The notes: a model not told the origin generated them from the sequence alone. Counted from the stretch's first letter, positions 1 to 64,000 are shown. The stretch: 64,000 bases of DNA from Longimicrobiales bacterium (GCA_965238005.1 OZ250165.1:4480001-4544000), one strand, 5' to 3'. Numbers and translations are program-made.

Positions 1-1181
1 GAACGCGTGGTGCTCCGGGAATCGATCCCTGCCCTGAGCTCGAAGCGCATGGTGGGGTCTGGAGGTTCGATGCCAACAAGACTGGACAGACTCAGCAAGA
101 TGGTTACCGATACGCCAGTGGCATCCGTAGCGTAGTGGGTATGGCTTGGAATCCAGTCGACGACGACTTGTACCTGGTAATGCACGGCCGGGACGATTTG
201 CTGAGGTTGTTTCCCCGATTTTTTTCGCCGTTACAGAGTGCCGAATTACCTTCTGAGGAGTTCCTACGAGTCAGGGACGGTTCGAATTTCGGATGGCCCT
301 ATTGTTACTACGATCAGATTCAGGGAAGGAAGGTCCTGGCACCGGAATACGGTGGAGATGGCGATGAGATAGGCCGATGCGAGCAGTTCGATGCACCGGA
401 GATCGGCTTCCCCGGACATTGGGCCCCCAATGACGTGGTGTTCTACCAGGGAAGCCAGTTTCCCGAGCGGTACCGAAATGGTGCTTTCATCGCGTTTCAT
501 GGTTCCACTATCCGTGCGCCATATCCGCAAGCCGGGTACTTCGTTGCCTTTGTCCCCTTTGAAAACGGTCGGGTTACCAGGGAGTGGGAAGTTTTTGCCG
601 ATGGATTTGCCGGAGCGGATCCAATTGTGAGCGTCAGTGATGCGACGTATCGGCCGACCGGTATAGCGGTGGGTCCTGATGGGTCGTTGTATATCAGTGA
701 TACGGAAAAGGGCAAGATCTGGAGAATCATGTTCAAGGGAAACCGGAGCGAGTTCGGGGACCAGCAACTGGCTGCGATGGGAGACAGGAAGTCCGAATCC
801 AATTTGAGAAGACCCCATCTTATTGACGACAATCTTCAAGGCGATGCGGAGTTTGCCGGGCAAACCACTTATTGGACCTACTGCAGCACCTGTCACCAGG
901 AGGATGGACGGGGTGCCTCCGGACGGTTTCCACCCCTTGCCGGGGCTGATTGGGTAACAGGGGCTAAGAACAGATTGATCGGAGTAGTCTTGAACGGCTT
1001 GCAGGGCCCTATTGATGTGGGCGGCGTCCCATATCAGGGCGTCATGCCCCAGCACGGCTTCTTGAGCGATGAGGACATCGCTGAAGTGTTGACCTACATT
1101 CGACAAGACTTTGGGAACGATGCAAGTGAAGTGACTGTGGCCGACGTACAGGCGGTCCGAAACGTTCCGAGTACTCGGTAA
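1..1181 (+). CDS. PQQ/sorbosone-type sugar dehydrogenase with C-terminal cytochrome c (5'-truncated by window)
   Basis: Frame open from position 3 (…HGGVWRFDA…YASGIRSVVGMAWNP). FGWPYCY, GHWAP and RPTGIAVGPDG are beta-propeller dehydrogenase motifs. C-terminal CSTCH haem motif and MP axial ligand. Confidence 0.85.
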   Translation, partial: TRGAPGIDPCPELEAHGGVWRFDANKTGQTQQDGYRYASGIRSVVGMAWNPVDDDLYLVMHGRDDLLRLFPRFFSPLQSAELPSEEFLRVRDGSNFGWPYCYYDQIQGRKVLAPEYGGDGDEIGRCEQFDAPEIGFPGHWAPNDVVFYQGSQFPERYRNGAFIAFHGSTIRAPYPQAGYFVAFVPFENGRVTREWEVFADGFAGADPIVSVSDATYRPTGIAVGPDGSLYISDTEKGKIWRIMFKGNRSEFGDQQLAAMGDRKSESNLRRPHLIDDNLQGDAEFAGQTTYWTYCSTCHQEDGRGASGRFPPLAGADWVTGAKNRLIGVVLNGLQGPIDVGGVPYQGVMPQHGFLSDEDIAEVLTYIRQDFGNDASEVTVADVQAVRNVPSTR

Positions 1182-1299
1182 GTACGGCCCGACCTTGAAC
1201 ACCCGGCAGGCGTCTGGTCCTCCATTCTCGGGCTGCAGTAAGGCCCCCTGCAACGCACCGGTGTAGCAGAACCCTACCCGGTGCCCTATTTCAAAGACC

Positions 1300-1689
1300 A
1301 TGGACGATTCATCGGTGGAACCACAGATTGCTGCACAGTGCGTTCGAGGGGGCATGGTCGGAATCGGCATGATCTTCGCCGAGACCTATCGGCCCTTCTT
1401 CGAGAACACGAGGCGCGACGGGTTCTACGACCGCCGTTTTGGTCTCTTCGAAGTGGACCTCACGGCCGTTGCCAGCCGCACGGGCCACCGTGCGGAGGTG
1501 TACAAGCGAGCCTCACGTGGCAAAGTGGCCGATTTTCAGAGTTTTGCCGGATCGGATGCGGTCGCCCAACTAGTGGACACCGATCTCGATTTCGTCTGCG
1601 TCCCCGGCCTGGACCTATCCATGGAACAGAGCGTCACTATTCTGAGTCGGGATAATGCGCAACATGGGCACCCGCAGACTTTGCGATGA
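1300..1689 (+). pseudogene. N-terminal fragment of a Gfo/Idh/MocA-like oxidoreductase
   Basis: Rossmann-like GMVGIGMI…DLDFVCV, then similarity stops where ATP(D)xxH would be expected. Only 129 aa. Confidence 0.5.
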
Positions 1690-2612
1690 CTGACGAGAGA
1701 TTGGCTCTCGCCCTGATGCTTGGCAGTCTGCTCCTTCACGGAGGGTGTCAACGTCCGGCGCAGGAGACGGGGGAGGCCGACCTGTTCGTGAGCAGGGCCT
1801 TCACAGAGCCTGGCGCCTTCACTTCCGGGATCGAGGGCCCGGCCGTGGACGGGCGGGGCAATATCTACGCCGTCAACTACGAGCGTAAGCACACCATTGG
1901 GATCGTTACGCCCGAAGGGCAGGCGAGCGTCTTCGTTGCGCTTCCCGACAGCAGCACCGGCAATGGCATTCGTTTTACCAGGGACGGCACGATGCTGGTG
2001 GCCGATTACGTTAACCACAACGTGCTCAAGGTCGATATGGCCACACTTGCGGTCAGCGTCTACGCCTACGAGCCGGGCATGAACCAGCCGAATGATCTGG
2101 CAATTGGCGCCAATGACATGGTCTACGCCAGCGATCCGAACTGGAAGGAAGGGACGGGCCAACTCTGGCGGGTGGATCCCGACGGCGCCGCCTCGCTACT
2201 CGAAGCCGGCATGGGAACCACCAATGGTATCGAAGTCAGTCCGGACGAGAAGACACTCTACGTGAACGAATCGGCGCAACTCCGCGTGTGGGCGTATGAT
2301 CTGTCCGAAGCTGGAGAAATCAGCAACAAACGCCTGCTCATCGAATTCCCGGACTACAGCCTGGACGGAATGCGCTGTGACGTCGAGGGCAACATCTACA
2401 TCACCCGCCACGGGAAGGGCACGGTAGTTAAAGTCTCCCCGCAAGGTGAGGTGCTGCTTGAGGTAAACGTGTCAGGACAGAAACCCAGCAACATCGCCTT
2501 CGGTGGTCCGGACGGCCGCACCGCGTACGTGACATTGGCCGATCGCGGCCTCCTGGATGTGTTCCGGGTGGACCACCCCGGGAGAAGCTGGGCGTTGCTT
2601 CAGGCACGGTAG
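1686..2612 (+). CDS. SMP-30/gluconolactonase family lipoprotein
   Basis: Lipobox LHGGC; IEGPAVD, PNDL, NGIEVSPD and DGMRCD motifs. Confidence 0.9.
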   Translation: MTDERLALALMLGSLLLHGGCQRPAQETGEADLFVSRAFTEPGAFTSGIEGPAVDGRGNIYAVNYERKHTIGIVTPEGQASVFVALPDSSTGNGIRFTRDGTMLVADYVNHNVLKVDMATLAVSVYAYEPGMNQPNDLAIGANDMVYASDPNWKEGTGQLWRVDPDGAASLLEAGMGTTNGIEVSPDEKTLYVNESAQLRVWAYDLSEAGEISNKRLLIEFPDYSLDGMRCDVEGNIYITRHGKGTVVKVSPQGEVLLEVNVSGQKPSNIAFGGPDGRTAYVTLADRGLLDVFRVDHPGRSWALLQAR

Positions 2613-2713
2613 CTCTCCGCCCGGGTGACGGCATTGGAGGTTGCGACCGACGGAATCTCCTTGCTTTCCGCCGGTCATGTCGGACGCCGGCATGTCGAGT
2701 CTCGGCAATCCCG

Positions 2714-3130
2714 TTAGGGGGCGCCGCCCTCGAATACCAAGTATCCGAATCGGTTCGGCTGATGGAAGTCTAAGAGAGTGGGGGACCAAGCCAGCTCTTC
2801 GACCTGGTAGCCTTCTCCACGGTTGAATCGATAGAAGCCCCCCCGCCACACTTCTCCGGGCGCCGGTGTCGAGACCGCCAGATCCGAGAACGGCACCGTG
2901 ACCTCCACGACCCACTGAACGTCCGAGTCGCTGCCGTCCCCCACCGTCCCCTTCACAACGACGGCGCTGGTCATGCCGGCGGCCGTGTAGCTCCAGTCGC
3001 CTTCGATCCCTGAGGAGATTCCGGAGTCGTCGAGGGTGTTTAAGATAACGGCGTCGAAGACGGCCCCCAGGGGATTCCACTGGAACTCGATATACCGAGT
3101 AGGTCCCTCCACGGCGAGGAAAAACTCAGC
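2714..3130 (-). pseudogene. C-terminal fragment of a carbohydrate-binding family 9-like protein
   Basis: YIEFQWNPLG…WVVEVTVPFSDL…WRGGFYR…AWSPT…FHQPNRFG. The upstream part of the ORF does not look like protein. Confidence 0.6.
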
Positions 3131-3544
3131 GGTGAGTATGGCTGAAAGGCGTGCGAGCTTGGCGTAGGGTTCACTATCGTCTGTGGGCAACACGATCGGC
3201 CGGCGGCCTCCTGGGAGGTCGATGACCGGAAGCGAGCCAAGCCCCCTGTGCGTCACGCAAATATCCCAAGCCCACACCCAGGTGAAATGGCTCCCCAACC
3301 CGCCATGAACCGGCTGGAACCCGATCCCCTCGGGCAGGAGGTCCGCTGGGGAGTCGGACCGTCCTATGCAAGAGAGCCGATCACCGCATCCAGTCCGCAA
3401 AGATCCCGGTTCGCGCGCTTCGCCCGCGGTCACCGCATTAGCCGCGCCACAGAATCTCAGTGACGTTAGGCATCGCTCAGGCAACCGGATCCAACTGGAC
3501 GAGCAACGTCTTCCGAGGCTGCGGACTGCAGCCACGTTGTGAGA

Positions 3545-4033
3545 TCAGCCCCCGCCTCCGAGCAGCTCCCGTGATTCATCTTCGGTAAGCCCCGCCTCGG
3601 CCACGTTCGCACCTGCGTCCAGCGATTCTCGGTCCTCCGCCATTCTGGCTAGGGCCAGCGAACCAGCAGCGGAGCCCGCACCCGCCAGTGCGAACACGGG
3701 GCCCAACACCAGAATCTCTAGTGTGGTGTCCCCTGCAATGGCCACGGCCAAGACGAAGATCACGGACAGCAGAAGACCCCCAACCGCCCCCCACCCTGCG
3801 AAGCGCGGAAGCGACATCTGATCAAACCTGCGACGGCCCTCGACAACCCCGAGGACCCCAGAGAACGTGGTGCCGGCAAGAAAGCCGAGCAGGCCAAAGA
3901 AGAGGGGAAACGGGACGTCGGCGGCGCCAACACCGACTACCAGCAGGAGGACGATGCCCGCGCCGAACCATGCCATTGCCCAGGTCAGGCCCATCCCGAT
4001 CGCACCGCGGATGCGTCGCACCCACTTCTTCAT
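3545..4033 (-). CDS. Hypothetical 4-TM membrane protein
   Basis: GGGGAGG RBS before MKKWVRR; four hydrophobic segments. Confidence 0.75.
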   Translation of the reverse strand: MKKWVRRIRGAIGMGLTWAMAWFGAGIVLLLVVGVGAADVPFPLFFGLLGFLAGTTFSGVLGVVEGRRRFDQMSLPRFAGWGAVGGLLLSVIFVLAVAIAGDTTLEILVLGPVFALAGAGSAAGSLALARMAEDRESLDAGANVAEAGLTEDESRELLGGGG

Positions 4034-4185
4034 TGACACCTCCCCATGCACCTAGACGTTCTACTACCGATGCTGCCGATCAGGTCTGCGTCACGAGAAC
4101 CGACCATTGTAGGCCTCTGGCCCGTGCAGATCGCGGATTCGGCAAGGAACATCAGCGACTTCATAGTACAAGTACTGGCTATCGC

Positions 4186-6474
4186 CTAGTTTTGCCAGCG
4201 CTCGGTCCTGACCTCGGCGAGCACCGATTCGAACGGATTGAACACAATGTCCTCGGGCTCCATTGGCAGCAGGGGCAATTCTGTCACGGTTTCCGGTCCA
4301 GTAACCATGATGTTGACCTGGCTATGCCCCGCGACACCGAAATCCAGGTAAATGGGAACGATCATCTGGAACGTGTCCGGCACCTTCTCCTGACGCACTC
4401 GCACAGTAGCCCGGTACTCGCCGCTGGGGAGCTCCTGGAGGTTATACGAAAAACGGTACTCCGGAATTCCCGTACCGTACACCCACTGGTCCAAGAACCA
4501 GTCCATGGGGATCCCGACATGTTTCTCCACCACGGCCATGAACTGCTCGGTGGTTGCCGTTTGGCCGAAGTAGGTCGTGTAGAACTCCTTGATCATCGCT
4601 TCGAACGCCGCGTCGCTTCCCGTTTCGGGGTCGGTCAGCAGCACTCTCAACATGTGCAGGACCCATGCGCCCTTTTGGTAAACCGTCAGAGCGTAGTCCT
4701 CGGGATCACGTGAGGTCCCCGCGCGGGTGCCCAGGCAGATCGGCGCGGCTTCATCGCGTCGATCCGTGATCTCTTCGCGGGTTTCCTTCAGCCGTCTCAT
4801 GAACATCTCATGCGACCCTCGCACTCGGCCCATGTACCAGAGGCCCGAGAACTCCGCGAATCCTTCGCTGAGCCATTGGTCATGGTAGGTCGCGGGACGC
4901 ACTCCGATCCCCCACCACTGATGCGCCACTTCATGAGCGCGAAACATCTCGTCGTAGCCCCGTTCAGAGGTCCACTGGAACGTAGACCACGAGAGCAACA
5001 CCAATCCGGCGTAGGCTTCACCGTGATCGTACGGGATCTCGCTAGCCGTGAACTCGCTGACGGTCGTCGGGCCATAGACTTGCTCGAAGAACAAGAAGCT
5101 ATTGGCCAGATCCAACGCCACCCGCTCCGTCATGTCCCGCTGTCGTATTAGCAGGACGGCATCCACACGAATCAGCTCACGGTGTGCGGCCTCGTCGACC
5201 TGCACCGTGAGATTGGGAAACCGCGCATCACCCGCTTCACGTTCCGTGAACCGCCCGAGGTTGAACGTCACCTGTCGTACGATGGGCGTCTCCCACGTCG
5301 TCGTCACCATGTCGTCGTCATCCGCCGGTGATTCGCTCACCTTGGACCCAACCGCCGCGACCTTGTAGCGCTCGTGATGGTAGAACGTCATGCGGTAGGT
5401 AGCGGGGCGCCCGTACTCGTATACGGGGAGCCACAGGGTCGTCGATCTCATCTCCACCCACAGATTCCGAAAGCGATCGAACAGGTCACCCTGATAGAAG
5501 AACGTGAGCGACGTGGCATCAGCCGGCGCAGAGCCGAAGTCGACCCACAGATCACTCGACTCTTCCGGTCGGACGAACGTCGCTGCGGTGCCATTGCCCC
5601 ATAGGATCGAATCGACCTCGAGCTCAGAGTAGAGGCGGAACGGAATCCAGTCGAATCCGTCGCGTATCCTCTGGATCGAGAGAGTTGCCCGAGCCGAAAA
5701 ATCGAGGTTGCGCTCCACCGTAGTGGCGATCTCGTAATGCCCAATCCGGATCAGATCCAGTCCTTCCTGGTAGACCGAGCGTCCCGTCTCGTGATCCTGC
5801 TGCCGATAGAACTGTGCGACCGTTTCCCGAGTCTGCTCTCTCCGCGCTCGCTTGGACAGCGATACTTCCTCGGCATCGAAGGGCGTGACGGTGAAGATCA
5901 ACGGGTCGCCCCGCCCCTCCGCGACGTGGGCATAAAAGAATCCGGAGGTATTGTTCAGCATCGGAAGCGCGAGGTCCCGATGCATCCATCCGTCTCCGTC
6001 GGACACATATTTCATGGCTTCTTCCACCTCGCGCCGTGCGTCGTTCGGCGGAGGGCCTGCCTCCCAAGTGACACCGGGAAAGACGGAATCCAAGTCGTCG
6101 GTAAAGAAGAAGACCGCGCGGCGGATGACCTGGTCGATGTCGTCCGACTGGTAGAACCGCCGCAACTGGGCCCGCTCCACTTCGATGGGGGCCTCCATCA
6201 AGAACCGACCCTCGCCGATCCATACCGCGCCGATGGTGCGGCCGTCGACGGGCTGCAGGAGATGCAGGTCTCCACTGTTTAGATGGAACGTCGCGGCGTC
6301 GTGCACGAGCATGAGATCCTGGACCGCTGTTCCGCGGGTTGGGTCGGGCTTCATCTCGCGGAGGGCGTTGTACCACACATCGTACGCCGTCGATTGCTCC
6401 TGGGCGGCCGCAGGCGGTGAAAACGCGACGCTCAGCGAAAAGAACAGCGGCAGACGACCGCCAAGGACTACCAT
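4186..6474 (-). CDS. M1-family zinc aminopeptidase, secreted
   Basis: Signal peptide (AAA|QE); HEVAHQWWG…WLSEGFA (HEXXH-18-E); YQKGAWVLHML. Confidence 0.9.
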   Translation of the reverse strand: MVVLGGRLPLFFSLSVAFSPPAAAQEQSTAYDVWYNALREMKPDPTRGTAVQDLMLVHDAATFHLNSGDLHLLQPVDGRTIGAVWIGEGRFLMEAPIEVERAQLRRFYQSDDIDQVIRRAVFFFTDDLDSVFPGVTWEAGPPPNDARREVEEAMKYVSDGDGWMHRDLALPMLNNTSGFFYAHVAEGRGDPLIFTVTPFDAEEVSLSKRARREQTRETVAQFYRQQDHETGRSVYQEGLDLIRIGHYEIATTVERNLDFSARATLSIQRIRDGFDWIPFRLYSELEVDSILWGNGTAATFVRPEESSDLWVDFGSAPADATSLTFFYQGDLFDRFRNLWVEMRSTTLWLPVYEYGRPATYRMTFYHHERYKVAAVGSKVSESPADDDDMVTTTWETPIVRQVTFNLGRFTEREAGDARFPNLTVQVDEAAHRELIRVDAVLLIRQRDMTERVALDLANSFLFFEQVYGPTTVSEFTASEIPYDHGEAYAGLVLLSWSTFQWTSERGYDEMFRAHEVAHQWWGIGVRPATYHDQWLSEGFAEFSGLWYMGRVRGSHEMFMRRLKETREEITDRRDEAAPICLGTRAGTSRDPEDYALTVYQKGAWVLHMLRVLLTDPETGSDAAFEAMIKEFYTTYFGQTATTEQFMAVVEKHVGIPMDWFLDQWVYGTGIPEYRFSYNLQELPSGEYRATVRVRQEKVPDTFQMIVPIYLDFGVAGHSQVNIMVTGPETVTELPLLPMEPEDIVFNPFESVLAEVRTERWQN

Positions 6475-6624
6475 AGGGACCTACCCTGCCAGGGAATGCG
6501 TAGACTGCCGGTCCGGTCGGGGCTCGTCAAGCCGGGCAGGCTCCGCCTGCTCGATGCACTTCGGATGGACCTCGGCGATGAGGACCAGAGTGACGACGTT
6601 CAGGGCCGCACGCCACGGACAAGA

Positions 6625-6740
6625 TGTCAGGGAAGACGAGCTAGATTGAGGGCCCCGGCCGACGCGCCAGAGCACTGCGAGGATCTCCCACATGGCCACC
6701 TCCCGATACGCCATCTCGCGCACCTCCCTTGGGTTGGTTA
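6625..6740 (-). mobile_element. Remnant of an IS21-family element (istA N-terminus joined to a terminal repeat)
   Basis: GGGAGG RBS then MAYREVAMWEILAVL, like IstA N-termini. It is followed directly by …TCTTCCCTGACA, a CA-ending terminus. Confidence 0.55.
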
Positions 6741-6775
6741 GTCTATCTCAGGCTCACTCGAAGGGAGCGTGAAAC

Positions 6776-9004
6776 ATGTCAATCAGAAGAAGTGCATCAT
6801 CATGTCTCCGTCTGGCTGGCTTCCTGGCTTTCCTTGCAGTTCACGCCGTGGACGGTTCAGCGCAGGTCCCCGCTGAAACTCAGAATCGGTTGCGGGCGAT
6901 CTTCGAACAGGGTGAGTTGAATGCCAAGTCCTTTAGCGCGACCTGGCTCCGAGATGGCTCGGGTTACGTCGTGCGTGAACCAGTTTCCGGATCGGGAGAA
7001 CCGGCGCTTGTGCGCTATGACGCTGCAAGTGGCGATCGCACTGTGGTGGCTTCACCGTCACAGCTCAAACCTCAGGGGGCGGACACGCCACTCGAGGTCG
7101 TAGACCACGCATTCTCACCGGATGGTAGTTGGCTGTTGCTGCAGGCGTTCCGGGATGAGGCCGGAAACCGTGTCGTTGATTACTGGACGCTGGAGAGGTC
7201 ATCGGGAGCGCTTCGAAGAGTGGTTGCCGGGGTGTCTTCCTCATCCAGCAACAGCATTGCCCCCGACGGGCAGCGTTTCCTCTATTCCGATAAGGGAAAC
7301 CTGCACGTGTACGATCTGCGCCGTGACCAGACGATTGCTCTCACGAAGGACGGGGTCGTCGGCTCGGTTTCGAACGGTCGCTCGGTCTGGAGCCCAGATG
7401 GAAAGCGGATCGCTTATGTGCGGTCGGACAGGTCCGACGTCCGGTTGCGATCAATGCTTGTCCCGGGGGATCCAACGTATCCCGAGGTTAGAGAGGTCCG
7501 CTATGCCAGAATAGGCGGGACCATCGCGACACTTGGTGTCGGCGTCGTCGCTGCCGAGGGCGGCGAGACAAGCTGGCTCTCCATTCCTGCGCCGGCGGAG
7601 GGTTTCTATCTCGGACAGATCGGCTGGGCCGGAAATTCCGATGAGCTGCTGGTGGAGCAGTGGAGCAGATTCAGGGACAAGCGGGAGTTTCTCATTGCCG
7701 ACGTCCGCACTGGTAAGATCACCAGTATGTACGAGGAATCCGATCCGGCCTGGGTCATCGCGAGCTACCGTAAGAATGCCGGACTGGAGTGGATCCGCGA
7801 CCACCGCGCATTCATTGTAATGAGCGAAAAGGATGGCTGGCGGCATGCCTATGTCTACTCACGCAAGGGCGAGGAGCAAGCCCTGTTGACACCAGGCGCT
7901 AGCGATATCATCGAACGTAATATGGTGGACGAAGCAGGAGGTTGGTTTTACTACAACGCATCCCCTGACAACGCGACCCAGAAGTATCTCTATCGTGTGC
8001 GGCTGGACGGCAGCGGAGAGCCCGAACGGGTCACACCCATGAACCAGCCCGGTACGCATGACTACGTCTTCTCCCCCGACGCTAAGTGGGCGTTCCATAC
8101 CTACTCCACCTTTGACACGCCTCCGGTTACCGAACTCGTGGAACTATCCGAGCACCGGGTTGTGCGTGTGCTTGAGGACAATCATGAGGTGCGCGCCAAA
8201 ATGGAGTCCCTTATCGCCCGGCCAGCCGAGTTTCTTCAGCTTGATATTGGCGACGACGTGGTGATGGACGCATGGATGCTCAAGCCCAAGGACTTCGACC
8301 CTTCCCGGAAGTATCCCGTCTTCATTTATGTGTACAGTGAGCCACACGCACAGACCGTGCTGGACCGCTGGTCCAGCCGAAACAATTACCATCGCGTGAT
8401 CGCCGACCTCGGTTATCTCGTCGTGAGCATGGACAGCCGTGGCACACCGGCGCCGAAGGGCGCTGCATGGAGGCGGGCAGTGTTCGGTAGCCTTGGCCCG
8501 ATTTCTACCGAGGAGCAGGCATCGGCTCTGCAGGAGCTTGGCCGTACCCTGTCCTATGTAGACTTGTCCCGGGTCGGGATCTGGGGCTGGAGCGGTGGAG
8601 GTTCGAACACCCTCAATGCCATGTTCCGGAAGCCGGATGTCTATCATGTAGGGATCGCCGTTGCAGCCAAGCCGCAACCGGACCTCTACAATGCATCTTT
8701 CCAGGAGATCTACATGAATACCCCGGGGGTGAATCCGGATGGATACCGTGAGTCTGCCCCAATCAACTTTGCCGAAGGCCTCAAGGGCGACCTCCTGATC
8801 ATCCATGGCTCGGGAGAGACCAACACCCATGTCCAAATCATAGAGGGTCTGGTAGATCGCCTCATAGAACTGGGCAAGCAGTTTGATTACATGACCTACC
8901 CCAACCGTAACCATGGTATCCGGGTGGGTGAGGGCACATCGCTACACCTGCGCAATCTTATGGTACGGTATCTGTTCACGCATCTGCCGGCCGGTCCCCG
9001 GTAA
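6776..9004 (+). CDS. S9B dipeptidyl peptidase IV family
   Basis: Signal peptide, DPP-IV propeller, GWSGGG nucleophile, IHGSGETN, YPNRNH. Confidence 0.92.
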   Translation: MSIRRSASSCLRLAGFLAFLAVHAVDGSAQVPAETQNRLRAIFEQGELNAKSFSATWLRDGSGYVVREPVSGSGEPALVRYDAASGDRTVVASPSQLKPQGADTPLEVVDHAFSPDGSWLLLQAFRDEAGNRVVDYWTLERSSGALRRVVAGVSSSSSNSIAPDGQRFLYSDKGNLHVYDLRRDQTIALTKDGVVGSVSNGRSVWSPDGKRIAYVRSDRSDVRLRSMLVPGDPTYPEVREVRYARIGGTIATLGVGVVAAEGGETSWLSIPAPAEGFYLGQIGWAGNSDELLVEQWSRFRDKREFLIADVRTGKITSMYEESDPAWVIASYRKNAGLEWIRDHRAFIVMSEKDGWRHAYVYSRKGEEQALLTPGASDIIERNMVDEAGGWFYYNASPDNATQKYLYRVRLDGSGEPERVTPMNQPGTHDYVFSPDAKWAFHTYSTFDTPPVTELVELSEHRVVRVLEDNHEVRAKMESLIARPAEFLQLDIGDDVVMDAWMLKPKDFDPSRKYPVFIYVYSEPHAQTVLDRWSSRNNYHRVIADLGYLVVSMDSRGTPAPKGAAWRRAVFGSLGPISTEEQASALQELGRTLSYVDLSRVGIWGWSGGGSNTLNAMFRKPDVYHVGIAVAAKPQPDLYNASFQEIYMNTPGVNPDGYRESAPINFAEGLKGDLLIIHGSGETNTHVQIIEGLVDRLIELGKQFDYMTYPNRNHGIRVGEGTSLHLRNLMVRYLFTHLPAGPR

Positions 9005-9034
9005 ATACAGACTGTGGCTGGTTGGAGGTTGGTC

Positions 9035-10327
9035 CTATGCCTCCATCGGCCGATCAATCGCGGCGCTTGGTACCGAAAACCATTTTGGTCCGTCTTCGGT
9101 GATGTAGGCGCAGTCCTCAAGCCGCACGCCGAACTCACCATAGATCGCGACCATTGGCTCAACCGAAAAGCACATGCCGGGCGCCAGCGGTGTCTTGTTC
9201 CCCAGCACCATGTTGCCCCACTCATGCCCGTCCATGCCGATACCGTGGCCGGTTCGATGCGGGAGACCAGGCACTTTGTATCCGGGGCCGAAGCCCGCGT
9301 CTATGATGACCTTTCGGGCGGCAATGTCCACTTCCTCGCAGGGGACGCCCACTTGCGCCGCGTTGAATCCGGCCGCCTGCGCCGCCTTTTCAAGGTTCCA
9401 GATTTCCGTCTGACGGGTGGTTGGCGTACCAAAGACCGTTGTGCGGCTGATGTCCGACCTATAGCCATGAACGTTGCATCCACCATCCATCAGGACCATA
9501 TCGCCGTCCTTCAAATACTGGGGTTCGATGCTTCCGTGCGGAAATGCTGTCGCCCCCGCGAACGAAGCGCCGATCCGCCCACCTGGAGCACCAAGCCTTG
9601 TATGCGCTTCTGCCGTAATCGCGGCGAAGTCCTCAGGGCTCATACCTTCTTCCAGCTGGGGGATGCTGGCGCTGTAAGTCGTAATCGTAATATCCGAGGC
9701 TTTCTGCATCAGTTGCAACTCATGCGCGGTCTTGTACATGCGGCACGGAATGGTGACCGGGTCGGCACTCACGTAATGGTTCCGCGCGGCTTCCTGGCGA
9801 ACGCCATCGAACAGGAAGAAGCGTACCCGCTCCTCCATTGCGACGCGACCGGCGCTAATACCGAAATCCTTCAAGATTCCGGCAACAACCCTGTAGGGGC
9901 TCTCATGCTCCTGCCAGACGCGAACATCGTCGCCAAGGGTGATCAACTCGCGGGCCCGCGCTTCCTCGAACCCTGGTGCGACATATTTGATGTCGCCGTT
10001 GGCTGGAATCACAGCTGCAAACATGCGTTCGCCACCACGCCAGCTAATGCCGGTGAAATAGTCCATGGACGTGCCCGTATCCAGGAACATGGCGTCGATC
10101 TCGTTCTCCACCATCAGGCGCTGTGCTTTCTCAACCCGCGCCTCGCGTTCCGCAACGCTAATCGGCGACACTCCGTCCAGCATGGGCTCCAGGTCATCCA
10201 GCGGACCGACCGGTGGGGAGGCCTCTCCACCGGGCCCGGACGCCTCGCACGCCACTAGTCCTGAGGCAGCGGTCACGGCGCCGAGGGTTCCGGCCCTCTT
10301 CAAGAAGCTTCGTCGGTTGCTATACAT
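9035..10327 (-). CDS. M24 Xaa-Pro peptidase, Tat-exported (lipo)protein
   Basis: RRSFLK Tat motif, LVAC; DGGC…SDISRT, HRTGHGIG, SVEP, GVRLED. Confidence 0.92.
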   Translation of the reverse strand: MYSNRRSFLKRAGTLGAVTAASGLVACEASGPGGEASPPVGPLDDLEPMLDGVSPISVAEREARVEKAQRLMVENEIDAMFLDTGTSMDYFTGISWRGGERMFAAVIPANGDIKYVAPGFEEARARELITLGDDVRVWQEHESPYRVVAGILKDFGISAGRVAMEERVRFFLFDGVRQEAARNHYVSADPVTIPCRMYKTAHELQLMQKASDITITTYSASIPQLEEGMSPEDFAAITAEAHTRLGAPGGRIGASFAGATAFPHGSIEPQYLKDGDMVLMDGGCNVHGYRSDISRTTVFGTPTTRQTEIWNLEKAAQAAGFNAAQVGVPCEEVDIAARKVIIDAGFGPGYKVPGLPHRTGHGIGMDGHEWGNMVLGNKTPLAPGMCFSVEPMVAIYGEFGVRLEDCAYITEDGPKWFSVPSAAIDRPMEA

Positions 10328-10486
10328 GAAATATCTCCTACCTGGGTTCGTGTGTGTGCTCAGGTCTCAAGAAAAATCGATTTGAGTGGAATTCCAGCAA
10401 ACAAGAAAACGGCGCCACGCACAGGGGCCAGCAAACGTCGGGTCTCTGGGATCGAATGTGGTTCCGTCGAGTCTCCCCACGCAAGA

Positions 10487-11821
10487 TTACGCCGACAACG
10501 CTCCACTGTCGGCGACCAGCACGACCTGAACGTCGCCCACGTTGGTACCGGTGGCGCCGGTGATCACCGCGTCGCCTAGGGCATCGAAGAAGTGGTGAGT
10601 GTCGTTGTCTGCAAGAACAGCCTTCGGATCGAGGCCGAGCGCATTAGCACGGTCGAGCGAGTCGGGGCCCGCGACGGCCCCGGCAGCGCTGGAACTACCG
10701 TCGATTCCGTCGGTCCCAACTGATCCTACCACGATCCCCTGCCGATCACCCAATGCCATGGCCGCGCCGAGAGCCAACTCGTGATTTCGGCCTCCGCGGC
10801 CGTCCCCGACAACTGTCACCGTCGTCTCGCCCGCCGCCACCAGGCACACAGGTGGAGGGACGGGGCTGCCGAAGTCCTGAATCTGGATAGCCGTGGTGGC
10901 GAGCTCCCCCCCAACACGACGGGCCTCACCCACGAGTTCCGTCGTGAGGATGTGGGACGCGTATCCCAATCGCTCTGCCTCTGCCGCCGCCGCACGGGCG
11001 GCTAGGGCGCCGTTGCCAACGATGGATGTCTCCACCTTCGCGAAGCAGGGATGTCCTCGGGACGGAGTTTCCTCCAGGGCACCTCTCTGGCCAGCCCGGA
11101 GATGCTCCTTCACGACCTGAGGTACTGCATCGAACACCCGTTTCGCCTCCAGCACCCTGACCGCTTCGGCGTAGGTCGTGGAGTCCGGCGCCAAGGGACC
11201 CGATGCGATCACGTCTAGTGGATCGCCCACCACGTCCGACAAAACGAGCGCTCGAACGTCCACGCCTTGCAGGAGCCTGGCCAGGCGTCCTCCCTTGAGC
11301 CCGTCGAGGTGCTTCCGCACCGTGTTGAGCTCCCCGATCGTCGCGCCTGCCTCAAGAAGGAGACGTGTCGTCTCACTCAAGTCGTCCAAGGATAGCCCCC
11401 CCGCAGGTAGCGCGAGCAAGGATGAGCCGCCGCCGGAGATCAAGCACAGCAAGTGGTCTCCTCGAGGAAGACCGGAGGCAAAGACCGCAACCCTCCTCCC
11501 CGCGTCTAGCGACCCACGGCCAGGAACGGGGTGTTCGGCCAACAACGTCTCCAGTCCATCGATATCGTCGACCGGATAGCCCCTTGGCACTACGATCATG
11601 CCCCCGGCGACTACGGCCCCGATCTGGGAAACCGCCCCCCTCACCATGGCCGGTGCCGCCTTCCCGACGGCCAGCACGTGGACCGGCGCAGACGCGAGCA
11701 CACGGGACGATGACTCCTCAGATCCACGAAGGGCTTCTGCCACCAGGGCAGACGGCTCTACTGCTTCGATCGCAGCTCGAAGGCATGCGACGGCCTGCGC
11801 CTTCATGTCACGGGAGACCAT
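10487..11821 (-). CDS. Glycerate 2-kinase (DUF4147 + MOFRL)
   Basis: VGKAA, ISGGGSSL, SDVVGD…IASGP, GETTV…GGRN, TDGIDG, TGTNVGD. Confidence 0.92.
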   Translation of the reverse strand: MVSRDMKAQAVACLRAAIEAVEPSALVAEALRGSEESSSRVLASAPVHVLAVGKAAPAMVRGAVSQIGAVVAGGMIVVPRGYPVDDIDGLETLLAEHPVPGRGSLDAGRRVAVFASGLPRGDHLLCLISGGGSSLLALPAGGLSLDDLSETTRLLLEAGATIGELNTVRKHLDGLKGGRLARLLQGVDVRALVLSDVVGDPLDVIASGPLAPDSTTYAEAVRVLEAKRVFDAVPQVVKEHLRAGQRGALEETPSRGHPCFAKVETSIVGNGALAARAAAAEAERLGYASHILTTELVGEARRVGGELATTAIQIQDFGSPVPPPVCLVAAGETTVTVVGDGRGGRNHELALGAAMALGDRQGIVVGSVGTDGIDGSSSAAGAVAGPDSLDRANALGLDPKAVLADNDTHHFFDALGDAVITGATGTNVGDVQVVLVADSGALSA

Positions 11822-11872
11822 CGGTGGCTCACTCCTCAGGAGATGTCCTTCTGTCGCGAATACCGCCTGTCC

Positions 11873-12082
11873 TCAGTTCTCCATGCGACATGCGTAGGCC
11901 GCCGTTTGATACATCTCGAGGTTGACGCAGTGGGGTGCCAGTCACCGCTCCAGGTGGGCCACGCTGCTCTAGACCGCCATCTGGGCCATGCGGGCTCGTG
12001 TGTCTCGGCTTGCGCTGGCGATGTGGGGAAAGAGGACGGCGTTGGGAAGCTCGGCAAGTCCGGCAGCAGCTGAGGGCCGGCT
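11873..12082 (-). pseudogene. C-terminal remnant of a D-2-hydroxyacid (glycerate/glyoxylate) dehydrogenase
   Basis: Translates as GLAELPNAVLFPHIASASRDTRARMAQMAV*SSVAHLER*LAPHCVN, with the PHIASA motif and two in-frame stops. Confidence 0.75.
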
Positions 12083-13131
12083 CAGGAAGGGCCTTCCCGG
12101 TCCTCGATTTCCCCGAGTGATTGGCTCAGCCATCCCATCACGTTGAGTAGAAACCGAGCGTTGTGCGGAGCGGCCGAGTTGTTCATGCCGAACGGATACG
12201 GGCCCGTGGCCCGATCTTGGATCTGGGCAGAAAAAGCCGCCGCCTCACCGAAGACGGCGACGCGGCCGGCTCCATGTTCGATCAAGACGCCTTGCAGGAA
12301 TCCCACCCCCGGAATTCGGGCAGCGCTTTCGTCGAAATCGTACGCCCGCGTCGGCAACAGCAAGAAGGAATCGCCCGGCAGATGAAGGAGCGGTGCTGCC
12401 CGCACCCCCGGGAGGACGCGGAACCCCTGGCCGGTGAACGTCACCACGAAGGGGACTTCGCCACCTCCTTCGGCGCGTGTGACGGGATGATCCGCAAGGA
12501 GGCCCTCCTCCTTCGAAAAGACCAACTGGCTCTCGCGGTTGTCGAAGCTCACCGGGTCGTAGGCGTAGCTGTCGTAAAAGACGACGCCGAAGGCCCTCGC
12601 CAGGTTCTCCGCCGCCCCGGGGAACGGCATGTGATCCGCGATGAGCATGAGCTTGCCGCCCCCACTCACCCAGGTCTCGACGGCGTCGACTTCCTCCTCG
12701 GTGCAAGCGGGAGGCGTCGGCAGGCTCCACTCGTCTTCCTTCTCAGCGGAGAGCGCGTTCGAGATCACGAGAACGTCGATTTCGGCGAGCGCATCCCGCC
12801 TGAACGTCTCGGTGAACCCCCCGACCCGATAGCCGTCGCCGCGCAACAGGTTGGCGAACGACCGGTACTTGTCGTCAGCCGTGTGGTAGTTCCGGTGCGC
12901 TTCGTCGATGCCGACGGTGGGACCCTCGTCACGGGGGTGCCGCGGTTCGCCGCCATCGGGCACGACAAAGGCGTCGTCAGGGTATTGAACCGTGCCGTCC
13001 GTTCGGTCGAGATCCGCACATGCGCTCAACCCCAGAACGAGGGCGAGAGAGATCGAGCGCGCAGATCGAGCACCGGCGGCGATGGGCACGCTCAGGCCAT
13101 CGGAATGTACGTGACGCCCGCGATCTTCCAA
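12082..13131 (-). CDS. DUF4350/GATase-like lipoprotein
   Basis: Lipobox LSAC; IDEAHRNYH, LMLIADHMPF, GRVAVFGEAA. Start position uncertain. Confidence 0.7.
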   Translation of the reverse strand: MEDRGRHVHSDGLSVPIAAGARSARSISLALVLGLSACADLDRTDGTVQYPDDAFVVPDGGEPRHPRDEGPTVGIDEAHRNYHTADDKYRSFANLLRGDGYRVGGFTETFRRDALAEIDVLVISNALSAEKEDEWSLPTPPACTEEEVDAVETWVSGGGKLMLIADHMPFPGAAENLARAFGVVFYDSYAYDPVSFDNRESQLVFSKEEGLLADHPVTRAEGGGEVPFVVTFTGQGFRVLPGVRAAPLLHLPGDSFLLLPTRAYDFDESAARIPGVGFLQGVLIEHGAGRVAVFGEAAAFSAQIQDRATGPYPFGMNNSAAPHNARFLLNVMGWLSQSLGEIEDREGPS

Positions 13132-13325
13132 CCCTCATCCGTCATGAGAAGCGAGAGCGCGTCGATCCCGCAGTGGCTAAGCTCTCCGTCGTTGTGAAAG
13201 TCATAGGGGGTCCACACGACCGCGATGCGTCCGTGGAGCATCGTCCGGTTCCCGTGCGGCGACTGAAAGCACGAAGCCGAAAATGAGCAGAAGGGCGAGG
13301 GCGGGCTTCTGCATGATCGAGCGGG

Positions 13326-14888
13326 TCAACGCACCAGTGACAACCGCGCTGGGCGGGCTGACAGTGCCGCCTCGATGAGCCGGGCGATGTTGCGCTTGAG
13401 GTTCATCAGCTCCTCCTCGTGGATGTACATCATGTGCCCGGCCTCGTAGTAGTTGTGCTCGATGTTGCCTCGCAGTTCGTCGGGCAGGTTCATGTGATCC
13501 ATGGTCCACTCGGTGGCAAAGAACGGTGTCGCCAGGTCGTAGTAGCCGCTCTCGATCTGCACCTTGAGGTTGGGGTTGCGGATCATCGCCTGCGCGAGAT
13601 CGGACGCCACGTAGGCTGCCCCAGGCCGGCCGCGGGTGCCGCCACGGTTCCAGTTCCAATTCCGCGTGCCGCCGCCGGTAACGTAGGTCTCGGTGGTCTG
13701 GAATCCGAGCTCTTCACGCAGGTAGCGGTTGATCCCTGCGATGTAGGCTCCGGAGATGGCGGGCTGCTGCGGATCGTAGCCGGCCGTTTCTCCCAGTAGC
13801 TCGCTGGTGAGGCCTTCGTAACGAGCATCCAGCCGTGATGTGACCATTCCCTGGCTGCGCTGGAGCTCGGCACGAAACTGCGTCGCGCGGACGCGCAGGT
13901 TGGCGCGCTCGAGGTATTCCTCGGAAAGCCCGGTGTATCCGGCCATTTTCGCGCGCACGGCGGCCACCTGCGGCGCGGGAGCGGAGGAACCCTGTGCCAG
14001 CACGGGGGCGTATTCGTTGACGGCAAACGCCCGCACCTCGTCGAGCCAGCTCTCGAGGTCGTCCGGCCAGGGGATGATGCCGTGATGTGCCGCGGTGATG
14101 GCGTATGAAGGCAGAAATGTCACATACGAAACGTCCTGCCCGGCGTTGAAGCGCAACGTCTCGAAGTCGAGAACCGAGGAGATCAACACCACACCGTTGA
14201 AGTGCATACCGGCGCGGTTCTGCAACATGTTCACCAGCACCGCCGAGCGTGTCGTGCCGTATGACTCACCCATCAGGAACTTGGGCGAGTTCCAGCGCCG
14301 GTTGTCGGTGATGTATCGCGAGATGAACTGCGTCAACGAGGTCGCGTCCTCGTCGACGCCCCAGAAGTCGCTCCCCTGGCCGACGCCGACAACGCGGCTG
14401 AAGCCGGTGCCGATCGGATCGATGAAAACCATATCGGTGACGTCGATCAGCGTGCCGGGATTGTCGACCAAGTCGTACGGGGGCGGAGGTGTAGGGCCGG
14501 TATTGCTGACAGGCACCCGCTTGGGGCCGAAGGCGCCCATATGCAGCCACATCGCGGGCGAGCCGGGACCGCCGTTGTAGATGAACGAGATCGGCCGTGT
14601 GTTCGGGTCGACGTCGGGTCGGGTGTAAGCCGCATAGAAGAGGTTGCCGATGACCTCACCGTCGTCGTTGACCAAGTTCATGGTCGCCGCCGTTGCCGCG
14701 TACGGAACGGTCTCGCCATCAACGACGATCGTGTGCTCAGTGACCGACGATTGTTCATCGGGCACCGGCGCCATGGCTTGCGGGGTCTCCGGCGTCAGAC
14801 CGCCACCTCCGCCTCGCTGCTGCGCCTGGCTGGAAGGTACGAAGGCCACAAGGAAGGCGACTGCGATGGCGAGAGACTTGATCCTCAT
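13326..14888 (-). CDS. S10 serine carboxypeptidase, secreted
   Basis: Signal peptide; NGGPGS, IDPIGTGFS, GESYG, GYYDLATP, AGHMMY. Confidence 0.93.
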   Translation of the reverse strand: MRIKSLAIAVAFLVAFVPSSQAQQRGGGGGLTPETPQAMAPVPDEQSSVTEHTIVVDGETVPYAATAATMNLVNDDGEVIGNLFYAAYTRPDVDPNTRPISFIYNGGPGSPAMWLHMGAFGPKRVPVSNTGPTPPPPYDLVDNPGTLIDVTDMVFIDPIGTGFSRVVGVGQGSDFWGVDEDATSLTQFISRYITDNRRWNSPKFLMGESYGTTRSAVLVNMLQNRAGMHFNGVVLISSVLDFETLRFNAGQDVSYVTFLPSYAITAAHHGIIPWPDDLESWLDEVRAFAVNEYAPVLAQGSSAPAPQVAAVRAKMAGYTGLSEEYLERANLRVRATQFRAELQRSQGMVTSRLDARYEGLTSELLGETAGYDPQQPAISGAYIAGINRYLREELGFQTTETYVTGGGTRNWNWNRGGTRGRPGAAYVASDLAQAMIRNPNLKVQIESGYYDLATPFFATEWTMDHMNLPDELRGNIEHNYYEAGHMMYIHEEELMNLKRNIARLIEAALSARPARLSLVR

Positions 14889-14961
14889 GTGTACTCCTCC
14901 GAACTGTGTCTGCTAGAAGGGTGGCGACCTCATATATGTCAGCGCCGCCATTGTTCTGTAA

Positions 14962-16575
14962 TCATTGGGCAGCTCGCCTGCGTTTCTGCCTCTCGACCAT
15001 TGCCGCGACGTCAGCTAGGAGCTGCCTGGCGTCGTAGACAATCCCGTCCTTGATGGTGTAAATGATGCCGCCGCGGCGCTCGGCCTGACCGGTCGAGTCG
15101 TTGAGACGCACGACTCCGGTGCCGTAAAGGACCTTCAAGTCCTCAATCGGATTCTCGTCCACCAGCACGAGGTCCGCAAGAAATCCTTCGCGCACGACAC
15201 CGAAGTCGATCGGCTTACCGGTGGGCTTCATCAGCGTCTCTGCACCATGCATGGTCGCACCGCGGATGACTTCCAGAGGATGGAAGCCGGCCTCTTCTAG
15301 CAGCTCCATCTCCTCGATGGTCGAGAAGCCGAAGAGGTTGTATGTGAAGCCGGCATCGGAACTGACCGTCACTCTGCCGCCCATGTCCTTGTAGTCGTCC
15401 AGTAACTGCATCCACACGCGGTAGAAGTTCCGCCACGCCACCTCATCGGTGGACGTCCAGCGGTAGTAGTAGGAGCCGTGATTCGTGCGGCTCGGTTCAT
15501 AAAAGTCCCATAGCGATGGGAGTGTGTACTGCTCGTGCCAATCGGCAGTGCGCGCGCGCATCACGTCGCGGGTGGCAATATAGGCGGTCATCGTCGGGTC
15601 GAGGGTAACGTCCAGATCGAGCAGCTCCTCGAGCAACGCGCGCCACTCGTCGCCGCCGGGCGGGTGGATCATGTTCCACTGGCGTGCCACCTGGCCGAAG
15701 CGGTGTTGCTCGTTCGCGTAGTTCATGTCTGAAGGCCACGGTTGGACGTCGTGGTCGTCGTAGAGCGCCTCGAAGAGCCCGTAGTAGTGCGTGACCGAAC
15801 CCAGCCCGAGTCGCCCAGCATCGATTGCGTTCATCTGGGCCACACCGGTTTGCCCGAGGTGGGCGGTGGATCCCAACTGATGCTTCTTCGCCTCGTCGAG
15901 AAGGGCGGCCATGATCGCCGGGGGATGCGAGCCCAGCTTGAGTCCGTCGATGCCCTTGTCGGCCGCCCATCGCACCCACGCTCGCGCGTCGTCCGGGGTT
16001 CTGATCGGACCGCCGTCCCAACCCTGCCCAGGGCGCTGATATACCCACATCCGCGGGGCGGTGATCGCGTTCGCTGCGCTCCGCTCTTTCTCTTTGAGCG
16101 ACCAGTCGACCCCGCCAAACGACACGCCGCGCCCAGTCGTTACGCCATGGGCCATCCACAGCTTGTAGGCGTACTCGGCATCAGGCGCTTTCGGGACCCC
16201 ACCGGTGTGGAGGTGCAGATCCACGAAACCGGGCAGTACGTACATGCCCTCCGCGTCGATCTCGTGGACGGCACCTTGTGGTCGGCGCGATTCGTCCCCG
16301 GCGACGCCGGGCACTCCGACCCCGGCGATCCGGGTGATCAAGTTGCCTTCTATGACGATGTCGACGGGGCCGCGTGGCGGAGCACCGGTGCCGTCGATGA
16401 CGATGGCGCCGCGGATGATCAAGCGGTCGAACGGGCCCTCGCCCTCATCGGGTCCGCGGTCCGGACCCGGCGCTACCTGTCGCCCGAGAATCGGGGATAC
16501 GGATCCGAGGAGCAGGGCAAGGGCGGCCACGATGGCGACCCTGCAGCGACTGCCAGAGACGTAAGAAGTGAGCAT
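14962..16575 (-). CDS. Amidohydrolase family protein, secreted
   Basis: AAGGAAGG RBS before MLTSY; signal peptide; LPGFVDLHLH, SSDAG, ADLVLV. Confidence 0.88.
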   Translation of the reverse strand: MLTSYVSGSRCRVAIVAALALLLGSVSPILGRQVAPGPDRGPDEGEGPFDRLIIRGAIVIDGTGAPPRGPVDIVIEGNLITRIAGVGVPGVAGDESRRPQGAVHEIDAEGMYVLPGFVDLHLHTGGVPKAPDAEYAYKLWMAHGVTTGRGVSFGGVDWSLKEKERSAANAITAPRMWVYQRPGQGWDGGPIRTPDDARAWVRWAADKGIDGLKLGSHPPAIMAALLDEAKKHQLGSTAHLGQTGVAQMNAIDAGRLGLGSVTHYYGLFEALYDDHDVQPWPSDMNYANEQHRFGQVARQWNMIHPPGGDEWRALLEELLDLDVTLDPTMTAYIATRDVMRARTADWHEQYTLPSLWDFYEPSRTNHGSYYYRWTSTDEVAWRNFYRVWMQLLDDYKDMGGRVTVSSDAGFTYNLFGFSTIEEMELLEEAGFHPLEVIRGATMHGAETLMKPTGKPIDFGVVREGFLADLVLVDENPIEDLKVLYGTGVVRLNDSTGQAERRGGIIYTIKDGIVYDARQLLADVAAMVERQKRRRAAQ

Positions 16576-16694
16576 CGTGCTGTCCTTCCTTGAAGAGGTC
16601 ACGGGACGAGCCTGGTGTCCGGCGCGATTTCTCAAACCTGCTTCCGGAGCGGGGTTGGAACTTCCTCCAGGCCACTGGTCTGCTAGAATGCTAA

Positions 16695-16715
16695 CAGTAT
16701 ACGTGCCGTATACTG
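16695..16715. promoter_or_regulatory. Perfect 9-bp inverted repeat, candidate operator
   Basis: CAGTATACG-TGC-CGTATACTG in an AT-rich patch about 120 bp upstream of the amidohydrolase. Confidence 0.5.
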
Positions 16716-16795
16716 AGTAGAGAAAGGCGCCTGCCCCCCGGAGCGATCTAAGAGGCCGCGATGCATCCGTTTCGTGGAGAAACGTGGTTCTCGGG

Positions 16796-19456
16796 CTAGG
16801 CGCCCTGGGCGGTGGACTCGAGGTCATCCCGCTCGAGGTCATGCAGCACGCCACGGATTCGCTCGATCAGCTCATCGTCTGAAAGTTTGTTCTCACCGGG
16901 ATCTCCGAGGAGCTCCGTCAGCTCGTCCCGAAGGTGCTTGCCCGCGTACGCGGGGCGGCTTCCCAAGCCTTCCCAGATGGCCCGCGCGTCCTCCATATGT
17001 CCCGCGCCGATGAGGAAGAAGGCGAGGTCGTGGGCGCAGAACCACAATAGCGGCAGGTCTCCGGACACGATGAACGAGCGAAGCGCTCGAGAGAGTTGTA
17101 CTCGCCCCCTGCCGGGCTCTTCCACACGGACGATGGCAGTCGCTGCTTGGGCCGCCGCAATGCCAGCGACCAGGGGGAGTCCGTGACGCCCGGCGAGCTC
17201 GCATGATCGATCGAAGTTCCGCAGCGCGAGCTCGGGGTCGCTATCCGAATAGGCACGCCCCGTGGCGAAATACGCCCAGCCGAGGGCCGTGGTGTTCCCG
17301 GTCTCCTCCGCGGCCTCGAGCGCCTCGGCCGCGATGCGCTTAGCCTCGTCCATGCGCCCCGCCATCACCGCTTCTGTCGCCTCCAGGCTCTTGAGCGTCG
17401 TCGCCCAGGCCTGGTTCCCGGTGCGCACTACGCTCTCCACCGCACGCTGAATGACGTCGTCGATATCGGCGCTCCCCAAGACTGCCGCAACCGACCACCT
17501 AGCCCACGCTTGGAGGCACGCCTCATCGAGGTCGATGTTCTCGGAACGATCCATTCCGGACGCGAGCCGGGTCGCATCGTCGATTCGCCCACCCTGTGCG
17601 CGGAGGTGGACGGCCACGGCCCGAGCGTAGGGCGGCTCAGGGATGAGGGCCAGCGCCGCTTCGGCCCAGTTCCCCACCTCGTACCGTAGCGATTGCCACG
17701 CCCACCATTGGAGTGGTTTCAACAGCGCGCCCACGGCATCGCGGTCCTCGTTGTCGATCGCCGCATGGACGGCCGAGCGGAGATTCTCGAACTCGTGGCC
17801 GATAGCCCGGATCCAGGGGGCGTCATCCGGGCTCCAGAATCCGGTCCAAGCGTCCCGCATGAAGCTGGCGAACCACTGGACGTGCCGGTCTTGAACCTTC
17901 CCTCCTTCACCCGATGCGATCAACTGCTCCTCACCGAATTGCCGGAGCGTCTCGAGAAGCCTGTAGCGCGTTCCGTCTTCGGTGTCCGATGCCAGGACCA
18001 TCGATCGGTCGACCAACGCGGCGATGGCCTCCTCGGCATCCAACGCGTCCATGTCGTCGCCGCTCGTAACTTCTTTGGCCGCTTCCAGCGTGAATCCCCC
18101 TGCGAACGCACTGAGTCGATCGAAGACGCGCTGTTCCAAGTCCTCGAGCAGCTCGTATGACCACGCGACCGTATTCCGCAGCGTCTGGTGACGCTCCTCA
18201 CGACCTCTCCGGCTGCCCCGAAGGAGCCGGAAGCGATCGTCGAGGCGCTTCTCGATCTCTTCCGGGCTCAAACTCGCGCATCGGGCCGCCGCGAGCTCGA
18301 TAGCTAAAGCAATGCCGTCCAGGCGAGCGCTCAGCCGGGCGAGCACCTCCGGGTCCATCTCGCTCTCGGAGCCCGCAGCCCTTGCCCGATCCCGGAATAG
18401 CTCCGCGCCCTCCGTGTCGCTCAAGGACTTCAGGCGCAGTACCCGCTCGCCCCGGATCGCCAGGCTCTCGCGGCTCGTAGCGAGAATCCGGGCCGCCGGA
18501 CATCGGGTGGTGACGGCGCTCGCGAGATCGGCCGCGACTTCGAGCACGTGTTCGCAGTTATCCAGGACGAGCAGGACCGAGCGGTGCCTCAACGAGTCGA
18601 CCACGGACTCGGTGATCGACTTGCCCGGCTGCTGGACCGCACCGATCACATCAGCGATCACATGAGGTACCGCCTCTTCAAGCGTCGCCGGGGCAAGCTC
18701 GGCCAGCCAAGCTCCATCACCAAAGCGTGGAAGTAGGCGAGTCGAGGCTTCGATCGCCAGCCGGGTCTTTCCCGTGCCGCCTGGTCCGGTGAGCGTCAGC
18801 AGATCAACGCCGTCGCCCAGTAGGTCAGTGATTTCAGTGATCTCCCGCTCGCGGCCCACGAGCCGCGTCACCTGGATGGGGAGGTTAGTCAGTCGGTTCT
18901 CGAGGGTTCTGAGCGGCGGGAAGTCGCGCGGCAGCGCCGCGTGGAGGAGCTGGAATAGCCGGTCCGGCTCGCTCAGATCCTTGAGGCGATGCTCGCCGAG
19001 ATCGAGGACCGCGAAGCCGGTGTCCTCTTCCTCGATCAGTCCACGCGTCGTGTGCGAAAGGAGAACCTGCCTGCCGTGCCCGGCCGCGCAGATGCGCGCC
19101 CCGCGGTGGACACCTACGCCGACGTAACCCTCGCTCGTCGCCGTCGCCTCGCAGGTGTGGATGCCCATGCGCACCCGGAGCTCTCGGCCGTCCGGCCACG
19201 CGTGCCCCGCGAATGTGCGTTGCGCCTCTACCGCGGCACGGACGGCATCCTGCGCCCGTCTGAACGCTACGAAGAAAGCGTCCCCCTGCGTGTCGACCTC
19301 GTAGCCACCGTGCCGTGCGACCACGTCGCGCAGGAGCCGGCGGTGGCTCTCAAGTGCGTCCCGGTATCGATCAGCTCCCAGTTCCCGGAGTAGCTGGGTC
19401 GACCCCTCGATGTCCGTGAAGAGGAACGTGACAGTCCCGGTCGGGAGATCAGGCAT
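16796..19456 (-). CDS. Class III nucleotidyl cyclase + STAND (AfsR/NB-ARC-like) ATPase + helical/TPR-like sensor
   Basis: FLFTDIEGST, QGDAFF; P-loop GPGGTGKT; LLVLDNCEH; TSRE; DGIALAIELAAAR; YRLLETLRQF. Confidence 0.9.
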   Translation of the reverse strand: MPDLPTGTVTFLFTDIEGSTQLLRELGADRYRDALESHRRLLRDVVARHGGYEVDTQGDAFFVAFRRAQDAVRAAVEAQRTFAGHAWPDGRELRVRMGIHTCEATATSEGYVGVGVHRGARICAAGHGRQVLLSHTTRGLIEEEDTGFAVLDLGEHRLKDLSEPDRLFQLLHAALPRDFPPLRTLENRLTNLPIQVTRLVGREREITEITDLLGDGVDLLTLTGPGGTGKTRLAIEASTRLLPRFGDGAWLAELAPATLEEAVPHVIADVIGAVQQPGKSITESVVDSLRHRSVLLVLDNCEHVLEVAADLASAVTTRCPAARILATSRESLAIRGERVLRLKSLSDTEGAELFRDRARAAGSESEMDPEVLARLSARLDGIALAIELAAARCASLSPEEIEKRLDDRFRLLRGSRRGREERHQTLRNTVAWSYELLEDLEQRVFDRLSAFAGGFTLEAAKEVTSGDDMDALDAEEAIAALVDRSMVLASDTEDGTRYRLLETLRQFGEEQLIASGEGGKVQDRHVQWFASFMRDAWTGFWSPDDAPWIRAIGHEFENLRSAVHAAIDNEDRDAVGALLKPLQWWAWQSLRYEVGNWAEAALALIPEPPYARAVAVHLRAQGGRIDDATRLASGMDRSENIDLDEACLQAWARWSVAAVLGSADIDDVIQRAVESVVRTGNQAWATTLKSLEATEAVMAGRMDEAKRIAAEALEAAEETGNTTALGWAYFATGRAYSDSDPELALRNFDRSCELAGRHGLPLVAGIAAAQAATAIVRVEEPGRGRVQLSRALRSFIVSGDLPLLWFCAHDLAFFLIGAGHMEDARAIWEGLGSRPAYAGKHLRDELTELLGDPGENKLSDDELIERIRGVLHDLERDDLESTAQGA

Positions 19457-19476
19457 CGTAGCGGCCTTCGAGGGCT

Positions 19477-21154
19477 GAGGCCGTGTGAAAACTCACCATG
19501 ATTGAACGGGGAGCGAGCACCTAGGGCGGTGAGCTTGACATTTTGCTGGGAGGGGCGGGAAAGTAGTCGGGTGGGGCGTTGCGGACCTGACAGGGCCGTC
19601 TGGAAGCGCCCCGAAGGGCGAAAAACGGCGCTGAGGACCCCCTCTACGCGAGGGCGTCCAGCAGCTGCGGGACCTCGACGATGTTGAGGACCCGCTTCAG
19701 GTTGTAGGCAAGCACGGTCAGGCTGAACTCGCCGCGGACCTTCCGCATGCCTTTGAGCAGAAAGTACCCCTGGTCCATCCCGCGCTTCATCGTGCCAAAC
19801 GGATGCTCCACTAGCGCTTTGCGCTGCGCGAAGCGCGCCTGCTCCCGCTGGAGCCGTTGCGCCATCTCCTCCATCAGGTGCTCGTCCGCCCACCGTGTGA
19901 TCTTCCGCCCGTCTTTGTTGCGCGTACAGCGGGGCCTGAGTGGACACCGCTTACAGGCGGTGGTCCGATAGTTCTTGATGGTGCGCCCGAGCTCGACGGT
20001 GGTGGTGCGGTAGGTGAGCGTCTTCCCCGCAGGACAGCGATAGAGGTCCCGAGTCCGGTCGTAGACGAAGTCATCTTTGGTGAAGAGCCCGCGCTTGGCA
20101 TTGGCCGAGGTGATCGGTCGGGGCACCAGCGGCGTGAGGCCCGCCTCCACACACGTCTTGATCTCGGCGCCGTGGTAGTAGCCCCGGTCGGCCACCACCA
20201 CCGGCGTCACGTTCCCCAGTACCTCCTGGGCCGCCATGGCCATCGGACTGAGCTGATTCTGGTCGGCGGCGGCGTTGGTGACCGTCTCGGCCACAATCAA
20301 CTTGTGCTTGGCGTCGACCGCGGTCTGGACGTTGTAGCAGATCTCGATGCGGCCCCCGCTCATCATCGGCCGACTGTCGGCATCGGTGAGTGAGAGCGCG
20401 CTCTCCCCACTCGCCGCCAGCTCTTGCTGGAGATCCTCGTAGCGCTCCCGGCGCTGCTTAAGCGCCGCAATCTTCTCGCGCAGGGCGTCGGCGCTCGGCC
20501 GCTCGGTGCCCGCCTCCGCCTCGTCCTGGCGCTCCAAGTCTCGCAGATAGCGCGCGATCGTGCGCTCGATGTCCCGTTGTAGCTTGGCCAAGCGGGCCGC
20601 GGTGTAGCTCCGATCCCGGGCATTGACCGCCCGGAACTTGCTCCCATCGATGGCGAGCAACTCGCCGCCAAAGAGGTCCAGCCGCTTGCACAAGAGAATG
20701 AACTCGCGGCATACGCCCTTCAGCGCCTGCGGGTGATCCCGGCGGAAGTCAGCGATGGTCTTGAAGTCGGGTCGCAGTCCTCGCACCAACCACATCAGCT
20801 CGATGTTGCGATGCGTCTCCTGCTCCAGCCGCCGGCTGGAGCGAATGCGGTGCAGGTAGCCGTATAGGTACAATCGCAGGAGATCACCGGGATCGTAGCC
20901 CGGGCGGCCCGTATCTGCAGGCACCGATCGCTGAAAACTGAGCGTGCCGAGATCGAGCTGCGCCACGAAGGCGTCGAGGAAGCGCACTGGGTTGTCAGCG
21001 GTGACGTAGTCGTCGAGGACCTCAGGGAGGAGCACCACTTGGGTGCGATCCCTGCCGGCGATATAGGCCATGGGCGAAGCTCCGAGCAAGGGGAGCACTG
21101 GCCAAAACACGGGACGTATAATATATGGCACGTCAGGAGTTTTCACACAGGCTC
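19477..21154 (-). mobile_element. IS1182-family insertion sequence, copy 1 (1678 bp)
   Basis: 18-bp imperfect IRs GAGGCCGTGTGAAAACTC / GAGTTTTCACACAGGCTC; flanked by GGCT on both sides (19473-76, 21155-58). Confidence 0.93.
19644..21071 (-). CDS. IS1182-family DDE transposase
   Basis: GRPGYDP, SSRRLE, PDFKTIADFR, IDGSK, TDAD, YNVQ, ADRGY, VEHPFG. Confidence 0.93.
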   Translation of the reverse strand: MAYIAGRDRTQVVLLPEVLDDYVTADNPVRFLDAFVAQLDLGTLSFQRSVPADTGRPGYDPGDLLRLYLYGYLHRIRSSRRLEQETHRNIELMWLVRGLRPDFKTIADFRRDHPQALKGVCREFILLCKRLDLFGGELLAIDGSKFRAVNARDRSYTAARLAKLQRDIERTIARYLRDLERQDEAEAGTERPSADALREKIAALKQRRERYEDLQQELAASGESALSLTDADSRPMMSGGRIEICYNVQTAVDAKHKLIVAETVTNAAADQNQLSPMAMAAQEVLGNVTPVVVADRGYYHGAEIKTCVEAGLTPLVPRPITSANAKRGLFTKDDFVYDRTRDLYRCPAGKTLTYRTTTVELGRTIKNYRTTACKRCPLRPRCTRNKDGRKITRWADEHLMEEMAQRLQREQARFAQRKALVEHPFGTMKRGMDQGYFLLKGMRKVRGEFSLTVLAYNLKRVLNIVEVPQLLDALA

Positions 21155-21429
21155 GGCTGCGGTTAGGCGAGAGACGGGATCGGGCACGGGCGCACTCCGG
21201 GATCAGTCCGTGGTCAACATCCGAGAGCGGTCCGGTAGGCGCAAGCGGAAGCCCTCCAGACGCTTGTAATCGCGTTCTGAGCGTCTTCGGGGTTTATTCG
21301 GTATCCTGGGTAGGGTAGCGCGTCCTCGTGGCCTGTGGGTGGCGAAAACCTCGTCTGGCGCGAGATTACTGACCTTTCACGGTTCGATGAGAGCGGGTGT
21401 GGATGTGGGATTGGGTACGTATCGTGGGC

Positions 21430-22339
21430 TGGGGTGTCGTCTCCGCTGAGGAGTCAACGCGATCTCGCGCTTGAGAACGTCGCACTTCGCCACCAGCTGA
21501 TGGTGCTCCAGCGGCAGTCCGGGAGGCCACTGCTCAGGGACCGTGACCGGCTCGTCTGGATGTGCCTGCGCCGCCTCTGGCATGGTTGGCACCGAGCCCT
21601 TGTCGTCGTCAAGCCTGCCACCGTCGTGAAGTGGCACTGCAAGGGTTTCAGAGCTTATTGGCGCTGGAAGAGTCAGCCCGCAGGTGGTCGGCCGAGGATC
21701 GATCGCGAAATACGAGAGTTGATCCGCGACATGTGGCGCTCGAATCCTACCTGGGGCAAGCCGCGCATCCAGGCCGAGTTGCGGCAAGATCGGCATCGAG
21801 GTAAGCGACTCCACGGTCTGGCGGTACCGGCCACCTCGAGGCAGTCCGCCCTCCCAGAGCTGGCGTGCGTTCTTGGACAACCACGTCAGGGGCATCGTCG
21901 CGATCGGCTTCTTCGTGGTTCCAACGGCGACGTTCCACGTCCGTCTACGTGCTCCTCATCATGTCCCACGACCGGCGTCGCATCCTGCCGTGACCGTGAT
22001 GGCATCTTCGGTACTGACTTCGTCCGGTGTGTCGAGTCGATGGGCATCACGGAAGTCGTCACAGCCCCCGCCTCGCCGTGGCAGAATCCTTATTGTGAGC
22101 GCCTGATCGGATCGATCCGGCGAGAGTGCCTCGACCATGTCATCGTTCTCAATGAACGGCACCTCAGGCGGGTTCTTCGCGGCTACGCGTCCTACTACCA
22201 CTCGTCGCGAACTCATCGGTCATTGGACGACGACTACCCTGATCCGCGTCCTGCGGAGCCGCCCGAGATTGGCGATGTGGTAGTCATCGCCCAGGTTGGC
22301 GGGCTTCATTACCGCTACACCCGCCGGCTCGCTGCCTGA
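21430..22339 (+). pseudogene. Decayed rve/integrase-core transposase
   Basis: LALENVALRHQL, NPTWGKPRIQAEL, PWQNPYCERLIGSIRRECLDH, GGLHYRY. The middle section (DNHVRGIVAIGFFVVPT) is in another frame and appears internally deleted. Confidence 0.8.
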
Positions 22340-22764
22340 TCTCCCGCCTCCCCGAGGCTGATTGATCCCACCGTCGCGTGCACATGGCGGGACGAGCATC
22401 CTTTTACGTGCTCAAATCCCGATCGTCATGTGCTGAAGTCTGACAAGGCCCAGCCAGATGCATACTCTCCCTGACACCACCAGTGGACAGCCGGTTGACC
22501 CATCCGTATCCCGTCCTGTTTCAAAACCCTGCCTAGCGTGAATCGGTGATTATTCGGGGGGTTAGGATGCCTGCGCCAGGATATTTGCGGTCGGCCGCGG
22601 CGGGTTTTGGAGCCCCGGACCCGATCCAACCTGTGGAACTTGGGTGTGGAAGGTTGAGGCCGAAAAAGCGCCTCAACACCCACTCAACGGGTTTGATCAG
22701 CCCGAATCAGCGGGAAAGGGCGGCATCATCCGGGATTGAGCGGCATCAGCGGCAATTCTCACAT

Positions 22765-22859
22765 AGTCCAGTAGCGACCACTCCCTAACAGAAAGCGCCG
22801 CAAGGTTTTCTGGACCTGCGGCACTTTTGCGTTTCCCTTGCTGTGTCCCGATTGTGTCC
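22765..22859 (+). other. tRNA 3'-end fragment + hairpin + TGTGTCC direct repeat (att-like scar)
   Basis: AGT-CCAGT-AGCGACC-A fits T-loop/T-stem/acceptor/discriminator. Hairpin at 22792-22828; TGTGTCC at 22842 and 22853. Confidence 0.45.
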
Positions 22860-23031
22860 GGGAATCAGCCCTCCAACTCCATCCCGGCGCCTCCGTCTAG
22901 CGACCGAGTTCCATCGCGTGGTCATCAAGGGTCGTGGATCAGCCCGTTGGATCGGGTCGAAGCCGTGTGTTGCTCCGCCCGAGTAGCCATATATTGCGGG
23001 ACTCATCGCCCAGCCATCCGAGGAGTTTCGC

Positions 23032-25641
23032 ATGCTCAGTGCCCTCGTTCTCGCCACACTCGTCCAAGTCTCCACGCCTCCTCAAGAGCTCTCTCCCGGG
23101 ACCCGATACGATCCGGCCATCCCAACGCTCGAGAGTGTCGCAGGACATGATTTCAGGGAGAGGGTGACTCCGCCGGACCAGATCATTCGGTACATGGAGG
23201 CGCTGGCCGAGGCGGCCCCGGACCGCACGCAGCTCATTCAGTATGCGGAGAGTTGGGAGGGGCGTCCACTCGTGGTGCTCGTGATCGGCTCCCCGGAGCG
23301 CATGGCTCGGCTCGATGACATCAAAGCGGATCTGGCCTTGCTGGCCGATCCCCGCGGACTGTCGGATGAGGAGTCCCAGGCAGTGCTCGATCGCCTCCCC
23401 GTCGTCACGGCGTTGATGCACGGCGTCCACGGGAACGAGATCAGTTCGAGCGGAGCCGCGATGGCGGAGGCTTACCATCTACTCGCCGCCCGGGGGGACG
23501 CCGGCGTGGACATGGTGCTTCGCGAGTCGCTCGTCCTGATCGATCCGATGGAAAACCCTGACGGCCGGAATCGATTCGTGAATCAGAACACGATGGCCGA
23601 GTCCCGCTGGCCGGATCCCAATACGGCGTCGGCCGAGCACGACGAGCCCTGGCCCGGCGGGCGCGTGAATCACTACCTGTTCGACCTGAACAGAGATCTC
23701 TTCATCCAGAGCCAACCGGAGACCCGCGGCAAGGTCGCATTGTTCAGGGAGTTTCAGCCCCAGATAGTCGTGGATCTCCATGAGATGGGCGGCGACGCCA
23801 CCTACTTCTTCCCCCCAACGGCTCCACCTGAGAATCCCTGGTACGGGGAGCGCCAGATTGCACTCATGGACGTCTTCGGGGCTGCCAACGCCAAGGTCTT
23901 CGACGAGCGGGGCTTCTCCTACTTCAACCGTGACGTCTACGACCTGTTCTTCCCGGGATATGTGGACATGTGGCCCATGAGCCACGGTGCGCTGGGCATG
24001 ACGTATGAGCAGGCGTCTGCGCGGGCTCTCGTTCTCCGCCGCAGCGATGGTGACCTGCTGACGTACGGCGACGGGGTCCTCCATCACTTCACGGCCGCGA
24101 TCGAGACTGCCAAGACGGCTGCGTTGCACCGCGAGCGGATCTTGACCGACTACCTCGCGTTCCGACAAGAGGGGGTCGAGCTGGGTCGCAACGGGCCGGC
24201 CGAGTTGGTCCTGCATTCGGCCCACGATCAGCATGGCGGAGGGCCTGGCCCGAATGCTGGCAAAGAACGGAGTAGAGGTACGTGAGGTGACCGGTCCGGT
24301 CACGGTAGCGGGGCGTACCCTCCCGGCCCGTGGGACCTATATCGTGCCGATGGCGCAACCCGCACACCGCCTGGCTCATGACCTACTGGACGAGCATGTG
24401 CCGATGGACGAGGCCTTCATCCAGCGGCAGGTCGATCGCCGTGCGGAGCGTCTGCAAGACGAGATCTACGATGTGACCGCGTGGAGCCAGTCGCTGCTCT
24501 CGGACGTCGAGGTGCTCGCCTCGGACGACGAGACCGGGGTTGCCGGCGCCATCGTTATGGAGGAGAGACCTCCTGCCCAGAACACGACACTCGCCCCGGC
24601 ACTCGTCGGATATCTGATTCCGTGGGGCTCGGCTGCGGCTTCCACGGTCGCCGAAGCACTCAGAGAGGGCATTCGGATTCGATCAGGAGGAGGTGAGTTC
24701 GTCTTAGGCGATCGCACTTATGCGGTAGGAACCGCCATCGTTCGCACCGGGGAAAACGGACCCGACCTGGCCCTACGCTTGGGTGCAATTGCGGCCAAGC
24801 ACGGCGCCGAGGTCGTGCCGATCGACGACTCCTACGTTCGGGAGGGCATGTCTCTGGGTAGTCGACGGGTGCGAGCCCTCCGCGAGCCGAGAGTGCTCCT
24901 GGTCTACGATCGTCCGGGGGCTACGTATTCGGTCGGCTGGGCCCGTTACGTGCTGGAGCGTCGCTATGGCCAGCGCACGACGGTGGTGCGGACCTCCAGT
25001 CTCGGACGCGTGTCGCTCTCCGATTTCGACGTGGTGATCTTTCCGAGCGGCAACTATTCCGGTTCGGTAGGCGGCGGTCTGGTGCGGAGGCTGCAGGATT
25101 GGATGCGTGACGGCGGCACCCTGATCACGTTGGGCTAGTCCACGCGTTGGGCCACACTCGAGGACGTGGGGCTACTCGCCACGAGGGCCGAGCGGCGGGG
25201 TGGACGCGCCGAGGGCACCGATGCGCCCTCGGAGGACGCGCCGGATCAGCCCATCGACTTCTTGGCGGCCATCGTTCCGAACGACGAATCCCCCGAATCG
25301 GTACCGGGCGTGATCCTCAGGACGCTCTTGAACACGAAGCACTGGCTTTCCTCGGGGACCGATGGCGAGGTGGGGGTTTTCGTGACCGGGGGCCGCGTCT
25401 TCCAGCCCATCACGTTGGATGAGGGCACGAACGTGGGGCGTTATGCAGAGCTGGACGAGCTCGTCATGAGTGGTATGGCCTGGGAGGAGACGCAGCCGTG
25501 AACAACAAGGCGTTCCTGATCCACCAACCGGTGGGCCGTGGACAGATCATCGCCTTCGCCGAGGACCCCAACTATCGAGCCTACCTGGAGACCACGCAGC
25601 TGCTCTTCATGAACGCCGTTCTGCTTGGACCAGGAAGGTGA
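23032..25641 (+). pseudogene. M14 zinc carboxypeptidase-like (with C-terminal GATase-like domain), disrupted
   Basis: HGNE, NPDGR, DLNRD, DLHEMG. Frameshift near 24230, in-frame TAG at 25136-38, frameshift near 25498; the C-terminus [11 protein letters not shown]…NAVLLGPGR ends at 25641. Confidence 0.85.
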
Positions 25642-25647
25642 CGTGGG

Positions 25648-25672
25648 GAAGGCCGAGGGGCCTTCTGTTTTC
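25648..25672 (+). terminator. Intrinsic terminator
   Basis: GAAGGCC-GAGG-GGCCTTC followed by TGTTTT, just after the M14 stop. Confidence 0.6.
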
Positions 25673-25857
25673 TCGAGAGCCCCTCAGCGCAGCACCCGGA
25701 AGATGCGGTTGGAGAGCACCGTCACGAGTGGCGTAGCCACGGTGAGGAGCAGAGCTCCTACAACCTTACCCTCACCCCCGGATTCTCGAGGATCTCTTCG
25801 AGGCCGGTGGAGCGGGGGAGATCCACACCCGGGACCTGTCGCGTCCCAACTGGAGCC

Positions 25858-27535
25858 GAGCCTGTGTGAAAACTCCTGACGTGCCATATATTATACGTCC
25901 CGTGTTTTGGCCAGTGCTCCCCTTGCTCGGAGCTTCGCCCATGGCCTATATCGCCGGCAGGGATCGCACCCAAGTGGTGCTCCTCCCTGAGGTCCTCGAC
26001 GACTACGTCACCGCTGACAACCCAGTGCGCTTCCTCGACGCCTTCGTGGCGCAGCTCGATCTCGGCACGCTCAGTTTTCAGCGATCGGTGCCTGCAGATA
26101 CGGGCCGCCCGGGCTACGATCCCGGTGATCTCCTGCGATTGTACCTATACGGCTACCTGCACCGCATTCGCTCCAGCCGGCGGCTGGAGCAGGAGACGCA
26201 TCGCAACATCGAGCTGATGTGGTTGGTGCGAGGACTGCGACCCGACTTCAAGACCATCGCTGACTTCCGCCGGGATCACCCGCAGGCGCTGAAGGGCGTA
26301 TGCCGCGAGTTCATTCTCTTGTGCAAGCGGCTGGACCTCTTTGGCGGCGAGTTGCTCGCCATCGATGGGAGCAAGTTCCGGGCGGTCAATGCCCGGGATC
26401 GGAGCTACACCGCGGCCCGCTTGGCCAAGCTACAACGGGACATCGAGCGCACGATCGCGCGCTATCTGCGAGACTTGGAGCGCCAGGACGAGGCGGAGGC
26501 GGGCACCGAGCGGCCGAGCGCCGACGCCCTGCGCGAGAAGATTGCGGCGCTTAAGCAGCGCCGGGAGCGCTACGAGGATCTCCAGCAAGAGCTGGCGGCG
26601 AGTGGGGAGAGCGCGCTCTCACTCACCGATGCCGACAGTCGGCCGATGATGAGCGGGGGCCGCATCGAGATCTGCTACAACGTCCAGACCGCGGTCGACG
26701 CCAAGCACAAGTTGATTGTGGCCGAGACGGTCACCAACGCCGCCGCCGACCAGAATCAGCTCAGTCCGATGGCCATGGCGGCCCAGGAGGTACTGGGGAA
26801 CGTGACGCCGGTGGTGGTGGCCGACCGGGGCTACTACCACGGCGCCGAGATCAAGACGTGTGTGGAGGCGGGCCTCACGCCGCTGGTGCCCCGACCGATC
26901 ACCTCGGCCAATGCCAAGCGCGGGCTCTTCACTAAAGATGACTTCGTCTACGACCGGACTCGGGACCTCTATCGCTGTCCTGCGGGGAAGACGCTCACCT
27001 ACCGCACCACCACCGTCGAGCTCGGGCGCACCATCAAGAACTATCGGACCACCGCCTGTAAGCGGTGTCCACTCAGGCCCCGCTGTACGCGCAACAAAGA
27101 CGGGCGGAAGATCACACGGTGGGCGGACGAGCACCTGATGGAGGAGATGGCGCAACGGCTCCAGCGGGAGCAGGCGCGCTTCGCGCAGCGCAAAGCGCTA
27201 GTGGAGCATCCGTTTGGCACGATGAAGCGCGGGATGGACCAGGGGTACTTTCTGCTCAAAGGCATGCGGAAGGTCCGCGGCGAGTTCAGCCTGACCGTGC
27301 TTGCCTACAACCTGAAGCGGGTCCTCAACATCGTCGAGGTCCCGCAGCTGCTGGACGCCCTCGCGTAGAGGGGGTCCTCAGCGCCGTTTTTCGCCCTTCG
27401 GGGCGCTTCCAGACGGCCCTGTCAGGTCCGCAACGCCCCACCCGACTACTTTCCCGCCCCTCCCAGCAAAATGTCAAGCTCACCGCCCTAGGTGCTCGCT
27501 CCCCGTTCAATCATGGTGAGTTTTCACACGGCCTC
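25858..27535 (+). mobile_element. IS1182-family insertion sequence, copy 2 (1678 bp), inverted relative to copy 1
   Basis: Same IRs; AGCC on both sides (25854-57, 27536-39). The only difference noticed is synonymous, at 26933 vs 20079. Confidence 0.93.
25941..27368 (+). CDS. IS1182-family DDE transposase
   Basis: Protein identical to copy 1. Confidence 0.93.
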   Translation: MAYIAGRDRTQVVLLPEVLDDYVTADNPVRFLDAFVAQLDLGTLSFQRSVPADTGRPGYDPGDLLRLYLYGYLHRIRSSRRLEQETHRNIELMWLVRGLRPDFKTIADFRRDHPQALKGVCREFILLCKRLDLFGGELLAIDGSKFRAVNARDRSYTAARLAKLQRDIERTIARYLRDLERQDEAEAGTERPSADALREKIAALKQRRERYEDLQQELAASGESALSLTDADSRPMMSGGRIEICYNVQTAVDAKHKLIVAETVTNAAADQNQLSPMAMAAQEVLGNVTPVVVADRGYYHGAEIKTCVEAGLTPLVPRPITSANAKRGLFTKDDFVYDRTRDLYRCPAGKTLTYRTTTVELGRTIKNYRTTACKRCPLRPRCTRNKDGRKITRWADEHLMEEMAQRLQREQARFAQRKALVEHPFGTMKRGMDQGYFLLKGMRKVRGEFSLTVLAYNLKRVLNIVEVPQLLDALA

Positions 27536-27595
27536 AGCCGTCGTTAGGAGTGCTCTTGGGGCGCGGGCTGAGAGGGGCTCGCGGAACGGAAGGCT

Positions 27596-28465
27596 CTACC
27601 GTCCCACGAACTTCTCGATAGCCTTCGCGATCTCGGCCGGCGCGTCTTCCTGGATGTAGTGCTTGGCGTTCAGCCGCGTCGTGCGGACCGATGCGAAGTC
27701 GGCCTTGAAGCGCTCCATGTGGGCCGATCCGAACAACGGATCGTAGATCCCCCAGGTCAGGAGCAGCGGGAGCTGGCTCAGCACTTCGGGCGCCTCGTCG
27801 GCGATGGCTCCAAGCCATAGAGCCGCCCTGGTGATCTCCTTGGGGAGCTCCGCCACGCCGGCTCGAGAGTCCAGCGTGCGCAGGGGGCCACGGTAGTGAT
27901 CTAGGACCTCGGGGGCGAGCTTATACTTCACTCCCATGGGCATGATCCTCTCCACGAGGAGGTTCTTCTTGAAGATCTGAGCCTGGACGAACCCCGTGGA
28001 CATGACCTTCGAGAATCCCTGCATGAGGAGGGAGTCGGCGGGCCAGTACCAGGTGTTGCCCATGACCAGGGAGCGCATGCGGCCGCGCTCGTTCAGTGCC
28101 ACCCGCATCCCGATGGGCCCGCCCCAGTCCTGTCCCATGATGGTCAGGTCGTCGAGACCCAGCTCACGCACGAGCTCGCTCACGACGTCTGCGTGCTCGG
28201 CCGCCGTGTATCCGTATGTGGGGGGTTGGACGGAGAGGCCGAAGCCCGGATAGTCCACGGCGATGCACCGGAAGTGCTTCCTCAGGCGGATGACGATGCC
28301 CCGGTAGAGGAAACTCCACGTGGGGTTGCCGTGGAGGAAGAGGATGGGCGGTCCCGAGCCCTCGTCGAGGTAGTGGACCTGCCCCACGCTGCTCTGGAAC
28401 CAGCGGGAGTCGAACGGATAGAGCGATCGATCCGGGACGAAGGGTTCCGCGGTCGACATTACCAA
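27596..28465 (-). CDS. Alpha/beta hydrolase, haloalkane-dehalogenase-like
   Basis: LHGNPTWS, DYPGFGLS, GQDWGG, HYIQED. Confidence 0.85.
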   Translation of the reverse strand: MVMSTAEPFVPDRSLYPFDSRWFQSSVGQVHYLDEGSGPPILFLHGNPTWSFLYRGIVIRLRKHFRCIAVDYPGFGLSVQPPTYGYTAAEHADVVSELVRELGLDDLTIMGQDWGGPIGMRVALNERGRMRSLVMGNTWYWPADSLLMQGFSKVMSTGFVQAQIFKKNLLVERIMPMGVKYKLAPEVLDHYRGPLRTLDSRAGVAELPKEITRAALWLGAIADEAPEVLSQLPLLLTWGIYDPLFGSAHMERFKADFASVRTTRLNAKHYIQEDAPAEIAKAIEKFVGR

Positions 28466-28486
28466 TCGATCATCGGTAACAGGCCT

Positions 28487-28861
28487 CTAGACCATGGCCA
28501 GTTTGCGAGGCGTGATGGGCTCGATGGTCTTTCCGGGCTCCCACTGGGTCACCCCTGGGTGGAGCCGGGCGAGGCGGGGTTCTTCCACACCGACCCCTGC
28601 TCGATGCGCTCCTGGCTTGCCCCGGCGCTTCCCGGCTACGGAGCAGACGAAGCCCCCGTTCCTCACGGCGTTCCGCCCGACCGGGGACTCGCTGGCGCCG
28701 GTCTCCGGATTGACCGTCGACAGCGCGAGATACGGGAAGTCTCCCAGGGTCTCGTCGTAGAAGAGGCAGACGTATGCGGGCGTGATCTCGTCGGTGTTGA
28801 TCTGATCGCGAAGCCCGACCTTGAGCTCCTCGGTGAGCTCCAGGTCCTTGCCGCCGGCCAA
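28487..28861 (-). CDS. Hypothetical protein
   Basis: GGGAGG RBS, TTG start; fills the gap in a co-oriented run of genes. Confidence 0.55.
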   Translation of the reverse strand: MAGGKDLELTEELKVGLRDQINTDEITPAYVCLFYDETLGDFPYLALSTVNPETGASESPVGRNAVRNGGFVCSVAGKRRGKPGAHRAGVGVEEPRLARLHPGVTQWEPGKTIEPITPRKLAMV

Positions 28862-28882
28862 CTGAGCCCCCCTCCCACCCGA

Positions 28883-30271
28883 TTACGAGAAGTCGGCGCC
28901 GAAGAACATGACGGCGATGAGGATGGCCGCCACCGCGGCGGGGGCGACGAAGCGGATGAAGAACCGCCACGCCCCGTAGTTGAACCAGCCCGGTGTAGTC
29001 TCGTCGACGAGCTCCGACTCGGTGTCCTCGCGGGACATGAACCAGCCGGTGGCCAGGGTGATCAGCAGCCCGCCGATGGGGAGGGCCCAGTTGGAGGCGA
29101 AGTGGTCGAGCGTCGCGAAGACGCCGGGCTTCCCGGCGAAGATCTCGAAGCTGGACAGCGCGGGCAGGGCGCCGAAGGACAGCGCTGACAGGATCGTGAA
29201 GACGAAGATCGAGCCGCCGCTCAACAGGGTGGCTTTGGAGCGGCTCATCTTGCGCTCGTCGATGAAGTAGCTCACCACGACCTCGAGCAGCGAGATCGTG
29301 GACGTGAGGGCGGCGAGCGCCACCAGCACGTAGAAGAGGGGCCCCAGGATCCGGCCGAAGGGCACGACCTCGTAGAAGAGCTGTGGCAGGGAGATGAACA
29401 GCATCCCGGCCGCCCCCTTGTTCACCTGATCGGCCATGCCCGGGACGGTGAAGATGACCGAGAACATGACGATGGTGGCGAACAGGGCGATGATGGTGTC
29501 GAGGGCGACGATGACCCCGGCGGTGTTCACCAGCGACCTGCCCCGCTGCACGTACGACCCGTAGGTGATCATGGCGCCCATGCCCAGCGACAGGGTGAAG
29601 AACGAGTGCCCAAGCGCCTCGAGGATCCCACGTGACTGCAGCTCGCTGAAGTTGGGCCGGAAGATGAAGGCCAGCGCCTCGCCAGAGCCCTCCATGGTCA
29701 GAGCGCTCAGGAGGAGCATGATGAGGATCCCGAACAGGACGGGCAGGAAGATGCGGGTCACCCGTTCGATTCCGCTGTGGACCCCGAAGTACACGACCCA
29801 AACCGTCGCCGCCATGAACAGGCCGGAAAGAATGAACTGTGTTCCGCCGTTGCCGATCAGATCGGTGAACACGGTTCCTGCTTCCAGCCCGACGGGGAAG
29901 CCTCGGAGGCTCCATCCCACCGTCTTCACGAAGTAGATCAGTGACCACCCGGCAACGACGGCGTAGTAACTGAGAATGATGAACCCTGCCATCACCCCCC
30001 AAGCGCCGACCCAGCCCCAGAGCGGACCGACGGCCTCCTTCAGGGCGCCCACGGGGCTCTTCTGCGTCTTACGGCCGATGAGGAGCTCGGCCATCATGAT
30101 GGGGAGGCCCACGGCCGCGATGCAGGCCAGATAGAGGAGTACGAACGCCCCGCCCCCGTTCACCCAGGTGATGAATGGGAATTTCCAGAGGTTTCCCAGA
30201 CCGATGGCGCTACCGGTGGCCGCCAGGATGAAGCCCAGGTTGGAGCTCCACTGGTCGCGGGGCTGATTCAT
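28883..30271 (-). CDS. Sodium:neurotransmitter symporter (NSS) family transporter
   Basis: GSAIGLGNLWKFP, NGGGAF, FFTLSLGMG, AALTSTISLLE. Confidence 0.95.
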   Translation of the reverse strand: MNQPRDQWSSNLGFILAATGSAIGLGNLWKFPFITWVNGGGAFVLLYLACIAAVGLPIMMAELLIGRKTQKSPVGALKEAVGPLWGWVGAWGVMAGFIILSYYAVVAGWSLIYFVKTVGWSLRGFPVGLEAGTVFTDLIGNGGTQFILSGLFMAATVWVVYFGVHSGIERVTRIFLPVLFGILIMLLLSALTMEGSGEALAFIFRPNFSELQSRGILEALGHSFFTLSLGMGAMITYGSYVQRGRSLVNTAGVIVALDTIIALFATIVMFSVIFTVPGMADQVNKGAAGMLFISLPQLFYEVVPFGRILGPLFYVLVALAALTSTISLLEVVVSYFIDERKMSRSKATLLSGGSIFVFTILSALSFGALPALSSFEIFAGKPGVFATLDHFASNWALPIGGLLITLATGWFMSREDTESELVDETTPGWFNYGAWRFFIRFVAPAAVAAILIAVMFFGADFS

Positions 30272-30466
30272 CGATTACCCTCCGGGGCAGATAGGCCGTT
30301 TGAAGTTCGCCCCAACATATCCGTGCCTTCGAGCTTCGGACAAGGAAAGGATTTCGCATGCAGAATCCCGGGGACCCCCGCCCAGGGGCACTTCCGTGGC
30401 CCGGTGAGAGTAGGTAGTGACCGATCCGGATTTTCGCGCATCCGGGGCGGGAGATACGTTCGTGGC

Positions 30467-33184
30467 ATGACGACAAGATGCAGGAGACGCCCGTGGGGTT
30501 GGAGTGCGCCCCGGCCGACAACGGTTCTGATCGCGGCCCTGGTGGCGTCGATGCTCGGCGCCGGACCGCTCTCGGCGCAGATCGGTCCGGAGGGGAGTGG
30601 CGTCGTGGAGGCCGGACTAACGCTCCGGCGGCTCGATGGAGTCAAGCGAGTGCTCATGATCGGGGCTCACCCCGACGACGAGGATACCGGTCTGCTTACG
30701 GCCCTGGCCCGGGGTATGGGGGTCGAGACGGCGTATCTCTCCCTGACCCGGGGGGACGGCGGCCAGAACCTCATCGGTCCCGAGCTCGGCGAGAGTCTCG
30801 GAATCATCCGCACCGGGGAGCTCGAGGCGGCGCGCAGGTTGGACGGCGGGCGGCAGTTCTTCACGCGGGCCTACGACTATGGCTTCTCCAAGAGCGCCGA
30901 CGAGGCGTTCGCCCACTGGCCCAGGGACGAGGTCCTGAGGGACGTGGTGTGGGTGATCCGTACCTTCCGTCCACAGGTCATCGTCTCGGTCTGGTCCGGG
31001 ACGCCCCGCGACGGCCACGGACAACACCAGGCCAGCGGCATACTTGCCAGCGCGGCCTTCGATGCGGCGGCCGACCCGACGAGATTCGCAGATCTGCCGA
31101 GAGGCGGGGACCGGCCCTGGAGGGCGGACAAGCTCTACCACTCCGTTCGCCGCAGCCCTGAGCCGCCGCCTGTCACGGTGCCCACCGGGACGTTCGACCC
31201 CCTTCTCGGCCGATCCTACTTACAGTTGGCCATGGAGAGCCGGAGCCAACACAGATCCCAGGCTTTGGGAGTCCCTCAGCCTCTCGGCCAGCAGGCCTCG
31301 GGCCTTCGGCTCGCGAAGAGTCACGTGCAGGAGCCGGCCGGCGACGACGGGATGTTCGCCGGAGTCGACACGACGCTGGCCGGGCTCACGGCGGGGTTGC
31401 CGGGGGAGACGGCCGTGCCGATCCGGGAGCACCTCAGGGCGTACCGGACCGCCGTCCACGATGCCGCCCAGTCCTTGGACGCTCTTCGGCCCGAGCGGGC
31501 GGCCGTACCGCTGGCTCTGGCCTATCGCCACCTCCAGGCGACCTTCGAGCTCGCCCGAGACCTGGCGGACGCTGGATCGATCCTGGCCGAAGTCCTGGCG
31601 GTGCGGGCCGCTCAGGTCCGCTGGGCGCTTCTCAAGACAGCGTCCATCGTGGTCGATGTCAGGGCCAGCGACGATCTCGTGACCGCAGGCCAGGAGGTGG
31701 ATCTGGACGTGCGGGTCTGGAACGGCGGGCCGTTCCGCATAGACGGAGCGCTCGTCCGGACCGCGGGGCCGGGAGAGTGGGCCGGCGGATCGGCGGAGTT
31801 CGTCGCTGCCGACGGGCAGACCCTCGATCCTCGGAGGCTGGATTCCGGGGACGTGGCGCGCTGGAGCTACCGGGTGCGCCTCGATGACGCGCTCCCAGTG
31901 TCCCGTCTCTACTACCTCGAGTCCCCGCGGGACGGGGACATGTATCGGTGGACGGGTACCGAAGGCTCGGAGAGCCTCCCTCGAAATTGGAGGGCACTCC
32001 TCAGCGCGGCGGGAGAGTTCGATCTCCACATTCCGGGGATCAACGGGCCGGTGCAACTGGTGTGGGGGAGTCGGGCCCAATACGTAGGGGTGGACAAGAC
32101 CAGCGGTGAGTTCCGCGCTCCGGTGTTGGCGACCCCGGCCCTGTCCGTAGCCATCGAGCCAAGAGGCATGGTGTGGCCCCAGGGCTCCCGTGAAGCACGG
32201 CGAATGACGGTTCTCCTCCGGAACGACTCGCGCTCCGGAGCGGCCGGCAGCGTGGCTCTCCAGGCTCCCGAGGGTTGGGAGGTCACGCCAGCCAGCGTCC
32301 CCTTCACCATGGACGTGGAGGGCTCCAGCAGGGGTTTCACGTTCACGGTAGAGCCGGGCGGAGACGTGGATGCCGGTGCCCATTTCTTCCGGGCGCTGGC
32401 CATCCGGGACGACGGCACCCATTTCGACGAGCGGGTCGACATCATCGACTATCCGCACGTTGAGCGCACCCTCTACATGGAGCCCGCCGAGATGCGGGCC
32501 TCGGTTCTGCCCGTCACGGTGGCCGCGGGGATCAAAGTGGGCTACGTGATGGGGTCGGGTGACGACGGGCTGGAGGCCCTCCGCCAGATGGGTGCCGACG
32601 TGGAGGAGGTGCCGGCCGAACGCGTCCGTGACGGGGACTTCTCCCTGTACGACGTCCTGGTACTCGGGATCCGGGTGTACGAGACTCGCCCCGACGTGAC
32701 GGCGGCGAACGACCAGATCCTGGAGTTTGCCCGGGCCGGCGGGACGGTGATCGTGCAGTACAACAAGTTCGAGTATCCCCGGGGTGGCTTCGCTCCCTAC
32801 CCGTTGAGCATGGGGAATCGGTCGGCCCCGCGCGTGACGGACGAGAGCTCGCCGGTCGCGCTTCTGGATCCAGCATCCCCCGTATTCAACACGCCCAATC
32901 GAATCACGGAGGCGGATTTCGAAGGGTGGGTGCAGGAGCGGGGCCTCTACTTCCTGAGCGAGTGGGACGAACGCTTCACGCCGCTCGTCGAGCTCACCGA
33001 TCCGGGTGAGGAGCCGACCCACGGATCCCTCCTGGTCGCGTCCGTGGGAGAGGGGATCTATGCTTACGTGGCCCTCTCCTTCTTTCGGCAGTTCCCCGCC
33101 GGTGTCCCAGGGGCCTACCGGCTCTTCGCCAACCTCGTGTCGCTGACCGCGGCCGAGTGGAACGCACATCAGGGATCGCGGTGA
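30467..33184 (+). CDS. PIG-L/LmbE-family deacetylase with Ig-like and C-terminal GATase-like domains, secreted
   Basis: AHPDDED, TRGDGGQN, DYGFSK, HGQH, WVQERG, PAGVPGAYRL. Confidence 0.9.
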   Translation: MTTRCRRRPWGWSAPRPTTVLIAALVASMLGAGPLSAQIGPEGSGVVEAGLTLRRLDGVKRVLMIGAHPDDEDTGLLTALARGMGVETAYLSLTRGDGGQNLIGPELGESLGIIRTGELEAARRLDGGRQFFTRAYDYGFSKSADEAFAHWPRDEVLRDVVWVIRTFRPQVIVSVWSGTPRDGHGQHQASGILASAAFDAAADPTRFADLPRGGDRPWRADKLYHSVRRSPEPPPVTVPTGTFDPLLGRSYLQLAMESRSQHRSQALGVPQPLGQQASGLRLAKSHVQEPAGDDGMFAGVDTTLAGLTAGLPGETAVPIREHLRAYRTAVHDAAQSLDALRPERAAVPLALAYRHLQATFELARDLADAGSILAEVLAVRAAQVRWALLKTASIVVDVRASDDLVTAGQEVDLDVRVWNGGPFRIDGALVRTAGPGEWAGGSAEFVAADGQTLDPRRLDSGDVARWSYRVRLDDALPVSRLYYLESPRDGDMYRWTGTEGSESLPRNWRALLSAAGEFDLHIPGINGPVQLVWGSRAQYVGVDKTSGEFRAPVLATPALSVAIEPRGMVWPQGSREARRMTVLLRNDSRSGAAGSVALQAPEGWEVTPASVPFTMDVEGSSRGFTFTVEPGGDVDAGAHFFRALAIRDDGTHFDERVDIIDYPHVERTLYMEPAEMRASVLPVTVAAGIKVGYVMGSGDDGLEALRQMGADVEEVPAERVRDGDFSLYDVLVLGIRVYETRPDVTAANDQILEFARAGGTVIVQYNKFEYPRGGFAPYPLSMGNRSAPRVTDESSPVALLDPASPVFNTPNRITEADFEGWVQERGLYFLSEWDERFTPLVELTDPGEEPTHGSLLVASVGEGIYAYVALSFFRQFPAGVPGAYRLFANLVSLTAAEWNAHQGSR

Positions 33185-33187
33185 CCG

Positions 33188-33361
33188 GTGACAGACGTAG
33201 ACGAGCACCTGCAGCCGAGCGCCGAGGATGACGAAGAGGGAGGGAGGATCGGGATCTTCCCGAGTTGGGGCTGGCTGTACGGTACCGTTCTGGTTTACTC
33301 CACGGTCGTGATCATCCTCCTGCACATCTTCACCGTCACCCTCGACTTCGGGACGCCGTGA
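33188..33361 (+). CDS. Small single-TM protein (57 aa), absent from the ORF track
   Basis: MTDVDEHLQPSAEDDEEGGRIGIFPSWGWLYGTVLVYSTVVIILLHIFTVTLDFGTP; GTGA overlap with the SSS start. Confidence 0.75.
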   Translation: MTDVDEHLQPSAEDDEEGGRIGIFPSWGWLYGTVLVYSTVVIILLHIFTVTLDFGTP

Positions 33362-35046
33362 CGGCCCTCGACTGGATGGTCTTCGCCGTCTACTTCGCCG
33401 GCGTCATCGGGTTCGCACTCTATCAGAGCCGAAAGAACGTCGGGGTCGAGGGCTTCTTCCTAGCGAATCGAAGCCTTCCCTGGGCGGCGGTCGGACTCTC
33501 GGTCATGGCGACCCAGGCCAGCGCCATCACCTTCATCGGGACCACGGGGCAGGCCTTCGACGACGGGATGGAGTTCATCCAGGTGTACCTCCCGCAGCCC
33601 TTCGTCATGGTGATCCTGTGCGTCCTCTTCGTCCCCTTCTTCTACCGCTCCAAGGTCTTCACGGCCTACGAGTACCTCGAGACCCGATTCGACGCCAAGA
33701 CCCGCTCGCTGACGAGTTTTCTATTCCTCATTTCCCGGGGACTGGCGGCGGGCATCGTGCTCTACGCTCCTGCCATCGTTCTCTCGGTGATCATGGGATG
33801 GGACGAGAGGGTCACGATTCTCATCATGGGTGCGGTCACGATCGCCTATACGATGGCCGGCGGGATCACCGCCGTCATCTGGACCGACGTCATCCAGATG
33901 CTGATGATGTTCGTAGGGATCGCGGCGGCTCTGGTCATCCTGTTCGGCACTCTCCCGGGCGAGGTGGGTGTGGCCGATGTCGTCTACATCGGCGGGATCC
34001 AGGATATGTGGTCGAGCATCGACTGGTCCTGGGATCCGACGAACACCTATACGATCTGGTCCGGGATGATCGGGGGGTTCTTCCTGGCCCTCGCATACTT
34101 CGGGTGCGACCAGAGCCAGGTTCAGCGGTACCTCACGGCGGACTCTCTAAAGTCCAGCAGGCTGTCACTCATCTTCAACGCGTTCCTCAAGGTGCCGATG
34201 CAGTTCGCCATCTTGTCCATCGGCGTCCTGTTATTTGTCTTCTACCACTTCGAGCGCCCACCTCTGCTCTTCAACTCGGCAGAGGTGACCATGGTGCGCG
34301 AGAGCCGGAGCGGGGACGACTTCAGGAGGCTCGAGCAGGAGCACGGAGACGTGCACTCGCTGCGGAGGCAGGCGACGCTCGGCCTCATTGAAGCCCGGCG
34401 TGAGGGCCAAGATCTGGCCGATCTGCGACAGCGCATCGGCGAGTACGACGGACAGCTGCAGGGGCTCCGCAGGGAAGCGAGGTCCGTCGTGTCCGAGGTC
34501 CGGGGGACCTCGTCCAACGACGTGAACTACGTCTTCCCGTCCTACCTCATCAGGTACGTGCCGGCTGGCATCCTCGGGCTCATGATCGCCGTGATCTTCG
34601 CGGCAGCCATGTCGTCCCTTGACTCGGAGCTCACAGCGCTATCCAGCGCTACGGTCATCGACTTCTACAGGCGACATTTTCGGGTGGGGGCGTCGGAGGC
34701 GCACTACCTGACCGTGTCGCGTATCACGACGTTATTCTGGGGCCTGTTCGCGTGTGGGGTGGCGCTCTACGCCGGCAGGCTCGGATCGCTTCTCGAGGCT
34801 GTGAACCAGGTGGGCTCCTTCTTCTATGGATCGCTCCTGGGCGTCTTCCTCCTGGCCTTCATGGTGAAGGGTGCCGACGGAAACGGGGCCTTCTGGGGAC
34901 TGCTGGGGGGCATGCTGGCCGTCTTCGTGGTGTCCACCACGACGGACATCTCGTGGCTCTACTACAACGTGGTGGGTGCGCTGACCGTTCTCGCCATCGG
35001 GACGCTGATGAGGGTTGTCTCGTCCCGCCCTCTGGCCTCGAGCTAG
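33358..35046 (+). CDS. Sodium:solute symporter (SSS)
   Basis: SVMATQASAITF, YEYLETRF, AVIWTD, DQSQVQRY, AAAMSS. Confidence 0.93.
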   Translation: MTALDWMVFAVYFAGVIGFALYQSRKNVGVEGFFLANRSLPWAAVGLSVMATQASAITFIGTTGQAFDDGMEFIQVYLPQPFVMVILCVLFVPFFYRSKVFTAYEYLETRFDAKTRSLTSFLFLISRGLAAGIVLYAPAIVLSVIMGWDERVTILIMGAVTIAYTMAGGITAVIWTDVIQMLMMFVGIAAALVILFGTLPGEVGVADVVYIGGIQDMWSSIDWSWDPTNTYTIWSGMIGGFFLALAYFGCDQSQVQRYLTADSLKSSRLSLIFNAFLKVPMQFAILSIGVLLFVFYHFERPPLLFNSAEVTMVRESRSGDDFRRLEQEHGDVHSLRRQATLGLIEARREGQDLADLRQRIGEYDGQLQGLRREARSVVSEVRGTSSNDVNYVFPSYLIRYVPAGILGLMIAVIFAAAMSSLDSELTALSSATVIDFYRRHFRVGASEAHYLTVSRITTLFWGLFACGVALYAGRLGSLLEAVNQVGSFFYGSLLGVFLLAFMVKGADGNGAFWGLLGGMLAVFVVSTTTDISWLYYNVVGALTVLAIGTLMRVVSSRPLASS

Positions 35047-35060
35047 TGTCAGGACACTAA
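35043..35060. repeat. Collapsed MITE-like footprint
   Basis: CTAG-TGTC-AG-GACA-CTAA between two convergent stop codons; resembles the ends of the 57437 element. Confidence 0.4.
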
Positions 35061-36143
35061 CTACTCGTCTCCGAACGAGATCCCCAGGTTCCGCGCCGTC
35101 CTCACCACGTCACCGTCCACGGGCACGAGCTTGACTTGGGCGATGGCCTCGCTCAGGGGGACGGCCAGGACGTTGGGAGGGTCGAGAGCCACCATGCAGC
35201 CGAAGCGCCGGTCCTTCACCAGCTCTACGGCAGCCGATCCGAAGCGGAGAGCCAACAGGCGGTCGTAGGCGCTGGGCTCTCCTCCCCGCTGGAGGTGACC
35301 GAGGGCGAGAGATCGGGTCTCGTAACCGGTTCGCTCCTCGATCTGGGCGGCGAGCCTTTCGGCGATGCCGCCGAGGCGGGGAGAGCCCCCGGCGCGGGCC
35401 TGTTCCTTGAAGGTCTGCGATCCACCGGCCTCGGCCGCGCCCTCGGCTGCGACTACGATGGCGAACCCGTTCCCCGCCTCGTAGCGGTCCTCGATCTTGG
35501 CGCACAGAGTGTCGAAGCTGTAAGGAATCTCCGGTATGAGGATCACGTCGGCCGTGGCCGCCACACCAGCGAACAGTGCGATCCAGCCGGCGTTCCGACC
35601 CATGAGCTCCACTACCATGACGCGGCCGTGAGCCTCGGCGGTGGAGTGGAGCCGGCCGATGGCGTCGGTGGCTGTGGCTACGGCAGTGTGGAAGCCAAAG
35701 GTCACCTGGGTCGAAGCCAGATCGTTGTCGATGGTCTTGGGGACTCCCACGACCGAAAGTCCCTTCTCGGCCAGCACCGACGCGATGTGCAGAGAGCCGT
35801 CCCCTCCGATGGCGATGAGAGCGTTCATCCCGCGACGGCGAAACTCTCCGATAACTTCGTCGGACCGGTCTACGAGCTCCACCGATCCGTCGGGTCGCTC
35901 CACGGGCCACTCCAGGGGACTTCCACGGTTGGTGGTGCCCAGGATGGTGCCGCCCACGTGCGTGATCCCGCGGACGGACTCACGGGTCAGGGCCACCACT
36001 CCGTCGTCCTCGAAGAGGCCCTGATATCCGTGGCGGATCCCGAACACGTCCCAGCCCAGATGGAGGGCCGAGAGGACCACGGCCCGGATTACTGCATTCA
36101 GGCCGGGGGCGTCTCCACCGCCCGTGTTGATGGCAATTTGCAC
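35061..36143 (-). CDS. pfkA: 6-phosphofructokinase
   Basis: TGGGDAPGLN, GGTILGT, GGDGS, PKTIDND, ELMGR, LGHLQRGG. Confidence 0.92.
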   Translation of the reverse strand: MQIAINTGGGDAPGLNAVIRAVVLSALHLGWDVFGIRHGYQGLFEDDGVVALTRESVRGITHVGGTILGTTNRGSPLEWPVERPDGSVELVDRSDEVIGEFRRRGMNALIAIGGDGSLHIASVLAEKGLSVVGVPKTIDNDLASTQVTFGFHTAVATATDAIGRLHSTAEAHGRVMVVELMGRNAGWIALFAGVAATADVILIPEIPYSFDTLCAKIEDRYEAGNGFAIVVAAEGAAEAGGSQTFKEQARAGGSPRLGGIAERLAAQIEERTGYETRSLALGHLQRGGEPSAYDRLLALRFGSAAVELVKDRRFGCMVALDPPNVLAVPLSEAIAQVKLVPVDGDVVRTARNLGISFGDE

Positions 36144-36183
36144 TGCGCTCGCGCGTCGAAGAGCCGACGACGGCTCGAGTTAG

Positions 36184-36454
36184 TTTGGTGTTACAGAAGT
36201 GTCTCGGCCATTGATCTCGCTGCGCTCGATCGTCTCGCGGTCAACTCGGCGCTCACGACGAGCATGAAGGTCGCTCGGCTCGAGCACCGATGCATCCGGC
36301 CCTGCGGCGTTCCTCCTCCTCGGACCACGGCCTTCGGCCGCGGTGCCCGCGTTGCTATTCCTCGTCGTCGCGCCTGACCCACGCATCCGGCGCGGGTACC
36401 CCGGATCCGGCGCCTCGGCACTCTCGGTGGCTCGCGAACTTCTGGGACACCACA
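36184..36454. repeat. Longer, diverged member of the CTAG MITE family (271 bp)
   Basis: IRs TTTGGTGTTACAGAAGT / ACTTCTGGGACACCACA; shares AAGTGTCTCGGCCA and GGTGGCTCGCGAACTT with the 160-bp copies; flanks TTAG/CTCG. Confidence 0.7.
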
Positions 36455-36464
36455 CTCGGAGCCG

Positions 36465-37622
36465 TTATCGGAATCGTAGCGTTCCGGAGGCTTCCACCCC
36501 GATCAGCCCGTGGGTCGTCCCGTCCGGCGCCTTGAGGCGTCCCACGTTCACCTTTGCCCGCGGGAAGAAGTCGAGCCCCATGATCCGTAGGGGCAGGTCG
36601 AAGCCTCCGCCCAGGATCCAGCTGGCACCTGCGTCCACCTCTCCCGGTTGCGTGCCCAGGTCCTGAAGTCGGAAGTCCACGATTGGTCGCAAGTAGAGCG
36701 TCGATCTGATGGGAATCGCACCTCTCAGGCTCGCGAAGAGGAGGTTCTGCGTATTGGTCGCGACGAGGGAGTCGCCCACGATGTCCCCGGTGGAGTTGAG
36801 TATCTGCGGGCTCAGATCTCCCTCGGCGCGCCAGACGTCGGCGGCCGAGACGCTCCACGTGGTGCTTCCCGCACGAAATGCGTAGGTCGCGTCGACGCGT
36901 AGACGCTTGCCCGACTGGAAGAGGTTCCGGCCACCGAACTCGTCCGATTGAAAGGACTGGAGCGTGAACCCGGCGGTGAACTTCCCGGTCTCACCCACGT
37001 TCCGGTCGAGGCCGACTCTTATGCGCAGCTCGTTTCCCGGCGAATAGGCCAGGCTGGTATCGGAGCGCGGCTCGAATTCGTCCGCCGCTCGATAGCTCAC
37101 GCCCAGGCCCAAGCCCCACGTGCCGAGACTGTGCGCCGTGGCCACTCCGGTCGTGACATAGGTTCCCGTGCCCCAGTTCGACTCCCGGAAGCCCAGGATG
37201 TCCGAGGAAAGCACGGACGCCACCACGGCCTCCTCGGAGTCGTGGGTGACGTTGCCGGTAGGCAGGTTCACGCCAAGCGTGAGGATAGCCCAGGGCGAGG
37301 CCAGGTAGCTGAAGTGTAGCCTCGTGTCTACCACACCGTTGAGGACGGAGACCCGGCCGTCCCGCTTAACGCGGCCCTCCGCCCAGGCGGAGAAGAGCTC
37401 CGCCGAGAACTTGTCGCCCGCGGGGAGCCGGTAGGCGATGGGGATCATGAGCAGCTGGGCCGCATCGACTCCCAGATCGTCATCGAAATCGTAGCCTTGG
37501 TAGACGGCCGAGACACCCAAGCTCTGTACGTTGGTCTGGGCTGCAGCGTGGGTGTGGGCTCCGAAGCTGCCCACGGCTCCGAAGACCAGGATCGCGAACA
37601 GGGAGAAGTGTCTAGTGCTCAT
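36465..37622 (-). CDS. Putative outer-membrane beta-barrel protein
   Basis: Signal peptide (AAA|QT); alternating amphipathic strands rich in G and aromatics; C-terminus GTLRFR. Confidence 0.65.
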   Translation of the reverse strand: MSTRHFSLFAILVFGAVGSFGAHTHAAAQTNVQSLGVSAVYQGYDFDDDLGVDAAQLLMIPIAYRLPAGDKFSAELFSAWAEGRVKRDGRVSVLNGVVDTRLHFSYLASPWAILTLGVNLPTGNVTHDSEEAVVASVLSSDILGFRESNWGTGTYVTTGVATAHSLGTWGLGLGVSYRAADEFEPRSDTSLAYSPGNELRIRVGLDRNVGETGKFTAGFTLQSFQSDEFGGRNLFQSGKRLRVDATYAFRAGSTTWSVSAADVWRAEGDLSPQILNSTGDIVGDSLVATNTQNLLFASLRGAIPIRSTLYLRPIVDFRLQDLGTQPGEVDAGASWILGGGFDLPLRIMGLDFFPRAKVNVGRLKAPDGTTHGLIGVEASGTLRFR

Positions 37623-38998
37623 TGCTCACCTCCCGGCCGCCGTATACTGATGGTCACCCGGGCCCTGGTCGTCGCCGTGCCCTCCTGCTGCGTGGCCTCC
37701 TGGGAGGAGTCACGCTCCGAGGCCTGCTTGTTATCCTGCCCCGCACTCGTCGTGGTACCCTGGTCGATGACCGTGGCCGTCGCGCTCGGGTTCACGTCCT
37801 GCGACGTCTCCTGCAGCAGGTTGTCGGTGGGAGCGATGTCGCCGGCGTCGGCCACACCGGTCACCCCCGACGTCTCACCGGCCGAGGCATCCTGGATGTC
37901 GGCGGTAGTGGTCGCCGCCGCGTCGTCGAGGCTCTGGGCCTCGGTGTTGGCCGTCTGCGCCGCGTCGAAGGTGGGATCGATGGATGCGGCCTGCTGGAAG
38001 AAGTCGGAAGCCGCCTGGAAATCGCCCCGGTCCATGGCCATGAGGCCCTCGCCGTAGGACAGGAACGCCAGGATGCTCTCGGCCCGGTTCTCGTTGATGG
38101 CCTCGCGCTCGGCGGGCGTCAACACCGCTCCGAGCACGTCGAGAATCTGGAATACGAGACCCTTCTCCATGTCGAAGATGGCCTCGAGCTCGTCCTGATC
38201 CGATACCGATCCGGCCGCCTGGGCCCGCACGGTGTTCATCACCTCGGCGTCGAACTGGATATTCTCCTGACCCAGGGTCGTGAGCACACCCTGGACCACG
38301 TGCTCCGACCTCAGGAGCCTACCCGCCCGGGCTCCCGTAACCGGATCGGCGTAGCCGGCCTCCGACAGCGCCATCTCGTCGAGGAGCGACTGGATCTGTG
38401 TCCGCTCCAGGACCGTCAGAGCGTTGGAGATGGCGAGATCGGTGATCATCATGTCCGCAAGAGCCACCTGAAGTGGCAGCAGGCCCTCGTCGTCCGAGAT
38501 GAGCCGGAAGGGGAACACCGCCACGGTGCGCGGCTCCGGAGGCTCGGTGGCCAGCTCGGCTTCTTGGGCCAGGGCGGCCTGGGCGGCGGACTGCAGCTCG
38601 TTCCGAACGATGAGCAGGAGGCGATCCTCCAGATCGTCCTTGAGGGGACCCCAGTTGCCCACATCGAGGTACGTAGTGTAAGCCTCTCTGGCTCCGGCCC
38701 AGTCCTCCAGCGACTCGTTGGACAGGCCGAGATAGAGATAGGCCGCCCCGGATTCGGCGCCCACCTCGACGGCGTTGGCCAGCGTCGTGCGCGCCTGCTC
38801 GAAGCGACCGTCCTTGTAGAGGGCTATGCCCAGACGGGTCTGGGCGGTAAGGTCACCAGGATTCTGAGAGAGCTGCTCCTGGAGACTGGGGATTTGGGCG
38901 GGATCGGCGTCGAGGCCCTGTCGCGCACAGCCGTCCAGCAACAAAGGGAGGACGAGTAGGAGCGAGAGGTGCCGGGTACTGTTCCAAGCCAAGGACAT
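37619..38998 (-). CDS. Lipoprotein: TPR + CsgG/HfaB-like domain + TPR + acidic T/Q/D-rich tail
   Basis: Lipobox LDGC; TPR helices; TVAVFPF…LTVLERTQIQSLLDE…ARAGRLL. Confidence 0.75.
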   Translation of the reverse strand: MSLAWNSTRHLSLLLVLPLLLDGCARQGLDADPAQIPSLQEQLSQNPGDLTAQTRLGIALYKDGRFEQARTTLANAVEVGAESGAAYLYLGLSNESLEDWAGAREAYTTYLDVGNWGPLKDDLEDRLLLIVRNELQSAAQAALAQEAELATEPPEPRTVAVFPFRLISDDEGLLPLQVALADMMITDLAISNALTVLERTQIQSLLDEMALSEAGYADPVTGARAGRLLRSEHVVQGVLTTLGQENIQFDAEVMNTVRAQAAGSVSDQDELEAIFDMEKGLVFQILDVLGAVLTPAEREAINENRAESILAFLSYGEGLMAMDRGDFQAASDFFQQAASIDPTFDAAQTANTEAQSLDDAAATTTADIQDASAGETSGVTGVADAGDIAPTDNLLQETSQDVNPSATATVIDQGTTTSAGQDNKQASERDSSQEATQQEGTATTRARVTISIRRPGGEQ

Positions 38999-39206
38999 CG
39001 GAAGCTTCCAGCAGGGGAAACGAATGCTCCATACAGGACGGGATTCCGCGGGCCATATAGAAGACTCGCACTCCCGTCGGAGTGGTCCTAAATTCACGGT
39101 GAGGGCTCCCGGCGGGCAAACGAAATCTTGCTCCTTTGGCCCGCCGTTTGCGCCCGCCGGCGCTGTGGCTCGGAGGGGTGAGCCCTCGCCTCGAGGAGGA
39201 TTGGTC

Positions 39207-39908
39207 TTGCGCATCGACGCCCCCCTTTCAGTTGCCGCGGTGGTGCTGGCTCTCGGCGTTGCGGTGCAACCTGTTCACGCCCAGAACCCTGACGTGCCCA
39301 CGGTGGCCGTACTGGACTTCACCGGTCTCATGCTCGGCTCGGCGGGCAACTCCGCCCCCCTGGGCAAAGCCGTCTCCAGCATGCTCATCACGGAGCTCAT
39401 CGGTAATCCCGGTCTTCAGGTCATCGAGCGATATCAGCTCCAGGACCTGCTCATGGAGCAGCGACTGGCTCTGTCCGGCAGGGTGGACGAGGGCACGGCC
39501 GTCGAGATCGGCAAGATGGTGGGTGCCCAGTACATGATCTACGGCCAGGTCACGAGCATCGCCGAGCAGCTACGGATGGACATGAGAGTCGTCGACGTGG
39601 AGACGTCGGAGGTGGTCGAAGCCCAGAAGATGAACGACAAGACGAGCGAGCTTCTGTCCGTGGTTGTGCGCATGGCGGACTCCTTCGTGGAGAAGCTGGA
39701 CCTGGATCCCCCGTCGTCCAGGGCGAAGATGGAGCCGATCCCGGTGCGGGCCACCGTAGAGTTTTCCCGTGCCGTCGATTTCGAGGACAAGGGTGAGATC
39801 GAGCAGGCCCTGGAGCATTACAGGGCGGCACTCGAGATCCACCCAGCCCACCGCGCTGCTCGACAGGCGGTCGATCGACTGGCGGCGAGCGGCGAGGACG
39901 ACCGATGA
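39207..39908 (+). CDS. Exported CsgG/HfaB-like protein with C-terminal TPR
   Basis: GAGGAGGA RBS; signal peptide (VHA|QN); VAVLDF, VIERYQLQDLLMEQ, AVEIGKMVGAQY, RVVDVETSEV. Confidence 0.8.
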   Translation: MRIDAPLSVAAVVLALGVAVQPVHAQNPDVPTVAVLDFTGLMLGSAGNSAPLGKAVSSMLITELIGNPGLQVIERYQLQDLLMEQRLALSGRVDEGTAVEIGKMVGAQYMIYGQVTSIAEQLRMDMRVVDVETSEVVEAQKMNDKTSELLSVVVRMADSFVEKLDLDPPSSRAKMEPIPVRATVEFSRAVDFEDKGEIEQALEHYRAALEIHPAHRAARQAVDRLAASGEDDR

Positions 39909-41695
39909 CGAAAGCACTCCGAGGGGCGGTCGCTTGGACGCCCGCCCTGACGCTCGCCTGCATGGCTCTGATTCCGGATGGGCTGGGCGCCCAACAGGAT
40001 GCCGAGATCGCGTTCGACACGGATCTGCCACGGGTCCTGGTCTTCATCCAGGAGGAAGACGGGCAGATCGCCGCCCGTGAGATGACCAACTTCCTGCTCG
40101 AGGGGGGCTTCCCGGTGGTGGATCCGGCCTTGGCGTACACGGCCGCCCAGAGGGAGCTGGTGCAGGCGGCGCTGGGTGGGGACGAGGGTGCCGCTACGAG
40201 CCTGGGTCGTGACTTCGGGGCGCAGGTGCTGATTCTGGGGCGCGCGGACTGGGGCGCCCGGCCCGACAGGGTGGATCAGACCGCCATCACCGCCACGGGA
40301 GAGGTGGCTGTGCGCGCGCTGCGGCTGGATCTGGGCAGAGTCATCGCCACGGCGGAGGGTGACGGCGGGCGGGTCCTGGAGGCCACCGAGCAGCGCGGAA
40401 AGGCGCGGGTCCTGCGAAAAGCCACTCAGGAAGTGCTCGAGAACACCTCCTTCCTCGGCCAGCTCATGAACAATTGGGTCGACGAGCCTTGGGAGAACGC
40501 TCTCTACTGGGTGCCGGACCCCGGCTCCGTCCCCGCCGAGATGGCTTCTGCGGCCCGGGGGGCCGGTCCCGGACTCGCGATACTTCGTGCCGACGTCTCA
40601 CCGTCCACCCAGGCGGGGGCCACCCGTGGACTCGGCGTGGTGAAGAAAGGGGACCGGTCCTCGGATCTCTTCAACCCGATCCGCATCGAGGGCGTTGTCA
40701 TCGGTGAGACCAGAGGTGTGGAGGTCGAGGGCAAGCCCGCCAACCTCATCGACCTCGAGGAAGGCGAGGCAGAGCGCCTGGGCGTCGAGGGGCAGACGGC
40801 CCAACGGTTCTGGGCGGAGACCAACCTGCCCATGAGCCAGGATTCGGTCAGGGTTGTGGCGGAGGGGCCCGGTGGCTCCACCACCGAGGCCGTGGCCGCC
40901 CCACGCATCGACGAGCGCTGGGCCGTGGTGATCGGCGTGGGCCAGTACGGGAGCGCCGATATCCCGGACCTCGAGTTCGCTGGCGCGGACGCACGGGCCG
41001 TGTACGAGTTTCTTACGAGCTCCGCTGCGGGACCCTTCGAGGAGGATCACGTTCGCTTCCTCACCGACGAGGAGGCCACCGGCGAGGCCATGCGGGATGC
41101 CCTTTTCGTCTTCCTGCAGCAGGCCGACTGGGACGACCTCGTCTTCATCTACTATGCTGGCCACGGCGCGCCGGACCCCAACCGTCCGGACAACCTCTAT
41201 CTGCTGCCTACCGACAGTGATCTGGACGCTTTGGCGTCCACAGCGTTCCCGATGTGGGACGTCAAGACGGCCCTACGGCGACAGATCGCGTCCGAGCGCG
41301 TGATCGTGGTTGCCGACGCTTGTCACTCTGCCGGGACGGCGGACGGCGACGTGGTCGGGGGAGCGGAGGGCAACGCCATCGCCGGCGGCTTCGCTCAGCT
41401 TTTCTCGCCGTCCAGGCGGCTTATGATGACGGCCGCCGATACGAACGAGTTCTCCCTCGAGGACGCACGGTGGGGAGGCCACGGAGTGTTCACGCACTTC
41501 CTTCTGGACGGGCTCAGGGGGAACGGTGACGCCAACGCGGACGGCGTCGTAACGTTCAGCGAGATCTTCGACTACGTGAGCAAGAACGTGATCTCGGCCA
41601 CCGAGGGCCGTCAGAATCCGCAGCGGTCCGGGTTCGGGGACATACCCCTCGCGGTGGTGGAGACGGCCGGCACCGGGGACGGTGGAGGTCGGTAG
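39905..41695 (+). CDS. Exported caspase-family (peptidase C14) protein with N-terminal CsgG/FlgT-like domain
   Basis: Signal peptide (LGA|QQ); WAVVIGV, YYAGHG, DACHS, HGVFT, DANADGVVT, QNP. Confidence 0.88.
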   Translation: MTKALRGAVAWTPALTLACMALIPDGLGAQQDAEIAFDTDLPRVLVFIQEEDGQIAAREMTNFLLEGGFPVVDPALAYTAAQRELVQAALGGDEGAATSLGRDFGAQVLILGRADWGARPDRVDQTAITATGEVAVRALRLDLGRVIATAEGDGGRVLEATEQRGKARVLRKATQEVLENTSFLGQLMNNWVDEPWENALYWVPDPGSVPAEMASAARGAGPGLAILRADVSPSTQAGATRGLGVVKKGDRSSDLFNPIRIEGVVIGETRGVEVEGKPANLIDLEEGEAERLGVEGQTAQRFWAETNLPMSQDSVRVVAEGPGGSTTEAVAAPRIDERWAVVIGVGQYGSADIPDLEFAGADARAVYEFLTSSAAGPFEEDHVRFLTDEEATGEAMRDALFVFLQQADWDDLVFIYYAGHGAPDPNRPDNLYLLPTDSDLDALASTAFPMWDVKTALRRQIASERVIVVADACHSAGTADGDVVGGAEGNAIAGGFAQLFSPSRRLMMTAADTNEFSLEDARWGGHGVFTHFLLDGLRGNGDANADGVVTFSEIFDYVSKNVISATEGRQNPQRSGFGDIPLAVVETAGTGDGGGR

Positions 41696-41721
41696 GGATC
41701 CAATCTAGCAGCTTCCAGAAT

Positions 41722-41754
41722 CCCGCCCGGTCTGCCCCGGGCGGGCTCCTTTTC
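41722..41754 (+). terminator. Intrinsic terminator between convergent operons
   Basis: CCCGCCCGG-TCTGCC-CCGGGCGGG followed by CTCCTTTT. Confidence 0.6.
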
Positions 41755-41765
41755 GTTGGGGGCGA

Positions 41766-43580
41766 CTAGAACTCTCGCCAGTCGCCCTCCAGGATCTTGT
41801 GGTACACCTCGGACGCCAGCAGCAGGTCCACCACGGCCTGGTCAAGCATGCCATCCTGGGCCTCCATATTCAGGATGTCGAGGGCCCTCGTGGCGGGAAG
41901 GGCGCGCTTGTACGGACGGTCGGAGGCCGTGAGGGCGTCGAAGATGTCGGAGACCGTCATGATCCGGGTCTGGATCGCGATCTCAGACGCGCCGATACCG
42001 CGGGGATAGCCGGTCCCGTTGAGCTTCTCGTGGTGCCCATGGGCGATGTCGGCCACCCTCGCGAGATCGCCGGTCCACGGAATCTGCGTGAGGAAGTTGT
42101 AGGTGTGAGTCACATGGGACTCGATCTGCTTCCGCTCGTCCGGATCCAGTGATCCCTTTGGGATCGAAAGGAAGTGGAGCTCTTCCGGCGTGACGTAGGG
42201 TACCTGCCGGTCCTCGAAGTCCAGGAATGTCGCAGCGGCGATGTCGTTCAGAATTTCCGCGCTGGCCTCGGGAAGAACCCTCGGCTCGTTGGACTCGCGG
42301 ATGGCCTCATGGAATCGGTCCAACTGTTCGAGGGAGCTCTCGTACGCCTCCTCGAGGCCTCGGAGAAAGACGTCGAACCCGTCCTTGCCGTCCTGCAGGA
42401 GGTGCTCAGCCTTCTTCTGATGGAAGTCCGACTCGAGCGTGCGACGGATCAGATCGAAGCGAGCCTCGATCCGTTCGAGGAGCACTGGCGGCAGCTTCTT
42501 GGGCTTCACGAGAACGTTCTCCCGAACGCCCACCTTTCCGAAGTCGTGCAGAAGGCCCGCGTAGCGCAGCTCCTTCATCTGCTCGCGCGTGAAGCTGGTG
42601 TCCTTGAATGGACCGTCACCAGCCCGGTCGGCCACCTCGGCGACGTCGCAAGTCAGGGTCGACACGCGCACCGAGTGTCCCGACGTGGTCGGGTCCCGCT
42701 GGTCGATGGCGATGACGGCGGCCTTGATGAAGCCCTCGAAGAGGTCCTCGATGTCCCGATAGAGCTGTCCGTTCTCGATGGAGACGGCCGCCTGCCCGGC
42801 AAGGGACTGGACCAGCTCGACCTCCCTGGTCTCGTAGGGAAGCACGTACTCGTCCGCGGTGGCCTCGTCACGGATCACACCCTCTGGATCCGACTTCCGG
42901 TTGATGAGCTGGAGCACGCCGACCACGGCATCCCGATGGTCCTTCATGGGGACCACCAGCATGGACTTGGCCCGGTAGCCCACCTCCTCTTCGAACGCAC
43001 GGTTGAACGAGTAGGGCGCCGACTGGGGAATCTCGTACGCGTCGTCGATGATGAGTGGCTCCCCGTGCAGGGCCGTAAATCCCGCTACGCTGGTCTCATC
43101 GAAGGGAAGCGAGAAGTCCGGGGTCGGTAGATCGGGGAGAGAGGCATTCTGAGCCCGCAGGAAGTGGAGTGTCTTCTCTCCGTCGTCCCCCTCTTCGACC
43201 AGATACAGACTCCCGGCATCGCTGTCGGTCAGCCGTCGGGCCTGGGTGAGGATCATGCCCAGGAGTGAGTCGGGATTGCGCTCGCTCATGAGTGCCATTC
43301 CCACCCTGTTCAGCCCTCGCAGGTCTCCGTGGACCTGGCTCAGCTGAGCGTCGGCTGCCGCTCTCGCCCCGGACCCGTCGGCCAGGACGGTCACGTGACT
43401 GGGCACCGACCCCAAGTCGCCGGTCTCGCAGAGTCCGTCGGAGAGGACCAGGACCGCTGCCCCGTCATGGGCCGAGACCTCGGTCAGGCTGGAGATCTCC
43501 ACGACCTCCACGCCGTCGCCTAGAGCGGCCAGAGCCTGCGACGCGTTCCCGGTTTGCGCGAAGATCAAGAGCTTCGTCAT
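41766..43580 (-). CDS. GAF + HD-GYP phosphodiesterase (HD domain with helical insertion)
   Basis: DAGSLYLV, GVLQLIN; TSGHS, LHDFGK, HHEKLNGTGYP, DIFDALT…RPYK. Confidence 0.9.
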   Translation of the reverse strand: MTKLLIFAQTGNASQALAALGDGVEVVEISSLTEVSAHDGAAVLVLSDGLCETGDLGSVPSHVTVLADGSGARAAADAQLSQVHGDLRGLNRVGMALMSERNPDSLLGMILTQARRLTDSDAGSLYLVEEGDDGEKTLHFLRAQNASLPDLPTPDFSLPFDETSVAGFTALHGEPLIIDDAYEIPQSAPYSFNRAFEEEVGYRAKSMLVVPMKDHRDAVVGVLQLINRKSDPEGVIRDEATADEYVLPYETREVELVQSLAGQAAVSIENGQLYRDIEDLFEGFIKAAVIAIDQRDPTTSGHSVRVSTLTCDVAEVADRAGDGPFKDTSFTREQMKELRYAGLLHDFGKVGVRENVLVKPKKLPPVLLERIEARFDLIRRTLESDFHQKKAEHLLQDGKDGFDVFLRGLEEAYESSLEQLDRFHEAIRESNEPRVLPEASAEILNDIAAATFLDFEDRQVPYVTPEELHFLSIPKGSLDPDERKQIESHVTHTYNFLTQIPWTGDLARVADIAHGHHEKLNGTGYPRGIGASEIAIQTRIMTVSDIFDALTASDRPYKRALPATRALDILNMEAQDGMLDQAVVDLLLASEVYHKILEGDWREF

Positions 43581-44491
43581 CGCATCAGCCAGTCTGCCTT
43601 GTCGAAGGCCGCGCTCGCGCCCTCCAGGTCACCGAGCGCGTCAAGGATCTCGCCCTTGAGCAAGAACACGTCTGCGCTCAACTCCTCTTCGTCCAGGAAA
43701 GCCAGGGTAGCCGAAGCGTCATAGAAGAGCCCGACTTCCCGGTAGACCGCCGCGGCCATGAGGGCGCCGTCTCCGGTAGGATCCAGGCCGGCCGCGGCCA
43801 AGGACTCGAGCGCTCCTGCCACCTCGCCGTGCTCCTCACCGCCCAGGACCAAGAATCGCTGCTCGCGCGTCGGCCGGCCGGAGCCGGAGGGCGCCACGGT
43901 CCAGGCGTACGTCTGGCCCCTGAGCAGGTCCGGAGCATCGGTGGGCAGCGCCCAGGTCGTGTCGGAGGTCTCATAGCGGGTGATCCCGCCCTCCAGATTC
44001 CGGACCTGGATCATGTAACCGGTGGCGCCTTCCACCGAGTGCCAGAAGAACGTGGGGCGCGCGTCCATGACCGGGAGGCCGTTCCTGGGCGCGATCAGAA
44101 CCGGCTCGCCGGGGATGGGACGGATCATCCCCTGTCGATTGGGATTGCCGCGGGCGTCGGTGGTGGCGGCGCTGGCGAGGACTCGCATGGTCCTCGAGAA
44201 GGCGCCCGCCTCGGAGTCGCCGCTGGCTGCGGGAATGGTCAGCGTCTCCGTCACACGTTGTGTGCGGCCGGTGGCATGGACGATTACCGCCTCTCCTCCA
44301 CCTGTGATGATCTGATCCCCGCTGGCCAGCCGGGTGCCGACCGCGGCCGCAATGGGGGCACCATCCCCCAGGATGACCTCGACAGCCCCCTGAACACTCA
44401 CTACCACGGCTGCGGGAGCCTCTTGGATCGGGGGTCCCCCGTTTGCTCCGAGGAGCAGGAACGAGCTCGTTGCGATGAGAAGCTTCTTCAT
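43577..44491 (-). CDS. Exported DUF928-like protein (FecR-like N-terminus, Ig-like core, TPR-like end)
   Basis: Signal peptide; VVSVQGAVEV…LASGD; RPTFFW…GQTYAWTV; YREVGLFYDA. Confidence 0.65.
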   Translation of the reverse strand: MKKLLIATSSFLLLGANGGPPIQEAPAAVVVSVQGAVEVILGDGAPIAAAVGTRLASGDQIITGGGEAVIVHATGRTQRVTETLTIPAASGDSEAGAFSRTMRVLASAATTDARGNPNRQGMIRPIPGEPVLIAPRNGLPVMDARPTFFWHSVEGATGYMIQVRNLEGGITRYETSDTTWALPTDAPDLLRGQTYAWTVAPSGSGRPTREQRFLVLGGEEHGEVAGALESLAAAGLDPTGDGALMAAAVYREVGLFYDASATLAFLDEEELSADVFLLKGEILDALGDLEGASAAFDKADWLMR

Positions 44492-44511
44492 AACTGACTC
44501 CAATGGGCTCC

Positions 44512-46732
44512 CTACTTCGTTGTCCGACGGACGACGAAGTCCCAGTCCGCCGGCGGAGGGTTGGCGATGTTCTCCTTCGATCTCTCCAAATACACTTTCG
44601 AAGGCCCGTCACTGGGATCCGCGTCCAGTGCGGCCTTAAAGTACTCGCTTGCAAGCTCCCAGTCGCGGCCGCGATAGACCTTCATCCCGGCCTCATAGTG
44701 GGCGATGGCCTCTTCCTTCTCGGGGGAAAGGGCTACGCCTGCCATCTCCAGGACCTCATAGACGGTCACTGGCTCGATTTTGCCCTTCACCGTCATGAAG
44801 TCCAGCACGCGCACACGGAAGTCGTCCCGTGTCGCGGCCTCGACCGTGTGCTCCGAAGCCATGACCAGCGTGTCGTAGGACTTGTTGGCGGGCTCGAGTC
44901 GGGCTCCGAGGTTCACCGCGTCGCCGATGGCGCTGTAGTCGAAGCGGTCTTTGCCACCCACGTTTCCTACCACCACTTCACCCGTGTTGAGCCCGATGCG
45001 TACCACCATCGTCTCTGCCTCGGGGTCGGCGGCGATCCACCGCTTGTTCAGATCGTCCATCTTCCGCTGCATGAGGATGGCGCATCGGAGTGCTCGATCC
45101 GCGTGATCGGCTACTGGAGTCGGCGCGTTCCAGAACGCCATGATGGCGTCGCCGATGTACTTGTCGAGCGTGCCCTCCTCGGCCATGACCAGGTCGGTCA
45201 TCTCGGAGAGGTACTCGTTCAGATGGGCGATCAATTCCTCGGCGTCCATGCGCTCGGACATGTCCGTGAAGCCGGCCAGGTCCGAGAAGAGCACCGTGAT
45301 GGGGACCTTCTTGCCCCCCAGCTTGAGGGAGTCGGGGTTCTCGGAGATCTGACCGACGACCGTGGGCGACACGTACTTTCCAAAGGCGCTTCGGATGAAC
45401 CGCTTCTCCCTCCCCTCGACGATGGAGACGTACGCGGTGGAGCCCAGGTACGAGAGCCCGACCGCTACCAGCGGCACGACGATGGGGATCCAGAAGTACG
45501 GCTCGACGGAGCCGAGGCGGCCCAGATACGCCATGAAGGCCCCAGCGGACGTACCCAGCCCGAGGACCACCGTCAGGGCACCCCCCCAGACCGCTCCCTT
45601 CAGAAAGACCACTCCTCCGGCGGCCAGTCCGAGAAGCAGGAGCAGCGCCCAGGTGGCCCCTTCACCCCATGGGCCGGAGGTACTCCTCGTCGATGAAATT
45701 CTGGAGGGCCTGGGCGTGGATCTCCACCCCGAACATCCAGTCGAAGAGGGCGTCGGGCGGGAACGACTGATCCCTCTCGGCCACCGCGCTGTACGGGAGG
45801 TGGTCGTAAGGGGTCCGGAACTTGTCGGAGTCGTGGAAGCCGGTTCCCAGGAGAACGATCTTGTCCCGGAAGAAGTCTGGGTTGATGTAGGCGAGCCCTA
45901 CCGCGCTCTGCGAGGCGACGGCCGGGAACGTCCCAACGTCGATCTCGCCCTGCACGAGATGGGAAGGGGGGCCGCTGAAGCGTAGCGGAAACGTAATGGC
46001 CCAGGTCTTCGGAGTCGATCCGGGCTGCCACCAGTCATCGGGTACCTCTCCCAAGCCCTCCGGGAGTCCCGGAAGGGACACGCGACCCGTGGCTCTCGCG
46101 TCGGACATCATGGCTTCCACGTCCAGGCCTCGGGAGTGGGCGTACAAGGCCAGGGCGAACCCGGGAGCGAGCCCGTCTTCGGATCGAACGGCGAGGGTCC
46201 CGTCGCGGATGGTCTCGAAGGGCGTGGGCAGGTCGGCGGAGGCGACTCCGGCGGCCACCTCGGCGAAGTAGGGGTCCGGATCGGCGAGGACCTTCGTCTC
46301 TCCGTCCTCGGACTCCACCACCGGGGAGACCAGGACGACGTTGCCGGCGTCGGCCAAGGCCTGTCGAAGACGGTCGTCACCGCCATCCATGGCATTGAGC
46401 TCGTCCCAACGACGGTCGAGGTAGACGTCCAGCCCGATGGTCTTCGCCCCCGCGAATGAGACCGCGTTGACGAGGTCCGCCAGGTGGGGGCGGTAGAAGG
46501 GTGACAGGTAGTTCCAGTCCTTCGTCGCTTCTTCATCGAAGAAGACGATGACGACCTCCGTCTGTCCCTCGGTTCGGCGGAGCTGCCGGGAGGCGGCCTG
46601 CTGGAAGAAGTCGAGGGTGCCCAGCTCGAGGTCCTCGATCTGGGTGAGCCTCCCGTACCGGTCGGCGATCTGGGCCACAGAGGCCGCGCCCAACGTGATC
46701 AGCCCGAGAACACCGGCGCGCTTCCACTTCAT
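44512..46732 (-). CDS. CHASE2 + TM helices + class III adenylate cyclase (one apparent frameshift at 45665-45668)
   Basis: CHASE2: GAKTIGLDV, KIVLLG, FRTP, GVEIHAQ. Cyclase: FSDLAGFT, DKYIGDA, DYSAIGDAVNLGARLE, VKGK. Removing one G from ATGGGGTGA fuses the two ORFs (…PMGEGATWALLLLLG…). Confidence 0.88.
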
Positions 46733-46798
46733 GGCATCACGGTCGAGCCGTGTCGGGGCCCCAGCCCAGCGGATCAGGCACGGTCGAGAGGCTCGGCG

Positions 46799-48682
46799 CT
46801 AGTTGTGGATCTCGTACATCAGCGACGCACTCCCCCACGAGTCGAGACGCACGGCTCCATCGGAACCCTCCGCCGGGCCGGCGGCCCTGCGAACGGCGTC
46901 AGCAATGAGATCGGCGAGCTCGAGCTTGCCCGCGGTGAAATCGTCACCGACGGCGATGTCCAACGGTTCCGGTGTCAGGAAGGCGCGGACCATTCCGCGG
47001 CCAGCCGGCGGCATGGCCTGGATCTCGAACTCCATGCTCTCGGTCGGGAACTCGATTCGCTGTCCCGCGGTCACCGCGTTCTCCCGGTCGTACGGGTTCG
47101 GGAAGAGTACGGTGACCGTCCCGTCGGTACCGAGGTCGACGAGGGTCAGGTATCCGCTGCGCTCGGCCTCGGCCAGGAAGCGCACGTTCTCGCCGATGCC
47201 GAAGCTGGACACTCCGCCGGCGAGCCAGACCTCGAGGCTGAACGACTGTGCCGGGTTCTCCATGTCGCCGAGCCTCTTCGCGGAGGCCTCACGCATGAGG
47301 GCATCGGCCAGGTCGGTGGCGCCCTCGGCGCCGGCCGGGAAGACGTGCCGTGCCGCCCCGTCCATTCCAACCACCCGGATGTCCATTCCCCGGCGCCGCA
47401 GCAGCAGATCGGAGTAGGACTCCTCATCATGGATAAGCACGATCGCCTCGGAGCCCTCGATGGCGCTCGCCAGAGCGTCGGCGGTGCCGGTGTCCGCCCC
47501 GGCGACGTTGACTCGCAGAGGGCTGGACGGGAAGCGATAGCCCTCCAGGGTCGCCCGATCACCCTCGCTCACGGATCCCGTCAGGACTCTGGCTTGGGAG
47601 CGGTCCGAGCTCACCGACTCCACCACCATGCGGGCGCCGTCGGCCGTGCTGAACGTCGATCCCAAGGTGATCCCAAGCGCCTGGCCGCCCTGTAGCTCAG
47701 CCGTGGAGCCACTGATGGAAAGCACGGGCAGAGACGCCGAAGACGTGCCCCGGGACCCGCCCTCCACGAAGAAGAGTGGAAGCGACTTGGACGCCACATC
47801 CTCGGAGAGGTAGGGGTCCTGCTCGAAGCGATTTCTCTTGAGGTGGTCTGACACCCGGCGGTATGCGTCCTCGTACGACATGTCCGCCGGGGCCCTCCAG
47901 AGCTCCCGGATGAGGAAGGTCGTGAACGCCCCGCCGTGGAACGGGTCCGCGCCGTTCTCCCCCGGGAAGAAGGCGTCCACGGCCGGCTGGTCGGGCTGGG
48001 CGGCGGCGAGCTCCAGGACGTTCGCGCCCTGGGAGTCGAAGCCCGTCCGGTCTCTCTCGTTCGCGAGTGCGCGCCGGGAAATGGTCGCCGGCCTGTCGAT
48101 CTCGGATACGTCCCGTCCGAGCTGGCGTGTTCGGGAGAACGGAGTGACGTCGCGCGTTCCCGATCCGGAGCTGCAGTTGTCCAGGAACACCACGACGTTG
48201 TCCGTCGGGAGGGCCCGGAGCCAGGCTCCGAACTCGTCGTCGCTGATGTCGAACTCGGTCGAAGTGGGGCTGACGTCGGCGGGGGCCAGCGTCTCGTCCA
48301 GACCATCGTCCTCGTCGCCGCTTTCGTCCCACATCTGCGAGCCGTGTCCGGCATAGAAGACGGTGACATTGTCGCCGGGACGCGCCCGCTCGGGCAGCCA
48401 CTCCGTGAGGGCGACCTCGATGTTGGCGCGGGTGGCTTCCTGATTCAGGAGCATCCGGATGTTGTCCGGCGGGAAACCGTACCGGCTGAGGAGAACGTCC
48501 CGCATGCCCCGTGCATCGTGCTCCGCACCGGGGAGGTCGCCACCTGTTACGTCGTCATAGTGGATGTAGTCACTGATTCCGATGATCACCGCCCAGTGTG
48601 TGGGAGCGATGCGTTCGGCGGGCCCGAAGGCGAGCAACGGTACGGCTGCCATTGCCGCCACCACAGGGGCGAAACGTCTCAC
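46799..48682 (-). CDS. Exported metacaspase-like C14 protease with C-terminal DUF4384-like domain
   Basis: Hydrophobic N-terminus; WAVIIGI, FYAGHGSQ, DESGDEDDGLDE, DNCSSG, GAFT; GYLTLVDLGTDGTVTVLFPN. Confidence 0.88.
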   Translation of the reverse strand: MRRFAPVVAAMAAVPLLAFGPAERIAPTHWAVIIGISDYIHYDDVTGGDLPGAEHDARGMRDVLLSRYGFPPDNIRMLLNQEATRANIEVALTEWLPERARPGDNVTVFYAGHGSQMWDESGDEDDGLDETLAPADVSPTSTEFDISDDEFGAWLRALPTDNVVVFLDNCSSGSGTRDVTPFSRTRQLGRDVSEIDRPATISRRALANERDRTGFDSQGANVLELAAAQPDQPAVDAFFPGENGADPFHGGAFTTFLIRELWRAPADMSYEDAYRRVSDHLKRNRFEQDPYLSEDVASKSLPLFFVEGGSRGTSSASLPVLSISGSTAELQGGQALGITLGSTFSTADGARMVVESVSSDRSQARVLTGSVSEGDRATLEGYRFPSSPLRVNVAGADTGTADALASAIEGSEAIVLIHDEESYSDLLLRRRGMDIRVVGMDGAARHVFPAGAEGATDLADALMREASAKRLGDMENPAQSFSLEVWLAGGVSSFGIGENVRFLAEAERSGYLTLVDLGTDGTVTVLFPNPYDRENAVTAGQRIEFPTESMEFEIQAMPPAGRGMVRAFLTPEPLDIAVGDDFTAGKLELADLIADAVRRAAGPAEGSDGAVRLDSWGSASLMYEIHN

Positions 48683-48693
48683 GGCGTGGGCTC

Positions 48694-49608
48694 CTAAAGC
48701 AGGATGTCGGCCAGTTCGGCCGCGGCGTCGACCTGAAAGCTATATCCGAGGGAGAGGGCCTCGTCCCGGTGTGACGACACCAGCTCGGAGAGCTTCTCGT
48801 CGTGACGCTCGGGATCGTGGTGAAAGAAGAGGAGCCTCTTCGCGCCCACCTCGTCAGCGAGATGGAGCGCCTGGCGGAAGGTAGAATGCCCCCAGCCCAG
48901 CTTGGACTGGTACTCCTCCTCGGTGAACATGGCGTCGTGGATCAGAACGTCCACATCGCCCACGAAGTCGATGAACTGGCGATGCCAGTCCTCGCCCACG
49001 TCGTAATCCTCTCCCGCGATCTCGTTGTCCGGGATGTAGGCGAGGGACGCACCTCCGTACTCGATGCGATACCCGACCGTGAAGGACGGATGTCTCATTC
49101 GCATAGCCGATACGCTGAACCCGTCGTCCTCCCAAACGCCCTCGTTCAGATGGGAGAACTCCTTGTGCGCAGCGAGAGCGTCGAAGGGGATCGGGAAGTA
49201 GATCGGCCCCATCTGCCCGGCGAAGAGCGTCTGAATGTCCACGTCGAACTGCTTGGGACCGATGATTTGGAGCGACGCGGTGGGGTTGTACAAAGGCACG
49301 AAGAATGGGAACCCCTGGATGTGGTCCCAATGGAAGTGTGTGAGGAAGATGACGGCGTCGGTGGCGCCATCCTCGCTCATCATGTGCGAGCCGAGGGGAC
49401 GGATCCCCGTGCCGGCGTCGAAGATGAAGCGCCGGCCGTCGTCGAGGCGCACCTCCATGCAGGGTGTATTCCCCCCGTATTTGGCGGTCCCTGGGCCCGG
49501 ACTGGGGATAGACCCTCGGGTTCCCCAGCAAACTGCCTCGATCACGGGGTGTGCCTCCTCGGTCTCCATCGTCGTGGCCGGCGAGGCGGCGTCCATCGCT
49601 TGCTCCAC
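48694..49608 (-). CDS. MBL-fold metallo-hydrolase (phosphodiesterase-like)
   Basis: WGTRGSIP, YGGNTPC, DAGTG, THFHWDHIQG, WGHS, FHHDP. Confidence 0.88.
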   Translation of the reverse strand: MEQAMDAASPATTMETEEAHPVIEAVCWGTRGSIPSPGPGTAKYGGNTPCMEVRLDDGRRFIFDAGTGIRPLGSHMMSEDGATDAVIFLTHFHWDHIQGFPFFVPLYNPTASLQIIGPKQFDVDIQTLFAGQMGPIYFPIPFDALAAHKEFSHLNEGVWEDDGFSVSAMRMRHPSFTVGYRIEYGGASLAYIPDNEIAGEDYDVGEDWHRQFIDFVGDVDVLIHDAMFTEEEYQSKLGWGHSTFRQALHLADEVGAKRLLFFHHDPERHDEKLSELVSSHRDEALSLGYSFQVDAAAELADILL

Positions 49609-49892
49609 CCGAACTCTCCCGGTGAGTCGTCAGCGCCTCGAGATACTCTTTGAATCTACTTGAGCGAGGCCGGTTTCGGCGAGGATTTTCGTTCTTGTGG
49701 CTACGCTAACCAGACGGATCGGGGTTGCGCGCATGGGCGCGGAACCCCTGTAGTCCGCCGGCCCGATGCGGTTGCCGATGACTTCTCAGTTGCCTCCCCG
49801 GGCTCGCGGGTCGAGCGTGGGATCTCCGATGCCCAGCACTCGGTGCCGGGGATATGAGCACTGCTGACACGTGCTCCGACCCAGCCGGCCCA

Positions 49893-52800
49893 CTAGAGGC
49901 AGGGCATGTTGCCCACGTTCACCGGAGCAAGCGCGAACGCGGAGCCCGGGTTTCTGAGGTCGATGGTGGCGATCAACGCGTCAACGTCCTCCTCACAGAG
50001 CATCGGGTTCAGCTGAATGGTGAAGCCGCTCCCCACCGCCGGCGTCGCGCTCGTGGTGCCTATGCCCGACAGCCCACTCACGCTCGTGAGCGATGCGTTC
50101 CCCGACACGAACACTGTCCACAGGGGCGATGTGATGCCGCCCAACGCGTCCAACGAGGTGAGCGCGTCATTGTTCGAGATGGTTATTCCACGGTTTACGG
50201 TCGTGAGGAGGGTGAAGTCCAACGTCGTCAAGAACGGGTTGTTTTCGATTCGGAGCAGTCCGTAGGTGGTGCTCACACCTACTCCTGCCCCGAGCAGGGC
50301 TAGCTTCGGGAACGAGACACTCGTGAGGCCGTCATTGTTTTCGATGACGAGCGTCTCGCCCACGGTGACCAGTGCGCCGAGCGGCCCAAGGGTCGTCAGC
50401 ATGGGGTTGTCCGAGATGTGCAAGTCTTCCTGGATCGTGGCCAGCATCGGCGCCGTGAACGAGGTGAGGTTGGGCTGACCTCTCAGGAAAAGATCGTCGC
50501 CGACGAACGTGAGTGCGGGGAACGAGAGGCTCTCCAGACCGTCGTTGCCGTCCGCCGCACCAGACTCCGCCATGTCGATGTCGTCTTCAACCCTCTCCAG
50601 GCTCGAGAAGTCGAGAACCAGGGGTGTCCCGCCGGTCCCGTTTTCCCACACCTCCATGTCGTCGCCGATGGTGACGAGGCTCGGCAGGGACAACAACCGG
50701 AGCGCCGGATTATCCACGACGTCGAGGTCGTCGGCGATCGTGTGCAGCACGGCGAACGAGGCGGTCTCCAGATTAGTGTTCCTCTCCAAGTCGATGTTGT
50801 TGCCGATCGACTCGAGGCCCGGGAAAGCAGTCTGGATCAAGTTGAGATTGTCCAACACCTTGACGTCGTCGCCTACGATGGCGAGAACGGGCAGGTTGAT
50901 CGTCGCCAGTCCGGGGGTGTTGGCGATGGTGAGATCGATCCCGATCTCTTCGATTCCATTCAGGCCCGCGACATCCGTCAGCGACAGGTTATTTGTGATG
51001 GTGACGTTGCCCGTGACCTCCCGGATCGTCTCGAGGCCGTCGAGGTTGGTCACCGACGTTCCCTCGACCCTCAAGCTGCCCTCGATCTTGATATAGCGGG
51101 CGGCCGCGGCTTCGGCGAGGGTCATTACGCCGACGCCGGGGGAGTCGCTGATGACCAGATCGCCGACGTGTGCCTTGAAGACGTCAGTGAGGATGACGAA
51201 GTCGGCCCGCCCCGTCGGGTTGTTCGGATCGAGCGTGACGCTGGCCGACGAGGGCGAGAACCCCTTGTAGTCGGCTCTGGGGAGTGGGTGGACCGTGTAG
51301 CTGCCGGCGAACAGGCCGGGGAACCGGTAGTGGCCGTCGACATCGCTCTCCGTCTGCATGAGGAGTGTGGAGCCCTGTCTCAGTTCCACTTCGATGATGC
51401 GGATGGGCTCGGGCGCCGCCGCAGGGCTGCCCTCGGCCTCGCCCGGTACCGGTGATGCGGCTCCCAGCGTGAACGTGCCCTCGATGAACGAAGTGACCGT
51501 GGCGAAGAAGTCCGAGCCCGTCCCGTTCACGAACACACGGAACAGGGCGTCGCCCGGTGCCGCCGAGGGCGCCACTCCGGTGAGCGTGCCCGTGAGCGTG
51601 CTGCCGCTCGCGTTGAGCTTGGGCGACGAGCCCGCCCACGTCACTTGGTCGATGAGCGGGATCACGTCTCCGTTGATGTCCAGCGGCTGGAGCATCACCT
51701 CCACGCTCGAGCCCACCTCGACCTCCGGTGTCTCCGGGCTGATCGTGACTCTCCGAACCTCCGGCGTCGCCTCCACCTCCACGTTCAGCACATCGGTCGT
51801 GACGGTCAGCGCCGTGGGCGGTGCCCTCGTGATCGCGAATCCGGCAGGTGCCGCATACGCCGCCGTGTAGTCGCCCGCCAGGATCCCGTCCAGGAAGAGC
51901 GAGCCCGACGCGTCCGTCACACCCGACGACGCCTCGGTGCCGCCCTGCGTGAGGACCACGCCCAGACCCGCCACCGGTGCGCCCCACGGCGTCACGGCCG
52001 TCACCGCCACGCTCCCGAAGATGGGCGTGTAGGGGAACGTCGCCTCGCTCGTGAGCGTCGCCACCCGGATACCTCCGGCCGCCACACCCCGGGGCACCAC
52101 GACCCGGATGCTCGTGGCCGTGATCTCCAGCACCTCGACCTCCACCTCACCCTCAGACGTCGGGAAGAACACCCGCGTGTTCGACGCGATGATCGGATCG
52201 AAGCCGCTGCCCAGGATCAGTGCTTCCTGGCCGGGGATCGGTACCTCGGGATCGAGTCCCGTGATGTCCACTGGGGGCGGAGGAGAGGGAGGCGTGAAGC
52301 CGCCGCTCGCGCTGCCCCACGCCGGATCCGCGCCACTGATGCCCAACGCCATCGGAGGACTGCCTCCGTCCACGGGCGCCACCATCAGCCCGTCGCCTCC
52401 CGCGTACAGCGCCCAGCCGCCCTGGATCGCAGGCCGGGAGCCCGTCACAACGCCCGGCACCGGACCCGAGCCCTGGATGAACACCTGGCCTTCTCCGTCC
52501 AGATAGGCCAGCCGTCCCTCCGCCGTCACCGTCGGGAAGCTCGCAGCGCCCGGGATCAACAGGTTCCGGCTGCCGCTCACCACGTCCACCAGCTCGATGG
52601 AGCCGCCACTCACGTACAGACTCGTGGCACCCGCCCACGCGGGCAGCGAGCCCGCCGGCCCCTCCGACTCCCCCGAGCCGTCGGCGTTGGCCAGCAGCAG
52701 CACCCCGCCCCCGTCCGCCGCGATCTTCGTCCCGTCCGGCGACGGAGCAGGCCACGAGCCCGACATGATCGCAACGCCCGAGATGAAGACCATCCTTCGC

Positions 52801-53674
52801 CGTACATCACCCCGTTGCCCGTGGGCACAGGGCCGTGCGCTTCGCCCGTCCCCGCGATCACCCGCGCCGTGCCGCCCACCACAGGGGCCGTCATCACCAT
52901 GCCGCCCTGGATGAACGTCATCTCCCCGCCGAACACGTAGACCCACACGCTGGCGCTCAGACCCGTGGGCGTCGTCACAGTCACGAGCGTCCGGCCGCCG
53001 CCGCCGCCCGTCACCGTGCCGGCGTCGTTGACCGATGCCACTCCGGTCGAGGCCACCGTCCAGCCCAGCGGTACGTCGGCCAGCACGCTGCCGTCGCTCC
53101 CCAACACCTCCGCCTCGAACGTCCGACTCCCGCCCGGAGGCAGCACCGCGCCCGTCGACAGGATCTCGACCCCCACCGCATCGGCGCCCGGACCCTCGTA
53201 CGTGAGTGGTACGGAGAACGGTGGCGGAGGCGTGGCGGTCTGCGTGTCGGTCGTCGCCACCGTGAGGGGTGGCGACTCGAAGAGCACGGTCTCGCCCTGC
53301 ATGGCGATGATCGTGACGCACACCGGCTCACCGGGCGTGATCCCCGGAAGCTCCACCGACAGGTCGTACACGTCCTCGCCGGGCGTCACCTCGAAGATCA
53401 CGTCCAGCAGCACTTCGGTGCAGCTCACATCCTTGACGATCAGCCGGAAGCGGTCCACCCGGTCGAACGCCTGGCTCAGGGCGTCCTCCTGGGCGGCGCT
53501 CAGAGCGGGGGCGCCCGGTGCCACCGCATAGCTGAGCTGAGGCACCAGGTGGAGCACGTGCGGCCGTTCGTCCGTGGCCGGACCAGCCACGGGGCCGTCC
53601 ACGCAAGAACCGAGCAGCAACGCGGAGACTAGAGCTACCAATCCCGGGAGGGAGACCGGCCGACGTGCCTTCAC
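49893..53674 (-). CDS. Large surface lipoprotein: Ig-like, TolB-like repeats, IPT/TIG, carboxypeptidase-regulatory-like and receptor-L-domain repeats (frameshift near 52795)
   Basis: Lipobox LGSC; VASVNDAGTVTG; PAPSPDG/PAW repeats; ILGSGF; many LxxIGDDLxIxxNxxL repeats. Two ORFs join at YGEG|MVFISG with one base missing. Confidence 0.75.
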
Positions 53675-53853
53675 GGGGGGACCTTCCAATCCTTCAGCGA
53701 CAGAGAGGGACTTTAATCGCCCCTCCTTCCAATCTTCGTGCACTTCCACCCTCTTGCAAGCGAAAATCCCACGACCGGATGAGGCCCTTTTCCGGTCCTT
53801 CCGACCGGGAGTATGTTTTAGTCCCTCACTTCCACCGAGCAGGAGTGCCTTGA

Positions 53854-55032
53854 GTGGCCGCTGAACCCCGTGATCTGTCCTTGGACGAAGTGATGGAGAT
53901 GCTCCGACACGTCGACCTCTTCCAGGGACTGCCGGACGACGAGCTCAGTGGCGTGAGCGAGGTCGTCAATGGCGTGACCGCACAGGATGGTGAGGTACTC
54001 TTCGAGGAGGGAGAGCCCGGCGACTGCTTCTATGTTGTGTCAAAGGGCGCCGTGGAGATATCGAAGGGCGTTTCGGGGGGCGGAACAGATAAGCTCGCGG
54101 TCCGCAGGGCCGGTGAAGCCTTCGGGGAGATGGCCCTCTTGAACGACGCCCCCCGCTCAGCTACGGCCAAGGCGATGGAGGAAACCGAGCTGCTGACCTT
54201 GTCGCGTGAGGACTTCGAGCAGCTCGTCGGCGGCGACGGCCTCGCGATGCGCATGTTGCAGGTGCTCTCGAAGGCTCTCCGTGCCCTCGACGTTCGGTTT
54301 GCGAGCCTCGAGCGGGGCGTCCCGAGTCCGGTAGTGACGGGGGGCGGAGCCGACGACGCCAACCGGGCTCTACAGCGCGCGATCATGCCAAGGAGCGCCC
54401 CGACGGCCGACGGGTTCGACATCGCCGCCGGCACGATGCTGGAAGAGTCGGGCGCCGGCCGGACCGCCTGGGAGACCGTCCGCTTTGCCGACGGGAGAGC
54501 GGGCTTGGTGACCATGACGGTCCACGGAGACGGGCTTCCACCCGCCCACCAGTTGGCCCTCGCCCGGGCCTTCCTCAACGAGTTCGCACGGACGGGTCAA
54601 TCGACGGAGTCGCTTTTCGCAGCCGTCAACGACGGTCTGTCTCACAACGAGACGCCCGGCGTCGATCAGACGATCGCGGCCGGGATGTTGGTGCCAGGCG
54701 ACGGTTCCGTGCTCTGGTCCGGAGCGGGTGATGTCCGAGGCGCGGTGATCCGCAGGGACGGAACTCTGGACGAGTTCCCGTCCCACGGCCCCCCCCTGGG
54801 CATGCTGGACGGCTTCCAGTACGGAACCCAGGAGTACGAGATCGGCACGGGCGACATGGTGATCGTCCTCTCGACGGGCTCGACCGGTCTGTTCAGGGGG
54901 GCGGCCGACCTGGTCTCCACCCTGCAGCAGAAGCCCGCCGGAGAGGTCGTGGCGACCGTGCACAAGGCCATCCGGAAGCTCCAGGGCGAGGACGTCAAGG
55001 AGACTACGGTCCTATTCATGAGGAAGCACTAG
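53854..55032 (+). CDS. cNMP-binding domain + degenerate PP2C/SpoIIE domain
   Basis: LFEEGEPGD…FGEMALL…PRSATA; SpoIIE-like LQRAIMP, GFDIAA, GPPLG, GDMVIV, but the catalytic Asp residues are missing. Confidence 0.85.
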   Translation: MAAEPRDLSLDEVMEMLRHVDLFQGLPDDELSGVSEVVNGVTAQDGEVLFEEGEPGDCFYVVSKGAVEISKGVSGGGTDKLAVRRAGEAFGEMALLNDAPRSATAKAMEETELLTLSREDFEQLVGGDGLAMRMLQVLSKALRALDVRFASLERGVPSPVVTGGGADDANRALQRAIMPRSAPTADGFDIAAGTMLEESGAGRTAWETVRFADGRAGLVTMTVHGDGLPPAHQLALARAFLNEFARTGQSTESLFAAVNDGLSHNETPGVDQTIAAGMLVPGDGSVLWSGAGDVRGAVIRRDGTLDEFPSHGPPLGMLDGFQYGTQEYEIGTGDMVIVLSTGSTGLFRGAADLVSTLQQKPAGEVVATVHKAIRKLQGEDVKETTVLFMRKH

Positions 55033-55052
55033 TTCATGAGGAGGCATTAAGC

Positions 55053-55352
55053 ATGGAGGTCACCGAGAAAGACGTCCGTAACGCGCTGAAGAAGGTCAAG
55101 GACCCCGAGCTGGATCTCGACCTCGTCGTCCTGGGCCTCGTCTACGACATCGAGGTCGATGGTGAGGACGTGCATGTGGTCATGTCGCTGACCTCGCCGA
55201 TGTGTCCTGTTGCCGACCAGCTCGTCTTGGACGCGCAGGCTGCCGTGGAGGGGGTGGACGGTGTGGAGAGCTGCGAGGTCGACCTCACCTTCGACCCGCC
55301 ATGGACGCCCGAGCGCATCGCGCCACTGATTCGGGCATCGCTGGGACTCTAG
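55053..55352 (+). CDS. DUF59/SufT-like Fe-S cluster assembly factor
   Basis: VKDPEL, LGLVY, LTSPMCP, FDPPW. Confidence 0.92.
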   Translation: MEVTEKDVRNALKKVKDPELDLDLVVLGLVYDIEVDGEDVHVVMSLTSPMCPVADQLVLDAQAAVEGVDGVESCEVDLTFDPPWTPERIAPLIRASLGL

Positions 55353-55512
55353 TCTTCCGTTTCCGAAGTTCGCGAGCCACCAAGAGGGTCGGGGGGGCGT
55401 GGGATCAAGGCGGGACGACGCGGCGTAGCGTAAGCTACGGTAAGGAGTTCCAACGCCGAGCCCACGGATGCACCGTGCCCTCGACTGGCCGAGACACTTT
55501 GGTAACGGGACT
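55353..55512. repeat. 160-bp MITE-like element flanked by CTAG
   Basis: CTAG at 55349-52 (overlapping the stop codon) and 55513-16; inverted homologue of 57437-57596. Confidence 0.85.
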
Positions 55513-55540
55513 CTAGGAACGATTTCGCCGCTCCGAGCAC

Positions 55541-55595
55541 TGGATACGGGGGGGGGTCGTCGTATAGACTATTTCGTTCGAACGATCGTTCGAAC
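55541..55595 (+). promoter_or_regulatory. Sigma70-like promoter with G9 spacer and LexA-type (GAAC-N4-GTTC) box
   Basis: TGGATA-18 bp-TAGACT, then the perfect 20-bp palindrome GTTCGAACGATCGTTCGAAC (55576-55595). Confidence 0.5.
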
Positions 55596-55635
55596 TGTAA
55601 TCGAGAGAGCGGATCGTCATGAAGTGGCGGGGGAC

Positions 55636-56187
55636 TCAGGGGACGAGCTCTACGTCCTCCAGGTAATCCCGCAGTGGACGTGCCACCTCGACCGCCCGTT
55701 CCGTGACGGCCAGCGTCAGGGGCTTCGTCGGCTTCGTACTGCCCGTAAGGTGCTGCACAACGGCCTCGCCCAGGCTCGAATCGGAGCTGGCGGAAGCTGC
55801 GTGGTACTCCGCGTAACGGGCGCCCACTCTCTGCTCGAAGAAGGGAAGCTGGGCCTCGGGGGTTCCGTTCTCCACCATGTCCTCGAAGACCGCTGCGTGG
55901 AGGGCATCGAGGGTCCGTTTGAGCAGGTCGGCGGGGGCGCGACCTACGAACGCTTGCTGCGCACCCCGGGTGTGGGCCCACATGAGGAAGATGAGGGCCT
56001 CCTCTACGGCGTGCTGATCGGGCTCACCCTTCAGGTCCACCAAGCCCAAGCCGCTGAGCGCGGTCTCGCCGTCGCCTTCTGAGACGAAATCGGTGAAGCT
56101 TTCCCAAACGAGACGGGCGAGGTCGTCACCGAGGTTGTCAGGTGTTATCGTCTGGGGAGCATGGAACTCCCAGGTGGCCTCGGTCAT
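55636..56187 (-). CDS. Hypothetical protein
   Basis: ATG start, 183-aa helical acidic protein, host-like codon use. Confidence 0.7.
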   Translation of the reverse strand: MTEATWEFHAPQTITPDNLGDDLARLVWESFTDFVSEGDGETALSGLGLVDLKGEPDQHAVEEALIFLMWAHTRGAQQAFVGRAPADLLKRTLDALHAAVFEDMVENGTPEAQLPFFEQRVGARYAEYHAASASSDSSLGEAVVQHLTGSTKPTKPLTLAVTERAVEVARPLRDYLEDVELVP

Positions 56188-56306
56188 TTTTAGCTATCGT
56201 GTCGTATATGGCATCCAGATGAAGATGACTGGACCCCCAATTCCGCTCCGTGATGTTGGGGTGTCAAGCATTTTTCGGACCCCCGGCACTCGGAGCTAGA
56301 TCAGTC

Positions 56307-57011
56307 ATGACGTTTGAACACCCAAGTCGCTCCTTCCTTCGGCAGTTTCAGAGGCTTACCCCGCGTCGTCTGCTCGCCATGGCCGTCCTGATCCTGGGCG
56401 CCTGCACGAGCGCGGCTTCGCTTCCTGCCCCCCGCTCTCTCATCGTTCGTTCCGGAGCCAGGCTTCAGGCCGACCGGGCTCGACTGTCCGACATCGACGT
56501 CTGGGTGCGTGCCCAGCAGGAAAACATCACGATGGATCCGTCGTTCTGGATCATCGAGAGCACCACACGTGACGAGACGTATCCTTGGCAGGGGCTCACG
56601 ATCAGCTCCGACACGGCGTACGTGTTGGTGCCGGCGGTCGCGCCGGAGTCGGGCTCGATCATGGCTTTCTACGGGCACTACCATCTCATGAAGACGATGG
56701 ACCGGCTGGACGAGTTCCTTCCCGAGGCCGCGGAGGCCGAGGGATATGAGCTCGAGATAGCCATCCTCACCCGAGTGGCGGACGCCTGGCTGTACGGAAG
56801 GGCGCTGTTCGACATGACTCCCTATGGGCCTCTTGACGAGCTCATGTATGCGCGGGAGCACGGCTTTCTGGAAGCGTTCATCCTCACGTCCCGCCCCGAC
56901 GAATTCAAGGAGGAGAGGAGTGCCTGGCTGGACGCGAATCCTGGACAGCAGGAGGAGTACCTCCGGTGGTTCCTGGAAACGTTCGAGCGGGAGCCTCTCG
57001 GCCTGAGGTAA
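56307..57011 (+). CDS. Hypothetical lipoprotein
   Basis: Lipobox LGAC; globular composition. Confidence 0.7.
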   Translation: MTFEHPSRSFLRQFQRLTPRRLLAMAVLILGACTSAASLPAPRSLIVRSGARLQADRARLSDIDVWVRAQQENITMDPSFWIIESTTRDETYPWQGLTISSDTAYVLVPAVAPESGSIMAFYGHYHLMKTMDRLDEFLPEAAEAEGYELEIAILTRVADAWLYGRALFDMTPYGPLDELMYAREHGFLEAFILTSRPDEFKEERSAWLDANPGQQEEYLRWFLETFEREPLGLR

Positions 57012-57038
57012 CCCCTACGCCAGGTTTGGGTTGCGCCG

Positions 57039-57365
57039 CTACGGCAGCGGGCCTGAGACCTCCCACTTGAGGCCGATGGCGCCGACGTCGCCCTCCACGG
57101 CCGATACATGAACGTCCACCCGCCCGGTGCGGTGAATGCGATCGTCTGAAGGTCGCCCACCGAACAGCGCGAACCCGTCGACCCGAATCCTGCACGACCT
57201 CTGGCCGTCCGGTGAGTCAGCCCGTAACGTCGCGCCCTTGAGCTCACGGGTCGTGGGAGCTTCCCCGGACTGGAAACGGAGCTTCAGCAGCCGGCCGCCG
57301 TGGGGGGCCTCCATGGCATCCAGAACGCGGAAAACCGCTTTGTGCTCTGGGGTGACGGTGGCCAT
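57039..57365 (-). CDS. Hypothetical small beta-rich protein
   Basis: GAAAGG before ATG; 108 aa. Confidence 0.65.
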   Translation of the reverse strand: MATVTPEHKAVFRVLDAMEAPHGGRLLKLRFQSGEAPTTRELKGATLRADSPDGQRSCRIRVDGFALFGGRPSDDRIHRTGRVDVHVSAVEGDVGAIGLKWEVSGPLP

Positions 57366-57436
57366 ATGCCTTTCGGTGTGGGAACGAGGCTCCAGCCGGA
57401 TGTCATAGGCTAGCGTGGGGTCTCCGAAATTCCTAG

Positions 57437-57596
57437 TGTCCCGCTGCCAAAGTGTCTCGGCCAGTCGAGGGCACGGTGCATCCGTGGGCTCGGCGTTGGG
57501 ACTCTTTACCGTAGCTAATGCTACGCCGCGTCGTCCCGCCTTAATCCCACGGCGCCCCGAGCCTCTTGGTGGCTCGCGAACTTCGGCAACGGAACA
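57437..57596. repeat. 160-bp MITE-like element flanked by CTAG
   Basis: CTAG|TGTCCCGCTGCCAAAGT…ACTTCGGCAACGGAACA|CTAG (IRs match 14/17). Confidence 0.85.
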
Positions 57597-57682
57597 CTAG
57601 AGCCGTGGCGTGCTCCGGTCTGCGGGAGCCGTCAGGATGAAGACGGACCCGGGGATTGCCGGTACTCTGTGGACGAGGAGAC

Positions 57683-59137
57683 ATGGTGGAAGGAACAATC
57701 GATGGACGGGGGCGGCGGCCACACGACAACGGACTCGTCCTGGACGAGGACGAGATGCGTCGCCTCGGCTACGAGGCCGTCGATCTCATCGTGAAACGCT
57801 GGACAACGCTGCGGGAGAGCACCGCCTGGGTCGGAGCCACCCGTGAGGAGATGGAGGCGCTTTTCCGGGAGGCGGCTCCCGAAGAGGGCTCACCACCCCT
57901 CGAAGTGATGGAGCGTGCGGCCAACGAGGTCATGCGCTACGCAGGACGAATCGATCATCCCCGCTTCTTCGCCTTCGTCCCTTCATCCCCGACCTGGCCC
58001 ACGCTGTTGGCGGACATGCTGGCGTCCGGATTCAACGTGTTCCAGGGGACCTGGCTCGAGTCCGCCGGTCCCAGTCAGATCGAGCTCGTCGTCCTTGACT
58101 GGTTCCGTGAATGGCTCGGACTGCCGGCCACGGCCGGGGGCGTATTCACGAGCGGCGGCTCGGCTGCGAACCTGGACGCGCTGGTGACGGCCCGGGCCAG
58201 CCGCGGTCATCCTGCCGATCCCATCCTGTACAACTCGGACCAGGCCCACTTCTCCCTTGGCCGGGCAGCCCGCATCGCGGGATTCGGGCTAGATGCCGTG
58301 CGCTCGATTCCCACGGATGACGAGTATCGAATGGACCTGGATGCCTTGCGGCAGGCGATCCAGCGCGATCGTGATGCAGGACTCAACCCCCTTTTGGTGG
58401 CTGCGAATGGTGGGGCGACGAACACGGGGGTGGTGGATCCGCTCCGTGAGCTCGGTGGGCTCTGCAGGGAGGAGGGCCTCTGGCTTCACGTCGACGGCGC
58501 GTACGGGGGCTTTGCCGTGCTCACGGAGGAAGGCCGGGCAGCCCTGGACGGAGTCGATCTCGCCGACAGCGTAACGCTCGATCCCCACAAGTGGCTGTTC
58601 CAGTCGTACGAGACCGGATGTCTTCTGGTTCGGGATGCCTCGGAGCTCGAATCGGCCTTCAGCACGAGCCCCGAATACCTCCAGGATGCTCAGATGGGTC
58701 GCGATCACGTGAACTTCGGTGACCGCGGCCTTCAGCTCTCCCGGTCCTTCCGGGCGCTGAAGGTCTGGATGTCCATCAAGACCTTTGGGGTGGGTGCGTT
58801 CCGCGAGGCGATCCAGCGGTCGATGGATCTGGCGCGGGAGGCGGAACGGTACGTGTCGGGCTCTTCCGAGCTCGAACTGCTCAGTCCGGCGAGCCTGGGC
58901 GTCGTGTGCTATCGCTACGATCCGGCGAGCCACGAGATCGATCCCGAGGGCCTCGAGGATCTGAACGTCGAGATCCAGGAGCGGATCGTATCGAGCGGCT
59001 ACGCCATGGTCTCGTCCACGCGCTTGAGGGGGGTGTACTCGCTCCGCCTGTGCGTGATGAACTACACGTCGACTCGGGAGGACGTGGTGGGCACACTCCG
59101 CATGGTGGAGGAGATCGGACGGGGGCTCCTGGCGTGA
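57683..59137 (+). CDS. PLP-dependent group II decarboxylase (aromatic amino acid decarboxylase-like)
   Basis: [39 protein letters not shown]. Confidence 0.92.
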
Positions 59138-59862
59138 GGATCGTGATGGCCGGGGCCCTCGCCTACCCCGTCATCGTGCTGCTTCTGGTGAAGGCGACGG
59201 CGCTCGGGCTTCTCGATGCGCTCTTCCTGGCGGGGCTTCTCGAGCTTCTTCCGACCCTGGCGCTGGGCCAGATGGCGTTGGCGCGCGACGTGGTCATCGA
59301 GAGGGCGCCGGCGTACATGAGCTCCGGCTCCACGGTTCTGCTGCTCGGGATTCTGAGCCTTTTCATGGGACGGCGGTTGGTGGGACCGCCGGCTCTGGGA
59401 CTCGAGGCTCCCTTGTCGGTTTCGAACGTCCTGTGGACCGGAACGTTGTTTCTGGTCGGCATCGGCACCCTCCTGGTGTTCCGGGCGTTGCGGAGGGCCA
59501 TGGGGACCGAGGAGACCCGGTTGGTGCACCAGCTCATGCCGGTGACGGGCAAGGAGAGGTGGCTCTTCGCCGGCCTGTCCCTCTGTGCCGGCTTCGGCGA
59601 GGAGATGGCGTACCGCGGGTACGCTCTCACGGCTCTCGTCCTGGCCACCGGGTCGGCTACCTTGGCGCTGATCGTGACCTCCGCGACCTTTGGAGTGCTC
59701 CATGCGTACCAGGGCCCGATCGGCGTGGTCAGGACCGGAGTCGTCGGGCTGATCATGGGCGCTGCCTTCCTCCACACGGGAAGCCTCTGGCCACCCATTG
59801 TTGCCCATACGCTCATAGACCTGGTGGCCGGTCTCGCGCTGAGGGAGCGGTTGCTGTCTTAG
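59134..59862 (+). CDS. CPBP (CAAX/Abi) intramembrane glutamic protease
   Basis: EEMAYRG, FGVLHAYQG, AHTLID. Confidence 0.9.
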   Translation: MRIVMAGALAYPVIVLLLVKATALGLLDALFLAGLLELLPTLALGQMALARDVVIERAPAYMSSGSTVLLLGILSLFMGRRLVGPPALGLEAPLSVSNVLWTGTLFLVGIGTLLVFRALRRAMGTEETRLVHQLMPVTGKERWLFAGLSLCAGFGEEMAYRGYALTALVLATGSATLALIVTSATFGVLHAYQGPIGVVRTGVVGLIMGAAFLHTGSLWPPIVAHTLIDLVAGLALRERLLS

Positions 59863-59898
59863 CCCCGTTTCTTTGGTGCCTTCGAATGAGGAAGTGAC

Positions 59899-60315
59899 AT
59901 GGAGATAGATGTGGCCCTATTGGCCGACGCCGCCACGATCGACGCCACCGGGAAGATGAACATCCTCGGAATCTTCGACCGCATCAGCGTCAGTCAATTT
60001 CCCGCCCAGCACGGGCGCATTGCCCTTGTCCTACGCCTCACGGCCGGAACCTCGGAGGTGGGGACGCACGAGATGGAGATCCGGCTGTCCGATCCGGATG
60101 GGGCCGAGGTGCTGTCGCTGAACGGCGAGATGCACTTGGCGGGTGGGCCCGGTGCGGGTGAAGGCTTCCGAGTGCCCCATGTACTCAATCTGGACGGACT
60201 GGTGTTTCCCGGACCCGGCCGCTACAGCTTCGACGTCAAGGTCGACGGGGAGCACCACGTGTCCATCTCACTCGTCGTGGACGGACCACCCCGGGTGCAG
60301 GGTGCCCTTGCTTGA
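59899..60315 (+). CDS. DUF6941-like protein
   Basis: LADAA…GKMNILGIFD…FPGPGRYSF. Confidence 0.7.
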   Translation: MEIDVALLADAATIDATGKMNILGIFDRISVSQFPAQHGRIALVLRLTAGTSEVGTHEMEIRLSDPDGAEVLSLNGEMHLAGGPGAGEGFRVPHVLNLDGLVFPGPGRYSFDVKVDGEHHVSISLVVDGPPRVQGALA

Positions 60316-60440
60316 GACGCATCCCGGTCCTATCTCCCCGAAGGCGTCGGGCCCCGGTGAACGCTTGACTTGCGGAAACAATCTGCCGATGGAATAGGTA
60401 AATAAGTAAGAGGGAAGCTCGGCAACAGAGGGGGCGAGCC

Positions 60441-60863
60441 GTGATCGTGCACTGCGATTTCGAGGAACTGACGGCGCTGAAGGCCGGCGCGTGGCAGATC
60501 CTCAACGGCTATGCTCTGGAGCGGGGCGTCGTGGCCGCTCCACCGGAGGAGCGGGAGCAAGTGGCCGCCCTGCTTCCCCGCCTGAACGGGGACTGGTCCG
60601 TCCAGACGCTCGCCGAGCAGAAAGCTCTCCGCAGTGCGGTGGCAGCCATCGTCGAGATCCTGCGGGTCGAGATGGAGACGGCGGTGACGACCACGCATCC
60701 GGCTCACGAAGGAGCCGTATCGGCCTACTTCGATTTCGCCCACGCCTTCTCGGTCCTGTCGCGTCTCGAGGAGGTCGGGCAGGAGATGGTGGCCCTCATC
60801 GAACTGGTGATCGGGGGCCCAGTCACCGACGAGCTCGCCAGAGAGTTCGTCTTTCCAGACTGA
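60441..60863 (+). CDS. Hypothetical protein
   Basis: GAGGGG RBS, 140-aa helical ORF upstream of the sigma factor. Confidence 0.7.
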   Translation: MIVHCDFEELTALKAGAWQILNGYALERGVVAAPPEEREQVAALLPRLNGDWSVQTLAEQKALRSAVAAIVEILRVEMETAVTTTHPAHEGAVSAYFDFAHAFSVLSRLEEVGQEMVALIELVIGGPVTDELAREFVFPD

Positions 60864-60931
60864 TCTCCGCCGGGCAAACTCCGGCTGAGCCGCACTACGG
60901 CTTCAATGCGCACCACTGGGTGCCAAGATCC

Positions 60932-61543
60932 GTGACGAGCAGCGAGAGACTTCCGAATTATGTGAACCAACAGGGGGCGAGCTTCCTCGATGAAGCGATC
61001 CCGCATATGGACGCCGTGTATCGGTTCGCTCTGCGCTTGGCCGGGACCCAGGACGGGGCCGAGGATCTGGTACAGGACATGTACTTCCGGGCCTTCAGAG
61101 CCTGGGAGCAGTACACGCCGGGAACAAGATGCAAGAGCTGGCTCTTCAATATCTGCAGGAACGTATTCCTCAGGCATCGGGAGCGGGGGCAACGCCACGA
61201 TGAGATTGTGGCGGAGACGGCGTACGAGGATCCCAGGGCGCTCTCGCGCGAGGCTGCCGTGTTCGCGGCGTCCAAGGACGCCGATCCGGAGGGCGAGTTC
61301 TTCCGCTCGATCGTAGACGAGGAGATCCTTCGCGCCATCGATAACTTGCCGGATGAATACAGAATAGCCGTGGTGCTGTCGGACCTAGAGGACCTTTCCT
61401 ACAACGAGATTGCCGAAATCATGGAGATTCCGGTCGGGACGGTGAAGAGTCGACTGTTCAGAGGCAGACGGCAGCTTCAGGAGCGACTCCACGCATATGC
61501 CGTCGAGATGGGATACATTTCCGAAGCGCTTGGGGATGGTTAG
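60932..61543 (+). CDS. ECF RNA polymerase sigma factor
   Basis: AEDLVQD…KSWLFNICRN; LSYNEIAEIMEIPVGTVKSRLFRGR. Start position approximate. Confidence 0.92.
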   Translation: MTSSERLPNYVNQQGASFLDEAIPHMDAVYRFALRLAGTQDGAEDLVQDMYFRAFRAWEQYTPGTRCKSWLFNICRNVFLRHRERGQRHDEIVAETAYEDPRALSREAAVFAASKDADPEGEFFRSIVDEEILRAIDNLPDEYRIAVVLSDLEDLSYNEIAEIMEIPVGTVKSRLFRGRRQLQERLHAYAVEMGYISEALGDG

Positions 61544-61864
61544 GTGACTGCTTTCAATAGGTTGAAGAGACTGTTCGGGCTTTCCGGGGGCGCCGGCGCC
61601 GGCGGCGACCCCCCCGGAGGGATGATCTCGTGCGACGAGGCCGTGGCCAGGCTGTTCGAGTACCTGGACGGCGAGCTGGACGACATGTCCCAGGAGGGGG
61701 TACGCCTTCACCTCGAGGTCTGCAAGGCGTGCTACCCCAGGGCCCAGTTCGAGAGGCACTTCCTCGAGGCCCTCGGCCGTTCCCAGAGAGACGGGCATGC
61801 CTCGGAGGAGCTGAAGGGTCGCGTCCTCCAGGCCCTGGCCGAGGGGGGCGCCCGAGGGGGTTAA
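61544..61864 (+). CDS. zf-HC2 (RsrA-like) anti-sigma factor
   Basis: C…YLDGEL…HLEVCKAC. Confidence 0.9.
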   Translation: MTAFNRLKRLFGLSGGAGAGGDPPGGMISCDEAVARLFEYLDGELDDMSQEGVRLHLEVCKACYPRAQFERHFLEALGRSQRDGHASEELKGRVLQALAEGGARGG

Positions 61865-61895
61865 CACACCGCCGACCAGCCCCATCAAGACCACG

Positions 61896-61933
61896 GAGCC
61901 GCGAGTCGAATTCGACTCGCGGCTCTCGCTTTT
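61896..61933 (+). terminator. Perfect 30-bp palindrome / terminator
   Basis: GAGCCGCGAGTCGAATTCGACTCGCGGCTC followed by TCGCTTTT. Confidence 0.65.
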
Positions 61934-62034
61934 GGCCCCGCCTTGATTTGCCTCGACGATCCTGAGATCGTACGCCCATCGTCGCGTCGCCCGGCGTCCA
62001 TTTTCGGTTTGCCTTCGGCTCAGCAGGAGTTGTG

Positions 62035-64000
62035 ATGACGGCCCAGACCCGAGAGCGCATCCTTCCCAGGCTCATCGAGGAAGAGATGCGCGAATCATTC
62101 CTGGACTACTCCATGAGCGTGATCGTGCAGAGGGCCCTGCCGGACGTGCGGGACGGACTCAAGCCCGTCCACCGGCGCATTCTCTTCGCGATGCACGAGC
62201 TCGGGTTGAGGCCGGACAGACCGTACAAGAAGAGCGCTACGGTCGTCGGGGACGTGCTAGGCAAGTACCACCCACACGGAGACGCGGCCGTCTATGACGC
62301 CCTGGTCCGGATGGTGCAGGACTTCTCGCTCCGGTACCCCCTCGTAGACGGGCAGGGCAACTTCGGCTCTATCGACGGGGACTCGGCGGCGGCGTACCGG
62401 TACACCGAGGCCAAGCTCGCCCTGATCGCCGAGGAGATCCTGGCCGACATCGAGAAGGAGACGGTCGATGTCGCGGACAACTTCGACGGGCAGCGCACCG
62501 AGCCCACGGTCTTGCCCTCGCGGGTCCCGAACCTGCTGGTCAACGGATCATCCGGGATCGCCGTCGGCCTCAGTACCAACGTCCCGCCTCACAACCTCCG
62601 GGAAGTAGCGGCCGCTCTGAAGGCTCTGATCGAAGAGCCCGAGCCGTCCCTCGATGTTGTGATGCGCCACCTGCCCGGCCCGGATTTCCCCACCGGTGGA
62701 TTCGTCGTGGGCCACAGTGGGGTCCGCGACATGTACGAGAAGGGACGGGGTCGAATCGTCATGCGGGCCCGCATCGTCAAGGAGTCCCTGAGGGGCGGGA
62801 AGGAACAGCTCGTCGTCACCGAGCTGCCGTACGCGGTCTCCAAATCCAGGATCATCCAGCAGATCGCGGGCCTCGCCCGGAAGGGGATGATCGACGCCCT
62901 CGCCGACATCCGTGACGAGTCGGATCGGGACGGCCTGCGGCTCGTGATGGAGCTCAAGAGGGGCGCCAAGTCCGCCAAGGTCGTCCAGCTCCTTCACAAG
63001 AAGACCAGCCTCCAATCCACTTTCGGGGCCATCCTCATCGCCCTGGATCACGGCGAGCCGAAGGAGTTCACGCTCCTCGAGCTTCTGGAGCGCTTCCGCG
63101 ATCACCGCATCGAGGTCATCCAGCGTCGCTCCCGGCACGATCTCGAGCAGGCCGAGGCGGAGAAGCACACGGTGGAGGGCCTGTTGGCGGCCCTTGGCGC
63201 CATCGAGGAGGTCATCGCCATCATCCGCAGGTCCAAGGACCGGTCGGAGGCTGCCGAGCGGTTGCAGGATCTCCTGGGCCTCTCGGAGATCCAGGCCGAT
63301 GCGATTCTCAACATGCGGCTTGCCAGGCTCACGGCCCTGGAGCGGGACCAGCTCAAGAAGCGGCTGAAGGAGCTCAAGGCGACCATCGAGGATCTGAAGG
63401 GAGTGCTCAAGAGCGAGGCCCGGAAGCTCGAGATCATGATCGAGGAGCTCGACGAGCTCGTAGAGAAGTACGGGGACGACCGGCGCACCGTGATCCTCGA
63501 GGAGGACGAGTCCGAGGAGGTCGCCGTGGAGGACACGGTGGCGGACGAGGACGTGGTCATCACGGTGAGCCACGAGGGCTTCGTGAAGCGAATCCCCATG
63601 CATCTCTACCGGCGCCGCGTGTCCTCGGGGAAGGCGCTGGCCGGCATGGAGCGCTTCGAGGACGACTATCTGGAGCGGATCTTCGTCGCGCGGACACATG
63701 GCTGGCTGCTGGCCTTCACCGAGAGAGGCCATGTGCACTTCCTATCGGTCCTCGACGTGCCCGAGGGAGGCAGGGCGTCCAGAGGACAGTCCATCTACGC
63801 CCTGACCGAGGCGGATCGCGAGGATGCCATCGTGACGACGCTGGCGGCGGATGACCTGAGCGCCGAGCGGTTCGTCGTGTTCATCTCCGAAAAGGGCGTG
63901 ATGAAGCGGACCATGCTCGCCGAGTTCGCGAACCCGCGCGCGCGGGGGATGATCGCGTCCGGCGTGAAGGAGGGCGACCGAATCCTGGACGTCCGACTCT
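62035..64000 (+). CDS. Type IIA topoisomerase subunit A (GyrA/ParC family), 3'-truncated by window
   Basis: [56 protein letters not shown]…YHPHGD…QGNFGS…YRYTE. No canonical GyrA-box. Confidence 0.93.

Follow-up and report, generated by a model that had tools for sequence, protein, structure and literature searches.

The 64,000-nucleotide stretch of Longimicrobiales DNA analyzed here (the window) contains, at positions 36465–55032, eleven genes (g01 to g11), for which the best overall explanation, advanced tentatively, is a lineage-restricted two-module system that would connect the periplasm and outer membrane to cyclic-nucleotide signaling and would be inactivated in this genome. The eleven gene products, with their coordinates and domains, were confirmed by Pfam searches and motif checks. 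Their clustering exceeds chance, because the only two Peptidase_C14 matches of the whole genome (2/2) and its sole CHASE2 match (1/1) fall inside these 18.5 kb and because the arrangement recurs in relatives. The tight coupling described in the initial annotation is seen within units, where genes are joined by 4-nt overlaps or gaps of 8–66 nt, but the cluster comprises four or five transcription units and not one. The gene set had been considered uncharacterized, and indeed a literature search found no paper describing it. To judge from the sequences compared, it is so far confined to one order of Gemmatimonadota (Longimicrobiales-type).

The idea of a conserved set joining exported caspase-like proteases, a CHASE2 cyclase and readers of cyclic nucleotides was borne out by recurrence in relatives and by co-inheritance. 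The core, formed by the operon g09-g08-g07-g06-g05 and the divergently transcribed g11, was found again in almost every one of 76 Gemmatimonadota/Longimicrobiales loci; these loci were retrieved by the RQGMIRP motif of g06, the conservation of which is circular among them, and only 14 loci found by CHASE2 are independent. Considering only the loci with enough flank, the cyclase is conserved in 69/71, CHASE2 in 65/67, g08 in 55/58, g09 in 55/57 and g05 in 63/66, and g11 lies within 10 kb of g06 in 33/45. The second module, formed by the envelope genes g01–g04, is less tightly linked. It is directly adjacent, with g04 within 10 kb of the core, in only 21 of 42 loci; in one genome (G301) the whole module is intact beyond about 9 kb of unrelated genes, and in another (G035) it is on a different contig. 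In the window, each module is transcribed separately, and a GC-rich hairpin, a likely terminator, stands between the convergent g04 and g05 (41722..41745, plus strand; nine GC pairs and then a T-rich tail), in a region where terminator-like sites are not in excess (7 found, 7.0 expected from shuffled sequences). These data would fit two unrelated units that stay together only by gene-order conservation in this order of bacteria: a cyclic-nucleotide operon with one exported protease, and an envelope module next to PFK with a job of its own, such as envelope maintenance or protein maturation. PFK, a housekeeping gene, is likewise a conserved neighbor of the locus in relatives. Nevertheless, such a reading seems unlikely when set against four observations. 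The only two C14 proteases of the genome are divided between both modules. Among 60 relatives, the N-terminal domain of g04 occurs in 14/14 CHASE2-positive genomes outside the genus versus 4/44 without a CHASE2 match, one of the four having g06 beside it. Where g04 is absent nearby, an orthologue was found 2–13 kb farther on in the five genomes checked, G301 among them, so that g04 stays within roughly 25 kb in 5/5 non-adjacent cases. Finally, the deletions of three relatives, described below, take parts of both modules together. Close orthologues of g01 are also present in 12 of the 14 CHASE2-core genomes outside the genus. A conserved, co-inherited two-module system is thus highly probable, although common ancestry, instead of function, may account for some of the synteny, since all the examples come from one order and PFK is conserved at the same place.

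Concerning the receptor, the CHASE2 adenylate cyclase expected from the initial annotation is present with both domains, but these are split between frames. The 5′ part of g07 (45662..46732, minus strand) encodes an N-terminal transmembrane helix and a periplasmic CHASE2 domain (E 3.5e-25), and the 3′ part (44512..45661, minus strand) three transmembrane helices and a class III cyclase (Guanylate_cyc, E 1.3e-24). The cyclase frame is open over 44512–45897, and CHASE2, in a different frame, ends at a TGA, the product of a 1-nt insertion near 45664. Aligned with its 96%-identical counterpart in G001, a genome of the same genus, g07 shows one inserted T and one C>A change. The insertion is present in read-derived contigs of three runs (X1, X3 and X5) and absent from a related strain in X2, while CHASE2 and cyclase share one frame in 62/62 other loci. 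It may be that each part of g07 is nonetheless produced as a protein of its own. On the opposite strand, an ORF at 44503–45696 gave no family match and was discarded as a shadow ORF. The metal-binding Asp and the K..GD and N..R motifs of the cyclase are conserved across 62 aligned sequences, and it has the Lys plus Ser/Thr pattern of class IIIb adenylyl cyclases; from this pattern we infer that the enzyme makes cAMP.

A second disruption affects g10, a large surface lipoprotein gene (49893..53749, minus strand) with Ig-like, CarboxypepD_reg and L-domain/LRR repeats recognized by Pfam. The L-domain surface lipoprotein noted previously is therein recognizable by its repeats and its lipobox LLLGSC, but a 4-nt deletion near 52795, apparent in alignments with four relatives, disrupts the gene. 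The N-terminal part (52610–53749), which matches residues 62–354 of an orthologue (L025) with E 2e-45, and the C-terminal part (49893 to about 52795) are hence in two frames. An ORF start at 53321 was rejected as an over-extension. The lipoboxes and signal peptides of this and the other proteins were called by eye. Conservation of g10 among relatives is only partial.

Losses are also seen in relatives. In G001 the entire stretch from the cyclase domain up to the N-terminus of g02 is missing from a fusion ORF; in G002, of the same genus, only a CHASE2 remnant is left beside PFK; and in a metagenome-assembled locus, L038, g03 and g04 are absent and both g05 and g02 are incomplete. Since the cyclase has been lost in two genomes of the genus, the system appears to be decaying there. 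This, together with the g07 insertion that splits receptor from cyclase and with the g10 deletion, makes the pathway most likely non-functional in the present genome, and its inactivation is considered probable. Stops or splits likewise affect about 3 of 33 other signaling-domain matches from this genome, so some assembly error behind the disrupted genes is possible.

In its intact form, the system could work from outside to inside, because its only membrane-spanning protein combines a periplasmic sensor with a cytoplasmic enzyme. The two exported products of the core other than the receptor, g06 and g08, would act on CHASE2 or upstream of it, a scheme to which we give a little less than even chances. 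The protease cascade and the processed CHASE2 ligand proposed in the initial annotation gained no support from the analysis and are hypothetical. The g08 protein (46799..48682, minus strand, 627 aa) has a hydrophobic N-terminus, a caspase-like Peptidase_C14 domain (E 6.5e-23) and a C-terminal DUF4384 (E 3.5e-20). The His/Cys dyads of both C14 enzymes are intact: in g08, GHGS is kept in 57/57 sequences and Cys is present in all variants listed for its motif, mostly as DNC(N/S)SG; in g04, GHG and DACHS are kept in 26/26. The g06 protein (43577..44503, minus strand, 308 aa) is an exported accessory protein, in which an AF2 model (pLDDT 82, with low confidence at linker residues 96–126) places, after the signal peptide, a small beta domain, an RQGMIR linker, an FN3-like sandwich and TPR-like helices. 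Its designation as DUF928-like stands only as a sub-threshold match (E 1.5e-3), weak in 9/15 orthologues; none of the 15 gave a FecR match, and g06 has no LysM or FecR match in Pfam. In Foldseek, g06 matched the C-terminal domain of MtxA (E 4e-6) as well as FN3 domains. The most likely mode of action would be regulated proteolysis of g06. Metacaspase-type enzymes are specific for Arg/Lys, and the linker between the beta domain and the FN3-TPR part, R123–R128, contains Arg, is invariant in 15/15 sequences and is followed by Pro; this makes it a plausible cleavage site, even if cutting precisely there is rather doubtful.

The N-terminal domain of g06 also matches, below cut-off, the NCBIfam LapA retention module (E 3.8e-6). 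It could then be argued that the system works in the opposite direction, with cytoplasmic cyclic nucleotides and c-di-GMP deciding, as in LapA/LapG/LapD, whether a periplasmic cysteine protease cuts a retention-type domain to release or activate g10 or g06 in surface remodeling. The periplasmic cysteine proteases, the barrel candidate g01, the HD-GYP enzyme and the neighboring adhesin-like repeat lipoprotein would have a place in such a scheme. However, the proteases are of the C14 and not the C93 (LapG) type, and the cluster lacks a LapG homologue, a LapD-like transmembrane c-di-GMP receptor and type I secretion genes. Moreover, an Ala-Ala site following the beta domain is not conserved, unlike RQGMIR; g10 itself is poorly conserved; and the sole transmembrane signaling protein has a cytoplasmic enzymatic output, which fits the outside-in direction. 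An inside-out system of this kind is therefore improbable, and the direction of signaling is probably opposite to that of Lap.

The signal generated by an outside-in pathway would be cAMP, and two products of the core are putative readers of it. The g05 protein (41766..43580, minus strand, 604 aa) contains GAF (E 4e-14) and HD-GYP (HD_5, E 1.4e-31) domains, with HD and GYP motifs kept across 63 aligned sequences and HDFGK in at least 62. It has the same architecture as PmGH of Persephonella marina (PDB 4mcw; E 6e-31), from which it differs in that about 80 inserted residues separate its HD match from its HD_5 match in Pfam, in its location in a cyclase operon and in a GAF domain closer to the cyclic-nucleotide-binding GAFs of PDE5 (GAF-A, E 3.4e-16), CyaB2 (5e-12) and PDE2A. 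HD-GYP proteins are a family of c-di-GMP/cGAMP phosphodiesterases, the normal substrate of which is c-di-GMP and not cAMP. The role of cAMP eraser previously assigned to g05 was hence abandoned: as its GAF resembles those that bind cyclic nucleotides, g05 more probably reads the cAMP signal, and the resemblance suggests cross-talk from cAMP to c-di-GMP, whereby binding to the GAF would be coupled to c-di-GMP turnover. The g11 protein (53854..55032, plus strand, 392 aa) combines a cNMP-binding domain (E 2.9e-23) with a degenerate PP2C/SpoIIE domain (E 3.4e-14). Its cNMP cassette is intact (FGE...RSA), with the regulatory subunits of PKA/PKG as best solved relatives, while the catalytic Asp residues are lost: where a genuine SpoIIE domain encoded elsewhere in this genome has DVSTHG, TDG and DDLT, the aligned residues of g11 are TVHGDG, STG and ETTV. 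This pseudo-PP2C would also read cAMP, as a regulatory partner. With 21 class III cyclase matches in the genome, these readers need not be specific to the CHASE2 cyclase. The remaining core protein, g09 (48694..49608, minus strand, 304 aa), is a cytoplasmic MBL-fold hydrolase (Lactamase_B_2, E 1.3e-20) with HxHxDH kept in 53/53 sequences. Its best solved relative is RNase Z (E 5e-12), and it scores 38 bits with the NCBIfam cyclic-nucleotide phosphodiesterase model, the cut-off of which is 400 bits; it may reset a nucleotide signal, but the phosphodiesterase role given to it in the initial annotation is hypothetical for cAMP. With these results, HMM annotation supports the two C14 enzymes, the CHASE2 cyclase, the GAF-HD-GYP and MBL proteins and the cNMP-binding degenerate PP2C.

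Concerning the envelope module, g01 (36465..37622, minus strand, 385 aa) is a probable outer-membrane beta-barrel with an N-terminal signal-like segment. It has no Pfam match at E<=0.01; a weak OMP_b-brl match appears in 2/15 orthologues (best E 4.4e-6; E 0.015 for the window copy), and its atlas neighbors are hypothetical proteins of Gemmatimonadota, including one cluster with Phenol_MetA_deg in 11% of members. It overlaps by 4 nt the end of g02 (37619..38998, minus strand, with ATG at 38998; about 459 aa), a lipoprotein with a lipobox-like LLDGC and, in order, TPR (TPR_2, E 4e-11), a CsgG/LpoB-like domain (CsgG, E 1.6e-7, profile positions 40–102 of 210), TPR and a low-complexity tail. An extension of the g02 ORF to 39214 overlaps g03, looks non-coding and was rejected. 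The g03 protein (39204..39908, plus strand, about 234 aa) is exported, with a signal-like N-terminus ending in VHA|QNP, and carries CsgG/LpoB-like (CsgG, E 1.4e-17, profile positions 10–105 of 210; LpoB, E 8e-9) and TPR domains. So, the two CsgG-TPR proteins of the initial annotation do have CsgG/LpoB-like domains and TPR, but with only the N-terminal half of the CsgG profile matched, they give no reason to assume a pore of the curli type. The stop of g03 overlaps the start of g04 (39905..41695, plus strand, 596 aa), which encodes the second exported C14 caspase-like protease (E 4e-18). Its N-terminal domain may be CsgG/LpoB-like as well, as suggested by comparison with g03 (hhalign probability 37%, E 3.5e-4, 106 columns) and by atlas scores of 0.76–0.81 to GNA1162/CsgG/LpoB clusters.

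The caspase domain of g04 is closest to the EACC1-associated type (NCBIfam caspase_w_EACC1, 116.5 bits), under the 140-bit cut-off. The cyclase matches the PADLOC PycC profiles (best E 5e-31), g11 matches the cNMP-binding domains of Pycsar effectors, and the distribution of the genes is patchy with frequent losses. This would be consistent with a conflict or cell-death system, in which a cyclic-nucleotide signal (Pycsar, CBASS) or caspase-type effectors (EACC, type III-E) lead to proteolytic killing upon phage attack or kin conflict. Yet the domains behind the PADLOC matches, class III cyclase and cNMP-binding, are generic, there is neither a Pycsar-type effector (TIR or transmembrane) nor an EACC component, the two proteases seem to be exported, the sensor is periplasmic, and the locus occupies a conserved site beside housekeeping genes, not a defense island, without flanking mobile elements. 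Such a function is very unlikely.

The sensory system proposed here shares features with known ones. The CHASE2 cyclases CyaD1, CyaD2 and CyaK of Sinorhizobium meliloti are described as sensing a protein signal via an outer-membrane barrel, NsrA, and making cAMP (PMC13001267), and a periplasmic FecR-domain protein, SMc02177, is encoded beside cyaD1 (PMC5498481). Common to both systems is a CHASE2 cyclase with an exported accessory and a barrel-like protein, g01 being likened to NsrA and g06 to SMc02177 by description. In contrast, the S. meliloti system lacks caspase-like proteases, CsgG-like proteins, a GAF-HD-GYP protein and a pseudo-PP2C, and the role of reader falls to Clr, a CRP-type transcription factor. 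In the BiofilmReg operon of Burkholderia, a response regulator, a LysM-FecR periplasmic protein and a CHASE2 histidine kinase are encoded (PMC5192318). The likeness lies in a conserved operon whose CHASE2 sensor gene directly adjoins that of an exported, beta-rich accessory protein; the output is a histidine kinase with a response regulator instead of a cyclase, the operon has no proteases, and the accessory is LysM-FecR, domains for which g06 has no Pfam match. The co-occurrence of CHASE2 and DUF928 with CHAT proteases, stated in the initial annotation, is partly substantiated: a single passage places CHASE2 beside DUF928 in Nostoc punctiforme and makes no mention of CHAT (PMC5587647). Caspases have been linked to CHASE2 before, as metacaspase-CHASE2 fusions in Trichodesmium (PMC3501461) and EACC2-caspase-CHASE2 fusions in conflict systems (PMC8195603). 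In those proteins the receptor itself carries the caspase domain, on the cytoplasmic side, whereas here the separate proteases look exported and the output of the receptor is a cyclase.

The cluster between positions 36465 and 55032 was filed as a variant form of CHASE2 receptor-cyclase signalling; its gene content, the conservation of its motifs and the co-inheritance of its genes are what the analysis establishes. Gene content was derived from the ORF listing and from Pfam and NCBIfam scans. The envelope module consisted of g01 (36465-37622, minus strand, 385 aa, no family match), g02 (37619-38998, minus; TPR, CsgG-like, TPR), g03 (39204-39908, plus; CsgG/LpoB-like and TPR) and g04 (39905-41695, plus; an N-terminal region without assignment and Peptidase_C14). 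The core operon, on the minus strand, contained g05 (41766-43580; GAF and HD-GYP), g06 (43577-44503; DUF928 below threshold), g07 (44512-46732; CHASE2 and Guanylate_cyc), g08 (46799-48682; Peptidase_C14 and DUF4384) and g09 (48694-49608; MBL fold). Then came g10 (49893-53749, minus; Ig-like, CarboxypepD_reg and L-domain/LRR repeats) and g11 (53854-55032, plus; cNMP_binding and SpoIIE). The pairs g02/g01, g03/g04 and g06/g05 overlapped by 4 nt, and intergenic spacing from g09 through g06 was 8-66 nt; g02 and g03 were divergent, with about 205 bp between them, while g04 and g05 were convergent, with a GC-rich hairpin (41722-41745) at the meeting point. Since spacing and domain scans matched the genes listed in the initial annotation, that inventory was judged right in substance. 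The flanking genes were ordinary (phosphofructokinase, sodium:solute symporter and PLP decarboxylase). A promoter scan gave no excess over chance, Rfam recognised no family within the window, and the ORF at 44503-45696 (plus) was discarded as a shadow ORF.

At 56250-57011 (plus), a 253-aa protein with no family match carries a lipobox-like LILGAC. Orthologues with 47-54% identity were found near g11 in 9 of the 92 loci covered (L023, L031, L044, L076, L078, L085, L095, L097 and L113), and the product could be a further peripheral component of the cluster.

Concerning conservation, the genome of the window (a single contig of 4,839,169 bases) contained only one CHASE2 match and two Peptidase_C14 matches, namely g04 and g08, in contrast with 21 class III cyclase and 12 GGDEF matches. 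CHASE2 orthologues were present in 16 of the 60 relatives searched, and the 16 regions flanking them were fetched. In all 14 loci outside the genus, the run of MBL, C14-DUF4384, CHASE2 cyclase, g06 and GAF-HD-GYP genes was preserved to contig limits. Species-representative genomes were scanned with the g06 alignment, retrieval relying on the RQGMIRP motif, and this yielded 76 loci, every one of them from a MAG whose label was Gemmatimonadota, Longimicrobiales, or an older or narrower name for that phylum. Considering for each gene only the loci with enough flank, presence was 69/71 for the cyclase, 65/67 for CHASE2, 55/58 for g08, 55/57 for g09, 63/66 for g05, 33/45 for g11, 21/42 for g04, 21/42 for g03 and 13/40 for g02; ten loci had the complete g01 to g09 set. 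Neighbourhood conservation, which had been proposed as a check, was observed for the core in these loci, all of the examples being kin. The phosphofructokinase gene was also conserved as a neighbour of the cluster.

As to the envelope module, a g04 orthologue lay 2-13 kb past the locus end in the five genomes checked (5/5) that had no g04 within 10 kb; in one of them the module (C14, CsgG / TPR-CsgG-TPR and g01-like) was intact, with about 9 kb of unrelated genes before it. The N-terminal domain of g04 occurred in 14/14 CHASE2-positive genomes outside the genus versus 4/44 genomes without a CHASE2 match. Among these four, one had an adjoining g06 and another a divergent g06-like gene, and the other two had completeness values of 82% and 87%. 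When 251 genomes drawn evenly from the phylum were searched with the g06 profile, four gave a match, all of them in families of the order to which the window belongs; the system has so far been found only in this order. Divergent g06-like genes were seen in genomes without a CHASE2 match, at G033:C5:15751-26843 (E 1e-62) and G025:C46:6546-7367 (E 6e-40), the first adjoining g04-like and g01-like genes; these loci may be a cyclase-less variant of the system.

The initial annotation had described g07 as a CHASE2 adenylate cyclase; the domains stood, while the integrity of the gene did not. CHASE2 (PF05226) scored 89.5 bits versus a cut-off of 26.3, and the cyclase domain (PF00211) 87.2 bits. The cyclase motifs FSDLAG, DKYIGDA and VNLGAR, which we take to be the metal-binding Asp, the substrate Lys and the transition-state Asn/Arg, were present and conserved in orthologues, and the Lys and Ser pattern presumably corresponds to a class IIIb adenylyl cyclase. 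In the genome of the window, CHASE2 (45662-46732) was out of frame with the cyclase, the frame of which is open from 45897, includes the first transmembrane helix after CHASE2 and has no start codon before 45612. Compared to the 96%-identical copy of G001 (a genome of the same genus), the window has one inserted T and a C>A substitution right after ...CCCATGGGG, which create a TGA where G001 reads through. Contigs assembled independently from public sequencing runs agreed with the window. That of X1 (depth 16.6), which may be the source sample of the window, showed zero differences over 45432-45965; X5, another sample from the same study, differed at 6 positions with no gap; and X3, from a separate study (depth 2), was identical. 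In X2, a 97%-similar strain was without the inserted base. A programmed frameshift was rejected because the insertion is missing in G001 and in the 62/62 other loci having both parts, in all of which sensor, transmembrane region and cyclase lie in one frame on one polypeptide.

Other lesions were found within the genus. G001 had an 839-aa ORF in which CHASE2 and 53 residues from the start of the cyclase part are fused to g02, and was devoid of the cyclase domain, g06, g05, g04 and g03; the second same-genus genome, G002, kept only a CHASE2 remnant with phosphofructokinase directly after it. Genome-wide, the g04 domain was found in neither. The MAG locus L038 (about 85% identity) was without g03, g04 and parts of g05 and g02, and in locus L039 the cyclase ORF was intact. 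As for g10, its true N-terminus was located at 52610-53749 (minus), with an LLLGSC lipobox; this part shared 43% identity with the L025 orthologue over residues 62-354 of the latter (E 2e-45), and the remainder was in the frame of ORF 49893-53321, so that the gene runs in two frames. The window assembly was 4 nt short in a G-run near 52795 relative to G001, G002, L038 and L039. The L039 orthologue (L039:2170-2360) carried a separate +1 insertion, lying about 40 nt upstream of where the window has the deletion, and g10 was therefore broken independently in two assemblies, while the L038 orthologue was an intact ORF of 1099 aa. Most genes in the remaining 45 kb of the window spanned Pfam profiles end to end; as about 3 of the 33 cyclase plus GGDEF matches genome-wide had stops or splits, some assembly error may be involved in g10. 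The copy of the cluster in the genome of the window is probably dead. Three different lesions within one genus provide a natural loss-of-function series.

The annotation of g04 and g08 as C14 proteases with a His-Cys catalytic dyad was borne out by Pfam matches (66.3 and 82.1 bits, respectively) and by motifs: AGHG and DACHS in g04, AGHGS and DNCSSG in g08. In g04 orthologues, GHG and DACHS were kept in 26/26 sequences; in g08 orthologues, GHGS was kept in 57/57, and the Cys was present in each listed variant of its motif, mostly DNC(N/S)SG. Read by eye, both N-termini were hydrophobic and signal-like, with Ala-X-Ala-like ends. In Arg/Lys-specific metacaspases, the Asp two residues ahead of the Cys lines the S1 pocket. 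Orthocaspases are described as cleaving after basic residues (PMC6426788).

The N-terminal region of g04 aligned with the CsgG/LpoB-like domain of g03 (hhalign probability 37%, E 3.5e-4, 106 columns) and pointed weakly, in the Atlas, to the GNA1162, CsgG and LpoB clusters, which is suggestive, though not conclusive, of a CsgG/LpoB-like domain. Of the two CsgG-TPR proteins proposed, g02 and g03 retained their CsgG-like and TPR domains, but not the full channel fold. The CsgG matches spanned profile positions 10-105 (g03) and 40-102 (g02) of 210, a stretch also matched by the LpoB and FlgO models, and the pore-forming transmembrane hairpin region was in neither match. With matches confined to the N-terminal half of the profile, g02 and g03 are, judging from their sequences, CsgG/LpoB-fold domains with TPRs rather than demonstrable pores. 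The CsgG-like and TPR part of g03 also matched NCBIfam TIGR04510 (E 1.2e-7, positions 281-443 of 814), and g02 did so weakly (positions 386-459, E 0.0019). The name of this model, 'putative peptide modification system cyclase', implies that the module would also exist fused to cyclases elsewhere. In g01, OMP_b-brl was matched with E 0.015 in the window copy and, weakly, in 2 of 15 orthologues (best E 4.4e-6), while the g01 profile gave zero matches against PDB; these matches hint at an outer-membrane beta-barrel.

The accessory protein g06 had been called DUF928-like, an assignment that was not sustained: the PF06051 score was 18.8 bits versus a gathering cut-off of 26, with DUF928 weak in 9/15 orthologues (best E 2.8e-4). 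FecR (PF04773) was found in 0/15 g06 orthologues at E<=1. In the AF2 model (pLDDT 82), the signal peptide is followed by a small beta domain (30-90) and a linker of low confidence, then by an FN3-like sandwich (135-220) and, last, TPR-like helices. Foldseek matches were MtxA and FN3 domains, and the beta domain was weakly similar to the LapA retention module (E 3.8e-6, under the cut-off). The sequence R123-Q-G-M-I-R128 was invariant across the 15-sequence alignment of the loci found through CHASE2. In a library of 1.84 billion proteins, the g06 profile retrieved 13,333, mostly giant proteins matched in the FN3-like part only; by our count, full-length relatives of about 300 aa made up about 40 among the top 150. 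Complex prediction for g06 with CHASE2 gave scores of 0.00 and 0.01, favouring neither outcome.

The idea that CHASE2 is an inactive caspase-like fold pairing with the putatively exported caspases found no structural support and was dropped. Its AF2 model (pLDDT 85.5) had zero Foldseek PDB matches at E<=1e-3. With VIA-align wide, the best Z was 5.2, to generic alpha/beta domains (Mur ligase C-terminal domain, solute-binding proteins and subtilisins), with no caspase among 50 rows, and the CHASE2 profile against PDB sequences reached at best E 0.38.

On the cytoplasmic side, the designation of g05 as an HD-GYP protein was confirmed, with the HD and GYP motifs (LLHDFGK and HHEKLNGTGYPRG) conserved inside the HD_5/HD domain (HD_5, 109.9 bits). 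It resembled the GAF-HD-GYP enzyme PmGH (E 6e-31), and its GAF alone was closest to PDE5 GAF-A (3.4e-16), CyaB2 (5e-12) and PDE2A; an INRKS...RDE stretch aligns with the NKFDE region of PDE5. The HxHxDH motif of g09 was kept in 53/53 sequences, RNase Z being the nearest solved relative. For g11, the proposal of a cNMP-binding pseudo-PP2C agreed with the motifs: the FGE...RSA cyclic-nucleotide cassette was intact and the SpoIIE domain was recognised (53.7 bits), but comparison with a genuine SpoIIE domain from the same genome revealed that the PP2C metal-binding Asp residues (DxxGHG, TDG, DD) were replaced in this genome and close relatives. Some distant orthologues keep the first Asp alone. 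With the metal-binding Asp lost, the PP2C part is classed as a pseudo-enzyme; alone, it gave chance-level matches at most against PDB.

The signal flow is inferred throughout. Since g07, with its sensor in the periplasm and its cyclase in the cytoplasm, is the sole membrane-spanning signalling protein, the putatively exported g08 and g06, encoded in the same operon, would be best placed to act upstream of CHASE2. The mode thought most likely is a protease-controlled availability of g06 for CHASE2 via the invariant Arg-rich linker. The cAMP produced would be read by the GAF of g05, giving cross-talk to c-di-GMP, and also by the pseudo-PP2C g11; the MBL enzyme g09 may reset the signal. In a more far-reaching version, which we consider rather unlikely, g08, of metacaspase type and perhaps fed by the envelope module, would cut g06 at RQGMIR, thereby releasing or unmasking a protein ligand for CHASE2, and the cAMP made would switch g05, and through it c-di-GMP levels, as well as the pseudo-PP2C partner. 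If true, this proteolysis-gated relay would be the first worked-out activation route of a CHASE2 receptor, connecting the periplasm with two second messengers, and its having been lost several times independently within one genus would point to a cost in some conditions.

Among known systems, the NsrA / CHASE2 cyclase / Clr pathway of S. meliloti, which has a FecR-domain neighbour, is functionally the most similar. Burkholderia likewise pairs CHASE2 with an exported accessory protein, and caspase-CHASE2 domain fusions are already on record. In none of these systems do caspase homologues with export signals, as proposed here, occur together with a CHASE2 cyclase, a GAF-HD-GYP protein and a pseudo-PP2C. 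Searches of the literature on CHASE2 with other domains, on DUF928, on DUF4384 and on caspases in Longimicrobiales turned up no account of the gene set. As to a role in defence, PADLOC returned generic cyclase, cNMP-binding and caspase matches only, and the cluster contained no Pycsar/CBASS-type killing effector (TIR or transmembrane), nor the two-gene unit of a cyclase with a dedicated cNMP-activated effector. To our knowledge, the signals sensed by CHASE2 domains are largely unknown; the one case studied suggests that a protein signal is relayed via the outer membrane. The conserved operon, in which a putatively exported caspase-like protease and a dedicated accessory protein adjoin a CHASE2 cyclase, gives rise to a definite hypothesis, testable by reconstitution. 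It would give a role to bacterial periplasmic caspase homologues, bacterial homologues having been discussed mostly in relation to cell death, and it suggests a link between cAMP and c-di-GMP by way of an HD-GYP enzyme with a cNMP-type GAF.

Elsewhere in the window, two 500-aa transposase ORFs with identical Pfam scores (DDE_Tnp_1_6, DUF772 and DDE_Tnp_1) were in inverted orientation at 19644-21146 (minus) and 25866-27368 (plus). Between them were an integrase-core ORF (21335-22339) and an M14 carboxypeptidase, and the whole looks like a composite-transposon arrangement. The M14 ORF (23032-24285, plus) matched profile positions 1-195 of 286 and overlaps by about 50 nt, in another frame, an ORF without family match (24233-25138, plus); the pair may be a further frameshift. 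At 16796-19456 (minus), an 886-aa STAND-type cyclase, one among the 21 cyclase-domain matches of the genome, carried a class III cyclase domain at its N-terminus, with NB-ARC/AAA_16 and TPR after it. Finally, a run of peptidases and amidohydrolases at 4186-16854 (M1, DPP-IV/S9, M24 prolidase-like, S10-like and Amidohydro_1) suggests a peptide-scavenging neighbourhood.
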